In this document: positions 1 to 64,000 of the stretch, piece by piece
Position numbering within the stretch: position 1 is the first letter of the stretch
Layout: every line of letters begins with the position of its first letter
Assembly (NCBI GenBank): GCA_964393545.1
Contig: CAYMUB010000058.1
Span: 12,297 to 76,296 of the forward strand
Source of the DNA: an uncultured Gammaproteobacteria bacterium
GTDB taxonomy: Bacteria; Patescibacteriota; Microgenomatia; Daviesbacterales; UBA10151
Direction of reading: 5' to 3'
Length of the DNA stretch: 64,000 bases
Position numbers and translations under genes: made by a program
Notes under the pieces: generated by a model
What the model saw: the letters and a program-made list of their open reading frames with translations, nothing else
Told to the model about the DNA's origin: nothing
The model's database searches: none

Positions 1-231
1 TCCTTTCATGGTCCAGTATCTGCCAAATACGTCTTTAGGGATACTGGAAAGCAAAGAACCATAATGAGGACTGCCTGTGACAAAGGGGGGGCCGTCTAAA
101 AAAGTCCATTTTTTATCTTCAGGCCGCTCTTTGATTGACCGTTCAAAAATCTTATTCTCTTTCCAAAATCTTATTAACTCTTCTTCAAGATTTGCAAAAT
201 TAACTTGAGAATCAGCTACTTTAAACTTCAT
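1..231 (-). CDS. ileS: Isoleucine--tRNA ligase, N-terminal fragment. The gene runs off the window start and its start codon is at 229-231.
   Basis: Hand translation of the reverse strand gives MKFKVADSQVNFANLEEELIRFWKENKIFERSIKERPEDKKWTFLDGPPFVTGSPHYGSLLSSIPKD. This matches the type-2 IleRS N-terminal signature GPPxxxGxPHxGHxxxxxxKD, although the HIGH box reads HYGS here. The gene lies directly downstream of ftsZ. Confidence 0.6.
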   Translation of the reverse strand, partial: MKFKVADSQVNFANLEEELIRFWKENKIFERSIKERPEDKKWTFLDGPPFVTGSPHYGSLLSSIPKDVFGRYWTMKG

Positions 232-249
232 GAAGATATTATATACTTT

Positions 250-1470
250 TTAACGGTTGGATCTCAAAAAAGCGGGTATTTCTAAGTCTTCTTCCTCTTC
301 ATTGGACTTTTGCTGTTCTTCTATCTCTTCAGATTCTGCTACTGTTTGTAAAGACTTTTGTGAATCATTATCAGCAGATTGAGTAGGATTTGTCCAGGAA
401 TTTGGTTGAGATTGCTGCACAGAACCTGAACCTATACCTGATCCAATATATTCCCGGAGCCTTCTTCTTGTTTCATCAAATCCTGTAGCAATTACTGAAA
501 TCTTTATTTGATCTAATTGATCTTCCTTGATAGTTGCTCCAAAGATGATGTTAGCATCTGGATCTGCAGCTTGAGCAATAATTTGAGCTGCTTCATTAAC
601 CTCTGACATAGAAAGATCAGAACCACCTACAATATTAAACAGTACCCCTTTGGCGCCTTCTATAGAAACTTCCAAAAGGGGAGAAGCAATAGCCATTCTG
701 GCTGCCGCAGCAGCTCTGTTTTCTCCTCCTGCCATCCCAATTCCCATTAAAGCAGAGCCGGCATTGGACATAATTGTTTTAACATCAGCAAAATCAACAT
801 TAATAAGTCCTGGCATAGTAATTAAGTCAGAAATTCCCTGAACTCCCTGACCTAAGACTGAATCAGCCAACTTAAAAGCCTCTTGCAAAGTCATATTTTT
901 CTCAACAGATTCAAGTAATCTTTGATTTGGGATAATAATTAAAGCATCAACTTTATCTTTTAACTTCTCAACTCCTTCTTCTGCCACCACCATTCTTCTG
1001 GTGCCTTCAAAAGCAAAAGGCTTGGTCACAACAGCCACTGTCAAAGCTCCCATATTTTTGGCAATCTGGGCCACCACTGGGATTGATCCTGTTCCTGTGC
1101 CTCCACCCATTCCTGCTGTCAGAAAAACCATATCAGCATCCTGTAAAACATCTTCTAGTTTTTGTGTTGATTCCTCTGCAGCCTGTCTGCCAACCTCTGG
1201 ATCTCCTCCAGAACCTAAACCCCGGGTGATTGTTTCTCCAATTTGAACTTTAGTAGGAGATTGATTACCCAGTAAAGCCTGTGCATCAGTATTAATTGCC
1301 ACGAATTCAACACCTTGAATTTGCTGCAAGGAAATCATGGAGTTTAAAGAATTTGAACCACCACCACCTAAACCAACTACTTTAATCTTGGCAAATCTTT
1401 GTACATCAGGCTTAATAAGCATAAAAATCTCTTTGGGCAGAATATAGCAGATTATTCTTGGTAATATCAA
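250..1470 (-). CDS. ftsZ: Cell division GTPase FtsZ
   Basis: The protein has the tubulin-like GTP-binding motifs [10 protein letters not shown] and [13 protein letters not shown]. It has a long disordered linker and ends in the conserved C-terminal peptide DLEIPAFLR. It is the last gene of the dcw cluster. Confidence 0.95.
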
Positions 1471-1481
1471 GACCCTAAAAC

Positions 1482-2780
1482 TTAAGGTAAAAAGGATTTA
1501 ATCAAAGCAATACCTTTTTGAATTAAACCCTTGATTGGTATGTTTCCTGAAAAGACTGGAATATGCATTGCTGCGTTATTCCTTTGTGCTGCTCCATATA
1601 AAATTAACCCTGCAGCTGAAGCAAAGGATGGTGAATCTATTTCCTCTACTAATCCTGAAAGGCCATCAATGCTTCCTGTCCGTGCTGGAAATCCTAAAAC
1701 GTATTTTGCCTGATCCAAAACTCCTGCAGTTTGAGATCCACCTCCACAAAGCACTAATCCTGAAGGAATTTGTGTCCCAAAACCACTTTTTTTTAATTCT
1801 TTGCCTACAAATTTAAATATTTCCTGCAGTCTGGGCTTTATTATTCCGTCAACTACTGATTTTTTGGAAATTTTTTGAATATCTTCTTCAATTCCTAAAG
1901 ATTTAATATCTAAAATTTCATCATCCTTTTTTTTGGAGTTAGTTTTTATTCCCTCTCCATCTCTCTGGTCTGCCAAAGCAGGAGCTTTTTGATTCTTACT
2001 TAAAAACAATTTTATTTTTTCCGCTGAGTCTAAAGAAATTCTCAAACCAACTGCCATATCAGAAGTAATATGCCTGGCTCCAATTGGCACAACTGAAGAA
2101 TAAGCAACTGATCCATCTATAAAAATAACTACATCTGTTGTTTCTCCGCCAATATCCACTAACACCACTCCTAATTCTTTCTCTGTATCAGTTAATATCG
2201 CAAATGATGCGGCAATTCCAGAGAAAACCAATTCTGACACATTGATTCCTACCTCAGATACACATTTGACTAGATTTCTCATAGAAGTTGAAGAACCAGT
2301 TATAATGTGGGTTTGGGTCTCCAACCTTACTCCTGTCATACCAATTGGATCTTTAATTCCTTCTTGCCCATCCACAGTAAAGGCTCTGGGAATAACATGT
2401 AGAATCTCTCTGGATGAAGGAAGAGGTATTGCTCTTGCTGCTTCATTAACCCTTTGAATATCGCTTTCTTTAATTTCCCCTTCCGGTTCTGAAACTGCCA
2501 CAACTGCATGCTGATTAATACTCTCAATCTGGGGTCCACCCATAGAAATATATGCAGATGAAATAGAGTATCCTGCCATCCGCTCCGAAGATTCCACAGA
2601 TTCAGTTATCGCTGCAACTGCTTCATCAATATCAACTACCTGGTTTTTCCTAACTCCTTTTGAAATAGTTGAAGAAACACCAATTAAATTAATTTTTCCA
2701 TTTTCATCAACAGATGCAATCAGAGTTGCAATCTTTGATGAACCAACATCTATTCCACAAATAATTTTATCCTTAGCCAT
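1482..2780 (-). CDS. ftsA: Cell division protein FtsA (actin-like ATPase)
   Basis: The N-terminal actin fold begins [15 protein letters not shown]. The protein sits between ftsQ and ftsZ and ends in an amphipathic helix. Confidence 0.9.
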
Positions 2781-2783
2781 AAA

Positions 2784-3596
2784 CTACTTCTTTTTTGGGG
2801 CGAGACGTAAAATGGGTTTATCAAACCGTAAGTCGATAAACTCTATACTTTCCTTGTCTATTTTAGCTTTCTTAAAGATTAGTTGTAAAGATCCAATTTG
2901 AAGATTATTATCTTTTTCTAAACTAAATAAAATTTTAGGTTGGGAATCAGTAGGAAAGATAACTAGAGATTTGTCTGTTATTTGTGTAGTTTGAGTATCT
3001 AATCCGAAGGTTTTTATCTGATTTAAAATATCTAGAGATTTTTTTATTAAATCATTTATATTTTTTCCTAATGACAAATCTGAATCTTGTATATAAATTT
3101 GAGAATCTGAAGCTTGATTTAGATCTTTGGCAAAAATAATTTCCTCATCTGCTAAATATGTAGTTTGAACTACTTTTGCACTGGGCGTAGCAATATTTTC
3201 TAAATTTGCAGCAGCAGTTGCTACTTTATTTAAAATCAGAAGTTTAACTTTAGGTTCTCTTTCCAATACATCTAATTTAACTTTATCAGGAAAGTTTTTT
3301 GAAAAATTGATTGCTTTAACACAAATGAATTTTTCTTTGATATTTTTTATGCTATTTGTACTATCTACAAAAAGGATGTTTTTTCCAAGTAGTTTAGATA
3401 CATCTTTTAATAGATCAGTATTTGCGCAATCTAAATCTTTATCAATTTCGATTTTTTTAATATTAAACAAACCAGTTCTAAAAATGAGTAGACCTAAGAT
3501 TAGCAAAATTAAAATAAAACCAGCAATTGGAATTGCCAGTTTAGTCGATCTTTTTTGATTTAATTTTAATTTCTTTCTTTGAGTAAACTTTCGCAT
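2784..3596 (-). CDS. ftsQ: Cell division protein FtsQ/DivIB-like (N-terminal TM plus POTRA)
   Basis: It has one N-terminal TM helix followed by a POTRA-like region and sits upstream of ftsA. Sequence similarity is weak. The apparent 31-nt overlap with murG suggests the true start may lie further in. Confidence 0.55.
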   Translation of the reverse strand: MRKFTQRKKLKLNQKRSTKLAIPIAGFILILLILGLLIFRTGLFNIKKIEIDKDLDCANTDLLKDVSKLLGKNILFVDSTNSIKNIKEKFICVKAINFSKNFPDKVKLDVLEREPKVKLLILNKVATAAANLENIATPSAKVVQTTYLADEEIIFAKDLNQASDSQIYIQDSDLSLGKNINDLIKKSLDILNQIKTFGLDTQTTQITDKSLVIFPTDSQPKILFSLEKDNNLQIGSLQLIFKKAKIDKESIEFIDLRFDKPILRLAPKKK

Positions 3597-4657
3597 TCTA
3601 AAGCTAATCTTTTGGCAGCATCAGGTCTGATGACTGTTTTTGCATTCTTTGCTTTTTGTTTTAATTCATCCATATTTTTCAACATCAATTTTATATTCTC
3701 AAACAAAGTCTTACCTGATAATTTTGATTGAGGAATTATTCTAACCAGTCCCTGTTCTTGAAAGAATATGGCATTTTTATTCTGTTCATCTTTATACAAT
3801 GGTTCAAAGGGAATAACCAAAGCCGGTTTGGAAAGATAGGCTAATTCACTCAAAGTATTAATCCCAGCGCGTGAAACTACCAGATCAGATTTTTGTAAGA
3901 TTGAACCATATTCCTCCCCTATCCACTTTTTTACCAGGTACTTCCCGCCATAATCCCCTTTTTCTGTTAACCTTTCATAGTCTTTAAATTTATTATCCCC
4001 TGTTACATGAATGATCGAAGTAATTTTTGTTAATTTATCTAAAGATTCTTCAACTACTTTATTAATGATATGAGAACCTTGATTCCCACCTGTAATGAGA
4101 ATTAATGGAGACTTGCCTGGAGTTTGTTTCCCTTCTTTAATATTTCTCACCATAGATCTGATAGGGTTTCCTGTAATTATTATTTTTGTTCTATCAAATC
4201 CGTTTACCTGGTTGAATGAAAGGGCAATCTTGTCTGCAAAAAAACTGCTTATTTTATTTGCCAGTCCCGACACTAAAGTTTGTTCATGAACAATAATAGG
4301 AATAGATAGCAACCAACCAATAAATACTGTGGGAACTGCCACATACCCACCAAAAGATAGTATTAGATTAGGTTTTTCTTTTAAAATAATATATGCAGCT
4401 TGAATAATTCCAATTGGAATTTTTAAAATAGAGGGGATGGTATAGATAGTAAAAGACCTTTGCAGCCTTCCAGTCATAATAGGAATATATTTTACCCCTA
4501 ATCTTGGTAAAACCTGTGATTCTGCAGAAGGAGAGGAATCTCCTTCCTGAGTAGTCTGTCTGCCTACATAAACTACATTTACATCCGGGTATTTTTTTAA
4601 CTCCTCAATTGTGGCGACAGCTGGCGTAAAATGCGCGCCTGTTATCAATATTTTCAT
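3566..4657 (-). CDS. murG: Undecaprenyl-PP-MurNAc-pentapeptide-UDP-GlcNAc GlcNAc transferase MurG
   Basis: It has the GT28 fold, begins MKILITGAHFTP, and carries a C-terminal UDP-binding region. Its position between ftsW and ftsQ fits the dcw cluster. Confidence 0.85.
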   Translation of the reverse strand: MKILITGAHFTPAVATIEELKKYPDVNVVYVGRQTTQEGDSSPSAESQVLPRLGVKYIPIMTGRLQRSFTIYTIPSILKIPIGIIQAAYIILKEKPNLILSFGGYVAVPTVFIGWLLSIPIIVHEQTLVSGLANKISSFFADKIALSFNQVNGFDRTKIIITGNPIRSMVRNIKEGKQTPGKSPLILITGGNQGSHIINKVVEESLDKLTKITSIIHVTGDNKFKDYERLTEKGDYGGKYLVKKWIGEEYGSILQKSDLVVSRAGINTLSELAYLSKPALVIPFEPLYKDEQNKNAIFFQEQGLVRIIPQSKLSGKTLFENIKLMLKNMDELKQKAKNAKTVIRPDAAKRLALECESLLKERN

Positions 4658-4674
4658 GCTTCTTTATATATTAA

Positions 4675-5775
4675 TCAATCATGAGTCTGTTTAGAAATAT
4701 TCAAAAGTATTCCAACTGCTGTAAGGTTGGCAACTAAAGCTGATCCGCCATAAGAGATAAAAGGTAATGGCACACCGGTCAAAGGTAATAAAGCAATCAT
4801 GGAGGATATATTTATTACAATTTGAATCCCCAACCAGCAGGTTAACCCTAAAGCCAGAATTTTTCCAAAATTATCTGGACAATTCTGTGATATCTTAAAT
4901 CCCCTGAAAATCATTATTAAAAATAAGCTGAGTAAGAAAGTAGCTCCCAAAAATCCTAACTCCTCTCCAATAACTCCAAAAATAGAATCAGTTGATACTT
5001 CTGGAATATATTCAAACTTTTGTCTTGAATGACCTAAACCCAAACCAAACAATCCTCCTGATCCTAGAGCTATTAAAACCTGTGAAATATGATAAGTATA
5101 TCCCTGTGGATCAGAAAAAGGATCTAAAAAAGCCAAGATTCTTTTACTTCTATAACTAGAGGTAGAGATTAAGAAAAAAAGAGTTGCCGCTACAACCGGT
5201 AAACTAACTAGAAAGTGCCAGAAAGGAGCTTTGGCAGCAAAGTACAAAAAAGCAGCTGTGGTTACAAATACAATAGTCGAACCCAAATCTTTTTGCAAAA
5301 CAGCTGTCACAAATGATATTCCTCCTATCAAAATCAAAAAAGGTAATAGTTTAGCTTTCTTTTCAAAAACTGCCGATAGAAAAATTACTCCTGTCAGTTT
5401 TATAATCTCTGCTGGTTGAATTGTAATAGAACCTAACCTTAACCATCTATGCGCTCCCCCACTTGATACCCCCAGTCCGGGAATAAAAACTGCCATAAGC
5501 ATCAAAAAGGATAAAAGTACCAAAGGTAAAGAATAAATTTTAAACTTCTTGTAATCAAATACAATAAAAAAGATCATGGAAAATATACCTAAAACCACCC
5601 AAATCAACTGCTGTCTAATATAGTAATAACTGTCTTTAAAATCCTTTAATCCCTGAATAACTGAGGCATCATAAACCATGATTAAACCAAAAACTACTAA
5701 AATTAAAATACTTACTAAAAGGGGTAAATCAACTCCTGTTTTTTGCGTAGCATAAGAAACTTTAAGATTTCTCAT
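4675..5775 (-). CDS. ftsW: SEDS-family peptidoglycan glycosyltransferase FtsW/RodA
   Basis: The protein is a 10-TM SEDS protein positioned after mraY. The start is placed at the internal Met (MRNLK...) at 5775, which makes an ATGA overlap with the mraY stop. The longer ORF running to 5862 would overlap mraY by 91 nt. Confidence 0.8.
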   Translation of the reverse strand: MRNLKVSYATQKTGVDLPLLVSILILVVFGLIMVYDASVIQGLKDFKDSYYYIRQQLIWVVLGIFSMIFFIVFDYKKFKIYSLPLVLLSFLMLMAVFIPGLGVSSGGAHRWLRLGSITIQPAEIIKLTGVIFLSAVFEKKAKLLPFLILIGGISFVTAVLQKDLGSTIVFVTTAAFLYFAAKAPFWHFLVSLPVVAATLFFLISTSSYRSKRILAFLDPFSDPQGYTYHISQVLIALGSGGLFGLGLGHSRQKFEYIPEVSTDSIFGVIGEELGFLGATFLLSLFLIMIFRGFKISQNCPDNFGKILALGLTCWLGIQIVINISSMIALLPLTGVPLPFISYGGSALVANLTAVGILLNISKQTHD

Positions 5776-6782
5776 TTTGAAAGAAGGGCTATCCAAAGAC
5801 CAAGTATGGCAAATAGCCCTTGCGCTAACCAGAATCTGGCAACTATTTTTGGCTCTTCCCAACCAATATATTTAAAGTACATATGTAATGGTAAAACAGG
5901 CAGAATTTTTCTTTTGAATATTTTTTTAGAAAGAATTTGAAGCAATGAGGAAACAATAATGATAACAAACATTCCTCCAATAGCAGCTAGAGCTAGTACT
6001 TTACCAGTAAGCAATCCAACTACAGCCAGAGTGGCGCCAAAGCCAAAAGCTCCTGCATCACCCAAAAAAATCCTGGCCGGCCAGACGTTGAAATAAAGAT
6101 ATGCAAAAAGTAGTCCAATCCAAATTCCAATAAATGAGGCCAGCGTTAAATCTAAAGCTTGAGAAGTAAGAGCCAAAAAAGCAAATAAGCAGATTAATAA
6201 CAGGCCTGAGGCCAGCCCATCCAGTCCATCTGAAATATTATAGGCATTAGCAAAAGAGATTATAATAAATGCAGCCAAAGGTATAAACCAAAAATTAATA
6301 ACAAAATTCCCCAAGCCCGCTATGTAAAAATTATTCAAACCCGCCCAAAAATATAACATGGCAGCGATGGTAAAGGCCAAAACAAGCTGAATAATAAACA
6401 TTTTTCTCCTGCCCAAACCTAAAAACTTCCCTTTTCTTCTGGTTAGAATAAATTTAATATCATCAGATAATCCCAAGAGACCAAAAGATACCAGAGTAAA
6501 AAGCAGTATCTTCAGACTAATTTTATCAATAGAAGAGTTTAAAAAAGCATATCCAACACTTAAAACTACCAGAATTAAGATTAATAATATTCCACCTCCT
6601 GAGGGAGTATCTTCATCTTTTTTCATTAATTGATCATGAATTGGAGTTTCACTTATTTTTAGAGCAGCTTTTTGTTTCTTTTCAAATCTGTGTTTTAAAT
6701 AAAAAAGTAGATCAATAAAAGGCACCATGAATATACTGGTGGTGATAAATGAGAGTAAAACTAAACCTAAAAGTTGCGTCAT
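5772..6782 (-). CDS. mraY: Phospho-N-acetylmuramoyl-pentapeptide transferase MraY
   Basis: It carries the MraY/WecA signature NAYNISDGLDGLASG and is a multi-TM protein. Confidence 0.9.
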   Translation of the reverse strand: MTQLLGLVLLSFITTSIFMVPFIDLLFYLKHRFEKKQKAALKISETPIHDQLMKKDEDTPSGGGILLILILVVLSVGYAFLNSSIDKISLKILLFTLVSFGLLGLSDDIKFILTRRKGKFLGLGRRKMFIIQLVLAFTIAAMLYFWAGLNNFYIAGLGNFVINFWFIPLAAFIIISFANAYNISDGLDGLASGLLLICLFAFLALTSQALDLTLASFIGIWIGLLFAYLYFNVWPARIFLGDAGAFGFGATLAVVGLLTGKVLALAAIGGMFVIIIVSSLLQILSKKIFKRKILPVLPLHMYFKYIGWEEPKIVARFWLAQGLFAILGLWIALLSK

Positions 6783-7915
6783 TGTTTTTTAGCTATTCTT
6801 TTAACTACTTCATCAAGTCTAACTGCTTTTGAACCCTTTATCAAACATACATCACCTTTTCCTAATATTTTTAGCAACTTACCAACCAACTGAGAATTTT
6901 GCAGATTAGTCTGTAATTTTTCATCCCAAAATCCTAAACTGAGAAGTTCATCAGCTATTATTTTTGTATCACCCTGGCCTAAAATTACTAGATCAATTTT
7001 TTCCTTATATATTATTTGAGCAATCTGCCTATGTAAGGCATCAGAATATTTACCAAGTTCTTTTATTTCCCCCAAAACTAGGATTCTACGTCTGGCTGGT
7101 ACTTTCAAAAGTGTATCTATAGCAGCTTCAATATCAGAAGGTGAAGAATCATATGAATCATCTAAGATAATCGAACCATTTGGACCCAGGATTGCTTGCA
7201 ACCTGTGTTCTTGGGGTAAAACAGACTCTAAAGCAATCTTTATTTTTGTCAGAGGAATATCACAAGAAACTCCCAAAGCAGCAGCAGCCAAAGCTGGATA
7301 AACCTGGTGTTCTCCCAGGAGTTGATAGTTTACCTTGACTCTTTCAACTCCTAAATTCAATTCAAATGTAGTTCTAAAATCTTCAATTTTAATATTATCT
7401 GCCCAAACAGTACATTTTTGGGGATCAGTACCGAAATAAATAATAGTTCCTTTACACTTATCTGCTAATTTTTTGGAGTTTGGATCATCCCAATTCAAAA
7501 TAGCCACCCCGTTTGCAGGAAGTTGTTCTATTAATTTACCCTTCTCATCCAGTATTTCATTTAAATCACTTAAAGATTCAGAATGTGGATATGAAATCTT
7601 GGTAACAATAACTGTATTGGGTTTAACTTGTGATAAATAAGAATCCATTTCTCCTTTATATTCAATCCCCATCTCTAAAATAACTTTCTTAACTTGGGGA
7701 GAAAGTTTTAACAAAGTTTGGGGAATATTGGACATAGAACTTGAGTTAGAAGCTGTTGTAATGGTTTTAAATCTTTGTGACAGAACAGCTAAAGAAGCTC
7801 TTACACAAGTAGTCTTACCTATTGATCCAGTTACACCAATAAATAAACTTTTAGAATATAACTTGGTATATTGCCTGGCCAGATATGTTCTTAGAATGTT
7901 TAGAGGCTGATCCAC
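6779..7915 (-). CDS. murF: UDP-MurNAc-tripeptide--D-Ala-D-Ala ligase MurF (compact)
   Basis: It has the Mur ligase P-loop GVTGSIGKTT and the MurF-type C-terminal motif LDDSYDSSP (compare DDSYNANP). It lies immediately upstream of mraY. Confidence 0.75.
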   Translation of the reverse strand: MDQPLNILRTYLARQYTKLYSKSLFIGVTGSIGKTTCVRASLAVLSQRFKTITTASNSSSMSNIPQTLLKLSPQVKKVILEMGIEYKGEMDSYLSQVKPNTVIVTKISYPHSESLSDLNEILDEKGKLIEQLPANGVAILNWDDPNSKKLADKCKGTIIYFGTDPQKCTVWADNIKIEDFRTTFELNLGVERVKVNYQLLGEHQVYPALAAAALGVSCDIPLTKIKIALESVLPQEHRLQAILGPNGSIILDDSYDSSPSDIEAAIDTLLKVPARRRILVLGEIKELGKYSDALHRQIAQIIYKEKIDLVILGQGDTKIIADELLSLGFWDEKLQTNLQNSQLVGKLLKILGKGDVCLIKGSKAVRLDEVVKRIAKKQ

Positions 7916-7918
7916 AGT

Positions 7919-9184
7919 CTACTTCTCAATTCTCTCAATTTGAGCCCCTAGAAGCTTAAGTTTACCCACTACGTCTTCATATCCTCTCTCAATCAATTCT
8001 GCCTGATTAATAGTACTCTTACCTTTAGCAACTAAGGCCGCTAAGACTAAGGCCATTCCTGCTCTAATATCTGGTGTTGCAAGTTTTGTCCCTCTTAATT
8101 TCTTTGGGCCCAAGACAAGTACTCTATGTGGATCAGCTAGAATAATCTGAGCTCCCATAGAAATTAATTTATCTATAAAAAACATTCTTGATTCATACAT
8201 CCAATCATGACACATCATCATACCTTTAGATTGAGTAGCTAAAACTATTGCCACGCTCATCACATCTGTGGGAAATCCTGGCCAAATATTTGTTACTAAT
8301 CTTTGAGGTGATTTTAAGCTTGATGCGGAAAAGGTAAGATCATTCCCTACATTCCCTACTTCTATTCCAAATCTTTTTAAAGGGACTAAAACAGGATCCA
8401 GATCAGTATTATCCAATCCTGTCACTTTTACTTTCCCCCCAGTGACAGCAGCTGCTATAGCATAAGTTCCTACCTCTAGATAATCTATTCCCAGCCTAAA
8501 TCTCGTTCCATATAATTTTTCAACACCCTCAATAACCAGGGTATTTGTTCCAATCCCTTCAATTTTGGCACCCATTTGGGTTAACATTTTACATAAATCT
8601 ACTACATGAGGTTCTATTGGACAATTTTTCAAAATTACCCTTCTTTCACCCAAAACTGAGGCAATAATTAAATTTTCAGCAGCTGTGACTGAAGCCTCTT
8701 GTAAGAAAATGGTGCAATCTTTGTTATGTTTAGTATCTTCAGCAAACTGCAAAGTTAATTTTAAATTATCTCTTTTATAAGATGCTCCTAAAGCTTTAAA
8801 CCCTTCTATATGAGTCTCAATACTTCTTTGTCCAATAATATCCCCACCTGGATGATAAAAATTAACTTTTCCTTTATTGGCTAAAACTGCGCTTACTAAA
8901 AGAATTGATCCTCTAAGTTTAGTCATTAAATCCCGGGGTAGGCTAAATTGTTTAATTTCTTGTGCTTTAATTGTTAAAGTATTTTTATCAAAAACTGCAT
9001 TAACACCCAGTTTCTTTAGAATTTGTACTAAAACTGCGGTATCTGCAAGTTTTGAAACATTTTCTAAAACCACTTCCTCGCAAGTAAGTAATGCGGCTGC
9101 TACACAAGGGAAGACTGAGTTTTTATTCCCTGAAATCTTGATTTCACCTATTAATTTTTTCCCACCTTCGATAATATATTTCAT
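7919..9184 (-). CDS. murA: UDP-GlcNAc 1-carboxyvinyltransferase MurA. It carries Asp at the position of the catalytic/fosfomycin-target Cys115.
   Basis: The N-terminus MKYIIEGGKKLIGEIKISGNKNSVFPCVAAALL is typical of MurA. The active-site loop reads HPGGDIIGQRS where E. coli has PGGCTIGARP. Confidence 0.9.
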   Translation of the reverse strand: MKYIIEGGKKLIGEIKISGNKNSVFPCVAAALLTCEEVVLENVSKLADTAVLVQILKKLGVNAVFDKNTLTIKAQEIKQFSLPRDLMTKLRGSILLVSAVLANKGKVNFYHPGGDIIGQRSIETHIEGFKALGASYKRDNLKLTLQFAEDTKHNKDCTIFLQEASVTAAENLIIASVLGERRVILKNCPIEPHVVDLCKMLTQMGAKIEGIGTNTLVIEGVEKLYGTRFRLGIDYLEVGTYAIAAAVTGGKVKVTGLDNTDLDPVLVPLKRFGIEVGNVGNDLTFSASSLKSPQRLVTNIWPGFPTDVMSVAIVLATQSKGMMMCHDWMYESRMFFIDKLISMGAQIILADPHRVLVLGPKKLRGTKLATPDIRAGMALVLAALVAKGKSTINQAELIERGYEDVVGKLKLLGAQIERIEK

Positions 9185-9192
9185 TTCAAACT

Positions 9193-9777
9193 CTATATTT
9201 TTGACTTAATTCTAAAAACACCTGATAAAATTATATGTTTCTTTAAACTTAGTTCTTTTGGTTCAATATCCCAAATATTAGACTTTAGATCTAATACTTT
9301 AATACTTTTTGTAAGTCTTTGCAAAAAATTATTTATTAAAAGGTTGCCTCCAATGCTTCCTGGAAAATTTGACAATTCATCAGATTGTAATCCTTGAGTG
9401 TCTAAAAATTCCGCAAATTTTTTCATACTCATACCTGATTCTACCTCAATTAAAGCTTCTTCAATTCCTATCCCAAGTTTGGAAACCCGTCCTTTAACAG
9501 AAACTGTCTGAATATTTTTTGTTCTATTTTTTATCACTAGTCCCTCAAATCCTAAATCAGACATCAGAATTTTACTGCCTGTACCAAATAAAAAAAATGG
9601 TAGATTTAATTCTCTACACATGCTTATTGTCTTAATCAATTCTCTTGTCGTAAAGGCAATAAAAAATAATTTTGCAGAGCCACCAACCTCTAAGGCAGTA
9701 TAGTTTTTGATTGGTTCGTTAAACTTAAATTTGTCAGATCCTATTGAATCAACAATTAACTTAAATTTGCTATCCAT
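9193..9777 (-). CDS. murB: MurB-like protein (UDP-N-acetylenolpyruvoylglucosamine reductase). It is only 194 aa and essentially comprises the FAD-binding domain.
   Basis: The FAD-binding (PCMH) motifs are present: KNYTALEVGGSAKLF, FLFGTGSKIL and FPGSIGGNLLINNF. The C-terminal substrate domain found in canonical MurB (~300 aa) is largely missing. Confidence 0.55.
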   Translation of the reverse strand: MDSKFKLIVDSIGSDKFKFNEPIKNYTALEVGGSAKLFFIAFTTRELIKTISMCRELNLPFFLFGTGSKILMSDLGFEGLVIKNRTKNIQTVSVKGRVSKLGIGIEEALIEVESGMSMKKFAEFLDTQGLQSDELSNFPGSIGGNLLINNFLQRLTKSIKVLDLKSNIWDIEPKELSLKKHIILSGVFRIKSKI

Positions 9778-10969
9778 TCAAGGCCCTTTCAACTGCTTTA
9801 AAGTCTGACCAGGGAATTTCGCGGCCATGATAGTTCATAGATTCCTCATGTCCTTTGCCGAATATCCCCACAATGTCTCCCTTTTTTGCCAAAGATATGG
9901 CAAACTCAATGGCTCTTTGTCTGTTAGACTGTTTAAATAAACTTTGATTATCTTTTGCGCCAGCTTCATAAGCTCCTTTGGCAATTTCTGCCATTATCTT
10001 GTGGCTATCTTCAAATCTGGGGTCTTCATCTGTTAACACCGTGATGTCAGCAAGTTTGGCAGAAATTCCTCCCATAATTGGTCTTTTTCCTAAATCTCTT
10101 TGGGAAGCTGCACCAAAAACAGAAATTAATTTTCCAGATCTATTTTGGGAACGAAGAGTAGTTAGAACCTTTTCTAAAGCATTAGGAGTATGGGCAAAAT
10201 CCACAAATACTCTTATCCCTTTTTTATTTTTTACTTCCTGCATTCTACCGGTTAAACTCTCAAAGTTTTCCAAAGAAACTTGGGCAATTTTCCTGTTTAC
10301 ATTCAAAACAAAAGCTGTAGCCAGAGCAACCAAAGCATTTTCAATATTAAAGTCTCCTGGAATTTTTAAGTTTAGTTTAAGATCTTTTTGGTTAAAATTG
10401 CCTTTATTCAGTCCAAAAGTTATCACCTTACCTAAAGTTTCCCCAACCAGTTTAATATTTTGATTAACTATGGCGGATTTGGCGTTTTTAATAAACTTAA
10501 GTTTGGTATTTTTATAGCTATCAAAAGTTTTATGATAATCTAAATGTTCGCGGGTAATATTGGTTATTACCCCCACATCAAATTTTATTCCCCAAAATCT
10601 AAATTGATCTATGGCATGTGATGTAACTTCCAAAACTAAATACTCATCTCCATTCTGCTTTGCAGAATTTGCTAATTTTTGTATCATAAAGGGATCAGGA
10701 CTGGTTACATGAAATCCCGTTTGATAAGTTTTTCCTGCAATAATAGCATTAATTGTTGATACCATAGAAACTTTTTTTCCTGCTGCTTTTAAAATCTGGT
10801 AAATCATATTTGTGGTCGTTGTTTTCCCATCTGTTCCAGTAACACCTATAACAGTCATTCCCTTTGTGGGAAAATCATAAGCGGTACTAGCCAAAAATGC
10901 CTTTGGCCTGTGATAAAAATTATTTACTACTCTCTGAGATAATATTGATTTTAAAACCTTTTTAAGCAT
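9770..10969 (-). CDS. murE: UDP-MurNAc-L-Ala-D-Glu--diamino acid ligase MurE (N-terminally compact)
   Basis: It has the P-loop GVTGTDGKTTTT, the MurE motif VDFAHTPNALEKVL, and a C-terminal GKGHE. Confidence 0.75.
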   Translation of the reverse strand: MLKKVLKSILSQRVVNNFYHRPKAFLASTAYDFPTKGMTVIGVTGTDGKTTTTNMIYQILKAAGKKVSMVSTINAIIAGKTYQTGFHVTSPDPFMIQKLANSAKQNGDEYLVLEVTSHAIDQFRFWGIKFDVGVITNITREHLDYHKTFDSYKNTKLKFIKNAKSAIVNQNIKLVGETLGKVITFGLNKGNFNQKDLKLNLKIPGDFNIENALVALATAFVLNVNRKIAQVSLENFESLTGRMQEVKNKKGIRVFVDFAHTPNALEKVLTTLRSQNRSGKLISVFGAASQRDLGKRPIMGGISAKLADITVLTDEDPRFEDSHKIMAEIAKGAYEAGAKDNQSLFKQSNRQRAIEFAISLAKKGDIVGIFGKGHEESMNYHGREIPWSDFKAVERALNG

Positions 10970-11017
10970 TGGGGATATTATATCAAGTTACTCCCCCTAT
11001 TGGGAACGATCCTCGGA

Positions 11018-11046
11018 TTGACAAACAATATAGTATGTAATACGAT
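11018..11046 (+). promoter_or_regulatory. Sigma70-like promoter for brnT (TTGACA-17-TACGAT)
   Basis: TTGACA lies at 11018-11023, followed by a 17-nt spacer and TACGAT at 11041-11046. This sits about 15 nt upstream of the GTG start of brnT. Confidence 0.4.
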
Positions 11047-11060
11047 ACTTATTATCTACG

Positions 11061-11384
11061 GTGAATATAGTGATTAAGAAATTAGTTTGGGATGAATGGA
11101 ATGTAGCACATATCGCACACCATGAGGTTTTACCGGAGGAAGTGGAAGAGGTATGTCGGGCAACATTTGTTGCCTATGAAAGCTACGATGAGAGATTTGA
11201 GATTATTGGATCAACCAAACAGGGAAAAATTCTATTGATTGTCCTCGATCCTGAGAGAGCCGAAGGAGAGTACTACGTAGTAACCGCTCATACGGCAAAT
11301 AAAAAAGATCGGGCGCTATATAAATTGAGAATAATAAATAAGAAAGAAAAAGGAGGTGGACAAAATGACGAAGCAGAAAAGTAA
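11061..11384 (+). CDS. brnT: BrnT-family type II toxin (DUF497 ribonuclease toxin)
   Basis: WDEWNVAHIAHHEV...VTAHTANKKDR matches the BrnT/DUF497 signature. It uses a GTG start and overlaps the next gene by 29 nt, as TA operons often do. Confidence 0.7.
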   Translation: MNIVIKKLVWDEWNVAHIAHHEVLPEEVEEVCRATFVAYESYDERFEIIGSTKQGKILLIVLDPERAEGEYYVVTAHTANKKDRALYKLRIINKKEKGGGQNDEAEK

Positions 11385-11643
11385 AATACCGATATTTAAA
11401 AATCGTCAGGAATTGGCAGCGTTTTGGGATACACACGATGTTGCAGATTTTAAAGATGAGCTAAAACCAGTTGATATCCACTTTGATCTGGGAAAACCCA
11501 AGGAAGAAACGGTGATGTTCCGATTAGACAGAGGAGTGAAGCAGTACCTTGCTCAGCTTGCAAGAAAGAAAGGGTTAAGTACGTCAAGTTTGCTTAGGAT
11601 GTGGATTATGGAAAAATTTCATCAACTGCAGCAAGCGCACTAA
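11356..11643 (+). CDS. brnA: BrnA-family antitoxin (RHH-like C-terminus)
   Basis: This small protein follows brnT. Its C-terminus GLSTSSLLRMWIMEKF resembles the BrnA/CopG-like DNA-binding tail. The toxin-first order is characteristic of brnTA. Confidence 0.6.
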   Translation: MDKMTKQKSKIPIFKNRQELAAFWDTHDVADFKDELKPVDIHFDLGKPKEETVMFRLDRGVKQYLAQLARKKGLSTSSLLRMWIMEKFHQLQQAH

Positions 11644-11802
11644 ATCAGTTTCAAAAAGGAAGGTTTTAATAAAAGGTAAGAAGCAGCTTTTGGATCAAAT
11701 AAATTCAATACTTTAACTAAAAAGAAATACTTAAGGAGAAAGATAAAACTATGATTAATCTAGGCTGTTGTAACAATAAAATCCAGAACCGTCCCCATTT
11801 TA

Positions 11803-13500
11803 TTACTCACTGGGAGCTATTTTGTAATAGGTAAATAGTTGTTTGGCAATCTCAAAAAAAGTTGGTGCTGCTGTCTCTGCTCCATAAATTGAAGAAGAGG
11901 GTTGATCGTATCTAACCAGCATGACAAATTTTGGATTATCTGCCGGGGCAAATCCGACAAAAGAAGCAATAGTTTTATTTGGATCATAATGACCGGCGAC
12001 TGGAATTTGAGCTGTTCCTGTTTTACCTGCTATTTTAAATCCTTTTGGTTTAAAAAACTTAGCTTCCCCCTCATCAATTGCTGCCACCATCATCTCTTTG
12101 ATCATTTCAGCTGTAGACTCTTTAATAACTTGTTTTACTATTTTAGGTTTTATTTCAAAAGTATTTTTATTATCTTTAATCAATCTGACAATATGCGGCT
12201 CCATTAAACTACCATTATTGGCAATAGCTGATACAGCAGTTATCATTTGAATCGGGGTAACAGCAATTCCCTGCCCAAATGAAGCTGTTGCCAAATCAAT
12301 TTCTCTCCATTCATTTTTGGGCCTAATGTCTGGAACAGATTCATCTTGTAAATCTATATTGGTTGGTTTGTTAAAACCAAAGTTTTCCAGGTATGAATAA
12401 AACTTATCCAAACCTAATTTTTTCCCAACAAATACCATCCCGGTATTATCTGAATGAATTATGACATCCTTTAGAGTTGTGTTTTCATAAAATTTATCAT
12501 TCCAGGTTCTAATTAAAAATCCCCCCAAAGAAATAGGTCCTGAGCAAATATCGCATTTTGTATCTGGCTTAACTAAATCTTCATTTAATGCAGCTGCCAT
12601 CACTAAAACCTTAAAGGTTGATCCTGGTTCATATTGGTCTGCCACTATGGGATTTTTGTAATATTCCTTGGGGAAATTAGAATAATTCTTAGGATCATAG
12701 TTAGGAAACACAGCTAATCCCAGGATTGCCCCTGTTTTAGGATCCATGACAATTACTGATGCTGCTTTGGCTCCATATTTTTCTATTCCTTTCTTTAAAC
12801 TTTGTTCAACAATAAACTGAACTGACCTATCAATGTTTAAACTCAAATCCTTACCATTTTTAGCGTTAGATGATAAAAAATTCCCAATCATGATAGGTAA
12901 ACCAGTTGCATCCTGTTCATGCCTTAAAGAACCAGATATACCTCTTAACTCTCCGTCATAAAACCCTTCTACTCCAAAATATCCTTTACTTTCTCCTTTA
13001 GAATCAAAGCCCACAAATCCTAATAAATTAGCAGAAGATGATCCTTCCGGATAAAACCTGCTGTTGGTTTGGTCAAATCCAATTCCAGATAAATTTAAAT
13101 TTTCAATTTCTTTCTTCTTATCAAGAGTAATTTCTTTTTTTATAGACACCCAAAATAAATCCGAAGAGATTCTATTTATTATTTCTTTGGCTAGATCATC
13201 AACATCTCCACCTTCTTCTACTAGTGCTTTAGCAAGTAAATATCCTGTAGTTACTCTTTGTTCTTTAGTAATTAATTTAGGTTGGACAAAAAGAGTGAAC
13301 GAAGGGTTATTTGATGCTAAAATTGATCCATCAGTGAAAAAAATATTTCCTCTTAAAGCCCCCACTTTTACATTTGTAAAATGCTGTCCTTCTGCTTGTG
13401 CTGTCAAATACTCAGCCTTTACTGCTTGCCAGTAAAATAGCCTTATTATAATGATCAGGAAAAATATCAGAAAAAAAGATTTTATACAAAATATCCGCAT
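11803..13500 (-). CDS. ftsI: Class B penicillin-binding protein / septal transpeptidase FtsI
   Basis: It has an N-terminal TM anchor, the PBP dimerisation domain, and the transpeptidase motifs STFK, SDN and KTGT. Confidence 0.9.
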   Translation of the reverse strand: MRIFCIKSFFLIFFLIIIIRLFYWQAVKAEYLTAQAEGQHFTNVKVGALRGNIFFTDGSILASNNPSFTLFVQPKLITKEQRVTTGYLLAKALVEEGGDVDDLAKEIINRISSDLFWVSIKKEITLDKKKEIENLNLSGIGFDQTNSRFYPEGSSSANLLGFVGFDSKGESKGYFGVEGFYDGELRGISGSLRHEQDATGLPIMIGNFLSSNAKNGKDLSLNIDRSVQFIVEQSLKKGIEKYGAKAASVIVMDPKTGAILGLAVFPNYDPKNYSNFPKEYYKNPIVADQYEPGSTFKVLVMAAALNEDLVKPDTKCDICSGPISLGGFLIRTWNDKFYENTTLKDVIIHSDNTGMVFVGKKLGLDKFYSYLENFGFNKPTNIDLQDESVPDIRPKNEWREIDLATASFGQGIAVTPIQMITAVSAIANNGSLMEPHIVRLIKDNKNTFEIKPKIVKQVIKESTAEMIKEMMVAAIDEGEAKFFKPKGFKIAGKTGTAQIPVAGHYDPNKTIASFVGFAPADNPKFVMLVRYDQPSSSIYGAETAAPTFFEIAKQLFTYYKIAPSE

Positions 13501-13502
13501 CT

Positions 13503-13796
13503 TTAGCGGATATATTGTATACCCAAAGATGGAGTAAATCCAAGCTCTGCGCTTTTTGAGGCAATGGTTTTTAAAGAAGAATTCAAGGCTACTTCATTTT
13601 CTAAAATCTGATTTTCCATCTTTAGATTTTTTTCCAAAACTGACAATTTTTCATATTTTTCTCCATAAGCAATCACTGTATTACTAACCCAAATTTCAAT
13701 TAATGTTAGGGTAAACAAACTAATAATAGTCAGGATAATAAACTTTTTAGGAAATTTTCTTTTTTGTTTCTCTGATTCAAATTTTTTAATAATCAT
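13503..13796 (-). CDS. ftsL: FtsL/DivIC-like septum formation protein
   Basis: This 97-aa bitopic protein has a TM helix followed by a coiled-coil (LEKNLKMENQILENEV). It sits between rsmH and ftsI. Confidence 0.5.
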   Translation of the reverse strand: MIIKKFESEKQKRKFPKKFIILTIISLFTLTLIEIWVSNTVIAYGEKYEKLSVLEKNLKMENQILENEVALNSSLKTIASKSAELGFTPSLGIQYIR

Positions 13797-14668
13797 GTTT
13801 TTCTAAATATTCTTAATTTTGCTGACCTGGACCTGATGTTTTTTTCAACTTCTTCGTCTTTGGGTGTAATTGGTTTTTCAGTTAAAACTTTACCCCAACT
13901 TTTCTCTTCCCACTCTCTAAAAGATAATTTAACGATCCTATCTTCAAGTGAGTGAAAACTAATGACACTAATACAACCATTTTTTGCTGTTAAATCTATT
14001 ACTTGCTTTAATCCTTCCCTTAAAGCATCCAATTCATCATTCACTGCTATTCTCAGTGCCTGAAATACCCGGGTAGCCGGATGTATCCCTTCCTTATTAC
14101 CTCCCACCACTCTCTCTACAACCTTGGCCAGTTGTGTTGTAGTTGAAAAGGTTTCTACTTCACGGGCGCGCACCAAAGCGCCAGCCAAATCCCAAGAATA
14201 TTTTTCTTCACCAAAGTTGTTAAATAATTCATATAACTCCTTTCTTGATAAGATCTTTATTAAATCCAAAGCCCTGACATTTAAGCTTGGATCCATTCTC
14301 ATATCCAAAGGCCCATTCTTTGAAAAAGAAAAACCTCTTTCCCCAGTCTCAAGTTGCAGACTGGAAACCCCCAGATCAAATACCACACCTTTAAACTCCT
14401 GATCCAAAAGTAAATTTTTAAGATCTCTAAAATTACCTTTAATTAATCTAAACCTATTCTTATCTATCTCCGCTTTTTCAAATCTTTTTTCCACTCTCTC
14501 TAAAGCCTGGGGATCAACATCTATTCCAACAACATTTCCTCCTAATCTTAAAATTTCTAAACTATGTCCCCCATCACCCAAAGTACAATCCAAATACCAT
14601 TTCTCTTTTTCAACCTTTAAACTATCTATTACTTCTTTGAGAAGAACGGACCTATGATATCCTTCCAT
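13793..14668 (-). CDS. rsmH: 16S rRNA (cytosine1402-N4)-methyltransferase RsmH/MraW
   Basis: MEGYHRSVLLKEV...DCTLGDGGHS is the canonical RsmH N-terminus. It is the second gene of the dcw cluster. Confidence 0.9.
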   Translation of the reverse strand: MEGYHRSVLLKEVIDSLKVEKEKWYLDCTLGDGGHSLEILRLGGNVVGIDVDPQALERVEKRFEKAEIDKNRFRLIKGNFRDLKNLLLDQEFKGVVFDLGVSSLQLETGERGFSFSKNGPLDMRMDPSLNVRALDLIKILSRKELYELFNNFGEEKYSWDLAGALVRAREVETFSTTTQLAKVVERVVGGNKEGIHPATRVFQALRIAVNDELDALREGLKQVIDLTAKNGCISVISFHSLEDRIVKLSFREWEEKSWGKVLTEKPITPKDEEVEKNIRSRSAKLRIFRKT

Positions 14669-15068
14669 TGCGGTACTCTCCTTCTATTATTTTGATATGT
14701 TTTTCCCAAAGTTTTAATTCCCAGATTTCAAAATGATCTCCTGCGCCAATAATTACTACTTCCTTTTTAACTTGAGCAAAATCCAACAGGTTAGATGGTA
14801 TGATAATCCTACCTTGACCATCCAACTCCACAGATTCACTTCCCGAAAATAAATACCTTCTCAAAAATCTGGCCCGTTCTTCTGTTGCAGAAATCTCCAG
14901 TTGCTTTTGTGCCTCTTTTTCAAATTCTTTTACATCAAATCCCCAAATGCAACTTTCAAATCCCCTGCTTAAAATAATTTCTAAACTTGTCAGTTCTTGC
15001 CTAAATTTACGCGGCAAGACAATTCTTCCCTTTCCCGAGAATTTTGTCTGATATTTACCCAAAAACAT
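14652..15068 (-). CDS. mraZ: Transcriptional regulator MraZ
   Basis: MFLGKYQTKFSGKGRIVLPRKFR is the MraZ/SpoVT-AbrB-type N-terminus. The tandem DUF199 organisation is present. It is the first gene of the cluster. Confidence 0.85.
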   Translation of the reverse strand: MFLGKYQTKFSGKGRIVLPRKFRQELTSLEIILSRGFESCIWGFDVKEFEKEAQKQLEISATEERARFLRRYLFSGSESVELDGQGRIIIPSNLLDFAQVKKEVVIIGAGDHFEIWELKLWEKHIKIIEGEYRNGRIS

Positions 15069-15102
15069 GAGGTCATCCTCTTTTCTGGGCAGATATCATG
15101 AG

Positions 15103-15133
15103 GCTTTCACCTCTTTTCACCATCTGTAACCAT
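15103..15133 (-). promoter_or_regulatory. Candidate MraZ operator: three direct repeats at 10-bp phasing upstream of mraZ
   Basis: The minus strand reads TGGTtacagaTGGTgaaaagaGGTGaaag. These are three (T/A)GGTG-like repeats spaced by 10 bp, 35-65 nt upstream of the mraZ ATG. A TTGACA on the minus strand lies at 15157-15162. Confidence 0.35.
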
Positions 15134-15154
15134 TCTCCGCCATTTTAATATTAT

Positions 15155-16714
15155 TTGTCAATAGGTAAGATGAATCTGATCTCAAGAAATGTTATTATTC
15201 ACCCTGTGAGCAAGATAAATAATATTGAACGTTTTGGTTACCACCAGGATGGATCATTTGAATCACTTGGGACAGCAGCACTTAAACTTCGTTTATCTGC
15301 TGATAAACCTATAACAAAAGCAGTTCCTCCTGAAATTGAACTTCAAATCTCCAGAGGTATACTCACACCTACTGATACTGAATATATAAGAGCCATTTTG
15401 CAAAGGACTCCTGAAGTTGCCAGCAGTGCAGGCTATCTTTTGCAGGGAATTGAGACCCCAGCAGCTAGAAGAAAAATTGCAGAACGTAATTCTCAAGCTC
15501 ATATTGACCTGGGTCAGCTACTAAGTCCCTTTTCTGAAAAAGAGAAGGCAATTCTTACTCAAAATTTAGGTGAGTTTCAGCTTACTGACGGCTGTACTGT
15601 GGGCTGTGCCTGGTGTGGTGTAAATGCTTTGAGGAGAACAACAACCGCCTTTAGTTTACAGTCAGTTGTCAAATTTGCCCATGAGTATGGAAACTTATCA
15701 AAAAATGCTGGTCTATATTCAGCTTCTGACCCTTTTGATTGGGTTGAAGGAGATTATACTTATTTAGATATTCATGCAGTTTGGGGAATCTATAGCAAGT
15801 CAGAACCATTTGTTAGCACCGCTGTCCCATTGGGAACAGAATTTTCAATATTAAGATTTGTAGAAGCACAGTATGAAGCGTTAAGAAAATCTTCCATTTT
15901 AGATGGAAGCAATTTCAGATTTTCCCGGACTGATAGAAATGCAGAAAGAGTTGATCAGATGCTTAATATACTTCGGTTAAGAGGACTTAATGAAGATTTT
16001 CTCAATACGATTAGGATCAGCGACGTAAGTGATAAGAAAGTTGCTCATATAGGCTATTTTATTAATCATCGAGATAGAGATGATATTTACGATAATCCCG
16101 GAATTACATGTAAAGACTGCATTGTCATTACCCCATCAGCAATTCGAGGAAAGACAATGGAAGCATACACAAAAACAAGCCCAAAAGGTATGCGGGAATG
16201 GACAATAGCTCCTGGAGAAATGCAGGTTCCAGTCTATAGAATAAGACAAGACTATTATGGTTCTGACTTTGCAGAAAATCAGGATGTAGGAACAGTACCT
16301 TTTTCCATTTTGCCCGATGTTAAAATTCTTCATGTAAAAGATGGTGAGGTTGTAGATGAAGAAGTAGTACGATCAATAGGTAGGACTGCTTTAGCTTTTT
16401 GTTTCACTGCTTGGAATATGCATGATCTTGGTGCAAAGCTTACTTCAGATCAGGTAGATTATTTCCTAAATAATTTCCCCGGAGGATTAAGATCTATTGA
16501 GAAACATCTTATTGATTTTGAAAGAAGATATCTTACGATGAAAGATGAATCAACTCCTCTACTTGATGATCCAAATCAAATAGCTATAAAAATTGCAAGG
16601 GAATATGAAAGCATGACTCGTGGAGAACTAAGAAACGCAAAAAAAGCAGTAGAAACACTTAAAAAAAGAAGAAGAACTTTCTTAGGTTTACAAACCCCTA
16701 TTCCTTATTATTGA
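15155..16714 (+). CDS. Hypothetical protein with a CxxxCxxC motif and a downstream GGE-like motif. It is a candidate divergent radical-SAM-type enzyme with an N-terminal extension of about 140 aa.
   Basis: DGCTVGCAWCG lies at residues 145-155 (nt 15593-15616). SASDPF follows about 40 residues later, a GGEP-like position. The ORF opens with TTG at 15155, and the more likely start is the ATG at 15170 (MNLISRN...). Its GC content is higher than that of neighbouring genes. Confidence 0.5.
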   Translation: MSIGKMNLISRNVIIHPVSKINNIERFGYHQDGSFESLGTAALKLRLSADKPITKAVPPEIELQISRGILTPTDTEYIRAILQRTPEVASSAGYLLQGIETPAARRKIAERNSQAHIDLGQLLSPFSEKEKAILTQNLGEFQLTDGCTVGCAWCGVNALRRTTTAFSLQSVVKFAHEYGNLSKNAGLYSASDPFDWVEGDYTYLDIHAVWGIYSKSEPFVSTAVPLGTEFSILRFVEAQYEALRKSSILDGSNFRFSRTDRNAERVDQMLNILRLRGLNEDFLNTIRISDVSDKKVAHIGYFINHRDRDDIYDNPGITCKDCIVITPSAIRGKTMEAYTKTSPKGMREWTIAPGEMQVPVYRIRQDYYGSDFAENQDVGTVPFSILPDVKILHVKDGEVVDEEVVRSIGRTALAFCFTAWNMHDLGAKLTSDQVDYFLNNFPGGLRSIEKHLIDFERRYLTMKDESTPLLDDPNQIAIKIAREYESMTRGELRNAKKAVETLKKRRRTFLGLQTPIPYY

Positions 16715-16718
16715 TAAA

Positions 16719-17618
16719 CTACTTCCTAGGGATTAAGACTGTAAATATGCCTGCTCCATCTGATTTGGCAGATAATTTACTTCCATCTATTTTTGTATCT
16801 AATTCCTTCCATTCACTTTTGTTGGGATTGTATCTATATATTTTGGCATCTGAAGTGGGATTTTCTGCTAACTCTATTGTAATTGCTCCTCCAGGTAAAT
16901 CCTTAGCCAAAGGAATATTCAATGAATAAACCTTACCCAATATAGATTTACCTGAAGGAAGTTTTGGTAAACCTGTTAAATCATTAATTATGGAAAAACC
17001 AACATTTGATAAAGCTGCTCTGTCAGCATCTACTTTATAAATTAAATGTCCGTCTCCTGAGGAAAGTAAGCCCAATGCCACATCTGGTTGTTGTAAATGC
17101 CATTGAGTATTCATTTTGTAAACATTATTCCCTTTTTTGATGTGTAAAGTTAAAGTACCGTTTTCTACGCCTTTATCATATTTACAAACATTTTTAGAAC
17201 AGGTCCCAAACAGGATTTCCTGCTCATATTCACCTTTTTTTTCTTTTGCATCAATTGTACCCACTACCCCTCTATCTATAGTGCCTGCCTTTGACTGTCC
17301 CTCTCCATCCTCTGAGATCTTGTTACCCTTAACTATAATTTCATCAACTTTGCTGGTATAGGCCAGCTCATATGAAATAGCATCATAGCTGGAAGTTCTT
17401 TTTAAATTTAAAATAACTGCATTACCATCACGCCTGGGAGATAAAATTGCATACGGCCCTTCACTGTCAAAGGTTAAACCAACCTCCTCAACAGGGACTG
17501 TAGGTTTGCCAGTAAGTTGCACAGCAGCGAACCAACCCAAAATCCCTAAAATCAAAAAACCTGCAGCCAGCATCACAGTTATTTTATGGGATTTAATCCA
17601 GGCAGTTATATTTTCCAC
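16719..17618 (-). CDS. Hypothetical membrane-anchored or secreted protein
   Basis: It has an N-terminal signal-anchor helix (ITVMLAAGFLILGILGWFAAV) and a Gly/Lys/Asp-rich soluble domain. No recognisable catalytic motif was found. Confidence 0.55.
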   Translation of the reverse strand: MENITAWIKSHKITVMLAAGFLILGILGWFAAVQLTGKPTVPVEEVGLTFDSEGPYAILSPRRDGNAVILNLKRTSSYDAISYELAYTSKVDEIIVKGNKISEDGEGQSKAGTIDRGVVGTIDAKEKKGEYEQEILFGTCSKNVCKYDKGVENGTLTLHIKKGNNVYKMNTQWHLQQPDVALGLLSSGDGHLIYKVDADRAALSNVGFSIINDLTGLPKLPSGKSILGKVYSLNIPLAKDLPGGAITIELAENPTSDAKIYRYNPNKSEWKELDTKIDGSKLSAKSDGAGIFTVLIPRK

Positions 17619-18911
17619 TTAGGTATATATTTTATCAGATAAAAAGGTAGACAAGTCAACTATCTTCACCCTGTCTTGTTTGGCAGTATCTCTATTTCTC
17701 ACAGTTACCATTTGATCTTCTAATGTTTGAAAGTCAACTGTGATGCAAAATGGTGTTCCAACCTCATCTTGAGATGCATATCTTTTACCAATATTACCTC
17801 TGGCATCCCAGGAAGTTGTAAAACTCTTTTTTAAAGTTTGATATACCTCCCTTGCCTTATCTATTAACTCGGGTTTATTGGCAAGCAAGGGAAAAACAGC
17901 TGCTTTGTATGGTGCTAGTTTTGGATTAAGTTTTAGAAAAATTCTCCCCTCTTCTTCTCTATAAGAATCAAGTAACACCACCAAAACTGATCTATCAACC
18001 CCCCAGGTTGGTTCAATTACATGAGGAGTAAATTCTTCCTGAGTCTCTGGATCCTTATATTTTACATTATGATTTGTTAGATCAAAATCTCCCCTGTATG
18101 CCAATCCGTATAACTCGCTTGTCCCAAATGGAAAATCATACTCAAAATCAATGGTTCTTTTAGAGTAATGAGCCCTCTCTGTATCTCCAATTTCTTTCTC
18201 ATGGACTTTGCTTATATCTATTCCTAAATCTTCTTTAATCCAGGATAAAATCTCTTTTCTCCATATTTCAAATGGACCTTGCCAGTCTGCCTCATTTTGT
18301 GGAGGGGGAATAAAATATTCAATTTCCATTTGTTCAAATTCTCTGGTCCTAAAAATAAAATTTCCCGGAGTTATTTCATTTCTAAAAGCCTTACCAATTT
18401 GAGCAATTCCAAAAGGCAACCTTAATCTTTGAGTATCTAATATATTTTTAAAATCAATGAAACTTGCTTGAGCTGTTTCTGGTCTAAAATAAGCAATATT
18501 GGCTGACTCCTCTGCAGGACCAATAAATGTTTTAAACATTAGATTAAACATTTGCTCTTTTGTAAAAGAATCTTTTTCTCCGCAGTTTGGACAGATATTT
18601 TCTTTTATATGATCTGCCCTAAAACGGGCATGGCATTTTTTACATTCCACTAAAGGATCTTGAAAATTTGCCACATGCCCTGATGCTTCCCAAACTTTAG
18701 GATTCATAATTAATGCAGCATCAAGTCCTACAATATCATCTCTCAAATGCACAAACTTTTTCCACCAAGCTTGTTTAATATTATTTTTAAGTTCCACCCC
18801 TAAAGGACCATAGTCCCAAGAATTGGCCAGCCCTCCATAGATCTCAGAACCAGGAAATATAAATCCCCGGCGTTTGCATAAAGCCACAATTTTTTCCATC
18901 AAGTCATTCAT
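17619..18911 (-). CDS. glyQS: Glycine--tRNA ligase (alpha2 GlyQS type)
   Basis: RGFIFPGSEIYGGLANSWDYGPLG is the class II GlyRS N-terminal signature. The length fits the dimeric GlyRS. Confidence 0.9.
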   Translation of the reverse strand: MNDLMEKIVALCKRRGFIFPGSEIYGGLANSWDYGPLGVELKNNIKQAWWKKFVHLRDDIVGLDAALIMNPKVWEASGHVANFQDPLVECKKCHARFRADHIKENICPNCGEKDSFTKEQMFNLMFKTFIGPAEESANIAYFRPETAQASFIDFKNILDTQRLRLPFGIAQIGKAFRNEITPGNFIFRTREFEQMEIEYFIPPPQNEADWQGPFEIWRKEILSWIKEDLGIDISKVHEKEIGDTERAHYSKRTIDFEYDFPFGTSELYGLAYRGDFDLTNHNVKYKDPETQEEFTPHVIEPTWGVDRSVLVVLLDSYREEEGRIFLKLNPKLAPYKAAVFPLLANKPELIDKAREVYQTLKKSFTTSWDARGNIGKRYASQDEVGTPFCITVDFQTLEDQMVTVRNRDTAKQDRVKIVDLSTFLSDKIYT

Positions 18912-19561
18912 GATAATTTCTTTAAAAACTGTCTGCTTTTTAAAGCTCCTTCAATTACTCTTTCTAAATAATATCTCAATACGCTCTCAAGTTCCATAGC
19001 TTCTTTCTCATTTATTTTTAACTGCTCAATAGAATCCCAAGACATACCTTCCAAATCCCTTAATATATTCTTCACATTTAAGCTTACACTTTCCAGGTGT
19101 GAATCTAAACTTTCTTGGAAATTGGCAAAACCCATCAAAGATAAAATCCTTACCTCAAAAGCTCTGATAAAAATCTGTCTTGGTTTTTGTTCTAATTTTT
19201 TTAATACTTGAGTCAGATTAAAATACAGATTAGAACTTTCTTGGTTTTCTGCAGTTAATTTATCAACTAATTCTAAAATGTGGAAAGACACAGTTGATAA
19301 AGTTAAATCTTCTTTAAGCTTTGAGTAGGTATCTAAACTTACTGCCTCAGTTAAAATAGGCATGCCTTTGGTTTGATGTAAAAAAATAGATACTCTATTA
19401 AGCAGTTCAACATTCCCTGCTCTTCTTGAAGTAATTCTCCTAACTCCTTTTGCCAAAATAGAAATCTTCCCTCTATCTTTTGAAAATACAGTTAATATTC
19501 TATCTGCTTCCCCAAAATTCCTTCTCTTGAGTACTATCCCTTCTGTCTTAAATCCTCTCAT
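18908..19561 (-). CDS. recO: DNA repair protein RecO
   Basis: EGIVLKRRNFGEADRILTVFSKDRGKI matches the RecO N-terminal OB fold. The adjacency to glyQS is conserved. Confidence 0.75.
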   Translation of the reverse strand: MRGFKTEGIVLKRRNFGEADRILTVFSKDRGKISILAKGVRRITSRRAGNVELLNRVSIFLHQTKGMPILTEAVSLDTYSKLKEDLTLSTVSFHILELVDKLTAENQESSNLYFNLTQVLKKLEQKPRQIFIRAFEVRILSLMGFANFQESLDSHLESVSLNVKNILRDLEGMSWDSIEQLKINEKEAMELESVLRYYLERVIEGALKSRQFLKKLS

Positions 19562-19970
19562 GGAAGGGATTTATAACTTTAAGTTCAGATATTTTTTTAA
19601 AATCTCTGATATTATCTGTTGCGATTACATTTATGTCATTACTCAACGTTGTTGCCACTAAGTAGGCATCGAATATTTCATCAGCTGAAAGTTTATACTT
19701 TTTAATCAATTGTAAAGCGATTTGATGTGTACGATAATCTGGAGAAATTATTCTGCAACTTTTTAATATACTTTCCACCACCTCTATGGCTTTATTTATC
19801 TTCATAGGCGAGGGAAATTTTGGATGTGTAAGCACTCTGAGAGTTTCAAAAATGTTTTGATGGGCAACTTCCAAATTCCCGGTATTCTTTTGTAAAAAGT
19901 TTTGGGCCTGTTTATGTTTTGGAGAGGAAATATTGATTGAGTAAATTAAGATATTTGAATCAATCAGCAT
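19548..19970 (-). CDS. vapC: PIN-domain ribonuclease toxin VapC
   Basis: MLIDSNILIY is followed by the acidic residues Glu (FETLRV), DAYLVAT and DNIRDF that make up the PIN quartet. It is preceded by a small RHH gene. Confidence 0.7.
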   Translation of the reverse strand: MLIDSNILIYSINISSPKHKQAQNFLQKNTGNLEVAHQNIFETLRVLTHPKFPSPMKINKAIEVVESILKSCRIISPDYRTHQIALQLIKKYKLSADEIFDAYLVATTLSNDINVIATDNIRDFKKISELKVINPFHERI

Positions 19971-19974
19971 TTTT

Positions 19975-20217
19975 TTAAGGCTTAGGATAGTAATCCGCCC
20001 GCTTAAGGTTATCTAACGGTTCTCCTAAATCATGAGTCTTGAAAACTATTTTCTTGGCTTCTTTTTTAGCCTCGTTTTCTAGATAATATTCCAAAGCGCA
20101 GTTAAAAACCTGCTGCAGGGTAACATCATCTTCCAAAGCTTTATGTTCTGCGCCCTTTTTCAAGTTTTCCTGAATCCGGAGAGTAGTTCTTACTAACATA
20201 TAGATTAATTTTGTCAT
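19975..20217 (-). CDS. vapB: VapB-like RHH antitoxin
   Basis: This 80-aa protein has TTLRIQENLKKGAEHKALEDDVTLQQVFNCALEYYLE, which is RHH-like. It lies 4 nt upstream of vapC. Confidence 0.55.
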   Translation of the reverse strand: MTKLIYMLVRTTLRIQENLKKGAEHKALEDDVTLQQVFNCALEYYLENEAKKEAKKIVFKTHDLGEPLDNLKRADYYPKP

Positions 20218-20245
20218 ATATATGACAAAGTGTCAACAACTAAAT

Positions 20246-20842
20246 TTACGGAAGAAATTTAGGAGGCTGGGATATTTCCTCTATTTTCATAAACTCTATT
20301 ACTCCTCTTTGTACCCACCAATCATCTGCTCTTCCAGAAAATTTAGCTCCTAAACCAAAGTATCTAACATCCCCAGTTGCTATTTTAGTCACTCTTACTA
20401 AACCTGCCCTAATACCAGGATTGCCCAGAAGATCTTGATCTCCCCAATCTCTAGAACCAACCTTCATACGGAGTAAATTACCATAGTCTGCAGCAACAGC
20501 TATTTCATCACCAGGTTTGCGAGGACTTTGCCATTTAGGTAATCCTGTTTCCTCATCAACTGTTAGAGCCTCAACTGCATATCCTTCCAGAGTAGCTGCA
20601 TGTACTTCAGTATGACCAGTTGAGGATTGGCTTACAATAAACCCTATTCCAGCTTTAGGAAGATCAGTCCTCTCATCATCTTTAAATCCATTATTCCATC
20701 CACCAGGAGCTAAAGGAAGCCGCCCTATATGAACAGCGTTAAGCGGTAATTCGGATCCTGGAATAGGAATTATTTGCCCTACCCCTTCGGCTCTTAGAGC
20801 AAGTTTACCGGACATTCTAGTAATTTCACTTTCTAAACTCAT
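20246..20842 (-). CDS. Hypothetical protein with higher GC. A possible double-psi-beta-barrel/3D-type cell-wall-binding fold is speculative.
   Basis: The ORF runs to 20878 with a TTG start, and ATG at 20842 (MSLESEI...) is more likely. By eye GC is about 45-47%, against roughly 33-38% around it. There is no clear homology. The segments AVAADYGNLLRM...GLVRVTKIATGD weakly resemble RlpA/MltA/YuiC-like barrels. Confidence 0.45.
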   Translation of the reverse strand: MSLESEITRMSGKLALRAEGVGQIIPIPGSELPLNAVHIGRLPLAPGGWNNGFKDDERTDLPKAGIGFIVSQSSTGHTEVHAATLEGYAVEALTVDEETGLPKWQSPRKPGDEIAVAADYGNLLRMKVGSRDWGDQDLLGNPGIRAGLVRVTKIATGDVRYFGLGAKFSGRADDWWVQRGVIEFMKIEEISQPPKFLP

Positions 20843-20917
20843 TTTGTGAATTTTAGCAAAATACCACCTAAAAATCAACCCATAGTCGTCCGCGGTATGT
20901 TTTAAAAATAAGATAAT

Positions 20918-22771
20918 TCAGAAATTGAATTTGAATTCTTTGTCAGTTTCTAAGTTAAGATCAGCTTTTTGAGAACCATTGATTTTAATTTTATAGTGAA
21001 AATCTTTTGCTCCAGGTTGTTTTTGAATTAATAATCTATATTCTCCCTTTGGTTGATAAGGTAGTTCATATTCCACTTCCAGTTTCCTGCTGTTTTGAGG
21101 CCTGACTTGTATAAAGGCTTCAAACACTGTTTTATCTAAATCCTCTATAGTGGTAACTGGATCTTCAGATCCTTTGGATGAAATTAACTTACTCCCTTTT
21201 GGCACATAAAATCTGACATAATCTCTATTAATTCCATTTAACCAAGTATTAAAACCCTGTGGATTTTTATACTCTATAGAGATTTTCTTTTTGACAGTTC
21301 CATCTTTTTGAATATCAATTTCTTGTGTAACTGTTTGTTCTACATAAATATTAGACTTCCCTCCGGCAAAATTAGCATCATTGATATGCAAATAGTCCTG
21401 CCTGCCGGCAGGCAGGTCACTATCAAATTGTTTTATTTCTCCAGTCCAATTTAATTTAGATAAAGCTTTTTGACTCTTTTCATCATGCATAAAAAACATT
21501 ATATGCTTATTATTTGCCAGCCTGGCAACAGCCTCAATAAGTTGCGGTAATTTTTCAATATCTGCTCCTACTGATCTGGCTAAAATCTGCTGCATTAATA
21601 CTCCTAAAACTGCTTTCCTATCCTTTTCTCCTTTAGCTGCTATCTCGGCATAAGATTCAAGTTCATAAATTACATTTGGGCAGTTACATCTTTTATCAAT
21701 CTCTGCTGAATATCTGGTTCCATAAACATCAATTGGCCCTGTCACTTCTATTAGTTGCTCAACCACTTGAGTGTCTATAAAAATTATTCCGTCAAAAGGC
21801 AGACCTTCTCCCAACATCTGATACATTCTCTCAAACTCTTTTGCAGAAGTTGGAACATCAGGAGAGATATTTGAATCCCTCATGCTCCAGGCAGATCTTA
21901 CTTTCCCGGTAACTTCTGGAAGATATTTTACTATTGGGGCTGGCGGGGTTAATGGACAAATCTTGGTTAGACAAACATGTAACAGTTTTTCATCCAGTCT
22001 ATAGATATCATCTGATGTTGTTGAATTTACCTGTCCATTATTAATAGTCATGGTGGCATAAGCTGTCATAAATCCGCCAGTAGGTCTGATTTCCTTATCA
22101 TTTTGGAAAAGGAGTAAATAATTTTTAGCAGATGGTATACCCAACGCCTGAGGAGCAATCGAAAGAGCATCTTTACCTTCACCTACTGCAATGGCGGCAC
22201 CAAGAATAAAGTTTTTGGCAACTGCCAAATTCTTTTTTATCTCCTTACCTTTAAATTTTTCTGGATATTTATTGGTATCTATATTTTTAACTAAATCTGC
22301 ACCTTTTTTTAAATTTCCTTCCACTTTACCCAAAAGAGGAATTGATTTATCCAGTATTTTTACTGCCTGAGTTGTTCTATCCGGTCCTTTTTTCTCATGA
22401 CCATCAAATCCAAGCTCTACTTCACTTTGAGCAAGATTTGTCAAAATTGTGTCTATGGCAGTTAATTCTTCTGCTCCTGCTCCAACAACTCCTTTAATAT
22501 CAGAGTAATATCCTCCCACAAAGGGAATTATTCTCATCCAGAATAAGAAATTCAAAGAAAAGTTTGCTAAGTTTAAACCATTTTTTGTCGCACTGGTTTC
22601 ATTTTTTAGTGAATTGAAGTTTTGCAGTTTATAGGCATTTACCAGACTCTTACCATGAGATGAGGCTTGTTTTAAACCTATGTAAGTAAATAAAGCAGGA
22701 ATAATGGTAAAAAATATCAAGATACCCAAAATAACAGAAATTCTAATCAGATTCTTCTTTGGTTTTCTCAT
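20918..22771 (-). CDS. DUF4012-like large extracytoplasmic protein with N-terminal TM anchor
   Basis: The TM anchor is LIRISVILGILIFFTIIPALF. The motif LLLFQNDKEIRPTGGFMTAYAT matches the remembered DUF4012 signature. It sits at the head of the polysaccharide locus. The start is placed at the internal Met to avoid a 55-nt overlap. Confidence 0.55.
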   Translation of the reverse strand: MRKPKKNLIRISVILGILIFFTIIPALFTYIGLKQASSHGKSLVNAYKLQNFNSLKNETSATKNGLNLANFSLNFLFWMRIIPFVGGYYSDIKGVVGAGAEELTAIDTILTNLAQSEVELGFDGHEKKGPDRTTQAVKILDKSIPLLGKVEGNLKKGADLVKNIDTNKYPEKFKGKEIKKNLAVAKNFILGAAIAVGEGKDALSIAPQALGIPSAKNYLLLFQNDKEIRPTGGFMTAYATMTINNGQVNSTTSDDIYRLDEKLLHVCLTKICPLTPPAPIVKYLPEVTGKVRSAWSMRDSNISPDVPTSAKEFERMYQMLGEGLPFDGIIFIDTQVVEQLIEVTGPIDVYGTRYSAEIDKRCNCPNVIYELESYAEIAAKGEKDRKAVLGVLMQQILARSVGADIEKLPQLIEAVARLANNKHIMFFMHDEKSQKALSKLNWTGEIKQFDSDLPAGRQDYLHINDANFAGGKSNIYVEQTVTQEIDIQKDGTVKKKISIEYKNPQGFNTWLNGINRDYVRFYVPKGSKLISSKGSEDPVTTIEDLDKTVFEAFIQVRPQNSRKLEVEYELPYQPKGEYRLLIQKQPGAKDFHYKIKINGSQKADLNLETDKEFKFNF

Positions 22772-23427
22772 ATTGCTCCTTTGCCGGATAAAACCGCCGG
22801 AATGGTTTTTAATATAATCCAAAAATCATATAGTAGTGATCTTTTTTCAACATACTGCGCATCCATTTCTACCCTTTTATCAAAATTTATTTCAGACCTG
22901 CCAGTCACCTGCCAAAGACCGGTTAAACCAGGCTTACCTGACAGGATAATCTTAACAAATTTTTTTGATGCAGGGTATTTGATTTGTTGTTCTTCCAATT
23001 CATAAGGATAGTAAGCCCTGGGTCCCACAATGCTCATCTCTCCAATTAGTATATTTAAAAACTGAGGCAGTTCATCTATAGAAAACCTTCTGATAAATTT
23101 ACCTACCCTGGTTATCCTGGGATCATTAAAAATTTTATAACTGTTTTTCTTATACTCATCTAAAAGCTTAGGGTTATTTTCAAGTAATTGATGGGCATTT
23201 TGCACCATAGAGCGGAATTTATATAATTTAAACTGCTTGCCATTCTTTCCTGCCCTCATGGGAGTATCAGCCAAAAACGGACCCGGGGAATCAAATTTTA
23301 TAGCCAAAGCCACCAGTAACAGGAGTGGGGAAAGAAATACCAAGCCAAAGACAGATCCAACAATATCCACAAATCTTTTGTAAAAACTATATAACATCTT
23401 AAACTTTAGTGTACAACAAAGAGGCAA
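22768..23427 (-). CDS. Initiating polyprenyl-phosphate sugar-1-phosphate transferase (bacterial sugar transferase, PglC/WbaP C-terminal-domain type)
   Basis: FKRFVDIVGSVFGLVFLSPLLLLVALAIKFDSPGPF...KLYKFRSM...DELPQFLNILIGEMSIVGPR is the canonical Bac_transf motif. Confidence 0.8.
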   Translation of the reverse strand: MPLCCTLKFKMLYSFYKRFVDIVGSVFGLVFLSPLLLLVALAIKFDSPGPFLADTPMRAGKNGKQFKLYKFRSMVQNAHQLLENNPKLLDEYKKNSYKIFNDPRITRVGKFIRRFSIDELPQFLNILIGEMSIVGPRAYYPYELEEQQIKYPASKKFVKIILSGKPGLTGLWQVTGRSEINFDKRVEMDAQYVEKRSLLYDFWIILKTIPAVLSGKGAI

Positions 23428-24418
23428 CTATTTGCACAAAATTTTTTTTGAAGATTTCTTTGCTAAATTTACTGGCATTTTCTTTACAGTTATCACTCTT
23501 AATATTTAAAGAATGTAATTTATTCATTGCCTCTTTTAAAGATTCTTTGCTTTGATCATTAAAAAAAATTCCGGTCTTACTTTCTATCACTGTTTCTAAA
23601 ACCCCGCCTTTTTTAAATGCTATCACCCTCTTACCCAAAGCCTGAGCTTCAAGCGATGCTAATCCAAAATCCTCTTCTCCGGGAATTATTAAAGCCTTAC
23701 ATCCTGCCAAGATTTTGATCACCATCTGATCACTTAAAGTACCATCAATAACCTTTAATTCTGCTCCTAAGTCTTTGCATGATTCTATAGCCAAATCAAA
23801 TCTTTTATACTTATTGGGTCTGCCAATTACTACAAAATAACCTCCATCAAATGTTTCAATATCTTTAAATCTGTCTAAATCAATAAAAGGGTAAACAACT
23901 TTTGCCTCCCTTTGGTACGTCCTGTTAATTCTTCTTCTGGAATTTTCTGATCCGGCAATAAAATAATCAACCCTGGAGGATGAAATTTGATCATATAATC
24001 TAAGCTTAGACATTAAACTTTCAAGAACTCCAAAATTTCCCATACCGGAAAAGTGCCAAAGGAATCTAGGTGGTGTATGACAGTAACAGATGTGTTTAGT
24101 TTGAGGCTTTGTAATTATAGATTTGGCAAAACGGGTGGTATGAGAAATAACCAAATCAAAATCATCAAAATTAAACTGCTCAAATGCTAAAGGGTAAAGC
24201 GGCAACAAGGCTTTATAGAGTTTTTTCCAAACCGGAATTTTTTGTAAAAAAGATGTGATAATTTTTTTACCTGAAAAGTTCTTTGCCAGGATGTTATTTT
24301 GTGAATCAAAAACTGAGGTAAAAATTGGCGCTTCTGGATAGATTTCACAAAGCCCTAACAGTACTCTTTCCGCCCCTCCCCATTGCACTAAATCATCATG
24401 AACTAAAGCTACGCGCAT
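23399..24418 (-). CDS. Glycosyltransferase family 4 (GT-B)
   Basis: The N-terminus is MRVALVHDDLVQWGGAERV. The C-terminal EX7E-like region reads ALIIPGEEDFGLASLEAQALG. Confidence 0.8.
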   Translation of the reverse strand: MRVALVHDDLVQWGGAERVLLGLCEIYPEAPIFTSVFDSQNNILAKNFSGKKIITSFLQKIPVWKKLYKALLPLYPLAFEQFNFDDFDLVISHTTRFAKSIITKPQTKHICYCHTPPRFLWHFSGMGNFGVLESLMSKLRLYDQISSSRVDYFIAGSENSRRRINRTYQREAKVVYPFIDLDRFKDIETFDGGYFVVIGRPNKYKRFDLAIESCKDLGAELKVIDGTLSDQMVIKILAGCKALIIPGEEDFGLASLEAQALGKRVIAFKKGGVLETVIESKTGIFFNDQSKESLKEAMNKLHSLNIKSDNCKENASKFSKEIFKKNFVQIVASLLYTKV

Positions 24419-25527
24419 TGTAAGTAGATCTCCAAAGTTTTTTTTGCTAAAACTTCCCAGCTAAAATTAAGTACTCTTTTTTTCCCTTTTAAAATTAAAT
24501 CTTGTCTTAACCTTTCCGATTTTAAAACCTGATTTATCTTGTTTTCGATATCTTGTTGATCTTTAGCATTAAAGTAAATTGCTGCATCTTCACCCACTTC
24601 GGGTAAACTACCGGCATCAGAAGAAACAACCGGAACCCCGCAGGCCATAGCTTCCAATAGTGGTATGCCAAATCCCTCTTCCAATGAAGGTAGAATAAAC
24701 GCTTCGGCATTTTTATATAGTGTTCCTAATTCTTTATCAGAAACAAATCCTGTAAAAATAAGGTCTTTATGTTGAAATTCTTTTTTAATCCTTTGCCAAA
24801 AATAGTGGTCTTGTCCGGATAAAACTAAGGTTAAATATTGATATTGCTTTCTTAAATTTATAAATGCCTTAATCAATCCTTCTACATTTTTATGAAGATG
24901 AGCATTTCCTACATAAAAAATATAGGGGGGTTTGATATTAAATTTTTTCATTACTGAATTTATTTGATTTGAGTTAATTTTGTTTATTAGGGTGTGTATT
25001 TTATCATCAACCGCTTCATAAGTTACCACAATTTTTTCATCTTTAACATTCCATTCTTCTTTAAGTAGATTTTTTACATATTCTGAAGGAACTAAAATTT
25101 TTTGGGATTTTGAAACCGCATTTTTAAAAACAGTTTTATATCCAATTTGCTTTGCTTTATAGATTAACGGGGCAAGTGTGGTTGCCCGTCTCATTTGAAA
25201 ATGTTGGTGGATTAGATCATGTATAGTAACCACAAACTTCCCGGTATAGAAAATTGGTACATTGAAATGAGGGAAATGAACTAAGTCCAATTTAAACCTA
25301 TTCAAAAGACTTGGTAACTTAAACTGTTCTGCAAAACCATACCAGGTAAAATTTGCACTTACTCCAGTAAAGTTTTTGGTATTCTCAAATTTTTCAAAAT
25401 CTTTTTCCAGTAAAAAAATAAAATACTGATTCTTTTTATCCAAATTCTTAAGCTGATGGATTAAATTTCTTAGATATCTTCCTACACCTGATTCGTCATA
25501 AAACCTGGCATCAATTCCTATTTTCAT
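24409..25527 (-). CDS. Glycosyltransferase family 4 (GT-B)
   Basis: GIDARFYDESGVGRY...FILPSLEEGFGIPLLEAMACGVPVV. Confidence 0.8.
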   Translation of the reverse strand: MKIGIDARFYDESGVGRYLRNLIHQLKNLDKKNQYFIFLLEKDFEKFENTKNFTGVSANFTWYGFAEQFKLPSLLNRFKLDLVHFPHFNVPIFYTGKFVVTIHDLIHQHFQMRRATTLAPLIYKAKQIGYKTVFKNAVSKSQKILVPSEYVKNLLKEEWNVKDEKIVVTYEAVDDKIHTLINKINSNQINSVMKKFNIKPPYIFYVGNAHLHKNVEGLIKAFINLRKQYQYLTLVLSGQDHYFWQRIKKEFQHKDLIFTGFVSDKELGTLYKNAEAFILPSLEEGFGIPLLEAMACGVPVVSSDAGSLPEVGEDAAIYFNAKDQQDIENKINQVLKSERLRQDLILKGKKRVLNFSWEVLAKKTLEIYLQCA

Positions 25528-26711
25528 TTTCTACCCAATTCTTCATAAATCTTACTTAAATTCTTTGCAATGGGATCCCAATCATATTTTTCTAAAACCT
25601 TTTCTTTAGCATTGTTTGCAATTTCCTGGTATAACTTTTGGTTATTCAAAAGGTTTACCGCTGCTTTTGCGATTTCTTGGGGAGTATCTCTAATGATAAC
25701 TTCTTTTCCATCCTTAACATTAGTTCCTCTTATTCCAATGGAGGTTGTTACAACAGGTAAGCTGGATGCAAAAGCTTCAAAGTTTTTATAACGGGTTCCC
25801 CCACCGCCATAAATTGGCGCCACTAAAACAGAGGCTTGTTGATAAACTTCTCTTACATCAGAAACTTCATCAACCCGGATATTGTCTGATTCAAGATTCA
25901 AGAAAAAATCCTTAGCATCCTTACCAATTATCCATAATTTAGCATCAGGAATACTTTTTAAAATATCAGGCCAGACTTTAGAAATTAATACTTCTACTGC
26001 TTCTCTATTTTGCAACCAGGTAAAATTTCCCAAATAAAGAATTACTGGGGATTTTGATTTCTCTTTAATTTTTTTTCCAAAATAATTGCTATCTACACCA
26101 TTCGGTACAATATCAACATGAAGTGATGGCAGTTGGAATAACATTGATTTTTTATCTTCCTCAGACATAGCAACAACCCTACTCGCTCTTTTCCAATATT
26201 TAAGCTCCCAATGTTTCATTTTTGCTACATCAATATATAAAAGTTGTTTTATTCCGGGCAATTTATAGCTGTCTGCAAAATGGCGGTAAACTAGATATTC
26301 AATGGTTTGCTCAACCAGCAGTATTGGGATTTTAGTTTTTGGGATATGTGGCATAACATAAAAAGTTTCAGCATGAATTAAATCAAAATCTTCTTCTTTT
26401 AATTTTTTTTCAATACCTAAGCGTTCACCTTTTGCCCAATTTCTGATTACTAAAAATGGATAAAAACTTAAACCGGTTTTGAGAATATTTTTTAAAGTCC
26501 AAGGCTTCTCTGGCCGGTTAAACACCTGCACTTCTTTGCAAAACTTTTCCAGTTCTGAAACATATTTTCTTTCACTGTTATTTTTCACTAAACAAAAAAG
26601 TGTAATCTGATGTCCTAGAGATGAAAGTCTTTTTATTAAATTGTATGACCTGGTCTGCCCTCCTGTTAAAAGCGGGTAAGGCAGGTATGGTGTCAGCATT
26701 AAAATCTTCAT
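25524..26711 (-). CDS. Glycosyltransferase family 4 (GT-B)
   Basis: MKILMLTPYLPYPLLTGGQTRSYNL is followed by a C-terminal GT1 domain. Confidence 0.8.
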   Translation of the reverse strand: MKILMLTPYLPYPLLTGGQTRSYNLIKRLSSLGHQITLFCLVKNNSERKYVSELEKFCKEVQVFNRPEKPWTLKNILKTGLSFYPFLVIRNWAKGERLGIEKKLKEEDFDLIHAETFYVMPHIPKTKIPILLVEQTIEYLVYRHFADSYKLPGIKQLLYIDVAKMKHWELKYWKRASRVVAMSEEDKKSMLFQLPSLHVDIVPNGVDSNYFGKKIKEKSKSPVILYLGNFTWLQNREAVEVLISKVWPDILKSIPDAKLWIIGKDAKDFFLNLESDNIRVDEVSDVREVYQQASVLVAPIYGGGGTRYKNFEAFASSLPVVTTSIGIRGTNVKDGKEVIIRDTPQEIAKAAVNLLNNQKLYQEIANNAKEKVLEKYDWDPIAKNLSKIYEELGRK

Positions 26712-28162
26712 GGTTCCGGATCAGCTGTTAATGGTATTTTAATCTGAGTTAAATCAGCAATAACAAATTTTGGATTATCTTCTAAAACCTTAAAGTGTCT
26801 AATCACCCAGTTTGTCTTGTCATCTCTGGAGGTAGATATATAGTTGGTAACTCCAAAATCCGCCACCAGCTCGGTCAAAGGAAGAGCAGTGACAGGCCAA
26901 CCAGCCCGGTTGGTTTGGTACAAAAAAGCAGTATCACCATTATAGGGCGCAACTACAATTGCCTCTTTTTTAAGTATCTGGTCTGCTCTCTTTCCGGCTT
27001 CCATTATCACCGGGTTATTAATCTTATAAAACTCTTTTACCTGATTCCAGCTGAAATAAAATGAAAGAGGTAGAAATAACAAGGCTAAAAGAATAGTCCA
27101 AATCCTGGGCAGAAAATTAGGTAATCCATTTATTAAGGAAATAAAACCCTGACTAAAAAACACAGCGATAATTGGCACAGAAATATACTGATAGTAATTA
27201 TGCCGGACATTACCTGTAGCAAAAATAATATAATAGGCAAACATCGATAACATCCAAACATGCAAAAAATAATTTCCATTTTTCGGTTTGATAAGCAGTC
27301 CTAGAATAAAAAGCGCAAACCCTGTTACGCCCAATATTTCCCTACCCAATCTCTCCGAAACTAACCACCACCAAAAACTAGGCCTAAAACGAATGTGGTC
27401 TCCGTTCATCAGCCATCCTGAGGCAGGAATACCTTGAGGTTGTTGCAAAATCCAAAACCTCCAGGCTATAAAAGGCAAAAGCGCCAAAACAATAAACCAA
27501 AATTTTTTGGGAATTTTAAATCCATACTTTGATAAAACTGAATAAATTAAGGGGGGTGTAAAAAAGATGGCCCATGGTTTTATTAAGAAAGCAATTGCAG
27601 TAAAGATAAACCCGGCAATCCCTATCCGCCATCTGGCGGACCAAATCCATTTATCAACAAAATAAACCATTCCTAAAACGAAAAAAAGAAAGGTAGGTTC
27701 AGGTAAAGTTGTTCTGGAGAAGAAAACATTGAATGGCAATAATGCGTACAGAAATGATGTTATAAGAGCAGAAACCTTTCCCAAATATTTTTTACAGATT
27801 AAATACAAAAAGGCAATACTGCCTAAGGAAAATAGAACTGATACTAAACGGGAGTATCTATCTTCTACACCAAAGAACAAATACAGTGGGTAAGTTGCAA
27901 TATTATATATGGGAAATTCTACAAATCTAAAGGTATTAGGGTTTACAATTGGTGTTTCTGAGACTCCTGACATATCATCGTAATGGGGCATTAAAGGATT
28001 AAACCCATTCTTGATAAAGTTTCTCGTAACAGCTGCTGTATCTGCTTGTCTCCATGAATGCCAATCAGCAATAGGAGCATCAATCTTATATAGCCGCACA
28101 GCAAAAGCTAAAGCTAGAATCAAAATTAACCATAGATATTCATTTTTTAGTAGCTTAATCAT
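26708..28162 (-). CDS. GT-C fold membrane glycosyltransferase, ArnT/PMT_2 (GT39/GT83-like)
   Basis: AVRLYKIDAPIADWHSWRQADTAAVTRNF is the characteristic first-loop motif of polyprenyl-phosphate-sugar-dependent GT-C enzymes. The protein has about 12 TM helices. Confidence 0.7.
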   Translation of the reverse strand: MIKLLKNEYLWLILILALAFAVRLYKIDAPIADWHSWRQADTAAVTRNFIKNGFNPLMPHYDDMSGVSETPIVNPNTFRFVEFPIYNIATYPLYLFFGVEDRYSRLVSVLFSLGSIAFLYLICKKYLGKVSALITSFLYALLPFNVFFSRTTLPEPTFLFFVLGMVYFVDKWIWSARWRIGIAGFIFTAIAFLIKPWAIFFTPPLIYSVLSKYGFKIPKKFWFIVLALLPFIAWRFWILQQPQGIPASGWLMNGDHIRFRPSFWWWLVSERLGREILGVTGFALFILGLLIKPKNGNYFLHVWMLSMFAYYIIFATGNVRHNYYQYISVPIIAVFFSQGFISLINGLPNFLPRIWTILLALLFLPLSFYFSWNQVKEFYKINNPVIMEAGKRADQILKKEAIVVAPYNGDTAFLYQTNRAGWPVTALPLTELVADFGVTNYISTSRDDKTNWVIRHFKVLEDNPKFVIADLTQIKIPLTADPEP

Positions 28163-29618
28163 AGTCTTTAATACTTTGTACTCCCAAATTCATTCCCAAC
28201 ATCATCCAAAAAAGAGCTGCCACTTTTGATGCTTCAAAAACATCAATGAATAATCCGTTAATAATAAATGCCACCATCATAGAAAAAACTCCGGCAGAAA
28301 AGAAGCGTACTAACTTATTATTCTTTTTTAACCCTGTTAAAATCCTTTTAGAAACCTCAATAAAAATGAGTATTAAAGATACTGTACCCAGTAGTCCTGC
28401 TTCACCTAAAGATCTTAAAAAGTCATTATCTGTTGCAATGTCAATTGAAGAATAACCGGTTCCCAAAAATGGATTTTTCATAAGGGCCCTAATAGCTCTT
28501 GGCCACTCTATATTTAACCTAATTTGTAGTGATCTATATACACCAAGTTGCGTAGTATCAATCGGCTCTCCGGGGGTTATATCTGTTGCAATACCTCCTG
28601 ACGGAGAGGCAAAACTGGAAGCAGATGCTGAGCTACTGGATGTCTTTACAGCCAGGGTAGGGATATTTAGCTTACTTCTTACTTTTTGATCAACTGTCTT
28701 ACCCTGGTATCTTTGCCCCCAATTAAGAACATTTATTGTTATGGTGGAAATAAATCTATCACGGAGCTGTGATGGGTAAACAAGAATAATAATAACAGAG
28801 ATGATTAAAAGCAGAATATATTTTCTCTTTTTGGAAAAAACTAAGGCTAAAATTATTCCAATAAAAGTTGCGACAAATGATTGCCTGGCTGCAGTCATAA
28901 TTAAAGTAAGCAGAGAAACCCCACCCAGCATACTCATTGGAATTCTAAATCTTTTTTTCAGCGAAAATGATAAAGCAATTAAAACTACAATTGACATGCT
29001 TAAAAAAACAGCAAAATCATAATGCCCAGCAAAGGTTGAGCTTACTCTGGCTCCGGGAGTAAGTCTTAAGATTAGACCCTTGGAAAATTCCGAATTGGTG
29101 GTGGAGATAACCGGCCAATCTAAATATTGTTGGCCCAAAGCATAAATATTAGCCAGTAAAATCACCATTCCCAAAGTAATCAGGACAACAATAAATCTTT
29201 TTCTGGTAGTTAGAACAGTTGCCACAATTGGCAACAAAATAATAAATTCCACTCTTCTTAAAAAATGAAAAATACTTAAGTGTGGAGTAACAGAATGAGT
29301 TAAAAAAATTGCTGAAAAAGTTGAAACAATACCCACAAAGAAAAAAAGCAAAATAGCCTGAATCAGTTTATCATTTAAGATAGCTTTAATTTTATTTAGC
29401 TTTATCAGGTAAAAACCCCAGATTATAACTGTTAGAGCAATAAAAAAATCTTCCAGTCTAACTGCCACAAAGGTTCCTTTTATATTAATCAAAGGGAATT
29501 TAGGGTATAGAGGAATAAATACAAAAAGAAACAAGACTAAAAAGAATAAAATTTGGTTTATTCCTTTTATTGGACTATGTATTACTACTTTTTGGTCAAA
29601 ATATTTAAGTATGGCCAT
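28155..29618 (-). CDS. O-antigen ligase/polymerase (Wzy/WaaL)-like polytopic membrane protein
   Basis: It has more than 10 TM helices and a large loop rich in Ser/Ala (SSSSASASSFASPSGG). Its position is in the polysaccharide locus. Confidence 0.55.
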   Translation of the reverse strand: MAILKYFDQKVVIHSPIKGINQILFFLVLFLFVFIPLYPKFPLINIKGTFVAVRLEDFFIALTVIIWGFYLIKLNKIKAILNDKLIQAILLFFFVGIVSTFSAIFLTHSVTPHLSIFHFLRRVEFIILLPIVATVLTTRKRFIVVLITLGMVILLANIYALGQQYLDWPVISTTNSEFSKGLILRLTPGARVSSTFAGHYDFAVFLSMSIVVLIALSFSLKKRFRIPMSMLGGVSLLTLIMTAARQSFVATFIGIILALVFSKKRKYILLLIISVIIILVYPSQLRDRFISTITINVLNWGQRYQGKTVDQKVRSKLNIPTLAVKTSSSSASASSFASPSGGIATDITPGEPIDTTQLGVYRSLQIRLNIEWPRAIRALMKNPFLGTGYSSIDIATDNDFLRSLGEAGLLGTVSLILIFIEVSKRILTGLKKNNKLVRFFSAGVFSMMVAFIINGLFIDVFEASKVAALFWMMLGMNLGVQSIKDYD

Positions 29619-30166
29619 TATGAAAGTATCTTTCTGCCTAATCTATAGGTATAAAGAATGGATAAACAGATACTAAACCAGACGATTAATCTAACAAAGA
29701 CAGATGAGGGGTAAAATCTTATAGTTGTTTTGGTATACCAATCTTTACCCCCTTCACTAAACTTAGAAGATCCCCAAAATTTGGGAGAACCATCTTCATA
29801 AAAAGGTTCCAGACCATTCACGTATAATGAATCTCTTAATGGGTAAACAAACTCTTCTAAGAAAGTTGAGTCTGTATGTTTCTTGATCACATTCCAGGAC
29901 ACCTCCGGCGGATGGTTTAATCTCATTGGTGGAAAAGGTAATAAAGTTTTCTGAAAATAATTAGTGCGGTAGAAGTAAGTTACAAAATTACGGTATTTAT
30001 TTGAAAAATATCCTGCCACATTTGGTACTTGAGCTACATTATCACCGGCGAGGGTGGATTTATAAGAATCCGGCAATTGTTTAAAAACAGAAATTGAACC
30101 TGGACCAGGCCAAAGCATATACAATAAAAATAATCCTGCAAAAGTCAGATACAATTTTTTGATCAT
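29618..30166 (-). CDS. Hypothetical bitopic membrane protein
   Basis: It has an N-terminal and a C-terminal hydrophobic segment and no recognisable motifs. Confidence 0.45.
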   Translation of the reverse strand: MIKKLYLTFAGLFLLYMLWPGPGSISVFKQLPDSYKSTLAGDNVAQVPNVAGYFSNKYRNFVTYFYRTNYFQKTLLPFPPMRLNHPPEVSWNVIKKHTDSTFLEEFVYPLRDSLYVNGLEPFYEDGSPKFWGSSKFSEGGKDWYTKTTIRFYPSSVFVRLIVWFSICLSILYTYRLGRKILS

Positions 30167-30786
30167 TGAAATAATCTAGCTCTGCCTAATTTATAGTGGG
30201 GATCTGTTAATTTTCTTTCCCCGATTACTTGGGCTGGTACACCACCCACTATGGCAAACTCTAGCACATCTTTAGTCACTACAGCTCCTGCTGCCACAAC
30301 TGCTCCTTTTCCAATCCTTACGCCTGCCAGAATAATTGACCTGGGTCCGATAAAAACATAATCTGCTATTTCCACTGAATCCAAACTAGCCTGAAAATCT
30401 TCAGAATTTAAATCATGTTCAGAGTTATAGATCATCACTTCAGATGCAATATCTACATGATTGCCTATGATCAAAGTGTCCCTTCCATCCAGAAAGACAT
30501 TCATGCCTATAATGGAATCTTCACCAATTTTTATTTTTCTTAAAGAAAAAAAACGACCGCCCATATGAATACTTGAACCCTTACCAATTTTTGCTCCTCC
30601 GAGACGCATTATAAAACGGCGCAAATGATGTGAAGGAAGATTTACCAGTAGATGAATAAGAAATAAACCAAGGTCCGCCAAATAATTATACAATCTAGTG
30701 GTTCCTTTCTGGTGAACTTGCTTTAAGGAAAGCTCTTTTCCCATCCTGTCATGAAAAATGGACATAATTAGATTATAGCAGTTCAA
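30163..30786 (-). CDS. Hexapeptide-repeat (LbH) sugar O-acetyltransferase
   Basis: Left-handed beta-helix repeats are present: IGKGSSIHMGGRF...IGNHVDIASEVMIYN...GVRIGKGAVVAAGAVV. Confidence 0.75.
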   Translation of the reverse strand: MNCYNLIMSIFHDRMGKELSLKQVHQKGTTRLYNYLADLGLFLIHLLVNLPSHHLRRFIMRLGGAKIGKGSSIHMGGRFFSLRKIKIGEDSIIGMNVFLDGRDTLIIGNHVDIASEVMIYNSEHDLNSEDFQASLDSVEIADYVFIGPRSIILAGVRIGKGAVVAAGAVVTKDVLEFAIVGGVPAQVIGERKLTDPHYKLGRARLFQ

Positions 30787-31870
30787 ACACTTTCAAGGTA
30801 GTTTTTGCCATTTTATCCCAGGAAAATTTCTTGCTCTGCAAGACAACTGCTTTAGCAAACTTTAAATGCATTTTTTTATCAGTAATTATTGTTCTTATTG
30901 CCTGTTCCAACTGGTTTATAGAATAAGGATCAATCAAAATACCTGCTTTACCTACCACCTCAGGTAAGGATGAAACATTAGAAACTATAACTGGTGTTCC
31001 ACAAGCCATAGCTTCCAGCACAGGTATGCCAAATCCTTCCCAAAGAGATGGCATTACAAAAGATTTCGCTCCTGCGATAAGCTCTGGTAAATCATCTGAA
31101 GGTATAAAACCTAAAAATTTAACTCTATCCGCTATTTTTAATCTATTAGCAGTTTCCAAGATTTCATCATACATCCAGCCTTTTTTCCCCACCACTACTA
31201 AAGTCAGGTTATCAATTCTGAATACTGCTTCAATCAAACGGATAAGATTTTTTCTTGGCTGAAGGGTTCCAATATATATGATGTAATTATCCCCTGTCTT
31301 ATATTTAGTTTTTATTTCCTGTACCCTGTTCCCTGTACCCTGTTCCCTATATTTCTCTTTATCATATCCTGGATAAGCTACAGTAATTTTTGTCCTATCA
31401 ATTTTATATTGGTCAATAATATCCTGTTTTGAAAAATTAGAAATAGTAATTATATGATCAGCATTTTTGATTGAAAATTTTGTCCAGTTGGTAAGCTGCC
31501 ATAGGTCTTTTTTGTTAAACATTTCCGGAAAATGTAAGAAGGATAAGTCAAAAATAGTTACAATTCGCTTTACCGGAGAAAATCTGGGAATATAATGTGT
31601 GGGAGAAAAAAAGATATCAGGCTTTTCCTTTGTGGAGTAGAGTGCTAAGGGCAAGGCAATTTGGGTCCATAATCTTTTGGGTTTTAGTATTCTATACTTC
31701 CATCCCATTCTTTCTTTTGGTAAATCTACAATTGGTGGGTTTGGTAGAACAACAGTATATTCATTAGTTTTATCAATGTCTTCTAAATTTTTTAACAACT
31801 CAAAAGCAACTTGGGATGATCCAAGTCTTTGCTGTACATTTGCTTCGTACCCATCAATCCAAATTTTCAT
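30773..31870 (-). CDS. Glycosyltransferase family 4 (GT-B)
   Basis: [29 protein letters not shown]. Confidence 0.8.
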
Positions 31871-31871
31871 A

Positions 31872-33404
31872 TTATCTTAATTTCTTTATATAAGCAGAAT
31901 ATCCTCCTTCATCAATCTTATTATATCCACCTACATCTTTATCAGGTGGTACTCTAGATTCTGATAAAATTACATCATAGGTGACCGTATCATGCTTTAT
32001 TTCTTCAGGATATAGCCAGCTGAAATTGTGATCAGTATAACTTATAGTAGGGATTCTCCCATAAATTTTAAATAGATATCTCCACCCTTCGAAGTTATGA
32101 CAAATACCCATTCCATCTATTGAAAAATTACTATCTCCTACTACCTCCATTACTTTACTAATCAGTCCCTTCTTTGCACCCAGACTAAATTTATCTGATG
32201 AACTAAGAATTGTATTGATCCCAATTACTAGGATGAGTAATATAAAAACAAAAAAAAGTATTTTTAATTTTTTATTTGCTCTACTTATTATTATTCCTGG
32301 AATTAAAGTAAAAAAAGCTATAAAGCCATTAAGGTGGTAGTCTAAAGCACCACCAGTATAAATAATATAGGATCCAAGAGATATGAGTAAAAAATATCTT
32401 AGAAGACTATATGCTTTTTTCTTCTCTTTAAAACTAATTACTAAGAAAAATAGAAATAATACTAAAGATAATCCTGAGAGCCAGGGGAAAGAAGAACTTC
32501 TTTCAGTAAAAGTATTAGAAAACTTAATTCCCTTTTTTATCAATAGGGGATTACAATGAATATTTAATTCATCCGCATTGGGCACATTTTGTTTTAAGTA
32601 CCAAAATCTACCCATAGAACTGAGGAAAGAAACAAACTTACCCTGAGGATCAAATCTTGCTCCCAGTTTTTCTGCCTGATTACTATAACGGCTTAAAACT
32701 GTTAGATTACTCCAATTGTGAAAGTAATCAAATACAACCAAAGGCCAGTAGAATAAAAAGAATACTAGAATACAACCCAAAACTAATTTCTTATTTAGAA
32801 AATATTTCCCCTTTAAAAATAACCAAACGCCAATTATTACTAAAGGCAGGGGAGCTAACTCTGTTTCAAATATTGCTCCAACTAGAGCTGAGTAAAGAAG
32901 CCACCACCAAGGGGATTTTTTTACCATCATCAATGATATAAACATCAAAAGTCCAATAAGTGGGGCAAACATTGGATTCCAATACTTCTGATCATAAAAA
33001 ACTACTAAAGGTAATCCTGTATAAAGCAATGATGCTACAATTCCCGTAGTTAAGTTAAAAAATTTCCACCCTGCATAGAATAAAATTACTGAGGTAATTA
33101 CTCCAAAAACTGCGGCAACATAACCAGTAAATAAGGGGTCTCCTGAAGAAATCCAAAGCAAAAAAGCAGTAAAATAAGTAAAATAAGGACCTAAATAATA
33201 ATCCAAGAAAGATGCGCTTACACCTATCCAGATAGGATGCAGGTCTTTGACCAGAGTCATAGCATAAGTAGCTTGATATTCCTCATCAAAACCAAATATA
33301 TAAAGTTTAGAAAGGTTGTGGAACCTAAGAAATATTCCCAAACAAATAATTAACACAAGAAAGATTCCTATCTTGTGTTTATTTAACTTTTTAACTATTA
33401 GCAT
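31872..33404 (-). CDS. GT-C-like polytopic membrane glycosyltransferase (ArnT/PMT_2-like)
   Basis: The protein is 510 aa with about 12 TM helices. An N-terminal loop, FRFHNLSKLYIFGFDEEYQATYA, is followed by hydrophobic repeats. Confidence 0.55.
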   Translation of the reverse strand: MLIVKKLNKHKIGIFLVLIICLGIFLRFHNLSKLYIFGFDEEYQATYAMTLVKDLHPIWIGVSASFLDYYLGPYFTYFTAFLLWISSGDPLFTGYVAAVFGVITSVILFYAGWKFFNLTTGIVASLLYTGLPLVVFYDQKYWNPMFAPLIGLLMFISLMMVKKSPWWWLLYSALVGAIFETELAPLPLVIIGVWLFLKGKYFLNKKLVLGCILVFFLFYWPLVVFDYFHNWSNLTVLSRYSNQAEKLGARFDPQGKFVSFLSSMGRFWYLKQNVPNADELNIHCNPLLIKKGIKFSNTFTERSSSFPWLSGLSLVLFLFFLVISFKEKKKAYSLLRYFLLISLGSYIIYTGGALDYHLNGFIAFFTLIPGIIISRANKKLKILFFVFILLILVIGINTILSSSDKFSLGAKKGLISKVMEVVGDSNFSIDGMGICHNFEGWRYLFKIYGRIPTISYTDHNFSWLYPEEIKHDTVTYDVILSESRVPPDKDVGGYNKIDEGGYSAYIKKLR

Positions 33405-34425
33405 CGAGTAGTTTTCTGTATACTTGAAATGTCTGTTCAGCAGTTTTTTTCCAGGAGAATTTTTTGACTTGTTCCTTACCTTTTTTTATCATCTCATTTT
33501 TCAGTGCTTGATCTCTCATTACTAAATCCAATTTTTCTTTAATATCTTCTACTTCTAAGGGGTCAACATACAATGCTGCTTCTCCGCCTACCTCTGGCAT
33601 TGATGAAACATTAGAAGTTATTACAGGCAGATTTGAAGAAAAGGCATCTAATATTGGAATTCCAAACCCCTCATAAACTGATGCATATAGTAAAACTGAA
33701 GCTGACTGATAAAGTAGTTCCAATTCATCAAATTCTAACCAGGGTATAGTTTGTCCGGTTATTACCAGATTGTATTCTTTACAAGCTTCTTTAATTCTAT
33801 TTAGATTCCTTCTCTCTCCCACTCCTCCAATTGCCAGTACAAATTTTTCAGGTAAATTGTATTTTTTTAAAAATTCCCTAATCTTTTCTTGAGATTGAGG
33901 TTTAAAATCTACTGTGGGTGCTTCATAAATTACAGTTATTTTCTCCTCAGGAATACTGGAAACTTCCAGCAAATCCTTTTTTGTGACATTAGAAACTACT
34001 ATTACTTCATCTATCTCTTTTTCAACTATTTTTAATCTTCTTTTATGCACCTCTACAATTTTAGGGTGAGACCATTGGGGATATTTTAAAGGCACCACAT
34101 CATGATAGGTAGTAACCTTTTTTGCCTTACTTGGCGGTTGGGTCCAATCAGACGAGTGGAAGATATCCAACGACCCCAGGAATTTTTCAATACCAACATT
34201 TCTCCATCTGTTAAAAAGCATTTCAAAAAAAGTCGGCGGCAGTTTATATTTTTTGACGTTTTTTAAAATGCCATGATAAGATTTTCTAAAGGATGAATAA
34301 AAAAAGGCCATTTCTAAATCCTTATTTTTTAGTAATTGCTCAGCTAAATTTTTGGTATAAGTAGCAACTCCGCCTCTGTGAGCAAGTTGTGAGATATCCA
34401 TTCCAACAAGAATTTTGGTACTCAT
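33391..34425 (-). CDS. Glycosyltransferase family 4 (GT-B)
   Basis: [28 protein letters not shown]. Confidence 0.75.
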
Positions 34426-35783
34426 TTTCTTTTTAAAATCTCCGTATCTCCCACATTATCTATCTTCTCATAGTTATCTATCAAATATGCATTAATATCA
34501 CTGCCAAATCCGCTAATAGGCCGGCCTTCAATCTTAACTGTTTTATCAACAACCACAATATCAGGTCTATCCTGTTTAAGTCCCGCTAAAATCCTATCTT
34601 GCGCAATCTGGAAAAACCAGGGAAATTGGAAAACAAAAATATCTCCAGCAGGCAAAGTTTGAGTCATCTGATAAAGATGCGGGGCTGCCCCAAAAACAAA
34701 AATTTTATCCTTGGGTTTTGTATACTGCATAATCTTTCCTGCTATTTTATACGTTTGTTCATCAAAAAAGAAAACTTTATTTCCTGTATGGCCTTTGTAG
34801 AAAATATTCTGCCACCATAAAGCTATAAATATATAAATGCCAATAAATATTAGGCCCATTTTCTGTTTGTTTAGAGAATAGGCGGCTAAAGCAGTAAGTA
34901 TTACAGCAAAAGGCAATGCCGGTTGAAAATGCACAAAATCAAACCTTGTAGTAAGCCCTAATAAACTTCCAACCAGAAAAATCAAAAGAATTTGGACCGG
35001 CCGTTCCTTTATTTTGCCAACCGTTAAAAAAGCAGTTCCGAAAACTAAAATTACTCTTGATAAATGAGCAAAGTCGCCTCCCCCTCCCCTGCCATATTTT
35101 GCAAAAACTGTTAGATTAAAAATTACTGTCCAATAAAAAAAATCATTAAATACATCCTTGCTTATTAAATAAATAATCATTAGAAAAACAGGTAAAGATA
35201 AACCGATAAAAAAATCTCTCATTTTTTTAAATTCCCTGCTCTCCCACCAGACATAGAATAAGAGTATGGCAGCAAGCGGAATCATTACTTGTTTAAAAAC
35301 TACTGCTAAGCCTATGAATATACCGCTGATAAAAAACTTTCTGTTATATAGAAAATAAAATGCCGGTAATAAAATAAGCGGTAAAAAACTATCAATCCAC
35401 AAAACCCATCCCTCAAAAAACGGCTGCCATATTAAATACAATAAGTTTACTAAAAGAGCTTTGTAGCCATTTTTAAAAAAATTTCTGGAAATTACAAACA
35501 AAAATAGATGGGTAATTAATACCACAGCAATCAACCATATCCTTGCTGTATCAGGATTTGTCATTCCTAAATTATTAAAATTTATGGGTAAAAACATAAG
35601 TCCGGGAAAATGCTGGTCTAAAATTTGTTTATACGGCAGCAGCCCATTGTTTGTTAAATACGGATAAATAAAAAGTTCAGGATATGGAAAAAAAATTAGT
35701 TTAGTAAGTAAAAGGCCGTGAACCAGTAAAATTAAACCAAATAAAAAATATTGCAGATTATTCTTTAACATAATGATAAACAA
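34422..35783 (-). CDS. Polytopic membrane protein, putative GT-C/DUF2029-type glycosyltransferase
   Basis: This 453-aa protein has more than 10 TM helices and sits in the glycan locus. No soluble domain is evident. Confidence 0.45.
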   Translation of the reverse strand: MFIIMLKNNLQYFLFGLILLVHGLLLTKLIFFPYPELFIYPYLTNNGLLPYKQILDQHFPGLMFLPINFNNLGMTNPDTARIWLIAVVLITHLFLFVISRNFFKNGYKALLVNLLYLIWQPFFEGWVLWIDSFLPLILLPAFYFLYNRKFFISGIFIGLAVVFKQVMIPLAAILLFYVWWESREFKKMRDFFIGLSLPVFLMIIYLISKDVFNDFFYWTVIFNLTVFAKYGRGGGGDFAHLSRVILVFGTAFLTVGKIKERPVQILLIFLVGSLLGLTTRFDFVHFQPALPFAVILTALAAYSLNKQKMGLIFIGIYIFIALWWQNIFYKGHTGNKVFFFDEQTYKIAGKIMQYTKPKDKIFVFGAAPHLYQMTQTLPAGDIFVFQFPWFFQIAQDRILAGLKQDRPDIVVVDKTVKIEGRPISGFGSDINAYLIDNYEKIDNVGDTEILKRK

Positions 35784-37146
35784 ATCCTACACCTGTAAAG
35801 TTCTTAATCTCTGTTTGTTTGTATCCCAAATTCTCTAATTTTTTAGCTACCAATCTGTCGGGGTCACTAATCTGCACTAAATAATCAACAAGGTAAATAT
35901 TTGTTCCTATAATATCCGATATATCATTCCTGGCCGGAAAATTTTTCAAAGCTCCTTTTGCATTTAATCTTTCTTTATTATAATAATCAAAAGGAGGAAA
36001 TGTCCCGGAGCTTTCAAATAAAACCAATCCGGGTTTGTCTCTAAAAAAGTTTACTAATCCTTTCCAGTCTTCCCTCTGATACAGAGGATTGTACAAATAA
36101 ACCAGTGTACAAAATAGTTCTATTAAGACAACAAGCAACAAGAAAATATTCTTTAATCTTTTCATGGATAAAATGCCTAAGGATACTAAAATAAGAAATA
36201 AAGGCAAAATATATAAAACTCTAAAGTAACTAAAAATGGGCGCCACAAAAGAAATAGTTGTTGCTATAAACAAAGGAATAATAATCAAAATAATTAACAG
36301 CTTACTGCGAAAATTATTAATAGATTTAACTCCTCTATATAAAAGAAACGTAAACAAACTACATACCGGCAATAAAACTAACCCATACAATAATTTATCT
36401 GCCAAACTAATTCTGCCGATGATAAATTTTACAAATGTCAAGGGTAATGTTTTAAAATCAAAAGCCCCGTTAACAAACTTCCAGGTTGGCAAATTTGCGG
36501 ATGCCACAGACCCCACATCAAGCTGGGTCAAAAATATTGGCAGCCACCAGACTCCAAATAATAACGCGGAAGCTAATGCTATCAACCACTTTTTAAACAG
36601 TTCTTTTTTGAAAAGCAACAAAAATACAAATTGTGCCGGAAAAATAAAATAGGCTAAATAATCTGATGCCAATACTACTATATTACTAAAAATAAGAAAA
36701 AGTAAATTTAGCTTTTCTCCTTTGACTAACTTTAAGAGGAGTAAAATATTAACTGAAACTACCAAGGTTGCCATGACATACATTCTGGCTTCCTGACTGT
36801 AGTAGATATGCAAAGGATTAATGGACAAAAGTAATGCAGCTATCAACCCAAGTCCGCTGGATTTTAATTTCTTGCCAATTAAGTAAACTACCCATATAGT
36901 TAGTACTCCAAAAATCACTGAGGGCATTCTGACTACAATTTCAGAGTAACCAAAAAGTTTACCCCAAAACCATAAAATTATAAACCAGCCTGGTGGATGA
37001 AAATCAGCTGTAGCATACTGCGTAAGCATTCCATATAAAGAATTATTTCTAGCGGCAATAACATTAATCGCTTCATCCAACCAGAGACTTTGATTTAAAT
37101 TAACCAACCTTAAAACTAAACCTAAGAGTAAAATTAGAAAAATCAT
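35758..37146 (-). CDS. GT-C fold membrane glycosyltransferase, PMT_2/ArnT-like
   Basis: LVLRLVNLNQSLWLDEAINVIAARN...YSQEARMY is the dolichyl-P-mannose-protein mannosyltransferase-like first-loop motif. Confidence 0.65.
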   Translation of the reverse strand: MIFLILLLGLVLRLVNLNQSLWLDEAINVIAARNNSLYGMLTQYATADFHPPGWFIILWFWGKLFGYSEIVVRMPSVIFGVLTIWVVYLIGKKLKSSGLGLIAALLLSINPLHIYYSQEARMYVMATLVVSVNILLLLKLVKGEKLNLLFLIFSNIVVLASDYLAYFIFPAQFVFLLLFKKELFKKWLIALASALLFGVWWLPIFLTQLDVGSVASANLPTWKFVNGAFDFKTLPLTFVKFIIGRISLADKLLYGLVLLPVCSLFTFLLYRGVKSINNFRSKLLIILIIIPLFIATTISFVAPIFSYFRVLYILPLFLILVSLGILSMKRLKNIFLLLVVLIELFCTLVYLYNPLYQREDWKGLVNFFRDKPGLVLFESSGTFPPFDYYNKERLNAKGALKNFPARNDISDIIGTNIYLVDYLVQISDPDRLVAKKLENLGYKQTEIKNFTGVGFVYHYVKE

Positions 37147-37899
37147 TTACTTTTGATCCTTTTCCCATAGCTTAATCTCAACCATTAATTGATAAACCAT
37201 CATAAAATAGATTAAACTAAAGCCTAAGCTACCATCCAAAAACCCCTGATGTTTTATAAATCTGACTAAAAACTCACGGGTAGGCATCGAAAAAAAACTT
37301 TTCCAGGAAAATCTTTTACCTAATTCATATCTCTGTTGTGCCTCAATCTCAGAATACCTATTTTGACGGTCTAAAAATTGGCTCAAATTATCATACCCAA
37401 AATGTAAAATGGCTAAATCCTCATCTGCCGGTAATTGCAATATTTCCCCTTCAACTTTCGGATAGCTGTGTATTTTTACGGACCACGAAACCTTTCCTTT
37501 TTTGAAAAACCTAATATGTCTATCCGGCCACCAATTACTGTGGGCTACCCATTTATCAAAAAATATATTTTTCCGTGGAATATTAACAGCAGTATACTTG
37601 TCTTCAGATGCTATTTGCTTAAGTTTCTTTTTTAAATTATCTGAAACTGTCTCATCCGGATCTAAAATTAAAATCCAATCTAATGATGCTTTTGAAATAG
37701 AGTAATTCCTCACTAACTCAACAAGATTTACAAAATCATGATGATAAATTTTTGCTTTATATTTTTTTGCAATCTCTAAACTATTATCCTCTGAACCTAA
37801 GTCCAAAACTATTATTTCATCTGCAAAATCAGAAACGCTTTTTAAGCATCTATCTAATTTTTCCCCTTCATTAAAACAAATTGAAACTACTGATATCAT
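37147..37899 (-). CDS. Glycosyltransferase family 2
   Basis: MISVVSICFNEGEKLDRCL...DEIIVLDLGSEDNS and DPDE are present. Confidence 0.75.
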   Translation of the reverse strand: MISVVSICFNEGEKLDRCLKSVSDFADEIIVLDLGSEDNSLEIAKKYKAKIYHHDFVNLVELVRNYSISKASLDWILILDPDETVSDNLKKKLKQIASEDKYTAVNIPRKNIFFDKWVAHSNWWPDRHIRFFKKGKVSWSVKIHSYPKVEGEILQLPADEDLAILHFGYDNLSQFLDRQNRYSEIEAQQRYELGKRFSWKSFFSMPTREFLVRFIKHQGFLDGSLGFSLIYFMMVYQLMVEIKLWEKDQK

Positions 37900-38843
37900 T
37901 TTTTTATCTTAAGATTTTTTATTAGTTCTTCATATCTTTTTGCTATTTGATCCCAAGAAAATTTCTCAGCCTGCTGTCTTGGGATATTACCCCAGTTCTT
38001 TTCTAATGCCTTCTGAATAACCATGGCATATTTGTACGAATCTTCTACATCTGTCAATATGCCGGCATTCCCTACTATCTCTCTCCTTGATTGATCATCA
38101 GGCGCTACCACTGCCAATCCAGATGCCATTGCTTCCAAATATACAATCCCAAAAGCTTCTCTATCCCAGGAAGGTAGTGTAAACAAATCACAAGATCTAT
38201 AAACTCTTGGCATATCTTCATTTTTTGCATCCATTATCTTAAATCTTTGACCAAGCTTTTCTTCTCCTCTTTTCTGTAATTCTTCCCTTAACGGACCTTC
38301 CCCAACAATTAATAGAGATACATTTCCTATCTTTGACAGTGCATCAATAACTTTTTTCTGGTGCTTATACCAAACAAGTGCGCCTACCGATAGAATAATC
38401 GGTTTTGGTAAATTTATGTTTATTTTTTCACCATTTGGCGAGAATTTATCTAAGTCAATTCCGTTGGAAATTTTTACCACCTTTGATCCCCAGGCATATT
38501 TTTTTGCCCAATTTGCAGCAAAATCAGAAAGAGCCACAAACACGTTGGGTTTTATAATAATGTTCCAAATATCATCTATTCCCACACCACTATGCCCACT
38601 GATTAATAATTTATATCCCCCTATGATTCGACCAAGTGAAAATTTCAAGCTTTGTAATCTTCCATTAATTGGAATTACTACATCATACTTTCCTGCTAAA
38701 ACATCTTTTAATGAATCTGCTTTCCCTCCTGAGAATATATCAACAGTAAAGTTTTTAGATAACCTTATTGATAGCTCTTTTACAAAAACTTCTGCTCCTC
38801 TCTCCACAGTATTTTGATATCTGCTTAAAAAAACAATTTTCAT
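37896..38843 (-). CDS. Glycosyltransferase family 4 (GT-B)
   Basis: DLFTLPSWDREAFGIVYLEAMASGLAVVAPD. Confidence 0.75.
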   Translation of the reverse strand: MKIVFLSRYQNTVERGAEVFVKELSIRLSKNFTVDIFSGGKADSLKDVLAGKYDVVIPINGRLQSLKFSLGRIIGGYKLLISGHSGVGIDDIWNIIIKPNVFVALSDFAANWAKKYAWGSKVVKISNGIDLDKFSPNGEKININLPKPIILSVGALVWYKHQKKVIDALSKIGNVSLLIVGEGPLREELQKRGEEKLGQRFKIMDAKNEDMPRVYRSCDLFTLPSWDREAFGIVYLEAMASGLAVVAPDDQSRREIVGNAGILTDVEDSYKYAMVIQKALEKNWGNIPRQQAEKFSWDQIAKRYEELIKNLKIKK

Positions 38844-38844
38844 T

Positions 38845-39567
38845 TTAATTAGTAAACTTATATTTTATTAAACTCCAAATAGCTGCCACCCCATCCCTCC
38901 ACCCTATTTTTTTCCCCTCTTCATATGTCCTTGGAGTAACTTTAATAGGTACTTCAAGTATTTTAATTCCTTTTTTCATGATTTTGGCTGTAACTTCTGC
39001 TTCAAAATCAAACTTCTTTGACTTAAGCTCAATTCCTATTAGTACATCTTTTTTAAAAATTTTATATCCTGTTTCCATGTCATTTAGCCTTCCACCATAT
39101 AATATATTAGTTAACAGTGTTAATAGCTTATTAGCAATCAAATGAACAGGTAACACACTTTTCCCCTTACCCCAAAAAATTAAAGGGTAGTTTGATAGTC
39201 TATCTCCATACACCACACTTGCTTCATCTTTTAAAATAGGTTCCATAAGCATAGGGTAATACTTTGGATTGTATTCTAAATCTGCATCCTGAATGATAAT
39301 GTAATCTCCTGTTATTTCTTTAAGAGCCGACCTAATAGCTGCTCCTTTTCCCATATTTTTCTGATGAAAAATCCTCTTTAAATTTTTAAGTTTTGAATTT
39401 TGGATTTTTAATTTTGAACCATCTGTTGAAGCATCATCTACTATTACAATCTCTTTTTCTATAAAGGGCAACCTAACAGAAGCAACTCTTTTTAAAACCT
39501 CCTGTATAGTTTTCTCTTCATTAAAAATTGGTATTATTATTGAAAGCTTCATATTATCTTTTAGCAA
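38845..39567 (-). CDS. GT2 polyprenyl-phosphate sugar synthase (DPM1/GtrB-like). It is the likely source of lipid-linked monosaccharide donors for the GT-C enzymes.
   Basis: LSIIIPIFNEEKTIQEV...VIVDDASTDGS...IIIQDADLEY is the compact 240-aa DPM1-type layout. Confidence 0.75.
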   Translation of the reverse strand: MLKDNMKLSIIIPIFNEEKTIQEVLKRVASVRLPFIEKEIVIVDDASTDGSKLKIQNSKLKNLKRIFHQKNMGKGAAIRSALKEITGDYIIIQDADLEYNPKYYPMLMEPILKDEASVVYGDRLSNYPLIFWGKGKSVLPVHLIANKLLTLLTNILYGGRLNDMETGYKIFKKDVLIGIELKSKKFDFEAEVTAKIMKKGIKILEVPIKVTPRTYEEGKKIGWRDGVAAIWSLIKYKFTN

Positions 39568-40240
39568 CTATTAAAATTGATGTTCCTATAGGTGGCTCTA
39601 TTAAGTTCTCCAGATATAGAATTGGGGACATTATATTAAATAATTTGATATTATTTTTTGTTATTTGTTTATTTTTAAAAATTTTTCCTGTAACAAACCA
39701 ACCTAATGCTCCTATAAAATTTAGCTTTCTGGATGAGATTATAGTCAATCCAATTTCCTGCATATTTTTTGTTAAGACTTTTGGATTATATCTTCTGTAA
39801 TGATGAACTGCTCTATCTATTTCACCAAACAAGAAAGTATAAATCGGCACAAGGAGAATTAAAGTCCCATTGTTTTTAAGAAGTTTATAAATATTTCTCA
39901 ACGCTAAATAATCATCATTGATATGCTCTAATACATTTATACAAACAATCGTGTCAAATTCTTTATCCTTAAAAAAATACTTACCTTTTTCTATATCACC
40001 AAAACCCACCTTTACTTTTGCATTATTATCACTTTTAAACTTTTGTATTAAATTTTGATCTATGTCAATCGCAGTAGTGTTCCCATATTCAGATAAGGTT
40101 GATGTAAAATTTCCTATTCCACAGCCAATTTCCAAAATTTCTCCTTTTAAGTATTTTTTAAACTTATCGAAAGTCCATTTATTATAAAAACCTGCCTGAC
40201 TCATACTTTCAAGTGTTGAAGTGCCTGTATATTTACTCAT
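39554..40240 (-). CDS. Class I SAM-dependent methyltransferase
   Basis: EILEIGCGIGNFT (motif I) and VLEHINDD are present. Confidence 0.75.
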   Translation of the reverse strand: MSKYTGTSTLESMSQAGFYNKWTFDKFKKYLKGEILEIGCGIGNFTSTLSEYGNTTAIDIDQNLIQKFKSDNNAKVKVGFGDIEKGKYFFKDKEFDTIVCINVLEHINDDYLALRNIYKLLKNNGTLILLVPIYTFLFGEIDRAVHHYRRYNPKVLTKNMQEIGLTIISSRKLNFIGALGWFVTGKIFKNKQITKNNIKLFNIMSPILYLENLIEPPIGTSILIVAKR

Positions 40241-41031
40241 GATAATTTTCTTCTAATTTTCCTAAGCGGTGTCAACAATCTGGAGGCAACTAGATCTAAA
40301 CCAGAAAGTTTAACCCAAGGGCTTGAGACAATTGAAGGAAAGAAATCATATAAAACTTCTGGATATTTAAAATCACTTGAAACTGGCTTTCCTAATTCAT
40401 ACTTAAATTTATTAGATACTCTTGGAGAATTTGATCTTTTTAGATAAGTAGTATGTAAATATGGTGTATCCAAGAAAATAATATCTTTCCTTTCCTGGAT
40501 TAGTTTATTATTTTCATCAAAATAACTCTCTTTACCATAAGGCCAATCTACATGAAGTCCAGGAATATTCTTACTAAAAGCCCGCAGACTTAAATGACCT
40601 CTGCGACCCAATAATTGATACTTACCCGCCCTTTCTTCCTGAATATGATAAATATCTCCAACAGGAACAACAAAAGGCACTACAATCCCATCAATATCTC
40701 TCCCTTGTTTATTAACTTCCAAGGTGAGTTTTTTTATAGAATCTCTCCACCAGATTTCATCACCATCCAACACTAAAATCCAATCACATTGCGATTCCTC
40801 TAACATCTTTTGTCGTAGTTTAGGAAATTCATTTTTACTAGTTGGACCTACTTCTTCAAGTCTAATTTTATCTTTTTTTATCTTTTGTATTTCTTTGATT
40901 ATCTCTACTGTTCTATCAGTAGATCCAGTATCATAGACTAAAACCCGATCAACATAATCTACAACACTCATTATAGAAAACCAAATAAAGTTTTCCTCAT
41001 TATTTACAATAGTGTTGGCCCAAATTGTCAT
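40237..41031 (-). CDS. Glycosyltransferase family 2-like
   Basis: DTGSTDRT...ILVLDGDEIWW is GT2/GT-A-like (DxD). Confidence 0.65.
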   Translation of the reverse strand: MTIWANTIVNNEENFIWFSIMSVVDYVDRVLVYDTGSTDRTVEIIKEIQKIKKDKIRLEEVGPTSKNEFPKLRQKMLEESQCDWILVLDGDEIWWRDSIKKLTLEVNKQGRDIDGIVVPFVVPVGDIYHIQEERAGKYQLLGRRGHLSLRAFSKNIPGLHVDWPYGKESYFDENNKLIQERKDIIFLDTPYLHTTYLKRSNSPRVSNKFKYELGKPVSSDFKYPEVLYDFFPSIVSSPWVKLSGLDLVASRLLTPLRKIRRKLS

Positions 41032-42308
41032 TTTCGTAATTTATTAATAAACCAAAACAAAGGTAATAAAAAGTTAGCTATCATTCCAATCAATACTGTA
41101 AATGCTGTCCCTATAACTCCGTAGTTTGTAATAAGTAAGAACCCAACTACTCCAACTATCAAAAAATGGATCATAGAAACCCAAACAAAAACATCAGACC
41201 TTCCATAGTAATAAATGATTGAATTGTGTAGAGGAACGGACAGTAAAAATATCACCATAGCCAAAAGTAAAATGATAAAAGGTATAACTGCACCTGCATA
41301 GCTCACACCGTATAAAAAGGGTATTGCATAAAATGAAATTGGGATTGCAAGCACAATTAACAAACTTATTCCCAACACCATTAGCTGGAATTTTTTAAAA
41401 AACTTAAGCATGTCAGTTTTACTTTGAAAGGATGCAAATTTAGGAGCAGCTACTACCCCTAAAGCACCAACTATTTGTGGAATGACTTGGGTTAATTGAC
41501 TAGCAGATGCATAAATACCAATATCTTTTGCATTTAATAACCTGGCATTTAAAAAAATGTCTAGCCTGGAAGAAATTGCTGCAACAATTGTGAATATGGC
41601 CACCCATCTATTAAATTTAAAGAATTGACCTGCAACTTCATTCTCACCCTTAACTGATAATATTTGTTGTGTTGGTAGAAACAGTAATGATAATGAGAAT
41701 CCCAAAAAAGGCAAAGCAATAAAAGATATAAGTCCTGTCAGTAAATTCAACTGCTGACTCATTACAAGTAAAAAGATCAATATTATTCGGAGTAAATTAG
41801 AGGAAATATTTACAAAACTCCAAATAAAATATTTTTGGAAGGATTGCAAAGAAGAAGTTGCAAAAGAAAAAAGCAAAGCCCCTCCTACTCCTAACGTAAC
41901 CAATCGAAGTGGTTCAGTAAGTTCTTCTTTATTAAAAATTGTTCCTGCAATAAAAGGAGAGAGAATCATTCCTAAAATTAATACTAAAATCCAAACTAGT
42001 ACCTTAACTTCTAAGCTTAACTTCAAAAATCGCAATGCTTTCTCTTTATTAGAAGATATATTAGCTGAAACAAAACGCACAAGTCCCGTATTTGTTCCCA
42101 AATCTGCAATGTCTGCAATAAGAGTCAGAGTTACAATTGATACAATTAAAAGGCCAAAATCGGCAGGGCCTAAAAAGCGGGCCATCGCTATATAGAAAAA
42201 AGCTCCTAAAATACCATTAATTACTGTTCCTATAACTGTGATTTGTGATTGCTTAAATGTAGTGGTAGAAAAGATGGATTTAAGCATATATACCATCATT
42301 ATATCCAA
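41028..42308 (-). CDS. Wzx-type polysaccharide flippase (MOP superfamily)
   Basis: This 426-aa protein has about 12 TM helices, which is the architecture of a polysaccharide biosynthesis protein, and sits in the glycan locus. Confidence 0.7.
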   Translation of the reverse strand: MDIMMVYMLKSIFSTTTFKQSQITVIGTVINGILGAFFYIAMARFLGPADFGLLIVSIVTLTLIADIADLGTNTGLVRFVSANISSNKEKALRFLKLSLEVKVLVWILVLILGMILSPFIAGTIFNKEELTEPLRLVTLGVGGALLFSFATSSLQSFQKYFIWSFVNISSNLLRIILIFLLVMSQQLNLLTGLISFIALPFLGFSLSLLFLPTQQILSVKGENEVAGQFFKFNRWVAIFTIVAAISSRLDIFLNARLLNAKDIGIYASASQLTQVIPQIVGALGVVAAPKFASFQSKTDMLKFFKKFQLMVLGISLLIVLAIPISFYAIPFLYGVSYAGAVIPFIILLLAMVIFLLSVPLHNSIIYYYGRSDVFVWVSMIHFLIVGVVGFLLITNYGVIGTAFTVLIGMIANFLLPLFWFINKLRK

Positions 42309-42333
42309 ATTCCACCTGTCATTGCGAGGAAGT

Positions 42334-45018
42334 TTACCTCGAGTCTCCGAGGGGTGGCAATCTTAATAAAAATATAAGTAAGATCGCTAATGTTATTCCG
42401 CTAATAATTAGCCCTGGGTTAACAAATTTTTGTGCTTCATATTCAATTATATATTCTCCATCATGGTCTATTTTAAATCCATTTAACAAACTATACACGG
42501 GCAGGGCAATCTGACCATTTAATCTCCATAAATTATCATAGTTTTGAGAAAATACCAAAGATGCACTTTGAGCAAGATTACTTACATTTACAATATATTT
42601 AGTAGGATTTATTTTCTGATAGGTAACTTTGGGACTATTGGAATTCTCAGCATTTTCCTTATCAAAAGGTACAACCCTCAATTGCAATTTGTCAGCTTTA
42701 TCCTGATCATTTAACCATTCATTTTTATCCAAAATCGCCAGAGCACTTACTACATTAATGTCTCCTGAGGAAAATATTTCTAATTCTTCTCCATCTTTTT
42801 GTAAGTCCCCTACCTCAAACCACCTTATATTATTTCCCTCTTTCTTGGTATTTATGCTTCCTACTTTTTGTCCATCCTGGCTAAAATTTAACTCCCCGCT
42901 TTTGGTACTTTCAAGGACACGAGCTAAAAGAACCTGCTTTTTTTTTAGATTTTCACTTTGAACTTTTAACTTTAAACTTTTTTCAGCAACTGCCCAACCT
43001 CCACCTAAATCAAAATCCTGATTATCGATACCATATTTAGTTTGTAAAAAATCCCGCCAATTAATTAGATCTGCTGTTTCTCTTTTCCACCACCCCGATG
43101 TTACATCGGGATCAAAACCAAGCTGCTTTGCTGGAAAAATTAAGGATTCACTTTTAATAAATGAGGCGGCAAGATCTATTGATGTTTTATTATTAAGAAC
43201 TATTTTCGCCAGTGGCAATTCATCAATTCTGTTAACTAAATTTGGATATTCTTCTGCAAATATTAAGGCATTTTTAGAAAGTTTTAAATTTGCACTTTTT
43301 GTAGATTCATTATAAATATTATCTGATCCAATTATCCACCAGGTATTGGGTGTAACAAAAAATCTGTCTTGGCGATTTTTTACTTTAAAGAGTGGAATTG
43401 CAGAGCCTTCTACCTTAGTAAGCCAAGGACTTTTTGACAATTGATCTGAAAATGTATAGTAATACTCAACATTATCTGGGTGCATATTATCCCGTCTTGG
43501 ATCAAGATATGGATAAGCAATATAGCCAATTCCCGCAACATCAAAAATCTCTCCCATGTATGGGGCTTCCCTTAAGAAATTAATATATTCATAACTACCT
43601 ACAGTTCCTACCGCAAAAGGTCGTTTTTGCACTAATCTTGTTGCTTCAACTCTGGGATGATTCTGAGATAAATAACCCAAAGGTGGAAAGCTAGGAATCC
43701 AAAATACACGGCTAAAATTGGTATCTTGCTGCAACACACTTTCTAATTCTTGATATTCCTTTTTATAATAACTTTGAGAAAACGTACCAGTAGTCCAACC
43801 TAACCAAACTGGACTTGCTAAAAATAGTAAATATAAAACAATAAACAGAAAAAATAGTCTTTTTATTCTCTGGACTTTAATTTTTTGTTTTATTTCCTCT
43901 AGAGTAAATCCTAAAAGAACCGTGTATGAAAGTGCAACCAGGGTAAAAAATTTTGTAGAGTCCCGGAATATGGAAAAATAGGGAATTTTGTTAAATAGCC
44001 AATGGAAAAAACTAGAAAAAGGTTGTGCATCTCCTTTTGCTAAAAAGGTAGAAATTAGGGCAACCAAAAGCCAAAACCCCAAACTTGGACTTTTAGGCCT
44101 GAGGACGGGGGCAAAGAAAACCAAAATGGGAATTAAAATAAACTCCCACCTCAAAGGAGAAATTACACCAAAAATATTTTTGTACCAATTTGGGCTGATT
44201 AAAAGAAGCGGGTGACCTAAATTTAGATTGGAAGAAGAAAGTTGGGTAAAAAGAGAATAGGCAATTTTTGAAGAAGGATCTTTCAAAATAGGAAACAGCC
44301 AATAAAAATGTAATCCTAAAACAATTCCTCCCCCAACTAACCCTGTCTTTAGCCACTCAAAAATCCATTCTTTTTTGTTCTGTTTATCCAAAAACAAAAA
44401 TTGGTAAAAAAATCTGATCAAACAAAGAAGAAATAAAATATAAACAAATCTGATATCCAAAAACCCCAAAATAGATATTGTTATTCCAGCAAGCATTTTC
44501 TCTCTTATTCTGCCTGTCAAAGATCTCTCTACCGCCAAAAAGCTCAGTGGGAAAAAAGCGTAAGTAAGGCCAATCGATAGTTGTCCCCCATCAACCAAAA
44601 GCAAGATATAAGTGTTTGTTAAATAAAAAAGTGCACAAATAAATCTTGTTGAACTTGATAGGTTTAAATTCTTAGTAAGTTTTAAAATCCCATAAACCCC
44701 AATAGTAAGTATGGGCATAAGTAAAAAAAATTTTTCTAAAAACTGGAAAGTTACTCCTAAATTTGCAAGAACACCCGATATAAAACTTAAAGGCCATGCC
44801 CAAAGAAAAAAGGCTGAATACTCTCCCAATCCTTCAGCACCACCTTCACTCCAAATTCTTGGAAAATCTATCATAGACTTAAGCTGATTATCTGAAACTA
44901 AAGGAAAATCAGTAGCTACTCTTGGTCCCGGTAAGAAAAATCTCCAGTAAATTCCAAAAATAAGCAGTAAAAGAAAAAGTATCGTAAGGTTTTTCTTAGT
45001 CATGATTTTGCCTCCCAT
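42334..45018 (-). CDS. Very large polytopic membrane protein (894 aa). It has an N-terminal TM domain of about 450 aa plus an extracytoplasmic domain and a C-terminal TM, and is putatively GT-C/YfhO-like.
   Basis: The N-terminal loop LPGPRVATDFPLVSDN...WSEGGAEGLGEYSAFFLWAWPL is followed by about 12 TM helices and a soluble region. It ends with a TM helix (LIISGITLAILLIFLL). This architecture parallels the 1179-aa protein below. Confidence 0.5.
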   Translation of the reverse strand: MGGKIMTKKNLTILFLLLLIFGIYWRFFLPGPRVATDFPLVSDNQLKSMIDFPRIWSEGGAEGLGEYSAFFLWAWPLSFISGVLANLGVTFQFLEKFFLLMPILTIGVYGILKLTKNLNLSSSTRFICALFYLTNTYILLLVDGGQLSIGLTYAFFPLSFLAVERSLTGRIREKMLAGITISILGFLDIRFVYILFLLCLIRFFYQFLFLDKQNKKEWIFEWLKTGLVGGGIVLGLHFYWLFPILKDPSSKIAYSLFTQLSSSNLNLGHPLLLISPNWYKNIFGVISPLRWEFILIPILVFFAPVLRPKSPSLGFWLLVALISTFLAKGDAQPFSSFFHWLFNKIPYFSIFRDSTKFFTLVALSYTVLLGFTLEEIKQKIKVQRIKRLFFLFIVLYLLFLASPVWLGWTTGTFSQSYYKKEYQELESVLQQDTNFSRVFWIPSFPPLGYLSQNHPRVEATRLVQKRPFAVGTVGSYEYINFLREAPYMGEIFDVAGIGYIAYPYLDPRRDNMHPDNVEYYYTFSDQLSKSPWLTKVEGSAIPLFKVKNRQDRFFVTPNTWWIIGSDNIYNESTKSANLKLSKNALIFAEEYPNLVNRIDELPLAKIVLNNKTSIDLAASFIKSESLIFPAKQLGFDPDVTSGWWKRETADLINWRDFLQTKYGIDNQDFDLGGGWAVAEKSLKLKVQSENLKKKQVLLARVLESTKSGELNFSQDGQKVGSINTKKEGNNIRWFEVGDLQKDGEELEIFSSGDINVVSALAILDKNEWLNDQDKADKLQLRVVPFDKENAENSNSPKVTYQKINPTKYIVNVSNLAQSASLVFSQNYDNLWRLNGQIALPVYSLLNGFKIDHDGEYIIEYEAQKFVNPGLIISGITLAILLIFLLRLPPLGDSR

Positions 45019-45182
45019 AAATAAAAAAAAGTTCCCAGAACCATTATAAAAAAAGAGTATATTAAAAGTCTTAGGGCAACTCCTGCGTGATTGGAAAAAA
45101 GTAATACCGCACTAGAACAAAAAAGGAGAAGGCTTGATATAAAAAGGTATTTACTCATCTTTCATATGATATAATTTTTTCA

Positions 45183-46673
45183 ATGCTGAGAAAAGCCCTA
45201 CCTCTCTTGTTCATATTTACAGTAGTCTTACTGTTATACTACCCAGTGTTAACAACTTATTACACCCAAGATCATTTTCTTCATTTTAAGGTGGGTCTCA
45301 CTGATGGAAGTTTAAAACAATTCTTAAACCTCTTTGAATTCCATACATTTGAAGAAAGGGGTCTAGCTTATTATAGACCAATATTCAGGGACGTCTTATT
45401 TCATATTCTCTATAACTCATTTGGTCTAAATCACATTCCTTACAGAATTTTATATTTTGTAATTCACTTTATAAACATATCTTTGGTCTATATTTTTATC
45501 CAAAAACTATTTCAAAAAAAACAAATTTCTTTTTTTGTATCATTTTTCTTTGGGATTTCATCTGCCAATATTGGAATACTTTACTGGGGCATTGAAATTC
45601 TAGGCGCAACTATGTTTATAATTTCAACTCTAATTCTTTTTATTAAATTTTTAGAAACCCACAAAAATAAATTCCTGATATTCTCATTATTAACATTTTT
45701 ATTGGCACTTGGATCTCATGAATTCGGGGCAATTATCCCTATTCTTTTGGTTGGTTTAATACTTATTTATCTACCATCTAAATCTATCCCTATAAATATT
45801 TTTCGTCTTTTACCATTTTTCTTGATAGTAATCCCTTATGTTTTTTTGGACTTCACCCAAACAGGTTATTCATCAAAGGATCTACAATACAGCCCTGTTC
45901 TTAATTTAAAAAGCACACTAAACACCCTCAGCTGGTATACTGGTTGGGCTTTAGGCTTACCCGAAATGCTAGTCGATTTTGTACTTCCCGGTTTAAAACT
46001 AAACCCAAATCTAATAAGGTATTGGGGAAATTATTTTCTTATAATTTTTCCAACTTTCGTTATTTCTCTAGCCTTTTTGTGGATACTAATCATTTATCTA
46101 ATAGTTACTGTGAGAAATGTCTTATATACTAAAAAGTTCTTATTCTTAATATTTTTGTTCCCGTTAAACCTGTTACCAGTTTTATTCTTTCCATTTCATA
46201 AATTTACTTATTATCTAAGCGCCTCTTTACCGGCTTTTTGGGGAACCATAGGATATATACTTTTTAATGCCTATTGGCATCTTAAAAAGAAGTCCCCTCG
46301 TCTAGCATTAATGGTAATAGCAACATTTATTTCAAGTATTTTATTGCTGAATACGACTTCAATTTTGTTAGGGCATTCTACCTATTGGGCTGCACAAAGA
46401 GGAAAAATAGCAGAAAAAATAATTAAGCAAGTTACATCTAGGTATCCAACACTTCCTAAGGGCTCTGTTATCTACATTACCAATGATCCCACTTATTCAT
46501 ATGTTGCCAAAGATTGGGGTGGATCTTCTAAGCAGGCTAGTATTATTTTAAGCGGGTCTGACGCATTACAACTTATATATAAAGACCCCACCCTTAGGGT
46601 TTATTATGAAGATTTGGAAAAATTAACTACTCAAGATAAGAATGTCTATCCTTTAGTTGCCAAGATATATTAA
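45183..46673 (+). CDS. Polytopic membrane protein, putative GT-C-type glycosyltransferase
   Basis: This 496-aa protein has an N-terminal loop (DHFLHFKVGLTDG...EERGLAYYRPI) followed by more than 10 TM helices. It is transcribed divergently from the 894-aa gene. Confidence 0.45.
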   Translation: MLRKALPLLFIFTVVLLLYYPVLTTYYTQDHFLHFKVGLTDGSLKQFLNLFEFHTFEERGLAYYRPIFRDVLFHILYNSFGLNHIPYRILYFVIHFINISLVYIFIQKLFQKKQISFFVSFFFGISSANIGILYWGIEILGATMFIISTLILFIKFLETHKNKFLIFSLLTFLLALGSHEFGAIIPILLVGLILIYLPSKSIPINIFRLLPFFLIVIPYVFLDFTQTGYSSKDLQYSPVLNLKSTLNTLSWYTGWALGLPEMLVDFVLPGLKLNPNLIRYWGNYFLIIFPTFVISLAFLWILIIYLIVTVRNVLYTKKFLFLIFLFPLNLLPVLFFPFHKFTYYLSASLPAFWGTIGYILFNAYWHLKKKSPRLALMVIATFISSILLLNTTSILLGHSTYWAAQRGKIAEKIIKQVTSRYPTLPKGSVIYITNDPTYSYVAKDWGGSSKQASIILSGSDALQLIYKDPTLRVYYEDLEKLTTQDKNVYPLVAKIY

Positions 46674-46684
46674 AGTTTACAAGA

Positions 46685-46963
46685 TTAGGAATCCGAAACT
46701 GTAATTAATTGTAAAATTCCCACGCCCAAAAAAATAAAAGCATATTCAGCTAGGGTTTGTGCTATAAATTTTAATGTTAATACTTGAGCTATAATGGATA
46801 ACAATAGTAGGAAAAGTGACCAACCTATTGATGTTTGATATCTAACCTTAGATCTACGGATAATATAAACCCAAAGCAAAAGAATGATTAATTGCACAAC
46901 AGAGGGAATATTGTCACTAAGATTTTCCAACCTCGATAAATTATCAATTACTGCATTTAACAT
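46685..46963 (-). CDS. Small 3-TM membrane protein (hypothetical)
   Basis: This 92-aa ORF has a hydrophobic profile and an AT-rich promoter-like stretch upstream. Confidence 0.3.
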   Translation of the reverse strand: MLNAVIDNLSRLENLSDNIPSVVQLIILLLWVYIIRRSKVRYQTSIGWSLFLLLLSIIAQVLTLKFIAQTLAEYAFIFLGVGILQLITVSDS

Positions 46964-47010
46964 ATTTTAAAACTTGCTTCAATTTACAAGAACAAGATAT
47001 AATCTTACGA

Positions 47011-50000
47011 TTATAAACCTTTACTTCTATTTTTTAAATTAATTTGCATGCGGGTAAAATAACCAACTAGGATTAAAATTGAAATGATTATAAAAGCAAA
47101 AGAGAGTTTTCGTCCTATTGCAAGCACTCTTTCGGGAGAGTACTCTAAAAACATTTCGAAGTTACCTGTTTTTTCTATATACCAACCATTGGAATATCCG
47201 TTAACCTCAAGGTGATTTTTCGTAGGCATTTGATCACTTCTACCATCGGAGGTAGTAAAATATGCACTCCATTTTGGGTCGAATGAGGTAGAGAGTACTA
47301 AAAAGAAAGGGTTTTGAGCATTGCTCACCCTTACCTTATATCTGGCAGGACTGATCATTTCAAAATCTATTTTGGGAGGAATCTTCTTGATAGAATCCGC
47401 TTCCACTTCCCGTAGAATAACCTGATTAAGAAATTGCTTTTCCACCTTTAGATTGCGGATCTTGGTACTTGAATCCTTCAAAAATCTTTGGTTAAAACTG
47501 TTATCCTCACAATATCTACGGTAAGGACGCTGAACTACTCCTTTACAATCTCCAAAGGGAATAATTTTTATTGATATATAATTTTCGCCAGAAGCAGGAA
47601 ATGGTGTAAAGGTAGCATTATATTTTTTCCACCCAAAATCATAATTATCCCGGGTTAAAGCTATTCCAAACCTGGGAATTTTTTCCCCTTTTGTATCTAT
47701 GAAATCAACATCTGAGTGGATTGCTATGACTGGAATATTGCCTTTTTCCTCAAGATATTCAAATGAAATTGAGTAGCTGAAATTGTTATCTAACTGCCCA
47801 ATTGGAATTATTTTTGTAATAGGTTTTTGATCTTCAGACGATAGATCTAACTCCTCTGGTAACTTCTCTGTAATAAGATTCTTCGCTTTAGGTTGAGTTA
47901 TACTTACCTCATGAATCCCTTTGTTAAGCTGGTATGTTCCTAAAGAAAAACTATATCCGTCATCTTTTTGCTTCAAAATATCTAATTTAATAACATTTCC
48001 ATCCAGATTTAATTCCGAAATTCCGATATTCTCAAAATAATAACTCCATTTACTTTTTGTGATTAAAACTTCATATTGGGAGTCCTTTGGTACATAAAAA
48101 CGGTGGATTAAATCCTTGTCTGTAGGATATACTGATTTAGCTCTTATAGCAATCAATAAACTGTCAAGATCAGAAACAATTTGATCTATAATTTTAGAAT
48201 CCTTAGTCTTTTTCTTAATCACCTCCAAAGCTTCACTTTGATTTATCAATACTTCAACTATTGCTCTATCAATTGATTTAGAGCTAATTAACTCAGTAGC
48301 AATTGATTGAATCCCTTGATAGTATTCATTAACTGCTGACACATCCTCTGGAGAATGATTTATTTCTGCCAGTCTTTTTCCCAGCAAATTAACCCGAAAA
48401 CCCATCTTGGTATCCGGAGTCTGCAGTTGATTTTCCAACTCTTCCCTTAGTCTCACTAAAGCATAAAAAGGAGTATCCCGGTAAATACTCACAAAAGGCA
48501 GGTTCTCAATTAATTTGTTTAAATTAATTTTAATGTCTTCAATTTTAGTCCCATTAATTATAATTTTATCAGCGAATGCTAAATATGGATTCTCTAAAAT
48601 ATTCCCGACTGGAGATTCAGGAGGAACAATAAAGATCTCGTCACCTAAAGAATTAGAAAAAGGCATCAGATTCAAACCCTTTCCTATAGAATTGGATAAA
48701 TAGACAAGTTTTGTACGGGCAAAAACTTTGGGTGTAAATTGAGCAGGATTCAATTCAAAAAATTTTAACTTACCAAATTCAGCAACTTGTGAGAAATGTT
48801 CAGCTGCATATTCTTTTAATTTGGCTAAATCTGTTGCTGGAGCTTCTGTATCCCTGGCCAAATAATCAATATCATCACGCACCATAATATATTTCACATT
48901 TAATTGTTGTGCCAGATTCCAAAGTTTATCAGGATAATCCAACAAAGTCTGTTTAATATTGTCTACCAACTCCGGTAAAGAACCGTTACTAGTATTTAAT
49001 GAAATCATTGGTTGATCGAAGAGATTATTAGAAAGCTCTACGCCTGCAAAACCATATTCCCATTTATAAGTCATCCCTTCCCCATCAATGGGCAATACCA
49101 ATACTCTAAAAACACCCGGCTGTTTATCTAACCACTCTCTAGCATCTTTATAATAATCTGGTACCTTAACATACTGACCAATATTAATATCATTGGCAGG
49201 AGGACCTCCTCCTGTAAAAACTAAGCCCGTAACCGTAGGAAACATAAACACGGGAAAAGCCAAAGTTAAAATTAAAAAAGCCATTAATTTTTTTGAAAAC
49301 CTCAGTTTACTACTCAAAGCATTAACAATCCCAACAATGCCAAATCCAACAGGAATAGCCATAGCAAAGGGTAACAATAATCCAATTTTTTCAAACGGAT
49401 TTCTAAAAACATGCAAAAATGTAAACCATTCAAATATACGCAACGTAACACCACCAAAAGGCGCTAAAGTACCTTTCATCCAAAACATAACTATTAATGC
49501 TACTAAAATTAAGAACTTGTAAAGCAGCTCTTTTTCTCTCTTGAATAAACCCACAATAAAAGCAATTATTGAAAAAAAGCTTAAGAGTATAAAAGGAGTT
49601 GTGCCATAAATCCATACCCATGAAGTATTGTCTTTAAGATAATCATTTGGTTTGAAGAGTCGGAAAACACCCAAAACCGATTCTATTTGATCACTAATTC
49701 CCTTAAACGTAGCGATATTATCCGAAGGATTAAAAGATTTACCAGAACCTCTGCTTCCTAAATCAACAAACACTGAAGCAAATAATGGGCTTAACCACCA
49801 GCAATTCACCAGTATAAAAATTACTGCAAATACTAAAAAGTAAAATAAGGGAAAATAATCTTTCTCCTTTTTAAAGGTTGATACAAATACAAAAATGCTC
49901 AAAAAACCTAATATTCCAAAAAACAATTCCAAAAAAGCAGGACCAACAAATGTAAAACTAAAAATAAGGCTTGCTAAACTTAGTACAACCAAATAAATAA

Positions 50001-50550
50001 AATTTTTAGACTTTAACCCTTTAAAGTATATAAGAAATGCAAGCGGCATAAAACCGTAAAAAAATATCAAGGGATATTGAAATCTGTGTAGTACCGATAT
50101 ATGTGCTATTGGGTTAAAAATATAAAACAAGGCTGATGATAATCTGGATAAAGGAGAATTCTCTTTAATTAAGGAAGCAATTTTATGAACAGAAAGTACT
50201 CCAGCAACAAATATCAACCAAAATAATCCCCCCTGAAGAATATAGCTGGGAACATTCAGTTGCTGAAAGAATGCAACTATCCCATAAAGGGGATAACTTG
50301 GAAATGCAATTGAACCATTACCACCAATAGGCACATCAGCCCAACTACTTTTTAATATTTCAAAAAGTCTTGATGTGTTATAAAAAGGTAAACCTGATTC
50401 ACCAGAACCGAGAATTAATCCTTTTCTAAACCAAATAGCTACAAGCGCAGTTATCAAAAGTATTAAAAAGAATCTTTCTTTAGCTAGTTGGCTTTTAAAA
50501 TTTTTTGACAAGAAATTATTTATATTTACTATACGTAAGAATTCTTTCAT
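47011..50550 (-). CDS. Giant polytopic membrane protein (1179 aa). Its N-terminal GT-C-like TM domain, large extracytoplasmic region and C-terminal TM anchor give it AftD/DUF3367/YfhO-like architecture.
   Basis: FRKGLILGSGESGLPFYNTSRLFEILKSSWADVPIGG is followed by about 14 TM helices, then roughly 700 aa of soluble domain. The protein ends FAFIIISILILVGYF (a TM helix). Confidence 0.5.
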   Translation of the reverse strand: MKEFLRIVNINNFLSKNFKSQLAKERFFLILLITALVAIWFRKGLILGSGESGLPFYNTSRLFEILKSSWADVPIGGNGSIAFPSYPLYGIVAFFQQLNVPSYILQGGLFWLIFVAGVLSVHKIASLIKENSPLSRLSSALFYIFNPIAHISVLHRFQYPLIFFYGFMPLAFLIYFKGLKSKNFIYLVVLSLASLIFSFTFVGPAFLELFFGILGFLSIFVFVSTFKKEKDYFPLFYFLVFAVIFILVNCWWLSPLFASVFVDLGSRGSGKSFNPSDNIATFKGISDQIESVLGVFRLFKPNDYLKDNTSWVWIYGTTPFILLSFFSIIAFIVGLFKREKELLYKFLILVALIVMFWMKGTLAPFGGVTLRIFEWFTFLHVFRNPFEKIGLLLPFAMAIPVGFGIVGIVNALSSKLRFSKKLMAFLILTLAFPVFMFPTVTGLVFTGGGPPANDINIGQYVKVPDYYKDAREWLDKQPGVFRVLVLPIDGEGMTYKWEYGFAGVELSNNLFDQPMISLNTSNGSLPELVDNIKQTLLDYPDKLWNLAQQLNVKYIMVRDDIDYLARDTEAPATDLAKLKEYAAEHFSQVAEFGKLKFFELNPAQFTPKVFARTKLVYLSNSIGKGLNLMPFSNSLGDEIFIVPPESPVGNILENPYLAFADKIIINGTKIEDIKINLNKLIENLPFVSIYRDTPFYALVRLREELENQLQTPDTKMGFRVNLLGKRLAEINHSPEDVSAVNEYYQGIQSIATELISSKSIDRAIVEVLINQSEALEVIKKKTKDSKIIDQIVSDLDSLLIAIRAKSVYPTDKDLIHRFYVPKDSQYEVLITKSKWSYYFENIGISELNLDGNVIKLDILKQKDDGYSFSLGTYQLNKGIHEVSITQPKAKNLITEKLPEELDLSSEDQKPITKIIPIGQLDNNFSYSISFEYLEEKGNIPVIAIHSDVDFIDTKGEKIPRFGIALTRDNYDFGWKKYNATFTPFPASGENYISIKIIPFGDCKGVVQRPYRRYCEDNSFNQRFLKDSSTKIRNLKVEKQFLNQVILREVEADSIKKIPPKIDFEMISPARYKVRVSNAQNPFFLVLSTSFDPKWSAYFTTSDGRSDQMPTKNHLEVNGYSNGWYIEKTGNFEMFLEYSPERVLAIGRKLSFAFIIISILILVGYFTRMQINLKNRSKGL

Positions 50551-51604
50551 CCTTAGCCTCCTTAGAAAGCATTATGGGAGTAATCACTCTTTGAACCCAT
50601 CTTAGATGTTTATAAAAAGCCCATAAAGATAACCTCCCAAATATTTGGTCATGGAGATACTCATCAGAAACAGCTCTAACTTGATTTTGAATTATTTGCC
50701 TTTTCTTAAGTGCTTTAGGAAGATAACCAAGAGACCAAAAAATTGACTTAATCCAACCCTTTAAAGGATCGGGATTACCTTGTATTAAAGTCACTAATCC
50801 TCTAATTGTATAGACAGCGATCAGTTGTGGGAGATAAATTAGAAGATACTTTATACTATAGTTTTGTATAAATAGATTTATCATTTTAGCATATGCAAAT
50901 TCCCATTTAACAGATCCTCTACCCATCTTAAGTGACCAATGATAAATTTTTGCAGAAGGAACTCTTACAACCTTAAAACCTGCAAGCCAAGTTCTCCATA
51001 TCATATCCAAATCATTTATATTCAAATCTATATCAACATCAAACAACCCGGCTTTTTCAAAAACCTCCTTTTTAAATAACGTACCATCTATCCCACTAAA
51101 ACCAACAAAAGGTTTGTTATATTTTTTACTGTCTTTAAAACCATACTCTGGAATATACAAGAATCCCGTTTGTGGCATTAAATACATTCTATAGGTTTGA
51201 ATTCGATCATGTTTGTGATAATCTAGAATTTTTGCAACTACAGCTCCTACAGATTGATCAGGAACTCTTTCAATAAAGTTCACCAATTCATTTAGACAAT
51301 TAGGATCAGTAAACTCATCAGTCATAAAAAATACAATATATTTACCTTTACTTTTCTTTATTCCTAAATTCAATGACTTACCAATACCTAAATGTATTTT
51401 ATTAACAATAATATGCCAATTTTCTTTTCTCGCTGTAATCTGTTTTGCTTTCTCCACACCACTATCAAAAGAAGGATCAAAAACCATAATCACTTCTAAA
51501 TTTGAGTAATGGATATTGCTAATATTTTTGATAAAATTACTAATGAAATATTCTGCTCTATAGGCTGGAATTATTACACTGACCAATGGTGATTTCTTTT
51601 TCAT
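50516..51604 (-). CDS. Glycosyltransferase family 2
   Basis: VSVIIPAYRAEYFI...FFMTDEF and a GT-A fold are present. Confidence 0.75.
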   Translation of the reverse strand: MKKKSPLVSVIIPAYRAEYFISNFIKNISNIHYSNLEVIMVFDPSFDSGVEKAKQITARKENWHIIVNKIHLGIGKSLNLGIKKSKGKYIVFFMTDEFTDPNCLNELVNFIERVPDQSVGAVVAKILDYHKHDRIQTYRMYLMPQTGFLYIPEYGFKDSKKYNKPFVGFSGIDGTLFKKEVFEKAGLFDVDIDLNINDLDMIWRTWLAGFKVVRVPSAKIYHWSLKMGRGSVKWEFAYAKMINLFIQNYSIKYLLIYLPQLIAVYTIRGLVTLIQGNPDPLKGWIKSIFWSLGYLPKALKKRQIIQNQVRAVSDEYLHDQIFGRLSLWAFYKHLRWVQRVITPIMLSKEAKDERILTYSKYK

Positions 51605-52599
51605 TTATTTTTAATATACCAATCAATTGTCTTTTTTAATCCATCAACAAAAGGTGTTCTTGCAATAAATCCAAATTTTTCTTTTGCTTTAGTATTATCA
51701 CTATTTCTCCTTGGACTTCCATCTGGCTTGGAAATATCAAAAATAACTTTTCTTTTCTGTCCGCATATTTTTAAAATTATCTCAATTAACTCCTTAATTG
51801 ATATTTCCTCATCTGTCCCTAAATTAATTGGATCCGGTACGCAAATTTTTTCAATTGCAAGCATTATCCCTTCTGCCGCATCCTCTGCGTATAGAAATGC
51901 CCTGGTTTGATTACCACTTCCCCAAACTACTAAAGGGTTCTCTCCGTCAAAAACCCGTTTTATTAAAGCAGGAATTACATGAGAAAGCTGGGGATCAAAA
52001 TGATCTCTGGGACCGTAGCAATTATAAGGCCTAACTATCCCTATATTCATACCGTATTCCTCCGAATAATATCTTCCCAACAGTTCTCCCATTCTCTTCC
52101 CCCAACCATAACCTCCATTTGTAGGTTCAGGCTCATTTCTAAACCCCTCTGATTCGGGAGTAGGTATAATCGCATCTCTTGGATATACACAAGCAGAAGA
52201 AACTTGTAAAAACCTCTCCACCTTAGCAAGCCTTGCCGCCTCCATCATATTACAAGCAATCAATAAATTCTCCCGCAAAATACTCCCATGATGTGCTCTA
52301 TTATATTCTATACCTCCAACTCTGGCTGCCATATTTATAACAATATTCTGATCCTTGCATGCTATCTGGCAGGTTTTTAAATTCTCGATATTACCATCTA
52401 TTAATTTAATTTTATCTTTAACGCTATTTATATTCTCAAGCTTGTTGGAACGAATATGGTCTAAAACAGTCACTACTGCACCATTTGCTACCAATCTTTC
52501 AGTAACATGGCTTCCAACAAACCCACATCCACCTGTTACCAAAACTTTTTTATTTTGCCAGAAGGAACTTTGTTCATCTTTCAAAAAAACCTTTTTCAT
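51601..52599 (-). CDS. NAD(P)-dependent sugar epimerase/reductase (extended SDR). It resembles GDP-fucose-synthase/CDP-abequose-synthase-type 4-keto-6-deoxy sugar reductases.
   Basis: VLVTGGCGFVGSHV is a Rossmann motif. YNCYGPRDHFDPQLSHVIPALIKRV is close to the Fcl motif NLYGPHDNF..SHVIPAL. Confidence 0.75.
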   Translation of the reverse strand: MKKVFLKDEQSSFWQNKKVLVTGGCGFVGSHVTERLVANGAVVTVLDHIRSNKLENINSVKDKIKLIDGNIENLKTCQIACKDQNIVINMAARVGGIEYNRAHHGSILRENLLIACNMMEAARLAKVERFLQVSSACVYPRDAIIPTPESEGFRNEPEPTNGGYGWGKRMGELLGRYYSEEYGMNIGIVRPYNCYGPRDHFDPQLSHVIPALIKRVFDGENPLVVWGSGNQTRAFLYAEDAAEGIMLAIEKICVPDPINLGTDEEISIKELIEIILKICGQKRKVIFDISKPDGSPRRNSDNTKAKEKFGFIARTPFVDGLKKTIDWYIKNK

Positions 52600-52601
52600 T
52601 T

Positions 52602-53774
52602 TTAACTAAATATTTCAATCAACTCTTTAATTTCGGCTTGTGTTAACTCTGGATTATTCCCAAAATATAAACCTTGTTCGTGTATAATCCTAGCATTTAC
52701 GTTTTCATCAATGCGATTATTTATATATTTTTTGTAGAATGGTTGCAATTCCATATCTCCACCTACAATTGGTCTAATCTCTACTTTATCTTTACATTTC
52801 TCTACTAAATCGTTTCTAATTTTCTGAGATTTACAAATTACTGGTATCGCAAAATTTGAGAGAAAATCTATATGCTGATACTTTAAGGAATAGTATTTAT
52901 TAGTTTTTTTATAAATTGAAGTTGCTATTTTTAAAAAATTATCTCTTCTCCTGGAGAGGATTTCATCCAGATATTGCATTTGTGCATTTCCGATAAATCC
53001 ATTAATTTCTGATGTTCGCAAATTATACCCTAAATCATAGAACGTATAACGAGAGTAAAATGTAGAATTAACATTATGCTTCACCCGAATTTTTAATTGT
53101 TTTTGTTCTGTTAAGTTTCTATCCCATCCATGTGCTCTAACCATCTGAAGCATTATTTCAAGCTCTTCATTATCCGTACAAACTGCCCCACCTTCAATTG
53201 TCGATAAGTGATGACCGACATAAAAAGAAAATGTTGAAGCCATTCCAAAATTTCCAAGCTTACGACCTTTATATTCTGTTCCTAAGGACTCACAATTATC
53301 TTCAATTAATATAATCTTTTTCTTGTCACATATTTTCTTAATTTCATCTATATCATCACAAAATCCCAGCAAATTAGTAAGAAAAAGCATTTTGAGTTGG
53401 TATTTTTCAAGAACCTGAAGCAATTTTTCACTTGAAACGTTTAATGTATCCAGCTCAACATCTACAGGTACTGTACGTAATCCCAGCTGCATAAGTGGCA
53501 TAACATTGGTAGACCAAGTCACAGCAGAAAAACCTACATAGTCATCTTTTTTTAATTTTCCTAAATTGAGAAGTGCCTGAATTATAGCAAGATTAGCTGA
53601 ACTACCACTATTAACCATAACGCAATGTTTTCTTCCTTGCCATTTAGCAAATCCTATTTCAAACTTCTTGCATTCTTTTCCAATGCTTAGCTGATCTGAA
53701 GCCAGAATAAACTTACAAAGCTTTCTTTTTATTTCCTCCTCTTTATAAAATGTTGATTTAACAAGTTGAATCAT
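52602..53774 (-). CDS. DegT/DnrJ/EryC1 family PLP/PMP enzyme, predicted nucleotide-sugar 3-dehydratase (E1/ColD type)
   Basis: The motif FSFYVGHHLSTIEGGAV places His where aminotransferases of this family carry the Schiff-base Lys. That substitution is the hallmark of CDP-4-keto-6-deoxyglucose 3-dehydrase (E1) and of ColD. Confidence 0.75.
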   Translation of the reverse strand: MIQLVKSTFYKEEEIKRKLCKFILASDQLSIGKECKKFEIGFAKWQGRKHCVMVNSGSSANLAIIQALLNLGKLKKDDYVGFSAVTWSTNVMPLMQLGLRTVPVDVELDTLNVSSEKLLQVLEKYQLKMLFLTNLLGFCDDIDEIKKICDKKKIILIEDNCESLGTEYKGRKLGNFGMASTFSFYVGHHLSTIEGGAVCTDNEELEIMLQMVRAHGWDRNLTEQKQLKIRVKHNVNSTFYSRYTFYDLGYNLRTSEINGFIGNAQMQYLDEILSRRRDNFLKIATSIYKKTNKYYSLKYQHIDFLSNFAIPVICKSQKIRNDLVEKCKDKVEIRPIVGGDMELQPFYKKYINNRIDENVNARIIHEQGLYFGNNPELTQAEIKELIEIFS

Positions 53775-53813
53775 TGATATTTTAGGCGGGCCTAACTCCC
53801 TACTATAGCCTAA

Positions 53814-54860
53814 TCACTTCATAAGAACAACTGATGTTTTTTCGGTTCTAAAATATATCTTATAGATGTTGAAAATATTTGTAGAAATCATTATGCTGCC
53901 AAAAATATCTTTATCTCTAGCTTTCCTTAAACTTTGAACTTTTGATCTCTCTTTTAATGTATCTGATAAGAAAAATAAACTCCAAGCAAGTCCTTGCAAA
54001 ACTCCTAAAATTGCTGCAAAGCTTCCTTTTCTAAAAAGTACAGAAACTGCTCCTAAAGTATTAAGGATTAAAGAAAAGGGTAAGTATTTTATCGTATTAG
54101 AAAGCTCATAATTTTTAATTAACATTCTTATAGAGTTTTTACAAAGATGAAAATAAAGTTTATAGTTTAAATTATGTACTTTTGTGTAATGATAAACTTT
54201 CGAATTTGGAGCTAATACAACTCTATAGCCTGCAATCCATATTCTCCAGGAAAAATCTAAATCATCAGTAGTATGCTTAAGTTTTAGATCAAAACCCCCT
54301 ATCTTGCCTGCAACTTCTTTCCTAACAGCCAAAGCTGCTCCTAAAGCAATGATTTCCTCTTCCTTTTCAAATTGCCCATTATCTTTTTCTCCTCTTCCTA
54401 AAGGGATTCCAAAACCTGTGTAGGGATACAATTTCATCCCAATCTCTTGAATAACATCAGTTTTGTCAAAGTCAAAAATTTTGCATTGAACTCCTCCTAT
54501 AGTCTTATCTTTTGAAAAAACTTGAGAAATACCTTGTAACCAGTTCCTATCTACCTTAGTATCATTATCTAAAAATACCAAAATATCTCCCTTTGCTTCT
54601 TTGATAGCCCTATTTCTGCTAAAGGGTACACCTCTATTGACCTCATTTATTAAAATTCTGATTCTAGCATCCTTTTTTGCAAATTCATTAATTATTTCAA
54701 TACTAGAATCTGTTGACTTATTATCTATAAATATAATTTCATAATTCTTTGTGGAGGATTTTAATACTGATGTAATACAAGTCTTTAAATATTTCTCACC
54801 ATTACGATTTGCGATAATTATAGAAATAAGAGGGAGGTTAGTTTTCATATACTTATACAA
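53814..54860 (-). CDS. Glycosyltransferase family 2 with C-terminal TM segments
   Basis: LISIIIANRNGEKYLKTCI...IFIDNKSTDSS...FLDNDT is present. Confidence 0.75.
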   Translation of the reverse strand: MYKYMKTNLPLISIIIANRNGEKYLKTCITSVLKSSTKNYEIIFIDNKSTDSSIEIINEFAKKDARIRILINEVNRGVPFSRNRAIKEAKGDILVFLDNDTKVDRNWLQGISQVFSKDKTIGGVQCKIFDFDKTDVIQEIGMKLYPYTGFGIPLGRGEKDNGQFEKEEEIIALGAALAVRKEVAGKIGGFDLKLKHTTDDLDFSWRIWIAGYRVVLAPNSKVYHYTKVHNLNYKLYFHLCKNSIRMLIKNYELSNTIKYLPFSLILNTLGAVSVLFRKGSFAAILGVLQGLAWSLFFLSDTLKERSKVQSLRKARDKDIFGSIMISTNIFNIYKIYFRTEKTSVVLMK

Positions 54861-54955
54861 ATGTTTTACCTATTCTATAAGATCTTAAACTAATTTATCA
54901 ACCTATCAACTTGACTTATAGAGAAATATTGATTTAGTATTGATAAGATTAAAAT

Positions 54956-55732
54956 ATGAAAGTCATAATACTTTGTGGTGGCATCGGATATAGGCTTAAA
55001 GAAGAAACGGAATTTAAACCAAAACCAATGGTTTCTATCGGTAATCAACCTATTCTATGGCACATAATGAAAATTTATTCACACTTCGGATTTAATGAAT
55101 TTATTATTGCCTTAGGATATAAGGGTGATTATATAAAAGATTATTTTTTAAACCAGAAATATTTCACTGATAATTTTACTCTTAATACCAAAAACGGATT
55201 TGTTAAACTACATAAAAACAATACAGATAATAAAGATGATTTTAAAATTACGTTTGTTGATACAGGACAAGAAACTCTACCTGGTGAACGTATTCTTAGA
55301 GTAAAAGATTTTATACCAGAAACTGATCAAGATTTTATGGTGACATATGGAGATGGTGTATCAGATGTAAATATTGAACAATTAGTTAAATTTCATAAAA
55401 AACATAATCTAGTTGGGACAGTTACAGGTGTTCATCCAAGAAGTAAATACGGACTTTTAACAATAGACAAAAACAATGTTGTACAAAATTTTTTAGAAAA
55501 ACCGGTACTTGAGGAGTGGATTAATGGCGGATTTATGATCTTTAAGAGAGAGTTTTTTTCATACCTTAGAAAAGGGGAGTTTGAACATCCAGCCATTAAA
55601 AGACTTATCAACAATAAGCAGCTTTCTGTTTTTATTCACGATGGATTCTGGCACTCAATGGATTCCTATCCAGATGTTGATAATCTTAATAAACTATGGA
55701 ATGAGGATCCAAAGTGGAAAATCTGGAAATAG
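54956..55732 (+). CDS. rfbF: Glucose-1-phosphate cytidylyltransferase
   Basis: MKVIILCGGIGYRLKEETEFKPKPMVSIGNQPILWHIMKIYSHFGFNEFIIALGYKG matches canonical RfbF/DdhA. Confidence 0.85.
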   Translation: MKVIILCGGIGYRLKEETEFKPKPMVSIGNQPILWHIMKIYSHFGFNEFIIALGYKGDYIKDYFLNQKYFTDNFTLNTKNGFVKLHKNNTDNKDDFKITFVDTGQETLPGERILRVKDFIPETDQDFMVTYGDGVSDVNIEQLVKFHKKHNLVGTVTGVHPRSKYGLLTIDKNNVVQNFLEKPVLEEWINGGFMIFKREFFSYLRKGEFEHPAIKRLINNKQLSVFIHDGFWHSMDSYPDVDNLNKLWNEDPKWKIWK

Positions 55733-56793
55733 AAAAAGAAGATTTATCTTATATTTTAGCCAATGCCAAAGAAGAATTTGAAGTTTTAGCTGGAAATAAA
55801 ATTCTTTTTACAGGAGCTAATGGTTTCTTAGGATATTACTTTATAAAATCGATTCTCTACTGGAATGAAATTAATCCCAATAGAAAAATCACTCTTTATG
55901 CATTAGATACTTTTGAATCGGGTGTACCAAGCTGGTTAAAAAATCCGCAAACAAAAATTCTTAGGAAAGATGTTACAAAATTTAAAATACCTGCAAATAT
56001 AAATCTTGACTATATTATTCATGCAGCTTCTATTGCTTCCCCAATTTTTTATAGACAATTCCCTATAGAAACAATGAAAGCCAATATTCAAGGACTCATA
56101 AATGCGTTGGAATATATGGTTTCTAAAAAAGATACAAAAAATTCGGTTAAAGGACTTTTATTTTTTTCATCGAGTGAGATATATGGAGATCCTACTAAGG
56201 GAAATATCCCCACCCCTGAGACTTATAGGGGAAATGTCTCTTGTACAGGTCCCAGGGCCTGCTACGATGAATCAAAGCGGTTCGGAGAAACACTTTGTGT
56301 TAATTATTCCAGTGTTCACAATCTTCCTATTAAAATTGCCAGACCATTTAATAATTATGGCCCTGGGTTAAAACTCACCGATGGTCGAGTGATCCCTGAT
56401 TTTGCAAAGGATATCTTAGCAAATGACAACATCACTCTCCTCTCACAAGGCTCCCCGACACGAACATTCTGCTATATAACCGATGCTATCGTAGGTTACA
56501 TAAAGATACTAATAAAAGGTAAAAATGGGGAAAGCTATAATATTGGGGTGGAAGAAGAAGAAATTTCTATGACTGATCTGGCAAAGAAAATGAAAGATAT
56601 ATCAGCTAAACTTTTTGAATATAGAGGCGAGGTAGTTATGGAAAAAAGTAAAGATCAAAATTATCTAACCGATAGCCCAAACAGAAGATGTCCTCAAATC
56701 TCAAAAGCCATGAAAGATTTAGAGTATAATCCTAAGGTTTCCTTGGACGAAGGACTTAAAAATACTTTAATTTGGTATAAAGGCAATTTATAA
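55714..56793 (+). CDS. NAD-dependent epimerase/dehydratase (extended SDR). By context it is the likely CDP-glucose 4,6-dehydratase.
   Basis: KILFTGANGFLGYY is the Rossmann motif and the catalytic triad lies in YGDPTK...Y..SK. It is translationally coupled to rfbF. Confidence 0.65.
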   Translation: MENLEIEKEDLSYILANAKEEFEVLAGNKILFTGANGFLGYYFIKSILYWNEINPNRKITLYALDTFESGVPSWLKNPQTKILRKDVTKFKIPANINLDYIIHAASIASPIFYRQFPIETMKANIQGLINALEYMVSKKDTKNSVKGLLFFSSSEIYGDPTKGNIPTPETYRGNVSCTGPRACYDESKRFGETLCVNYSSVHNLPIKIARPFNNYGPGLKLTDGRVIPDFAKDILANDNITLLSQGSPTRTFCYITDAIVGYIKILIKGKNGESYNIGVEEEEISMTDLAKKMKDISAKLFEYRGEVVMEKSKDQNYLTDSPNRRCPQISKAMKDLEYNPKVSLDEGLKNTLIWYKGNL

Positions 56794-58118
56794 TGAAAAT
56801 CTCTATTGTTGGAACAGGATATGTTGGATTAGTTACAGGAATATCTCTTAGTGAGTTAGGTCACGATGTTAATTGTATTGATAGTGACGAAGATAAGGTT
56901 TCAAAGATTAATAAAGGCATTTCTCCATTCTATGAACCAGGACTTGATGAAATACTTAAAAAATCATTAAAGAAAAATTTATCGGCTACAGTTGATTTAG
57001 AAAAAGCAGTTTGCCAATCAGATGTAATAATCATTGCAGTTGGTACCCCGACAATTAACGATAGTATTGATTTATCCTTTATTGAAAAGGCTTCTGAACA
57101 AATTGGCCAAGCCATATCAAAGGCAAAAAAATATCAGATAGTTGCTGTTAAGTCTACTGTTTTACCCGGAGTTAGTGAAAAGGTGGTAAAACCTATTCTT
57201 GAGAAATTCTCAAAGAAAAAAGCAGGAAAGGATTTTGGGCTTTGTATGAATCCGGAGTTTCTAAGAGAAGGCAGCGCTTTAGATGATGCTCTAAACCCTG
57301 ATAGGATTGTTATTGGGCAATTTGACGATAAAAGTGGTAAGGAATTTGCAAAAATTTATTCCAAAGTATCAGCCCCCAAAATATTTACTAATCTTCCCAC
57401 AGCAGAACTCACAAAATATGCTGCCAATGCGCTTTTTGCAACACTTATAAGTTTTTCCAATGAAATTGCCAGAATCTCAGAAAGCATTGGAAAAGTAGAT
57501 GTTCTGGATGTATGGAGTGGTGTGCATCTTGATAGAAGATTAAGTCCCATACAAGGTAATACAAGGATTAAACCAGGAGTATTAAGTTATATCCTTTCTG
57601 GATGTGGCTTTGGAGGAAGCTGTTTTCCAAAAGATATAAAAGCACTAGCTTCTTTTGCCAAGGATCAAGGAGTAGAAAACCCTTTTATTCAAAGTGTCAT
57701 AGACATTAATAATACTCAACCACATAGAGTAACTTTACTTCTTAAAAATGCTCTTGGAGAAAACTTGAAAGACAAAAAAATTGCTATTTTAGGTCTTAGC
57801 TTTAAGCCAAACACAGATGATACTCGTGAATCTCCTGCATTAGCTATCATAAAGGAACTTATATCAGAAGGTGCTAAAGTGATTTTGCATGATCCAATGG
57901 CAAAAAGTGCAAATTATCCTATGGCAAGTAAAGCAAAAGATGCTATAAAAGAAAGCGATGCAGCAGTTGTAGTTACTTCCTGGGAGCAGTATCGTAAACT
58001 GACTCCACAATTTTTCAAAGAAAATATGAAAAAACCTATTGTGATTGATGGAAGAAGAATATATGATAAAAATTCCTTTTTAAAGGCTGGAGTCATATAT
58101 AAAGGTATAGGCCTATGA
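56793..58118 (+). CDS. ugd: UDP-glucose 6-dehydrogenase / nucleotide-sugar dehydrogenase
   Basis: MKISIVGTGYVGLVTG is the NAD-binding motif. GFGGSCFPKDI contains the catalytic Cys motif. Confidence 0.85.
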   Translation: MKISIVGTGYVGLVTGISLSELGHDVNCIDSDEDKVSKINKGISPFYEPGLDEILKKSLKKNLSATVDLEKAVCQSDVIIIAVGTPTINDSIDLSFIEKASEQIGQAISKAKKYQIVAVKSTVLPGVSEKVVKPILEKFSKKKAGKDFGLCMNPEFLREGSALDDALNPDRIVIGQFDDKSGKEFAKIYSKVSAPKIFTNLPTAELTKYAANALFATLISFSNEIARISESIGKVDVLDVWSGVHLDRRLSPIQGNTRIKPGVLSYILSGCGFGGSCFPKDIKALASFAKDQGVENPFIQSVIDINNTQPHRVTLLLKNALGENLKDKKIAILGLSFKPNTDDTRESPALAIIKELISEGAKVILHDPMAKSANYPMASKAKDAIKESDAAVVVTSWEQYRKLTPQFFKENMKKPIVIDGRRIYDKNSFLKAGVIYKGIGL

Positions 58119-59395
58119 AATTAAGTTATCCTAAAAATCATTTTGTAAAAACAGGACATATTTCAAATTGTCAGGTATGTAATTCTCAAAAACTACATAC
58201 AATTTTGGACCTAGGTCATCAACCTCTTTGTGATAGCTTGCTCACCAAAGATATGTTAAATCAACCTGAAAAAACTTACCCCTTAAGGATGGTTTGGTGT
58301 GAAAATTGTACTCTAGTACAAATAGATTATTGTGTCTCAGGTGAAGAAGTCTATCATCCAGATTATCCTTACAGAAGCGGGATAACAAAAGAGCTGGCAA
58401 CCTATCAAGAAAGTATCGCTTCCTCTTTGGTAAAAAAATACAATTTAACCCCTAAAGATCTTGTTATAGATGTTGGATCAAATGATGGTACTTTATTAAA
58501 AGGTTTTCAAAAAGAGAATATTAAAGTATTAGGGGTTGAACCAACCAATATAGCAAAAATTGCTATCGCCAGTGGTGTAGAAACAGTCCAAGCTTTTTTT
58601 GATATTAAAACTTCAGAAAATATAAAGAAAAAATACGGGAAAGCTGCCTTGATTATAACTACCAATACTTTTGCTCATATGCAAACCTTGGGTGAATTTA
58701 TAATGGGTGCATATAATTTATTAGAGGATGATGGAGTTTTTGTTAATGAAACTCATTACATACTTGATGTAATAAGAGGCGGTCAGTTTGATACTATTTA
58801 TCACGAGCATTTGCGAACCTACTCACTAAAATCACTAATCAGTTTATTTAACCAATACGATTTCACAGTCACTGATGTTGAGAGAGGCGATAGATATGGA
58901 GGAAATATTAGAGTAATTGCCACCAAAGGTAAGGGCAGACAGGTTAGTACAGAAGTTAAAAAATTATTAAAATTGGAAGAAGAATTTGGACTTGATAAAA
59001 TTGAAACATATGTAAAATTTGCTGATCGTGTAAAACAGGCTCGTTTGGAATTTATGGACTTTGTAATTAAAACAAAAAAATCCGGCAAATCCATTGTTGG
59101 AAACTCAAGTCCAGCCAGAGCATCAACTCTTTTAAATTATTATGGGGTGGACCCTGAGTTACTCCCCTATCTTGCAGAACAACCTACTTCTTTAAAACTC
59201 AATATGTTCCTACCCGGAAAACATATTCCTATTGTAAATAACCAAAGACTTATAGTTGAACAGCCTGATTTCGTAGTTATCTTAGCCTGGCATTATGCCA
59301 AACCTATTATGGAGCAATTAAAGGCTAGGGGATTAAAATCAGATTTTGTAATCCCACTTCCCGATTTTAAGATAGTTAAAAATTCAGAAGTTTAA
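58115..59395 (+). CDS. NDP-hexose C-methyltransferase (TylCIII-like). It has a zinc ribbon, a class I SAM methyltransferase domain, and the C-terminal C-methyltransferase domain.
   Basis: The N-terminal CxxC...C ribbon is NCQVCNSQK...CDS. DVGSNDGT is SAM motif I. The length (about 410-430 aa) and layout fit the Methyltransf_13/14 sugar C-methyltransferases. Confidence 0.7.
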   Translation: MKLSYPKNHFVKTGHISNCQVCNSQKLHTILDLGHQPLCDSLLTKDMLNQPEKTYPLRMVWCENCTLVQIDYCVSGEEVYHPDYPYRSGITKELATYQESIASSLVKKYNLTPKDLVIDVGSNDGTLLKGFQKENIKVLGVEPTNIAKIAIASGVETVQAFFDIKTSENIKKKYGKAALIITTNTFAHMQTLGEFIMGAYNLLEDDGVFVNETHYILDVIRGGQFDTIYHEHLRTYSLKSLISLFNQYDFTVTDVERGDRYGGNIRVIATKGKGRQVSTEVKKLLKLEEEFGLDKIETYVKFADRVKQARLEFMDFVIKTKKSGKSIVGNSSPARASTLLNYYGVDPELLPYLAEQPTSLKLNMFLPGKHIPIVNNQRLIVEQPDFVVILAWHYAKPIMEQLKARGLKSDFVIPLPDFKIVKNSEV

Positions 59396-59403
59396 AATAA
59401 AAA

Positions 59404-60084
59404 TTATTCCGCTTCCTTTTGAGCAGGATTCCGAAATCCCTCAATAGTTTGTTTTGCAGCTTCTGTTGTAACAATTCTTCCTTCACCTACCACCTGCAGA
59501 TTTGCATCAATAATATATACTAAAGCTTGTCCTTTTTGGGGGTAATAAGAATCCCGCATTTCGCCATAAGAAATAGGCAAGTCCGTATGTTTTAAACTCC
59601 AATCCCAAGCACAAAGAGGATCTCCATGACCCACAATTCCTACTGATTTATATCCACGTTTTCTAGCATCAGATAATATAAATTCCTTAGCTCTCTTTTC
59701 TCTTTCAATAAGATGATCTAAGCTTTCCTGATTTTTACTAAAAGGGTAGGCATATATATCCCCTCCTATTTTTGCCAAATCATCATATGTTTTACCTTCT
59801 GCACTATTAGGAAAAGTTTCTTTTAATTCATCAATAACATGTATATTGGCAGCAGAGATTACAGCAGCTACAGCTAACTCCTCTGCAGATTGTCTAGCTC
59901 TCAAAACTGGACTTACGTAGAGAGCATCCAAAATCTCTCCTTGCTCACCTAACCTAGCACCTAATTCCCTAAGTTGCGTCCTTCCCAGTTCAACCAAAGG
60001 AGCATCAGGACTTGAAACCAATTTTCTTCCTTGCTCATCTTTGGGATATAGCTGTTCACCATGACGTATAAGAAATATTTTCAT
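59404..60084 (-). CDS. Histidine phosphatase superfamily (phosphoglycerate-mutase-like) protein
   Basis: MKIFLIRHGEQ contains the RHG catalytic motif and HGD lies downstream. Confidence 0.7.
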   Translation of the reverse strand: MKIFLIRHGEQLYPKDEQGRKLVSSPDAPLVELGRTQLRELGARLGEQGEILDALYVSPVLRARQSAEELAVAAVISAANIHVIDELKETFPNSAEGKTYDDLAKIGGDIYAYPFSKNQESLDHLIEREKRAKEFILSDARKRGYKSVGIVGHGDPLCAWDWSLKHTDLPISYGEMRDSYYPQKGQALVYIIDANLQVVGEGRIVTTEAAKQTIEGFRNPAQKEAE

Positions 60085-60091
60085 AATAGTT

Positions 60092-61315
60092 TTATATTCT
60101 TATCTCTAAAGTCTCCATTTCTTCCCTTGTTTGAGCAAGTACAAATGCTTCCTTTTGTTGAATTATCTGTAATTGATCTTTTGTAAGGTGTTTTGATATA
60201 TCCCGCTCTACTAACTTACTTGTATAAGCAGACCAAACCATAGCGTATGCTAAATCTTTATATGCCCAAAACCTATTAGCAATAAATCCTATTTGGACTC
60301 CCCTTTCAGCTTCGGTTAATTCATTACCCTTTTTTTGCGCCAAAATATCTAACTCACGCTCCATCACAACTTGTTCGTCCTTTGCAATAGCTGCTAGTAG
60401 TTTAAGTCCTAATTTTACACCACTAGAAAGATTTCTATGATTATCAATATATTTATCAATGTTTCGAAGTCGATTTTCTCTTAGTAATAATTGATACCTT
60501 GCTGACTCGTCTTGCTTAATAACAAACTTATTTGTCTCACTATTAAACTCAAAAAAACACTTTGCGAGTTCGTCATATTTTTGTTTTGCAAGTGAATCAA
60601 TTGCTTGTAATATTTTAGGAAGATCCGGATGTTGAAATCCGTTCCGTCCATCTGTCATTATAAATCTCTTTCTACCCCGCTGATCTCTTATCTCACTAAA
60701 TACTCTGTCAAATGAAGGGAATGCGGTTTTTAGTGCAGGAACGATTTCACCAAAAAAAAGTCCTTCACCAAGTGCATATAAAGCTTCTTCCGTTCTTCCA
60801 GTTAAATCTGAGCTTTCCATAATATCTTTAGTACTAACTGATTCCAAATCCTCGGGGGTGTAGCCAGTTACATGGATATGAAGATTTCGTGGAATTGAAG
60901 CAAGAGGTGATTTCTCACCCCTTTTCAGATCTCGAGAATGATTTATTCCAAAGTCAACTTCAGAAATTCCTCCTTGATTCAAGATTTTCCGAGCGAGAGA
61001 TTCTGCAAGTTGGAGAGATTGTCCTAATGCTTCTGGGCTTAAATCAGCAATACCAGGAATATTTAAATGATCCTTTCGGTCTGGGATAACAAGCAGGTGA
61101 ATCCCATGTTCACCTGTCCAGGGACTTGCCACAGCCTTTACATAAACATCTTCTTTCTCCCCTACAATTCGTCCTAAATAATTAGCTCTGGTATCATCCA
61201 TCAGAGATAGTAATTTACCATCAACATTTTCCCGAGCGACATTTAAGACTTGGGCTACCCGAAAATCAGGATTTTTAAAGCGAGGGAGATTCCTACGAAA
61301 AATTCCTTCAGTCAT
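60092..61315 (-). CDS. Hypothetical protein with a HIT-like core (degenerate NxHxH histidine triad) and a C-terminal extension of about 200 aa
   Basis: HLLVIPDRKDH...NLHIHVTGY resembles HIT proteins (HFLVIPK...HVHLHVLGG), with the first His of the triad replaced by Asn. The start is placed at Met16 (MTEGIF), because the first 15 codons lie in an AT-rich promoter-like stretch shared with the divergent gene. Confidence 0.45.
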   Translation of the reverse strand: MTEGIFRRNLPRFKNPDFRVAQVLNVARENVDGKLLSLMDDTRANYLGRIVGEKEDVYVKAVASPWTGEHGIHLLVIPDRKDHLNIPGIADLSPEALGQSLQLAESLARKILNQGGISEVDFGINHSRDLKRGEKSPLASIPRNLHIHVTGYTPEDLESVSTKDIMESSDLTGRTEEALYALGEGLFFGEIVPALKTAFPSFDRVFSEIRDQRGRKRFIMTDGRNGFQHPDLPKILQAIDSLAKQKYDELAKCFFEFNSETNKFVIKQDESARYQLLLRENRLRNIDKYIDNHRNLSSGVKLGLKLLAAIAKDEQVVMERELDILAQKKGNELTEAERGVQIGFIANRFWAYKDLAYAMVWSAYTSKLVERDISKHLTKDQLQIIQQKEAFVLAQTREEMETLEIRI

Positions 61316-61368
61316 CTGGTAATTATAACAAACAAAAAGTAATAAAGTATAATAATACAAAGCAAAAC

Positions 61369-62340
61369 ATGTTGAGCAATTATAAAAATATTAGACCGCT
61401 TGTAATTGGATTGGGTGTTGCTGGGAAAAGACACCTTGAGGCGCAACTTAATTTAGGAATCAAAACTGGCATCTATACCACCAATCCTCAAACCATTAAA
61501 TACCTGAGAGATAACAGAAATGTAACTATTTTTAATAATCTGGAGGAAGGTTTAGATTGGTCTAATTTGGTCCATGTATGCACACCTGATGATAAGCATA
61601 CTGAGTATGTGGCTGCTGCAGTAAAAAAAAGAAAAGTTGTTCTGTGTGAAAAGGCTTTTACAACTAGTTTAAAGGATGCCATATATTTGCAAAAACTAGC
61701 TCATAAATATAAAGCGACTGTTATCGTAGGTCAGAATTACCGTCTTACTCCCTCTTTTGCAAAAACTAGAAAAATGATTAAACAAGGTGCTTTGGGAAAA
61801 ATTAATAAAGTTGAAATAACTTATCTTCATGATAAAAATGAGTACCAAAAAAGAAAAACCTTAAGGAAAAATGAAGATTTTCTGTATATCGGTGGTTCTC
61901 ATGCTGTTGATTTAGCTTGTTGGGTGATAGGGGAGCCAATAATCAATATTAAGGCTACCTCAAAAAATAATCTAAGTTATGAAATAACACTAGAATTTGC
62001 CTCCGCAATTTACACAAATATTATTCTAGATGCAAGTTCCGCTCAAACAATCAGTGGAACAGATTTAAAAGTTTATGGAGACAAAGGAAAGCTAGCAAGC
62101 CATAATAAAAAAAATGAGTTATTATTTTACACAGATAAAGACAAAAAACATAAGTCTATTAAACTACCAAATAGTCAAACCTTAACAACTCGGATTGAGG
62201 TAAGTATTATCGATGATTATCTTTCTGGAAAAATTAAGTCTTTTTGGCCACTACCTGAAGTTAATGAAGCTGCCCATATTATAAAAATCTTAGATGCAAT
62301 TCACAAGTCTACTTCGTTTAATCAGGAAATATCTTTGTAA
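61369..62340 (+). CDS. Gfo/Idh/MocA family NAD(P)-dependent oxidoreductase
   Basis: The Rossmann motif is PLVIGLGVAGKRHL. The family motif LCEKAF (EKP-like) is present, followed by the C-terminal alpha/beta domain. Confidence 0.8.
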   Translation: MLSNYKNIRPLVIGLGVAGKRHLEAQLNLGIKTGIYTTNPQTIKYLRDNRNVTIFNNLEEGLDWSNLVHVCTPDDKHTEYVAAAVKKRKVVLCEKAFTTSLKDAIYLQKLAHKYKATVIVGQNYRLTPSFAKTRKMIKQGALGKINKVEITYLHDKNEYQKRKTLRKNEDFLYIGGSHAVDLACWVIGEPIINIKATSKNNLSYEITLEFASAIYTNIILDASSAQTISGTDLKVYGDKGKLASHNKKNELLFYTDKDKKHKSIKLPNSQTLTTRIEVSIIDDYLSGKIKSFWPLPEVNEAAHIIKILDAIHKSTSFNQEISL

Positions 62341-63983
62341 GCAATTAAAAATAAGGATGGCTGATGTATAAACCTAAGAAGGGGTGTAGCAAGATAAGAT
62401 ACAAGAAAAAGTAATGGATGTAAAGAGTTAGGAGTAATATCCTTTAGAGCCCCTGGTTTATAGATAAACCGTAATCCTGATCCCTGAATATGATATCCCC
62501 GCACAGTAAAATCATTAGCGGACCATCCTGAAAGATGATTATCATATTTCCCCGGTATCCGATGATTAAATTGGAAAAAACCATTAATAGTAGCAACAAT
62601 TATTCTTTTTTTGGCCAGCTTTTCTATTTTTTGAATTAACTCTAAAGCATTATTTTTTTCAAGGTGTTCAACTACCTGAGAACACAAAACTATATCAAAT
62701 TTTTTCTTTAGTGGCATTTTTTTGGTCAAATCTTCCATAAGTAAACTCTCAAAAATAGGTTTATTATGTCTTGTGATTCTCTTTCTTGCAATTTCCAGAT
62801 CTTGCTTATTTATATCAACTCCTACAATCTTATATTCCCCGAAATAATTGATCCACTGTGCAAGGTGACCATCTCCACAACCAACGTCTAAAACAGTTGA
62901 ATTCTTAGGCATAAATTTTTTTATTTCAGCAGGATATGTCCAAGGAAGACTATATTGAATTTTGTCTATTATCACTGCTTTAATTTTCCCTCCTATATCC
63001 GCTTTAGCAAATAATTTCAGAATATCATTATCTCGTTTTCCAGTTATATCTTTCCGAATATTACTTCTTTCTTTCAAAAGTTGGGGTAGATGTGTCACAA
63101 CATAGAAGATTGCCTGCAAACGAGTTAAGGATAGTGCAAGGTTTTTATTAGTAAACATTTCCCAAATAAAACTTCCCAAATAAATAAAAATAGTGACGGG
63201 TATTGATTTGATAAGTAATAATGGTGGATAGTTTCTTATCATTGCTGAAAGCCTGTTTTTATTAAAGTGCCACCTGACTTTTATCCTAACCATTTCCGAA
63301 AGATCAGTAGCACCACGCTTGTGGTAACAAATTGCTGCAGGGATCCTCATTATTACAAAACCTTTTTGACGTATCCTTAATCCTAAGTCCATATCTTCAT
63401 AACCAATGCCATATTCAGGTGCATAAAGACCAACCTCTTTTAGGGCTGCTCTTTTTATAATTCCTGCTGAGCCGCTGGCAGAAAGGATTTCTTCATCTCG
63501 ATCAAATTGCTGTTCGTCTAAAGTTTTATAACCAATGGTTACCGGATTACCAAATATATCCATTGTTTCACCAGCACTATCTATTACTTCGTGATCAAAA
63601 TACCATAGAAGTTTGCCCTGAGCTAAAGCTAACTTAGGATATTTATCAAAAGCTTCAACCAATCGATGAAAATATCTCCTCTCGAGAGCTATATCATTAT
63701 TAAAATATGCAACATACTCCCCTTTTGATGCCTTTAGCCCTAAATTTAAACCCTGGCTGTACATATTTATTGGATTTTTAATAATTTTAAATCTGGGATT
63801 TTTTCCAAGGATTCTTGTTGCAATATTTATACTATTATCTGAAGACGCATTATCCACCAAAATTAGCTCATAATTTGGGTAGTCAATTTTTGTAAAACTG
63901 GTTAAACAATCCTGCAAAATATTAAGCTTTGCCCCATTGTAATTTGAAATAATAATTGAAATTAAAGGGTGTTTAGTTTTCAT
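62322..63983 (-). CDS. Bifunctional GT2 glycosyltransferase fused to a class I SAM methyltransferase
   Basis: The N-terminus ISIIISNYNGAKLN...VDNASSDNS...FNNDIAL is GT2. The C-terminus VLDVGCGDGHLAQW...LCSQVVEHLE is a methyltransferase domain. Confidence 0.75.
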   Translation of the reverse strand: MKTKHPLISIIISNYNGAKLNILQDCLTSFTKIDYPNYELILVDNASSDNSINIATRILGKNPRFKIIKNPINMYSQGLNLGLKASKGEYVAYFNNDIALERRYFHRLVEAFDKYPKLALAQGKLLWYFDHEVIDSAGETMDIFGNPVTIGYKTLDEQQFDRDEEILSASGSAGIIKRAALKEVGLYAPEYGIGYEDMDLGLRIRQKGFVIMRIPAAICYHKRGATDLSEMVRIKVRWHFNKNRLSAMIRNYPPLLLIKSIPVTIFIYLGSFIWEMFTNKNLALSLTRLQAIFYVVTHLPQLLKERSNIRKDITGKRDNDILKLFAKADIGGKIKAVIIDKIQYSLPWTYPAEIKKFMPKNSTVLDVGCGDGHLAQWINYFGEYKIVGVDINKQDLEIARKRITRHNKPIFESLLMEDLTKKMPLKKKFDIVLCSQVVEHLEKNNALELIQKIEKLAKKRIIVATINGFFQFNHRIPGKYDNHLSGWSANDFTVRGYHIQGSGLRFIYKPGALKDITPNSLHPLLFLVSYLATPLLRFIHQPSLFLIAYKDIS

Positions 63984-64000
63984 AATTTATTAGCTTGCAA

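Follow-up and report, generated by a model that had tools for sequence, protein, structure and literature searches.

The junction between ftsI and murE in the dcw cluster of the stretch analysed here (64,000 nucleotides, hereafter the window) very probably carries an entire type II toxin-antitoxin module of the BrnT/BrnA kind that selection has maintained and that was acquired at a permissive site in one Daviesbacteria-like lineage. Pfam and NCBIfam assignments give the dcw order on the minus strand as mraZ-rsmH-ftsL-ftsI | murE-murB-murA-murF-mraY-ftsW-murG-ftsQ-ftsA-ftsZ, and the interruption by a plus-strand module of about 830 bp that the first-pass annotation placed between ftsI and murE is confirmed as a gap of 833 bp (Table 1). 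This gap holds two overlapping plus-strand ORFs within the otherwise minus-strand cluster, and no further ORF was found in the interval. Taken as a whole, that annotation was right about the location, the genes and the promoter motif, wrong about the GC content and probably also about the splitting of the operon.

The cassette itself is a standard BrnTA-type module, and its striking position within the dcw cluster is explained by a probable murE promoter that was already there. According to the proposed scheme, a module of ~650 bp (about 11013-11669), together with ~130 bp of extra DNA, would have been inserted between the ftsI stop codon and this pre-existing extended -10 promoter, the host of the event being one Daviesbacteria-like (Microgenomates, CPR) lineage. 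A sigma-70-type promoter (TTGACA-17-TACGAT) would then drive the near-leaderless brnT gene, whose product is predicted to be a RelE-like ribonuclease toxin of the DUF497 family, and BrnA would be a ribbon-helix-helix (RHH) antitoxin, probably made by translational coupling. By analogy with the BrnTA system of Brucella, BrnA would neutralise BrnT in a complex, and the BrnA-BrnT complex would repress the promoter via a palindrome lying over the -10 box. The preferred interpretation of the cassette is a selfish or mobile stress module that sits where insertions are tolerated and plays no part in division control.

Table 1. Features of the ftsI–murE junction and its flanking genes (window positions)
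Feature	Position	Strand	Remarks
murE (399 aa)	9770..10969	-	NCBIfam TIGR01085, E 5e-110; Pfam Mur_ligase_M and Mur_ligase_C
murE–ftsI gap (833 bp)	10970-11802		murE start at 10969 (-), ftsI stop at 11803 (-)
Extended -10 element TGATATAAT	10977..10985	-	7 nt upstream of the murE ATG; predicted leaderless-type internal promoter
Junction DNA	10986..11017		Separates the murE promoter from the cassette; holds a possible murE -35
brnTA promoter	11018..11046	+	-35 TTGACA at 11018-11023, 17-nt spacer, -10 TACGAT at 11041-11046
Operator-like palindrome TGTAATAC(G)	11036..11044	+	Overlaps the -10 box; presumed BrnA/BrnTA site
brnT (107 aa, GTG start)	11061..11384	+	Divergent DUF497/BrnT family; predicted ribonuclease toxin
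GGAGG Shine-Dalgarno for brnA	11352..11356	+	Within the 3' end of brnT; read from the sequence
brnA (92 aa)	11365..11643	+	CopG/RHH-type antitoxin; Pfam PF12441
AT-rich spacer (159 bp, 28% GC)	11644..11802		From the brnA stop to the ftsI stop
ftsI (565 aa)	11803..13500	-	Pfam Transpeptidase, E 3e-77, and PBP_dimer; convergent with brnA

A divergent BrnT toxin and its BrnA partner

The GTG-start BrnT and the overlapping BrnA named by the first-pass annotation are supported by the ORFs found, by family homologs and a predicted fold for the former and by a direct domain match for the latter. The BrnT protein of the window matches no Pfam or NCBIfam model (in Pfam not even at E up to 10), and annotation pipelines would label it 'hypothetical'. 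Its homologs are more informative: 45 were found (E 9e-53 to 6e-6), and in an alignment of 34 sequences, i.e., the window protein and 33 homologs, 25 match PF04365 (BrnT/DUF497), the best of them with an E of 1.9e-9. In the PDB, the best match of the family profile is BrnT itself (3U97; E 0.055, profile positions 6-85 of 95). An AF2 model of the window protein (pLDDT 87.9) displays strands at residues 36-40, 46-51, 57-64 and 70-78, plus helices, and Foldseek ranks 3U97 from Brucella first for this model (probability 1.00, TM 0.77, rmsd 2.5 A), followed by chain A of the toxin-antitoxin complex 7VD7. By transitive homology and predicted fold, ORF1 is therefore a member of the BrnT family, though below direct HMM detection, and the cassette toxin is a divergent CPR subfamily missed by current Pfam and NCBIfam models.

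The closest described counterpart of this kind is the BrnT/BrnA pair of Brucella abortus (3U97; Heaton et al., 2012; PMC5086665), in which, as in the window, the toxin gene comes first and is followed by an RHH antitoxin gene. A passage of PMC5086665 citing Heaton et al. (2012) states that the RNase activity of Brucella BrnT requires D6, E7, K9, R41 and E78. These residues align to D11, E12, N14, R45 and D83 of the window protein, so that three positions are identical, another shows a conservative exchange (E to D) and the last a K-to-N change. Asparagine at the K9 position is common to nearly the whole subfamily. The two systems also share the PF12441 antitoxin, and the promoter palindrome of the window is consistent with autorepression as in Brucella. 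They differ in that structure-based identity between the toxins is ~19%, and the window protein escapes detection by Pfam and has Asn in place of K9; additionally, the window genes overlap, the toxin gene has a near-leaderless start, its host belongs to the CPR, and the system is known here from sequence and model.

The second ORF spans 11356/11365-11643, the ATG at 11365, located 8 nt past the GGAGG motif, being the likely start; with this start, brnA overlaps brnT by 20 nt. Upstream of the other genes in the window, Shine-Dalgarno motifs are rare, and brnT itself starts ~14 nt past its -10 box with no Shine-Dalgarno sequence. Given the 20-nt overlap and a GGAGG of its own, brnA is probably translationally coupled to brnT. 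The BrnA protein matches PF12441 (CopG_antitoxin) with an E of 2.2e-12 and 48 bits, well over the gathering cut-off of 28 bits, across residues 7-83 of 92 and profile positions 2-78 of 79. Its residues 45-85 give weak matches to RHH families (RelB, NikA-like, DUF6290), and sequence search detected no solved structural homolog. In 66 of 80 metagenomic loci, and likewise in the four loci L001-L004, brnT is followed by a PF12441 gene, which is 92 aa long in L001-L004. As judged from sequence, the module is a type II toxin-antitoxin operon: a small, co-oriented and overlapping gene pair with a predicted promoter of its own that recurs in different contexts.

Promoter, putative operator and base composition of the cassette

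The first-pass annotation credited the cassette with its own TTGACA-17-TACGAT promoter. The motif is present, yet promoter-like hexamer pairs in the window are not above chance (7 found vs 6.3 expected), and the promoter is thus credited because of its conservation and not for the hexamer match alone. DNA homology to cassettes in unrelated contexts (L001, L002/3, L004, L020 and L026) begins at 11013-11018, i.e., at the -35 box, and includes the palindrome; TTGACAAAC and ATGTA.TAC do not vary among 7 cassette loci, and TTGAC[AT] is found upstream in 41 of 77 loci of the BrnT family. The family consensus for the -10 box is TACAAT, from which the window departs by an A-to-G change (TACGAT).

The same change touches the palindrome over the -10 box, which is presumably the binding site of BrnA or BrnTA. 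TGTAnTACA is kept in close relatives of the cassette, and distant family members carry a longer palindrome, TGTAACGCATTGCGTTACA, between -35 and -10. In the window the -10/operator region reads TGTAATACG, as compared with TGTAATACA in the consensus, a difference that could weaken the promoter or the operator. Extra copies of the operator near dcw promoters are not enriched in the window (5 matches vs 8.2 expected), and in this region the operator-like motif lies solely at the promoter of the cassette.

Base composition sets the cassette apart less sharply than had been claimed. GC content, put at 45-50% by the first-pass annotation, amounts to 39.6% for the two ORFs (brnT 38.9%, brnA 40.1-40.3% depending on the start used) and 37.1% for the interval, an overestimate of ~6-10 points; for comparison, the window has 33.8%, murE 34.8% and ftsI 34.2%. 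The GC z-score is ~2, and 2.7% of equal-size windows are equally GC-rich. A compositional difference does show at third codon positions: over 56 window genes GC3 averages 0.25 (sd 0.03), whereas it reaches 0.33 in brnT (z 2.5) and 0.41 in brnA (z 4.8), the GC3 of the cassette being the highest in the window.

A predicted murE promoter and the DNA at the junction

In dcw orientation, murE flanks the insertion on its downstream side. In 12 of 12 lineages (L005-L010, L011, L012, L015/16, L097, L098 and the window), with or without an insert, the called murE start has a TATAAT box 0-13 nt ahead of it; in most of them TG precedes this box (TGnTATAAT), L012, L009 and L098 being the exceptions. TGNTATAAT-N7-ATG occurs twice in the window vs 0.09 expected, and a promoter scan at murE returns TTCCCA-18-TATAAT with TG, the candidate -35 box TTCCCA being located at 11001-11006 on the minus strand. 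This putative box and the -35 of brnT (11018) are divergent, with 11 bp between them. A dcw-internal promoter upstream of murE, a possibility that the first-pass annotation had raised, would thus be represented by a conserved TATAAT box. The proposed splitting of the operon by the cassette fares worse: since the box is found in every relative, including those without an insert, the boundary between transcription units probably predates the insertion. Accordingly, ftsI|murE is probably an internal promoter and boundary, as opposed to a dcw operon forming a single unit from mraZ to ftsZ. Retention of the murE promoter in every relative further marks the junction as a natural boundary that would tolerate insertions, and, with this promoter already in place, the cassette probably does little harm. 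Together with the scarcity of Shine-Dalgarno motifs, the conserved murE TATAAT box suggests that these ultra-small bacteria use leaderless internal promoters within their dcw cluster.

On the murE side of the cassette proper, positions 10970-11004 are 100% identical in L011, a diverged contig with the same cassette; 10986-11017 shows no homology to cassettes in other contexts, and among ~100 fetched loci no homolog of 10986-11017 or 11670-11802 was found apart from L011. An ftsI 3' remnant beside murE, as present in the cassette-free relative L005, was considered and discarded, because the local alignment covers no more than GAGTAA and is matched in score by 447 of 2000 shuffles. On the other side, the first ~26 bp of the spacer belong to the cassette, homology to L001 stopping at 11669. 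No intrinsic terminator is predicted in the 159-bp brnA–ftsI spacer, the spacer folds no better than shuffled sequences on either strand (z +1.1 and +1.4), and an Rfam search of it returned sub-threshold noise with no family match. Convergent antisense transcription from the cassette into ftsI is geometrically possible. Direct or inverted repeats bracketing the insert amount to short AT-rich chance matches, and no recombinase, target-site duplication or terminal inverted repeats were found at the insert. A transposon, IS or integron-cassette element therefore finds no support, there being no recombinase ORF, border repeats or structured element in the interval.

Origin of the insertion and competing readings

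Horizontal acquisition, as suggested by the first-pass annotation, is supported by the distribution of the cassette, and its raised GC3 and its low dS relative to murE also speak for mobility. The cassette is missing in 11 relatives, among them the closest one (FtsI 90% identical); the distance between ftsI and murE in cassette-free relatives is 13-39 bp in nine and ~95 bp in L006. Its homologs with 70-81% amino acid identity lie in unrelated neighbourhoods (L001-L004), and 0 of 80 metagenomic relatives of the cassette are dcw-adjacent. With regard to relatives carrying the cassette at the same site, which would point to an ancestral element, the outcome is mixed: the diverged L011 (murE 81% identical) has the same cassette with the same murE-side junction, whereas the 11 others lack it. 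The insertion is thus not strain-specific. Two-gene operons of COG2929/DUF497 with COG5304/COG3514 have been predicted to form a mobile toxin-antitoxin system (Makarova et al., 2009; PMC2701414), and the window module resembles them in joining a small DUF497 protein to an RHH partner, in its patchy distribution and in its signs of mobility. Unlike them, its BrnT subfamily turned up solely in contigs that are CPR-like or come from groundwater metagenomes, and tblastn searches of phage and plasmid collections with this subfamily gave no match.

Genomes of uncultured CPR organisms such as this one are assembled from metagenomes, and the insertion might accordingly be a chimeric join. The likelihood of this is negligible: a Logan contig from ERR3478687 is 100% identical over 4938 bp, running through murB-murE-brnTA-ftsI and crossing both junctions, a contig from ERR4904393 is 100% identical from ftsL/ftsI to 11045 and so covers the ftsI-side junction only, and L011 shares the murE-brnT junction despite its divergence. 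The window and these two contigs, as three independent assemblies identical at the junctions covered, argue that no assembly chimera is involved. A real insertion could still be older than proposed: the ancestor shared by the window lineage, L011 and L012 may already have had the cassette, which L012 would then have lost by a precise deletion, as an alternative to gain after the split or spread by homologous recombination via the dcw flanks. In keeping with ancestry, a neighbour-joining tree of the MurE N-terminus pairs L012, which has no cassette, with the window (70% bootstrap) and leaves the cassette-bearing L011 outside (40% for the trio), and the murE-side junction is identical in the window and L011. 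This tree is built on 141 aa and its bootstraps of 40-70% are too weak to decide between gain and loss; moreover, the 13-bp spacer of L012 bears no scar, and synonymous divergence between the window and L011, computed on few sites, is 0.05 at the 5' end of brnA and 0.41 in brnT, well below the 0.85 of the adjacent murE. Because cassette dS is lower than murE dS, later exchange is favoured over strict co-divergence, and an ancestral cassette lost from L012 appears possible but less likely than not.

Other readings accept the insertion and dispute its nature. Were the pair a decaying, non-functional remnant, with an inactive toxin or an antitoxin orphaned as a regulator, the lack of a direct Pfam match for BrnT, the replacement of K9 by Asn and the G in the -10/operator where the family has A would all be in line with it. 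Both ORFs are nevertheless intact, every family-invariant residue of BrnT is present, the AF2 model, predicted with confidence, adopts the BrnT fold, and the K-to-N change, being common to nearly the whole subfamily, is not a private lesion. Furthermore, dN/dS against three independent relatives is ~0.1 (0.09-0.12 for brnT and 0.09 for brnA), which places both genes under purifying selection and makes decay very improbable. It is also very unlikely that the cassette has been co-opted for the control of division or the cell wall, be it through BrnA or BrnTA modulating murE, through antisense damping of ftsI or through a toxin-imposed growth halt when cell-wall synthesis is perturbed. Such roles would draw on the divergent, closely spaced -35 boxes of brnT and murE, on the missing terminator between brnA and the convergent ftsI and on the retention of the arrangement in two diverged lineages. 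They fit poorly with a murE promoter that is unchanged in cassette-free relatives, with an operator-like motif confined to the cassette's promoter in the region and not enriched in the window, with a cassette family spread over many unrelated contexts and never dcw-linked among the 80 metagenomic loci, and with the absence of the cassette from the closest relative. A bolder version, to which we give very little credence, holds that ftsI|murE in Daviesbacteria is a hotspot of recombination or insertion set by the leaderless-type murE promoter and that brnTA is wired to cell-wall synthesis. If it were true, an autoregulated brnTA promoter would stand back-to-back with the murE promoter, with an unterminated transcript antisense to ftsI, and the toxin-antitoxin state would modulate the expression of peptidoglycan and division genes.

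The acquired BrnTA module is more readily compared with other accessory genes inserted at operon boundaries or permissive sites. In the literature that could be searched, nothing relevant was found on toxin-antitoxin modules inside dcw clusters, and the nearest parallel comes from L005, in which a different insert, consisting of a PaaX/Cas2-like gene and a duplicated ftsI 3' end, occupies the same ftsI|murE junction and leaves the murE promoter in place downstream. Unlike the cassette, this insert lies on the dcw strand and includes the duplication, for which the window has no significant counterpart. The junction is thus occupied by at least two different inserts, and the cassette is younger in synonymous divergence than its flanks; both observations illustrate that genes flow even into those clusters that are most conserved in streamlined CPR genomes.

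Identity and promoter of the brnTA pair

The window (GC 33.8%) comes from a Daviesbacteria-like member of the Microgenomates (CPR/Patescibacteria), whose FtsI is 72-90% identical to those of MAGs labelled Candidatus Daviesbacteria, Microgenomates or Patescibacteria. It carries a complete division/cell-wall (dcw) cluster, within which a toxin-antitoxin cassette occupies the gap between ftsI and murE.

Features of the dcw region and its surroundings (dcw genes assigned with Pfam and NCBIfam)
Feature	Position	Strand	GC (%)	Remark
mraY, ftsW, murG, ftsQ, ftsA, ftsZ	further downstream of murF	-
murF	6779-7915	-
murA	7919-9184	-
murB-like	9193-9777	-		194 aa
murE	9770-10969	-	34.8
ftsI-murE interval	10970-11802		37.1	precise gap, murE start codon to ftsI stop codon
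murE -10 element	10977-10985	-		7 nt from ATG, murE side of insert
brnT (ORF1)	11061-11384	+	38.9	GTG start, 107 aa
brnA (ORF2)	11356-11643	+	40.1-40.3, varying with start chosen	longest call; likely start ATG 11365
brnT + brnA combined			39.6
3' spacer	11644-11802		28.3
27-codon ORF	11751-11834	+
ftsI	11803-13500	-	34.2
ftsL	13503-13796	-
rsmH	13793-14668	-
mraZ	14652-15068	-
519-aa ORF	15155-16714	+		local GC up to 44%
PIN-domain pair	19548-20200	-		PIN gene 19548-19970

ORF2 aligns along its whole length with Pfam PF12441, the BrnA family of type II CopG antitoxins (48 bits vs a 28-bit cut-off), and is a BrnA member. Its true start is likely the internal ATG, 8 nt past a strong GGAGG Shine-Dalgarno (11352-11356) of a kind that few window genes have, so that the product has 92 aa and the gene overlaps brnT by 20 nt. 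ORF1 matches nothing in Pfam or NCBIfam, even at E up to 10, and its assignment comes through transitive homology, fold and gene architecture. Several of its 45 homologs from database searching are precomputed as PF04365 or named DUF497, and 25 of the 34 aligned sequences (the window protein and 33 homologs), each scanned singly, match PF04365 BrnT_toxin. The best PDB match of the family profile is Brucella BrnT (3U97; E 0.055, almost end-to-end). A confident AlphaFold2 model from the family alignment (pLDDT 87.9, pTM 0.79) retrieves the same structure first in a Foldseek search of the PDB (probability 1.00, target-normalised TM 0.77, rmsd 2.5 Å), then a chain of a Salmonella toxin-antitoxin complex, with no further significant match. 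Five BrnT residues reported to matter for its ribonuclease activity, D6, E7, K9, R41 and E78 (PMC5086665, citing Heaton et al., 2012), align with D11, E12, N14, R45 and D83 of ORF1, identical or conservative except N14, an Asn common to nearly the whole subfamily. ORF1 is thus assigned to a divergent BrnT subfamily with predicted ribonuclease activity, and the PF12441 match together with the homolog, profile and fold evidence for ORF1 bears out the BrnT/BrnA call of the first-pass annotation. Purifying selection acts on both genes (dN/dS 0.09-0.12 vs three different relatives). The module belongs among the COG2929/DUF497-RHH pairs predicted to be mobile toxin-antitoxin systems (Makarova et al., PMC2701414), and would behave like Brucella BrnTA.

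In DNA this AT-rich, promoter-like hexamer pairs are about as frequent as chance predicts (7 found vs 6.3 expected), and the case that the cassette has its own promoter, as first proposed, comes from comparison. DNA homology with cassettes in unrelated neighbourhoods (L001, L002/3, L004, L020 and L026) starts at 11013-11018, at the TTGACA -35 box, and stops at 11614-11669, and TTGACAAAC and ATGTA.TAC are invariant in the promoter alignment. The -10 box, TACGAT in the window and TACAAT in most close relatives, is overlapped by a conserved, operator-like TGTAnTACA palindrome; more distant family members have a longer palindrome at the equivalent position (TTGAC(A/T)-tTGTAACGCATTGCGTTACAAT). The putative brnTA promoter is laid out as expected for an autorepressed type II toxin-antitoxin promoter; in Brucella, BrnTA reportedly binds as a complex to its own promoter (PMC5086665). 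The brnT GTG, 14 nt past the -10 box, lacks a Shine-Dalgarno, so the transcript probably has little or no leader.

Distribution and age of the insertion

Two independent public assemblies were compared where they overlap the window. The ERR3478687 contig is 100% identical over 4938 bp from murB to ftsI, crossing both junctions, and the ERR4904393 contig is 100% identical from ftsL and ftsI to 11045, crossing the ftsI-side junction only; an assembly artefact is thereby ruled out. The cassette is absent from relatives up to 90% FtsI identity, in which ftsI and murE are separated by 13 bp (L012/L013, 90%), 23 bp (L015/L016 and L097, both 80%), 39 bp (L098, 79%), 15-28 bp (L007-L010, 72-75%) or about 95 bp (L006, 75%); L005 (75%), also cassette-free, has a different insert of ~1 kb. 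The dcw comparison therefore agrees with the proposed insertion between ftsI and murE, except that a diverged lineage, L011, shares both cassette and murE-side junction. On this comparative evidence the cassette is an insertion, though not one unique to a single strain.

The closest long-contig homologs (BrnT identity 70-81%) all lie in unrelated contexts, beside an acetyltransferase gene and prfB, a histidine kinase and a pilin-like gene, or an AAA ATPase, with a 92-aa PF12441 gene downstream of each brnT. In a set of 80 BrnT-relative loci from metagenomes, brnA is immediately downstream in 66 and dcw genes occur within the flanks of none. In L011 (SRR22387914, a 940 bp contig) murE divergently adjoins the same cassette, with 81% MurE identity (nt and aa), 85% BrnT aa identity and 98% identity over the first 125 nt of brnA; the murE-side junction is common to both (35/35 nt beside murE, then a 12-nt indel farther from it). 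A tree of the MurE N-terminus, with bootstraps of 40-70%, does not settle which of L011 and the cassette-free L012 is the nearer relative of the window. Between window and L011, dS is 0.05 for the brnA 5' end, 0.41 for brnT and 0.85 for the adjacent murE, values resting on 40-140 codons, and brnA of L001, from an unrelated context, is also close (dS 0.40). Because cassette dS is below that of murE, these 40-140 codons suggest a cassette younger than the host split and exchanged via recombination. Within the interval and at its borders there is no recombinase gene, and neither terminal repeats nor a target duplication flank the insert; the phage and plasmid collections gave no match.

The 45-50% GC first estimated by eye was too high: the two ORFs together lie far below it, and 2.7% of equal-size windows are at least as GC-rich (z = 2.0). 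A smaller compositional difference does stand, as GC3 is raised in both brnT (0.333, z 2.5) and brnA (0.409, z 4.8, the top value in the window) relative to 56 window genes (mean 0.252, sd 0.032).

The ftsI/murE junction

A search for a dcw-internal promoter upstream of murE found a TATAAT -10 box inside the short ftsI-murE spacer in every lineage examined. An extended -10 TG precedes it in most (TGATATAAT; TGCTATAAT in L005) and is absent in L012, L009 and L098. The box ends 7-13 nt upstream of the called murE start except in L012, where the called ATG abuts it and a GTG 9 nt onward fits the general pattern. Exact TGNTATAAT-N7-ATG occurs twice in 64 kb (vs 0.09 expected), at 10967-10985 (-) before murE and at 45167-45185 (+), heading a divergent gene at 45183. 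Together with the lack of a recognisable Shine-Dalgarno in most window genes, these patterns suggest that promoters and translation starts in this CPR genome are of a leaderless type. Given the conserved box and the pattern excess, a leaderless-type promoter of its own very probably serves murE across the whole group, and the junction would therefore very probably be a transcription-unit boundary regardless of the cassette, which would explain why insertions are tolerated there. The earlier proposal that the cassette splits the dcw operon is thus likely backwards, the split having come first, since all lineages have the murE -10 box.

The L005 insert (L005 7734-8606; Microgenomates bacterium Gr01-1014_7) encodes a PaaX_M/Cas2-like protein of 231 aa on the dcw strand; after this gene come 30 codons duplicated from the 3' end of ftsI, and then murE with the promoter common to the group. 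This duplicate resembles the window ftsI end more closely (85%) than L005's own ftsI end does (74%), a hint that recombination or site-specific integration took place at the 3' end of ftsI. No prior report of a toxin-antitoxin cassette within a dcw cluster was found in the searchable literature; the window pair adds to a known kind, and its location is the unusual part, explained by a permissive, promoter-bearing junction.

brnTA and ftsI converge over a 159-bp AT-rich spacer in which no intrinsic terminator is predicted, folding is no better than random on either strand and no Rfam family matches, so transcripts could run on in antisense over the 3' end of ftsI, although toxin-antitoxin promoters of the BrnTA type are normally under tight autorepression. 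The divergent -35 regions of brnT and murE are 11 bp apart; the operator-like motif has no repeat near the murE promoter and no enrichment in the window, and functional coupling of the cassette to dcw would be very improbable. A 27-codon ORF (MINLGCCNNKIQNRPHFITHWELFCNR), preceded at 12 nt by AAGGAG, starts in the spacer and overlaps the 3' end of ftsI in antisense. Neither a homolog nor a sign of conservation was found for it, and it is probably spurious.

Other observations around the dcw cluster

The murB-like product has FAD_binding_4 as its sole domain, and because its size is the same in all relatives, MurB appears truncated in these genomes. MraZ is mosaic, with 46% identity to L012 (FtsI 90%) and 78% to L005 (FtsI 75%), which suggests recombination at the head of the cluster. 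An ORF of 519 aa, on the opposite strand between mraZ and the next conserved gene, has a CxxxCxxC motif and matches Radical_SAM weakly (E 0.014); absent from all of L005-L013 (the corresponding gap is about 100 bp in L012), it is a second insertion specific to this lineage, and borders the dcw cluster. A second toxin-antitoxin-like pair comprises a PIN-domain gene overlapping recO and a small RHH-like ORF directly upstream; at the equivalent position L012 has an antitoxin (weak MazE/PrlF matches) and PIN pair.

Follow-up and report, generated by a model that had tools for sequence, protein, structure and literature searches.

The gene considered here lies in a window of 64,000 nucleotides (the whole stretch of DNA that was analysed) from a CPR bacterium with a small genome, where it adjoins the divergently oriented mraZ and the dcw cell-wall cluster. 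As noted in the preliminary description, an uninterrupted open reading frame occupies positions 15155–16714 of the forward strand and encodes 519 amino acids from a TTG codon at 15155. The ATG at 15170, which gives 514 residues, is more likely to be the start codon than this TTG; an AGG(T) Shine–Dalgarno-like motif lies directly 5′ of it and the 514-residue translation is identical to the recorded product (P0001). Residue numbers for the window protein follow the 519-residue version. The GC content had been described as higher than that of the neighbours, but the difference is slight (0.372 versus 0.362 and 0.369 in the flanking genes); with z = 1.1 among the 58 open reading frames of the window and GC3 below the mean, a GC anomaly or recent transfer was discarded. 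An anti-phage defence function or a phage origin was also rejected, since PADLOC and PHROG gave no family match for the window protein. The coordinates of the gene, its domains and motifs and the adjoining features are collected in Table 1.

Table 1. Features of the window gene and its immediate surroundings (window coordinates; residue numbers refer to the 519-residue version)
Feature	Position	Strand	Evidence or remark
Divergent intergenic region with mraZ, 86 bp	15069..15154	.	No room for a precursor gene
Gene, 514-residue radical SAM-like protein	15170..16714	+	Open reading frame; ATG with upstream AGG(T); P0001 match
N-terminal, mostly helical region, residues 6–137	15170..15565	+	AF2; family-specific
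Radical SAM core (predicted), residues 138–305, alternating β/α	15566..16069	+	AF2, hhalign, weak PF04055/TIGR04517
CX3CXΦC motif CTVGCAWC (C147/C151/C154, W153)	15593..15616	+	Predicted ligands of the SAM-binding [4Fe–4S] cluster
SASDPF, after second strand	15719..15736	+	Proposed equivalent of the SAM-binding GGEP motif; aligned with ATDPLD in PoyD-type enzymes
STAVPLGTE, residues 221–229, third strand	15815..15841	+	Aligns with QTTTAQ of PoyD-type enzymes
RFSRTDRN, residues 255–262, fourth strand	15917..15940	+	Aligns with NRFSVLTE of PoyD-type enzymes
β-rich region, residues 313–405	16091..16369	+	AF2 strands 320–405; PoyD-homologous up to G345
GITCKD, residues 316–321	16100..16117	+	C319, candidate hydrogen-atom donor
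C-terminal long-helix region, residues 408–510	16376..16684	+	AF2; family-specific; single Cys, C416
Convergent 299-residue membrane-anchored protein	16719..17618	-	Syntenic neighbour only

The surroundings of the gene contain little that could be ascribed to a peptide-modification pathway. No precursor-like open reading frame, PqqD gene or transporter gene was found near it, no small open reading frame of the kind suggested earlier as a possible substrate source adjoins it, and the intergenic gaps of the window hold nothing similar to the peptide of the L001/L005 type described below. A promoter scan of the region shared with mraZ (15069–15154) gave nothing above shuffle expectation, and no tRNA or Rfam match was obtained within the window. 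The convergent neighbour, described earlier as secreted or anchored, does begin with a hydrophobic segment resembling a membrane anchor and has no Pfam or NCBIfam match. Conservation of the pair formed by the two genes did not extend beyond a single locus of a close relative (L018), where the whole block is syntenic, and the neighbour is missing beside all other homologues; a functional pairing was therefore rejected. The window gene diverges faster than its neighbours (45% identity versus 62–68%). At 5863–6778 the window carries mraY.

The CxxxCxxC triad reported for this protein lies exactly where it had been placed, as CTVGCAWC at residues 147–154. Across 148 diverse relatives of the window protein, to which all conservation counts given here refer, C147, C151 and C154 are kept without exception (148/148) and position 153 is aromatic in 140; loss of these Cys residues among homologues had been named as grounds for abandoning the radical SAM assignment. 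When six Cys residues were placed at random in 514 residues, CxxxCxxC arose in 92 of 200,000 trials (∼5e-4). Because of this rarity and the invariance of the triad, the motif is far beyond chance. By its sequence, the protein thus carries the CX3CXΦC pattern in which three Cys residues would ligate the cluster of a radical SAM enzyme.

The triad is accompanied by further conserved motifs. The SASDPF element was confirmed, although it is shifted by one base from the position first given and lies 35 rather than about 40 residues past the triad; its residue 191 is Ser or Thr in 140 of the 148 relatives, and D192 and P193 are found in 147 and 139, respectively. The C-terminal half had been considered free of recognizable motifs, which proved incorrect: STAVPxGxE, RFSxTxxN, G300, GIxCxD, G345 and R410 are conserved at 84–100% throughout the family. 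In STAVPLGTE, T222 is invariant (148/148), with P225 in 147 and G227 in 143 relatives; in RFSRTDRN, R255, S257 and N262 are present in 142, 146 and 143. GITCKD is more variable, with C319 in 124 and D321 in 130 of the 148, and the 24 relatives lacking C319 (16%) include the Curtissbacteria protein P0008. In general form, the family motifs besides the triad are SDPFD, STAxP, RxSxTxxN and GIxCxDG, all conserved at 84–100% and situated at predicted strand ends.

The AF2 model (pLDDT ∼81, pTM 0.82) shows β/α alternation over residues 138–305. N-terminal to this core the model consists of helices, with β-structure only as isolated bridge residues and a short strand at 115–117. Residues 6–137 have no Pfam or NCBIfam match and align neither to the PoyD N-terminus nor to PqqD/RRE. 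The suggestion that this extension of some 135 residues is an RRE was consequently dropped, given the helical model, the lack of any PqqD (PF05402) match in the window protein at E ≤ 10 with Pfam or NCBIfam, and the finding that the RiPP-like clusters of relatives carry PqqD as a separate protein. The protein contains six Cys residues overall, only three of which (C319, C322 and C416) lie past the triad. No Cys-rich C-terminal motif is present, and SPASM and Fer4 gave no Pfam match even at E ≤ 10; the Cys-rich C-terminal domain by which SPASM/twitch proteins hold one or two auxiliary [4Fe–4S] clusters is thus absent.

Assignment to a family relied on profile comparison. No Pfam or NCBIfam model attains its cutoff on the window protein. 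Radical_SAM (PF04055) gives 16 bits (E = 0.014) against a gathering threshold of 29.5, reaches at most 24.5 bits on ten distant representatives against the same threshold, and matches 15 of the 17 close homologues weakly. The recurring top NCBIfam match is TIGR04517, with E values of 2e-7 (window protein) and 7e-13 (P0121); the corresponding score of the window protein is 30.2 bits and those of the other matching family members are 17–48 bits, all far from the cutoff of 325. Six verified PoyD-family proteins, which score 475–500 bits with TIGR04517 (cutoff 325), served as the reference set. With hhalign, the comparison with these six proteins gave 97.9% probability (E = 6e-13), and the 148-sequence profile gave 99.1% (E = 2e-18) over 206 columns. 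The confident span covers approximately residues 132–350 of the window protein, both ends aligning at zero confidence, and identity to PoyD-type enzymes is ∼19–24% within the aligned part. At the level of profiles, the homology of the window protein to TIGR04517, a curated and biochemically characterized radical SAM family, is therefore significant.

Searches against solved structures were less informative. With the full-length model, Foldseek returned BtrN (PDB entry 4m7t) as the top match (probability 0.85, E = 0.47, not significant), with SkfB, LipA and anSME also within the top 15 and none of them significant; a trimmed model matched TIM barrels, radical SAM enzymes and propellers in mixture, again without significance. 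The diverse family profile placed YydG, GDGT-MAS and SkfB among its top six PDB matches, all sub-significant, and sequence and profile searches of the PDB with the window protein or the family yielded only sub-significant radical SAM matches. In a control, PoyD-family profiles likewise matched no solved structure in the PDB, and the negative structure searches accordingly weigh little.

These data bear on whether the protein is a radical SAM enzyme at all. If it were not, the triad would bind a structural metal or another cofactor within an unrelated fold and the resemblance would be superficial. Every match to a curated model is sub-threshold and neither Foldseek nor PDB sequence searches gave a significant match, as would be expected in that case. 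Nevertheless, the alignment at 99% probability over 206 columns is to proteins that do pass the TIGR04517 cutoff; the Cys spacing is kept together with the aromatic residue and four downstream motifs, all in the order found in PoyD-type enzymes; and the blank result in the PDB is shared by the PoyD-family profiles. We consider an unrelated fold highly improbable. Judged from its sequence, the window gene encodes a genuine, very divergent radical SAM enzyme, as first proposed from the triad and now also indicated by the invariant CX3CXΦC motif, the weak Radical_SAM matches in close homologues and the hhalign probabilities of 97.9–99.1% to TIGR04517. Its family, which was not obvious from the motifs, can be placed as a sister family of the proteusin epimerases, while no curated model passes its cutoff.

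Clustering at 50% identity divides the family into no fewer than 576 clusters, and it has no Pfam or NCBIfam model of its own; those members that were looked up have either no name or the name ‘hypothetical protein’. An indexed search with the diverse alignment A3 found no additional proteins. Members with an assignable origin come from CPR/Patescibacteria and one DPANN archaeon; unlike PoyD-type enzymes, the sampled members do not stem from Proteobacteria or Cyanobacteria.

The proteusin epimerases (PoyD, OspD, AvpD and PlpD; TIGR04517) share with the family core motifs in the same order and nearly the same wording: (Q/E)LTDGCTVGCxWCG, Y(W/S)A(T/S)DP(L/F)D, (T/S)T(T/A), RFS and PG..C..G. Both PoyD-type enzymes and the window protein are about 500 residues long with ∼130 residues ahead of the triad, and both appear to have a single [4Fe–4S] site and no twitch/SPASM domain, proteusin epimerases being described as lacking a twitch domain or auxiliary cluster (PMC13012085). 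In PoyD, a single strictly conserved residue, Cys372, is described as the hydrogen-atom donor (PMC8326336). Our alignment of 116 PoyD homologues contains only one non-cluster Cys conserved in all 116, C336 in L012 numbering, which on the basis of this count and the published donor (PMC8326336) presumably corresponds to Cys372; C319 of the window protein aligns with it. The flanking Asp and the following Gly, equivalent to that of WPLGY, are also common to both groups. The differences are considerable. The second well conserved Cys of PoyD (ISPC) is absent from the window protein, the N- and C-terminal regions of the two are unrelated, and no NHLP- or Nif11-type precursor gene, such as the one in the proteusin locus L026, was found near the window gene or near sampled family members. 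L026 itself was set aside as a two-paralogue locus of the family, since it is a classical proteusin cluster.

Among radical SAM enzymes of solved structure, the epipeptide epimerase YydG/EpeE (PDB entries 8ai1–8ai6) is the top match by sequence, although the likeness is confined to ∼50 residues at the cluster loop and is not significant (E = 0.02–0.11). YydG/EpeE abstracts the Cα hydrogen and then returns hydrogen from a protein Cys (PMC13012085), and by analogy the same logic may operate in the window protein. YydG/EpeE also has an auxiliary [4Fe–4S] cluster in a twitch domain; no such cluster can form in the window protein. The superposition on BtrN, a minimal radical SAM enzyme, covers 166 columns with a TM score of 0.42 on the target, as a shortened partial barrel would allow (E = 0.47). 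BtrN, which acts on a sugar and contains an auxiliary cluster, showed no detectable relationship in sequence to the window protein.

On this evidence the window protein probably functions as a radical SAM enzyme that has one [4Fe–4S] cluster and belongs to an uncurated family distantly related, as a sister, to the peptide epimerases of proteusins (PoyD/OspD type). For the window protein we infer that a cluster is bound, that SAM is cleaved, and that a peptide is the substrate and is epimerized. C147, C151 and C154 would hold the [4Fe–4S] cluster, at which SAM would be bound and reductively cleaved. The resulting 5′-deoxyadenosyl radical would take a hydrogen atom, most likely from Cα, of a peptide or protein substrate, and C319 would give a hydrogen atom back on the opposite face to leave a D-residue. 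The chemistry could differ from that of PoyD-type enzymes because the identity is as low as ∼19–24% and the terminal regions are unrelated.

One such difference would be that a PoyD-like core has been reused in an enzyme that modifies peptides or proteins by non-epimerase chemistry, for example cross-linking, oxidation of the backbone or a side chain, or C-methylation in concert with a partner methyltransferase. The remoteness of the homology, the new N- and C-terminal regions and the absence of C319 from 16% of members are consistent with this reading, as are two kinds of associated protein: in members P0139 and P0141 the protein is fused to a class I methyltransferase, for which a daptide RiPP methyltransferase is the top match, and QueC-like PP-loop ATPases recur beside family members. 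Set against these points, the family has in common with PoyD-type enzymes the position of the donor Cys, the Asp flanking it and the WPLGY-equivalent Gly, and it lacks the auxiliary cluster that thioether and carbon–carbon cross-linking maturases usually have. Non-epimerase chemistry is thus regarded as unlikely.

Pattern-limited scans for a wider set of loci yielded only eight in genomes and 12 in metagenomes, and half were true PoyD loci. The majority of sampled contexts consist of housekeeping or cell-envelope genes, and the position of the gene differs between genomes, so that the family moves around. Some distant members adjoin a PqqD chaperone, a small open reading frame of leader/core type and an ABC-2 exporter, and an S24-like peptidase is also part of the gene sets of these clustered members. 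The small open reading frame encodes 33–35 residues, of which the leader, of KxxLFKLVG type, is conserved and the aliphatic C-terminus varies; that of L005 (35 residues, beside family member P0014 and a PqqD protein) reads MKKMSAKKSYQAPKSKKEKINLFKLVGTASIVTTE. Clustered members thus pair with a separate PqqD protein and a short peptide, not with a precursor of NHLP type.

The ABC pairs adjoining distant members most closely resemble glycopolymer exporters, which raises a further alternative: the enzyme may act not on a peptide but on an envelope glycopolymer, sugar or lipid-linked intermediate, with the product leaving through a Wzm/Wzt-type ABC-2 transporter. Radical sugar epimerization or dehydrogenation would be one possibility, and radical SAM sugar epimerization has been proposed for avilamycin (PMC8326336). 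Several loci agree with such a role. A Daviesbacteria homologue lies within a glycosyltransferase cluster syntenic with 26.7–37.9 kb of the window, a Curtissbacteria homologue abuts a Wzy_C protein, a LytR_C protein comes next in L009, and two glycosyltransferases plus a Wzy_C protein lie close to the L033 member; the ABC pairs at L005, L007 and L033 are best matched by Wzm/Wzt and TagH, and the window gene itself adjoins the dcw cluster and a membrane-anchored protein. The transporter matches, however, are far under their cutoffs (permeases 51–76 bits versus 380), and proximity to envelope genes is weak evidence because small CPR genomes abound in them. The only specific homology detectable is to peptide epimerases, the donor Cys included, and the clustered members come with PqqD peptide chaperones and the leader/core-type small open reading frame. 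A glycopolymer or sugar substrate is therefore considered rather unlikely.

The window gene is an orphan in its genome: precursor, PqqD and exporter genes are absent from its vicinity, so that its substrate would be encoded elsewhere. Orphan members, the window gene included, might be stand-alone radical SAM epimerases, or related C–H-activating enzymes, that act on an ordinary cellular or envelope protein with no dedicated RiPP precursor. This proposal would account for the lone housekeeping setting, the shifting position and the faster evolution (45% versus 62–68%), and is quite doubtful at present; if true, it would mean a radical post-translational modification particular to reduced CPR/DPANN genomes.

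To our knowledge, PoyD/OspD-type enzymes are the only ones that introduce D-residues in large number directly into ribosomal peptides. With its several hundred sequence clusters, a sister family would offer more sequence space in which to mine D-amino-acid chemistry and engineer peptide epimerases, and the clustered members, with their 33–35-residue open reading frame, PqqD protein, S24-like peptidase and ABC-2 exporter, form a system open to direct testing. The annotation of the window gene would change from ‘hypothetical protein’ to ‘radical SAM protein, PoyD-like, substrate unknown’. CPR and DPANN organisms are usually considered to be biosynthetically poor, and the family would suggest that they possess a capacity for secondary metabolism or protein modification.

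The gene at 15155-16714 on the plus strand very probably encodes a true radical SAM enzyme, and its family is very likely a sister of the proteusin (PoyD-type) epimerases. The ORF is uninterrupted and encodes 519 amino acids from a TTG start; it is the sole plus-strand ORF within a run of minus-strand genes covering about 11.8-45 kb. It is separated by 86 bp from the divergent mraZ (14652-15068), which is followed on the minus strand by rsmH, ftsL and a penicillin-binding protein gene, and by 4 bp from its downstream neighbour. The ATG at 15170 is a more plausible start than the TTG; it is preceded by an AGG(T) motif and gives a 514-residue product identical to the database protein P0001; residue numbers here follow the 519-residue numbering. 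The CTVGCAWC triad occupies residues 147-154 (nt 15593-15616), as first described. SASDPF, which the preliminary description had placed about 40 residues further on, is present at residues 189-194, although its coordinates are shifted by one base (nt 15719-15736) and the distance from the triad is 35 residues. The protein contains six cysteines, and random placement of six cysteines over 514 positions produced a CxxxCxxC pattern in 92 of 200,000 trials. The raised GC content once ascribed to the gene was not borne out: the ORF has 0.372 against 0.362 and 0.369 in the flanking genes (z = 1.1 among 58 ORFs), with GC3 below the mean.

A first search returned 17 relatives, for which no Pfam domain is recorded, and an exhaustive profile search returned 576 cluster representatives at E <= 1e-3, 397 at E <= 1e-10 and 149 at E <= 1e-30. 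The public names looked up for family members are 'hypothetical protein' or none; named sources are Patescibacteria group bacterium and Candidatus Woesearchaeota archaeon, and the nearest genomic loci belong to Candidatus Daviesbacteria and Curtissbacteria. Conservation was counted over 148 members, each of at least 330 residues. Homologues were checked for loss of the three cysteines, and C147, C151 and C154 are intact in all 148; the residue directly before the third cysteine is aromatic (F, W or Y) in 140, which makes the triad a canonical CX3CXPhiC motif. Other conserved positions are D192 (147/148), P193 (139), T222 (148), P225 (147), G227 (143), R255 (142), S257 (146), N262 (143), G300 (145), C319 (124), D321 (130) and G345 (143), so that the C-terminal half, formerly regarded as free of motifs, carries a series of them.

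The Pfam Radical_SAM model matches the window protein weakly (E 0.014, 16 bits; cutoff 29.5), and a weak match is found in 15 of the 17 close homologues. The recurrent top NCBIfam match is TIGR04517 ('radical SAM family RiPP maturation amino acid epimerase', PoyD-type). Its scores are always far under the cutoff of 325: the window protein reaches 30 bits and the database protein P0121, the highest, 48 bits. Six true PoyD-family genes retrieved by a genome scan score 475-500 bits. These six were aligned (alignment A2) for profile-profile comparison, in which a 17-sequence family alignment matched with 97.9% probability (E 6e-13, 152 columns) and a 148-sequence alignment with 99.1% (E 2e-18, 206 columns). 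The longer match spans window residues about 132-350 and PoyD-like residues 129-369, and the motifs pair one by one: window QLTDGCTVGCAWCG with PoyD-type ELTDGCTVGCWFCG, LYSASDPFD with CYWATDPLD, STAVP with TTTAQ, FRFSRT with NRFSVLT, NPGITCKDC with PGTIACVSG, and P.G with WPLGY, whereas approximately 130 N-terminal and 170 C-terminal residues of the window protein are unaligned. The idea of a divergent radical SAM enzyme is backed by the invariant triad, the weak Radical_SAM matches and the profile homology. The protein scores under the cutoff of TIGR04517 and has neither the terminal regions nor the precursor type of that family, so it should not be classed as a PoyD-family member. An AF2 model from the 17-sequence alignment (pLDDT 80.9, pTM 0.82; regions in the table) agrees with a second model of residues 105-410. 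Searched against the PDB by sequence, a diverse family profile placed YydG (0.02), GDGT-MAS (0.031) and SkfB (0.073), all below significance, among its top six; the true PoyD profile, used as a control, found no radical SAM structure there.

Alignment of about 70 PoyD homologues revealed one strictly conserved cysteine, Cys372, which was proposed to be the hydrogen-atom donor with support from a C372A mutant (review, PMC8326336). In our recount over 116 PoyD-family proteins (numbering of the L012 protein), C336 is the sole cysteine outside the triad kept in 116/116 (C355 in 110, C244 in 102), and we therefore take it as the probable equivalent of Cys372. Window C319 aligns with this C336 in the profile-profile alignment. 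Proteusin epimerases are set apart from YydG/EpeE by the absence of a twitch auxiliary cluster (PMC13012085), and the window protein is likewise unable to form one. On the aligned donor cysteine and the missing auxiliary cluster we base a tentative working mechanism, somewhat less likely than its alternatives taken together, in which SAM would be cleaved at the C147/C151/C154 cluster, a C-alpha hydrogen abstracted from a peptide or protein, and a hydrogen returned by C319.

The closest relative (L018, 45% identity) lies in the same block of mraZ, radical SAM gene, 299-aa protein gene and glyS. The other three products are 62, 68 and 63% identical, respectively, and the radical SAM gene evolves markedly faster than the rest of the block. 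Conservation of its pairing with the downstream gene at 16719-17618 did not extend further, as L018 is the only locus in which a relative adjoins a homologue of that gene. The Daviesbacteria homologue (41% identity) occupies a different site, within a glycosyltransferase cluster. The flanks of that cluster share 60-74% identity with window 26.7-37.9 kb, and the gene has thus changed place relative to a conserved backbone. The insert in this cluster of Candidatus Daviesbacteria UBA9644 (L010/L020) comprises the homologue and three additional genes (513, 231 and 232 aa). The Curtissbacteria homologue adjoins a Wzy_C gene, yidC, rnpA and dnaA; that of L030 is, like the window gene, a lone opposite-strand gene, by gatCAB and uvrB; and that of L009 (P0006) is followed by a LytR_C protein and, before it, a Lys-rich ORF (MGSFGGFYKGEKKKKKKTTDKGFAESGLGAPIFTLPKIVSKKKKQE), which has a good Shine-Dalgarno sequence and might be a substrate or else a small basic protein with no connection to the enzyme. 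The neighbourhoods of L008, L032 and the P0052 locus hold nothing telling. Around the window gene, a precursor-like ORF, a PqqD gene and exporter genes are all absent, and PADLOC and PHROGs gave no matches to its protein. The window gene is an orphan, as are most sampled members.

The loci of one distal clade resemble a biosynthetic cluster. In L001, L005 and L025 the radical SAM gene and an S24-like peptidase gene occur together with an ORF of 33-35 aa and genes for an ABC-2 permease and an ABC ATPase, and L005 and L025 additionally encode a PqqD protein. The small ORFs of L001 and L005 have an identical 27-residue N-terminal part in common, MKKMSAKKSYQAPKSKKEKINLFKLVG, and then diverge into aliphatic ends (AASVLE and TASIVTTE), a leader/core pattern of RiPP precursors that makes them good candidates for the precursor peptide. 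In L007 the radical SAM gene is accompanied by genes for a PqqD protein and two QueC-like proteins and by an ABC-2/ABC pair; in L033 the family member is fused to a methyltransferase, and its neighbours are a QueC-like gene, an ORF of 65 aa and an ABC-2/ABC pair. An envelope-glycopolymer role is a real rival, as the adjoining ABC systems best match Wzm/Wzt and TagH glycopolymer exporters, although far under cutoff, and glycosyltransferase and Wzy genes recur near family members.

In the fusions P0139 (913 aa) and P0141 (922 aa), an N-terminal class I SAM methyltransferase, whose top NCBIfam match is a daptide-type RiPP methyltransferase (E 1e-16, under cutoff), precedes the family member. The QueC-like PP-loop ATPase paralogues adjoin two unrelated members, match TIGR00364 and QatC weakly in their C-terminal part only, and might perform ATP-dependent activation of a peptide or carboxylate. 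P0121, the member most similar to TIGR04517 (E 7e-13), is archaeal. A motif scan found a classical proteusin locus in contrast to this family, with two PoyD-type epimerase genes and, read by eye, a 133-aa opposite-strand NHLP-type precursor and a 665-aa B12-type radical SAM enzyme.

Elsewhere in the window, two overlapping ORFs (107 aa, no family match; 95 aa, CopG-type antitoxin match, E 2.5e-12) interrupt the dcw cluster of the minus strand, where they separate the penicillin-binding protein gene from the next mur-type gene; their GC3 of 0.33-0.42 is the neighbourhood maximum (mean 0.26), and they probably represent a toxin-antitoxin pair that was inserted there. A VapBC-type toxin-antitoxin pair seems to lie downstream of the recO-like and glyS genes, where a PIN-domain protein (140 aa, E 1e-11) follows an 80-aa ORF. 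In the mechanical calls, a MraY-like ORF overlaps the next ORF (TTG start) by 91 nt, and the latter probably starts later than called.

Coordinates of features in the window protein, the window and the related loci
Feature	Position	Strand	Source
Helical N-terminal region	residues 20-136		AF2 model
Alternating strands/helices; triad on poorly ordered loop past first strand	residues 138-305		AF2 model
Beta-rich region	residues 320-405		AF2 model
Long C-terminal helices	residues 408-510		AF2 model
mraZ-glyS block	14652-18911		window
mraZ-glyS block	711-4248		L018
Overlapping ORFs in dcw cluster	11061-11643	+	window
PIN-domain gene and 80-aa ORF	19548-20217	-	window
MraY-like ORF and next ORF	4675-6782 (5772-6782; 4675-5862)	-	window
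Long glycosyltransferase/polysaccharide cluster, syntenic with UBA9644	26708-37899	-	window
Small ORF, 33 aa, upstream of ABC genes	4286-4387		L001
Small ORF, 35 aa, upstream of ABC genes	4287-4394		L005
46-aa Lys-rich ORF, immediately downstream of P0006	7617-7757		L009
QueC-like paralogues	7990-9887		L007
QueC-like paralogue	343-1338		L033
P0141 fusion	1436-4204		L033
P0121 directly downstream of second, unrelated 531-aa Radical_SAM protein	4253-7389		L031 (Candidatus Woesearchaeota)
Classical proteusin locus	144-6005		L026 (PVBE010523137.1)

Among the papers that we searched, none describes a PoyD-like family in CPR organisms. The superfamily and the nearest chemistry are already known; the family architecture, the partner set with its separate PqqD protein and the taxonomic range are new. 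While not very surprising to a specialist, the PoyD-like family offers a helpful starting point for annotation and enzyme mining.

Follow-up and report, generated by a model that had tools for sequence, protein, structure and literature searches.

A 64,000-nucleotide stretch of DNA (the window) was found to contain a large cell-envelope glycan locus in which seven polytopic proteins are GT-C glycosyltransferases by fold or family. The locus probably (at roughly 0.6) couples the assembly of a lipid-PP-linked oligosaccharide with GT-C decoration at the outer face of the membrane, with a wall polysaccharide or lipoglycan as the preferred acceptor. The testable parts of an earlier, sequence-only reading of this DNA were supported, namely the GT-C identity, the loop-1 acidic residues, and the presence of a DPMS-like GT2. 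That reading had also proposed a small-genome organism, which proved right in kind: the relatives are CPR Daviesbacteria, and the host is a CPR/Microgenomates bacterium near Candidatus Daviesbacteria. This uncultured bacterium with a tiny genome devotes more than 40 kb to one conserved, operon-like surface-glycan locus.

Gene content and extent of the locus

The interval 20918-59395 holds 31 tightly packed genes, is 99% coding, and has mostly overlapping stop and start codons. It encodes one phosphoglycosyl transferase (PGT), six GT4 and five GT2 enzymes, a Wzx, a Wzy_C-like protein, and the seven GT-C proteins, together with sugar-nucleotide and tailoring enzymes, and every open reading frame named earlier is present where it had been placed. 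A minus-strand array runs from its first gene, 53814-54860, to its last, 20918-22822, and encodes the following cytoplasmic assembly enzymes and their membrane partners.

22768-23427, minus: PGT, small monotopic Bac_transf type, initiating on polyprenyl phosphate (Bac_transf E 1.5e-60; NCBIfam EPS_sugtrans 253.8 bits, WbaP 239.8 bits)
23399-24418, 24409-25527, and 25524-26711, minus: three GT4 enzymes in a row (Glycos_transf_1 and Glyco_transf_4; no TM segments)
28155-29618, minus: Wzy_C-family membrane protein (10 TM segments)
30773-31870, minus: GT4 (Glycos_transf_1 E 1.8e-40)
33391-34425, minus: GT4 (Glycos_transf_1 E 2.4e-19)
37147-37899, minus: short soluble GT2, GmaR/SunS-like clade (Glycos_transf_2 E 6.7e-20; best PDB match GmaR, E 6.2e-20, then SunS)
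37896-38843, minus: GT4 (Glycos_transf_1 E 1.2e-27)
40237-41031, minus: short soluble GT2, SunS/GmaR-like (Glycos_transf_2 E 1.4e-13; PDB SunS 1.1e-6, GmaR 3.2e-6)
41028-42308, minus: Wzx-type (MOP) flippase (Polysacc_synt E 1.1e-17; 11 TM segments)
50516-51604, minus: ordinary GT2 (Glycos_transf_2 E 5.6e-22; best PDB matches GalT1 and chondroitin synthase, not DPMS)
53814-54860, minus: GT2 with one C-terminal hydrophobic segment (Glycos_transf_2 E 1.7e-29; best PDB matches GalT1 and chondroitin synthase)

The Wzy_C match of 28155-29618 scores 30.7 bits, below the gathering cut-off of 31.7, and its orthologues in the relatives L012 and L013 have PF04932; judged by family, possible roles for the protein are those of polymerase, ligase, and PglL-type transferase. 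The sugar-nucleotide, tailoring, and accessory genes are divided between the array and a plus-strand sugar-nucleotide operon (54956-59395) that diverges from it, with two further genes past that operon.

20918-22822, minus: DUF4012 membrane-anchored protein, 634 aa (DUF4012 E 4.2e-25; one N-terminal TM)
29618-30166, minus: conserved 182-aa protein with a hydrophobic segment at either end (orthologues only)
30163-30786, minus: hexapeptide-repeat acyltransferase for sugar N- or O-acetylation (Hexapep E 9.8e-14)
39554-40240, minus: SAM-dependent methyltransferase (Methyltransf_11 E 3.1e-18)
46685-46963, minus: 92-aa open reading frame with 2-3 hydrophobic segments (a called gene in L001)
51601-52599, minus: SDR epimerase/reductase (Epimerase E 3.8e-56)
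52602-53774, minus: RfbH/ColD-type PMP 3-dehydratase (DegT E 4.2e-65; RfbH 208.8 bits)
54956-55732, plus: glucose-1-P cytidylyltransferase (TIGR02623 271.5 bits)
55714-56793, plus: UXS/ArnA-like SDR (PRK11908 E 3.6e-32)
56793-58118, plus: UDP-glucose dehydrogenase (UDPG_MGDP_dh domains)
58115-59395, plus: sugar C-methyltransferase (Methyltransf_13/14)
61369-62340, plus: GFO/IDH/MocA oxidoreductase (Pfam)
62322-63983, minus: GT2-methyltransferase fusion (Pfam)

The locus had been taken to end at 59395, but the last two of these genes lie beyond that point, and by Pfam it extends to at least 63983, for a total of more than 40 kb. In the 3-dehydratase, the PLP lysine is replaced by the motif SFYVGHH..EGG. 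The DUF4012 protein has no match among PDB sequences; its family is reported to be enriched in CPR and tied to capsular/exopolysaccharide (CPS/EPS) loci (PMC6744442). No Pfam or NCBIfam match was obtained for 29618-30166, for which L012 and L013 have orthologues (62-65% identity) in the corresponding place. The 92-aa product of 46685-46963 likewise has no family match, has an orthologue at 60% identity in the same place in L004, and is possibly a small membrane partner.

GT-C proteins and a DPM1-like GT2

Together, the seven GT-C genes account for 35% of the interval (13.5 kb). All lie on the minus strand except 45183-46673, the sole plus-strand gene within the array.

26708-28162, minus: GT-C number 1, PMT_2 type, 484 aa (PMT_2 E 8.9e-14, above the gathering threshold; 8 TM segments)
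31872-33404, minus: GT-C number 2, divergent PMT_2 type, 510 aa (homologues match PMT_2)
34422-35783, minus: GT-C number 3, divergent PMT_2 type, 453 aa (homologues with PF13231)
35758-37146, minus: GT-C number 4, PMT_2 type, 462 aa (PMT_2 E 3.8e-12)
42334-45018, minus: GT-C number 5, AftD-like family without annotation, 894 aa (AF2 model and Foldseek)
45183-46673, plus: GT-C number 6, 496 aa (homologues matching PMT_2, and AlphaFold model)
47011-50550, minus: GT-C number 7, AftD-like, 1179 aa (GT-C_AftD E 1.3e-12, above the gathering threshold; 11 TM segments)

Each is polytopic: the hydrophobic segments number 8-11, and TM1 leads into a loop of about 60 aa. Direct Pfam matches above threshold identify three of them (two to PMT_2, one to GT-C_AftD), and three more were assigned via homologues matching PMT_2. 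For two there are high-confidence AlphaFold models, with only GT-C enzymes as their best matches among solved structures; 45183-46673 counts in both of the latter groups. A conserved acidic residue is located just after TM1 in all seven (in gene order from 26708: D33/D41, D40-E41-E42, E36/D56, D24-E25, D37, D30, and E51), and the WWDYG motif is absent from all seven. The proposal that these proteins are GT-C enzymes was upheld throughout by Pfam, homologue families, or AlphaFold/Foldseek; none is a transporter, and all have the GT-C fold or family along with the loop-1 acidic residue.

Among the PMT_2-type proteins, both L012 and L013 keep the loop-1 motif ADWHSWRQxDT of 26708-28162, and in L013 the orthologue additionally matches PF02366 PMT. 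While neither 31872-33404 nor 34422-35783 has a direct Pfam match, the former has 1562 homologues in the representative library, with PMT_2 matched by 50 of the 64 aligned full-length homologues, and in its FDEE motif D40 is near-invariant, with R27 invariant. For 34422-35783, about one third of the 120 matches listed have PF13231 and one has PF09594, and E36 and D56-Q57-H58 are invariant in loop 1. The LWLDEAIN motif of 35758-37146 (D24-E25) is kept down to 36% identity. The 45183-46673 family is kept across Microgenomates classes at about 50% identity (mean column identity 59%), is far more conserved than neighbouring genes, and in Blackburnbacteria has a member adjoining Wzx; the Foldseek top matches of its model are oligosaccharyltransferases, and its structural neighbours include Pmt4, Pmt2, STT3, AglB, and PglB.

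The two AftD-like proteins match each other by blastp (E 2.7e-4). The first, 42334-45018, has no Pfam domain in any of the 120 homologues listed. In its AF2 model (pLDDT 91.4), an N-terminal TM domain and a C-terminal TM anchor flank a beta-rich extracytoplasmic domain of about 450 aa that contains CBM-like modules, and Foldseek returned AftD (6w98, E 2.9e-13) as the best match, followed by AglB, STT3, and AftA. D37, DGGQ143-146, D188, and R190 are invariant. CBM6/CBM4 Foldseek matches span the beta-sandwich modules of the modelled ectodomain, which, together with the AftD match, suggests that a glycan acceptor is favoured. In the second, 47011-50550, the GT-C_AftD match covers profile positions 280-543 of 661, a large ectodomain and C-terminal TM anchor are present, and the loop-1 motif G[SG]G[ED][SV]G (E51) is kept in paralogues of 22-75% identity. 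The first also matches NCBIfam MmpA (E 1.7e-9), an AftD-like membrane protein that shares the AftD membrane domain without shown catalysis (PMC8698533); that such proteins can be non-catalytic counts against the preferred reading.

Of the five GT2s, only the remaining one is closest to Dol-P/Und-P-sugar synthases, the others being GmaR/SunS-like or ordinary.

38845-39567, minus: DPM1/AglJ/PpgS-like GT2, 240 aa, putative polyprenyl-phosphate sugar synthase (PDB and NCBIfam matches)

Its best PDB match is the Dol-P-Man synthase of P. furiosus (Pyrococcus; 5mlz, E 1.2e-17, residues 4-220), with the DAD motif aligned, and the next are ArnC and GtrB. It has the DPM1/GtrB likeness claimed for it, and the specificity for polyprenyl phosphate that went with that claim is putative. 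NCBIfam matches were to AglJ (1.9e-35), Dol-P-hexose transferase (3.6e-16), and PpgS (1.7e-14), every one below its curated cut-off, and the protein has no TM segment or membrane anchor; both observations weigh against the preferred reading.

Assembly model and alternatives

The GT-C genes are interleaved and co-directional with those for the cytoplasmic glycosyltransferases, with overlapping stops and starts, and therefore imply one product; we infer that the two sets are co-transcribed. In the model that we prefer, the small PGT would prime polyprenyl phosphate inside the cell, and the six GT4 and several GT2 enzymes would build a lipid-PP-linked heterooligosaccharide whose sugars may come in part from the locus's own enzymes for CDP-deoxyhexose and UDP-GlcA-derived sugars, acetylation, and methylation. 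Wzx would flip this unit, and the Wzy_C-family protein would polymerise or ligate it. In parallel, the DPM1-like GT2 would put a monosaccharide on polyprenyl phosphate, and after flipping, the seven GT-C enzymes (four or five small PMT_2-like and two large AftD-like, the latter with carbohydrate-binding-like ectodomains) would branch or extend the glycan at the outer face using lipid-phosphate-linked donors. The locus is closer in character to mycobacterial cell-wall assembly than to an ordinary capsule cluster, and its ratio recalls the assembly of lipomannan, lipoarabinomannan (LAM), and arabinogalactan in Mycobacteriales. Precedent exists in Gram-positive bacteria, where a soluble GT-A, a small membrane protein, a Wzx-type flippase, and a GT-C decorate wall polysaccharides (PMC8035078). 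Two further observations sit awkwardly with the preferred model: there is one synthase for seven GT-C enzymes, and Pfam found no GtrA-type flippase, LCP ligase, or chain-length regulator within the window.

We regard as rather unlikely, though deserving of weight, a protein O-glycosylation machine in which PMT_2-type GT-C enzymes would use Pol-P-sugar donors to put single sugars on Ser/Thr of secreted proteins (S-layer proteins, pilins, or sortase substrates, for example), and the Wzy_C protein, as a PglL-like O-oligosaccharyltransferase, would transfer the Wzx-flipped glycan en bloc to protein. The Wzy_C family does include PglL-type enzymes, relatives of PMT_2 include protein O-mannosyltransferases, and the PMT_2 and PF02366 matches and the structural neighbours of 45183-46673 are all in keeping with such a role. 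The GT2s 37147-37899 and 40237-41031 are nearest GmaR and SunS, both of them glycosyltransferases of proteins or peptides, and with the PMT_2 kin they make a protein acceptor possible; AglJ, the best NCBIfam match of the DPM1-like GT2, acts in archaeal S-layer N-glycosylation. However, no candidate glycoprotein gene lies inside or adjoining the locus, WWDYG is missing, the CBM-like modules of the large AftD-like proteins suit glycan acceptors, and six GT4 enzymes, a PGT, and a Wzy-type protein exceed what a typical O-glycan pathway needs. It is improbable that some of the GT-C-fold proteins, instead of transferring single sugars, are en-bloc ligases that join the completed lipid-PP-glycan to its final anchor, or non-catalytic scaffolds or transport accessories as proposed for MmpA. 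The conservation, Wzx proximity, and oligosaccharyltransferase matches of the 45183-46673 family, the MmpA match of 42334-45018, and the lack of an LCP ligase in the window point that way; against it, all seven families keep the acidic loop-1 residue that a catalytic GT-C enzyme should have, and WWDYG is missing.

An ordinary, horizontally acquired and strain-variable O-antigen/capsule island, with polymerases or transporters as its membrane proteins, is very improbable and was largely refuted. Although the PGT, Wzx, Wzy_C, GT4/GT2, and deoxysugar genes are typical of such loci, all seven membrane proteins proved to be GT-C enzymes, the locus has the same GC content as the dcw and housekeeping genes around it, and its flanks contain no mobility genes, tRNA, or repeats. 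Conservation in relatives, raised earlier as a check, was also found: relatives among Daviesbacteria and Woesebacteria have a collinear locus (40-90% identity), Daviesbacteria JACPDA01 is one of several that share the order from PGT to AftD-like genes over the same range, and relatives with conserved gene order likewise have seven GT-C genes. It is therefore a lineage-conserved cell-envelope glycan locus and not a foreign acquisition; the earlier term "island" is misleading because the locus is vertically conserved and syntenic. Some module variation, as an ordinary island would show, does occur: the orthologue of 31872-33404 is missing from L013, the closest relative, and L005 and L006 have different AftD-like paralogues.

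Setting and gene content of the glycan locus

GC content is ~33% across the whole window, and the glycan locus at 20918-59395 has the same GC as its flanks. The left end of the window is occupied by a dcw cluster (FtsZ, FtsA, FtsQ, MurG, FtsW, MraY, Mur ligases, MurA, a PBP, MraW and MraZ), after which come genes for an aminoacyl-tRNA synthetase, RecO and a PIN protein. No tRNA or Rfam feature was found when the window was scanned. Toxin-antitoxin-like genes break up these housekeeping clusters in two places: a CopG-antitoxin-family ORF (11356-11643) with an upstream 107-aa ORF lies within the dcw region at 11061-11643 (+), and a PIN-domain gene at 19548-19970 (-) adjoins recO. Next to mraZ, a 519-aa protein with no Pfam match (15155-16714, +) contains GCTVGCAWCG, a CX3CX2C motif resembling the radical-SAM cluster signature.

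Every ORF listed in the sequence-only reading was found at the locus, which holds 31 genes at 99% coding density. Between 54860 and 20918 the genes form a minus-strand array in which most stop and start codons overlap; 45183-46673 (+) is the sole plus-strand gene inside this array. Since promoter and terminator scans gave chance-level results, operon structure was judged from gene packing. The reading had ended the locus at 59395; its right end seems to lie further on, with glycan genes (an oxidoreductase and a GT2-methyltransferase fusion) continuing to 63983.

Genes of the glycan locus, with families assigned by Pfam and NCBIfam up to 59395, and of its apparent continuation to the right
20918-22822 (-): DUF4012 anchor protein
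22768-23427 (-): Bac_transf phosphoglycosyl transferase (PGT)
23399-24418, 24409-25527, 25524-26711, 30773-31870, 33391-34425 and 37896-38843 (all -): six GT4 enzymes
26708-28162, 31872-33404, 34422-35783, 35758-37146, 42334-45018 and 47011-50550 (all -), and 45183-46673 (+): seven polytopic proteins
28155-29618 (-): Wzy_C-like protein
30163-30786 (-): hexapeptide acyltransferase
37147-37899, 38845-39567, 40237-41031, 50516-51604 and 53814-54860 (all -): five GT2 enzymes
39554-40240 (-): SAM methyltransferase
41028-42308 (-): Wzx
51601-53774 (-) and 54956-59395: sugar-nucleotide genes
59404-60084: histidine phosphatase
60092-61360: 422-aa protein of no family, with a HIT-like motif (NLHIHVTGY)
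61369-62340: GFO/IDH/MocA oxidoreductase
62322-63983: GT2-methyltransferase fusion

The DUF4012 protein has no relative in the PDB. Among the sugar-nucleotide genes, the DegT-family protein at 52602-53774 (-) carries SFYVGHH..EGG, in which His-His replaces the PLP-binding Lys, the signature of RfbH/ColD-type PMP-dependent 3-dehydratases; its best NCBIfam model is RfbH (208.8 bits). Taken with a glucose-1-P cytidylyltransferase (54956-55732, +) and a Methyltransf_13/14 C-methyltransferase (58115-59395, +), its sequence suggests that a CDP-3,6-dideoxy or C-methyl-branched hexose is made. For the CDP-glucose 4,6-dehydratase and the E3 reductase, no clear candidate was seen among the genes here. 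Of the parts of a Wzx/Wzy pathway, the window has the PGT and Wzx, together with the Wzy_C-like protein, which scores 1 bit below the Pfam gathering threshold and whose orthologues are annotated Wzy_C. No PCP/Wzz chain-length regulator, LCP ligase or WaaL-type ligase was recognised in the window. Of the parts of a transmembrane glycosylation system, a synthase-like GT2, GT-C proteins and one Wzx are present, though this Wzx may instead serve a lipid-PP-oligosaccharide; no GtrA-family flippase was found in any ORF scanned within the window.

Two small proteins gave no usable Pfam match. The 182-aa product of 29618-30166 (-) belongs to no family, has hydrophobic segments at both ends and, in related contigs L012 and L013, has a counterpart of 62-65% identity that likewise lies between the Wzy_C and acetyltransferase genes. 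In topology it resembles a small version of a chain-length regulator. The 92-aa ORF at 46685-46963 (-), with 2-3 hydrophobic segments, lies in a gap flanked by two GT-C genes. Contig L001 has it as a called gene, and a 60% identical ORF occupies the same place in L004.

GT-C proteins and the DPM1-like GT2

All seven polytopic proteins belong to the GT-C superfamily, with the fold modelled for two of the seven. Each has 8-11 hydrophobic segments and a ~60-residue loop after TM1, and an acidic residue in this first loop is conserved in 7/7, its membrane side being assigned from topology. Three pass a Pfam gathering threshold: 26708-28162 (52.4 bits) and 35758-37146 (47.1 bits) match PMT_2 (PF13231; GT39/GT83-like), and 47011-50550 matches GT-C_AftD (PF11847, formerly DUF3367) with 46.9 bits against a cut-off of 26, the match covering only profile positions 280-543 of 661. 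Acidic loop-1 residues kept in the orthologues of these three are D33/D41 in 26708, D24-E25 in 35758 and E51 in 47011 (D in paralogues). Both 26708-28162 and 35758-37146 also gave weak matches to Agl23 and archaeal STT3 models. For the 1179-aa AftD-like protein at 47011-50550 there was no exact-sequence match on record, no PDB sequence match and no CBM detected by sequence.

Because the remaining four have no Pfam match of their own, they were placed through homologues and models. The window copies of 31872, 34422 and 45183 fall below the PMT_2 threshold, and only their homologues match. For 31872-33404, an exhaustive phmmer search returned 1562 relatives, with PMT_2 in 50 of the 64 aligned full-length homologues and D40 of an FDEE motif nearly invariant. 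PF13231 was found in about one third of the homologues of 34422-35783 among the matches listed, where E36 and D56-Q57-H58 are invariant, and in some homologues of 45183-46673, where D30 is nearly invariant. Profile searches with the family alignments of 42334, 45183 and 31872 against PDB sequences found nothing, so fold comparison was needed. The AlphaFold model of 45183-46673 reached a pLDDT of 91.8 from a 59-sequence alignment, and this family is kept at ~50% identity across several Microgenomates classes, far above its neighbours. No Pfam domain was present in any of 120 homologues of 42334-45018 among the matches listed. Its model (pLDDT 91.4) has mycobacterial AftD as the nearest structure (E 2.9e-13, TMq 0.51, 11% identity), then AglB, STT3 and AftA; D37 is invariant. 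The ectodomain is beta-rich and matches CBM6 and CBM4 modules, with a C-terminal TM helix at 861-886. The protein weakly resembles 47011-50550 and matches the model of MmpA, an AftD-related membrane domain (PMC8698533). Pfam searches with the isolated ectodomains of 47011 and 42334 gave no usable match.

The sequence-only reading had proposed these seven as candidate GT-C enzymes and named transporters, or a first loop devoid of the acidic motif, as what would speak against this. Neither was found, since all seven are GT-C by family, homologue or fold and keep the loop-1 acidic residue. A WWDYG motif in an extracytoplasmic C-terminal domain, looked for as the mark of oligosaccharyltransferases (STT3/PglB/AglB), was absent. 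The seven are too divergent for recent duplicates; comparing the GT-C families with one another, and 31872 with these, by hhalign gave probabilities of <=1%, uninformative with alignments of such low diversity. Co-location with a DPM1-like GT2 and the PGT pathway is what suggests that the seven use lipid-phosphate or lipid-diphosphate sugar donors.

That GT2, 38845-39567, is a 240-aa protein with no TM segment. It aligns with the Pyrococcus Dol-P-Man synthase (PfDPMS 5mlz; E 1.2e-17 over residues 4-220), followed by ArnC and GtrB, and its DAD motif pairs with that of 5mlz (QDADLEYNP against MDADLQHPP). It thus shares with DPM1, GtrB and ArnC a GT-A domain with DxD and similarity running through the membrane-interface region. 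Among NCBIfam models it matches AglJ, Dol-P-hexose transferase and PpgS best, all far below curated cut-offs (AglJ 122.7 versus 325; PpgS 53.8 versus 370; ArnC 52.4 versus 529), and the PpgS-like similarity spans its full length. The earlier description of this gene as DPM1-like is upheld by the 5mlz alignment, DAD motif included; its polyprenyl-phosphate specificity is inferred. Synthases without TM segments, such as human DPM1, PpgS and GacI, require partners. The sole candidate membrane partner here is the 92-aa ORF at 46685-46963, which may be a GacJ/DPM3-like protein or else a small flippase.

The other four GT2s were considered as further Pol-P-sugar synthases and rejected, as PDB comparison gave none of them DPMS-type neighbours. 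The short soluble enzymes 37147-37899 (-) and 40237-41031 (-) are kept in all related loci. The first is closest to Listeria GmaR (E 6.2e-20) and SunS-type enzymes, and the second to GmaR/SunS, not to polysaccharide GT2s; GmaR is a flagellin O-GlcNAc transferase, and SunS-type enzymes are peptide S-glycosyltransferases. The remaining two, 50516-51604 and 53814-54860, are closest to ordinary GT2s. Since none of the four resembles the DPMS type, 38845-39567 is the one plausible polyprenyl-phosphate sugar synthase predicted for the seven GT-C proteins.

Proposed assembly, acceptor and known systems

In the proposed pathway, the PGT would prime polyprenyl phosphate in the cytoplasm, and the GT4 and GT2 enzymes would assemble a heterooligosaccharide from the products of the encoded sugar pathways. 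One of these (glucose-1-P cytidylyltransferase, RfbH/ColD-type 3-dehydratase, C-methyltransferase and SDR reductase) would yield a 3,6-dideoxy or branched sugar, and the other (Ugd and a UXS/ArnA-like decarboxylase) a UDP-pentose. Wzx would flip the lipid-linked unit and the Wzy_C protein would polymerise or ligate it. In parallel, the DPM1-like enzyme would produce a Pol-P-sugar, with which the GT-C enzymes could branch or extend the glycan at the outer face. The apparent gaps might be filled by the 92-aa membrane ORF and Wzx, an idea taken from GacI/GacJ/GacK/GacL because that precedent uses a small membrane partner and a Wzx-type flippase.

The acceptor could be a wall-associated polysaccharide or lipoglycan, or it could be protein, and O-glycosylation of protein is a live alternative as the product of the locus. 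For protein speak the PMT-type relatives of the GT-C proteins, the GmaR/SunS-like GT2s, the AglJ similarity of the DPM1-like GT2 and the Wzy_C family, of which PglL-type enzymes are members. A carbohydrate acceptor is favoured by the CBM-like ectodomain predicted in the model of 42334 and by the interleaving of GT-C genes with cytoplasmic glycosyltransferase genes. By analogy, the 7:1 ratio of GT-C proteins to synthase and the AftD-like enzymes recall the assembly of mycobacterial lipomannan, LAM and arabinogalactan.

In Mycobacteriales, Ppm1/PpgS synthases feed PimE, MptA-C, EmbA-C and AftA-D for these same glycans. The proposed plan is similar in that a few TM-less DPM1-like synthases, or just one, would supply many GT-C enzymes, which polymerise and branch a glycan on the outer side of the membrane. 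Further likenesses are the AftD-like proteins, with CBM-like modules in the modelled ectodomain of 42334, and the PpgS-like similarity of 38845-39567. However, identity to mycobacterial AftD is only ~11%, and 42334-45018 has ~11+1 TM helices rather than 16. The window holds no decaprenyl-phospho-arabinose genes (UbiA/DprE-like), the backbone would be built through PGT/Wzx/Wzy_C and not on phosphatidylinositol or galactan, and the phyla are unrelated.

For Gram-positive wall polymers, the C55-P-sugar made by a GT-A enzyme is moved across by a flippase, and a GT-C then uses it to decorate, outside the cell, a polymer built on lipid-PP; soluble GT-A enzymes and Wzx-type flippases can fill these roles, and the genes are embedded in the polymer locus, as with the soluble GT-A, small membrane partner, Wzx-type flippase and GT-C of GacI/GacJ/GacK/GacL (PMC8035078). 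Examples are that system of S. pyogenes, CsdAB/CD/EF and CflA of L. lactis, and GtsABC of B. anthracis beside a Wzx/Wzy secondary cell wall polymer pathway. On the proposed reading, the window locus would share the overall plan, a soluble GT-A, a Wzx-type flippase and the placement within a polymer locus. Whereas the Gram-positive systems have one GT-C per synthase, in 1-3 pairs per genome, here there are seven GT-C proteins and a single recognisable synthase, with no GtrA-type flippase found, two AftD-sized GT-C proteins with large ectodomains and a CPR host.

ArnC/ArnT lipid A modification and actinobacterial Ppm1/Pmt O-mannosylation (PMT_2, GT83, GT39) likewise pair a PMT_2 GT-C with a DPM1/ArnC-like GT2. 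As for ArnC/ArnT, the locus also contains Ugd and a homologue of an ArnA-like decarboxylase, and ArnT and Pmt are among the structural neighbours. Unlike that pathway, a monoderm-like CPR cell has no lipid A, the formyltransferase, deformylase and ArnE/F were not found, the DegT-family gene is of the dehydratase type (His-His) and not an ArnB-type aminotransferase, and there are many GT-C proteins instead of one. Archaeal Agl S-layer N-glycosylation (AglJ, the oligosaccharyltransferase AglB, AglS/Agl23-type GT-C) is approached through the AglJ model of 38845-39567 and the Agl23/STT3 matches of 26708 and 35758. Yet all scores lie far below curated cut-offs, no WWDYG-bearing oligosaccharyltransferase is present, and the pathway is a bacterial PGT/Wzx/Wzy_C one.

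Conservation in relatives and significance

Conservation was assessed by ORF-by-ORF comparison with related contigs. Homologues of three locus proteins, where named, come from Candidatus Daviesbacteria, Woesebacteria, Curtissbacteria, Blackburnbacteria or Microgenomates, and contigs collinear with the locus include Daviesbacteria and Woesebacteria MAGs; the window is accordingly placed in a CPR/Microgenomates lineage near Daviesbacteria. The kept order runs GT4, GT-C 34422, GT-C 35758, GT2, GT4, DPM1-like GT2, methyltransferase, GT2, Wzx, GT-C 42334 and AftD-like GT-C. It is found in the closest relative (L004/L013; 60-90% identity), two Daviesbacteria (L005 and L006/L012; 50-75%), a further Daviesbacteria contig (L010; 50-66%), a Woesebacteria contig that has no 35758 orthologue (L007; 37-51%) and a MAG contig (L011; 36-55%, with a 48-aa fragment at the contig end reaching 69%), and only partly in another MAG contig (L009). 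In L012 and L013 collinearity extends through the left arm as far as the PGT. Variation between relatives is modular, with extra polytopic ORFs in some loci: the 31872 orthologue is absent from L013, and L005/L006 (2472-9542) carry two other AftD-like paralogues in place of 45183 and 47011. Daviesbacteria JACPDA01 has two tandem AftD-like genes of ~1100 aa, 22-25% identical to 47011-50550, and also seven GT-C genes in total. In the more distant Blackburnbacteria (L002/L003), four PMT_2 genes, YfhO and short GT2s surround a 45183 homologue, which adjoins a Wzx-type flippase; the four PMT_2 genes, YfhO and two unassigned polytopic ORFs all lie within 21 kb (1-6846 and 18275-20743).

Conservation in relatives, raised as a check in the sequence-only reading, was thus found as collinear gene order in Daviesbacteria and Woesebacteria contigs; the word island, used there, is misleading. 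Because this order is conserved and GC equals that of the flanks, the locus appears to have been inherited vertically within the lineage rather than acquired from outside. Small genomes are typical of the CPR radiation, Microgenomates envelopes are thought minimal, and the CPR/Patescibacteria envelope mediates episymbiotic life; to our knowledge, it is almost uncharacterised chemically. The locus may amount to ~4-5% of the genome, assuming a size near the 0.69-0.77 Mb single contigs of relatives. Collinearity across Daviesbacteria and Woesebacteria, together with the 35% of the reported interval given over to GT-C enzymes, suggests that a complex surface glycan, assembled extracytoplasmically, belongs to the core traits of this lineage.

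A bolder joint reading, to which we give a probability of only about 0.2, is that Microgenomates assemble a major glycoconjugate of the envelope mostly outside the cytoplasmic membrane by an independently evolved, mycobacteria-like GT-C assembly line. It would include two previously unannotated GT-C families, the AftD-like 42334 with CBM-like ectodomains and the pan-Microgenomates 45183, possibly the long-missing ligase by which the flipped glycan is attached to its wall, lipid or S-layer anchor. If true, the CPR cell surface and host attachment would depend on this locus as a core and probably essential determinant. The enzyme targets offered are one DPM1-like synthase, seven GT-C proteins with candidate catalytic residues and the two unannotated families.

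In the literature searched, neither a conserved locus with many GT-C genes nor the families of 42334 and 45183 were found described, and searches on CPR together with GT-C or glycosylation gave zero or marginal papers. CPR genome papers list multiple 'dolichol-phosphate mannosyltransferase' genes (PMC4736985), in one case with a GT87 (PMC6031116), and DUF4012 is CPR-enriched and envelope-related in a family-content survey (PMC6744442). The Wzx/Wzy pathway and multi-component transmembrane glycosylation are already known in kind; this locus stands out from them by its scale, by having AftD-like members and by the lineage of its host. The locus is a solid, testable lead on the CPR envelope and not a categorically new mechanism.

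Five of the compared records (L004, L005, L008, L009 and L011, several of them TPA MAGs) are titled 'uncultured Gammaproteobacteria bacterium'. Their genes are clearly of the same lineage as the window, their loci are collinear with and 40-90% identical to the window locus, and the titles of these MAGs appear generic or wrong.
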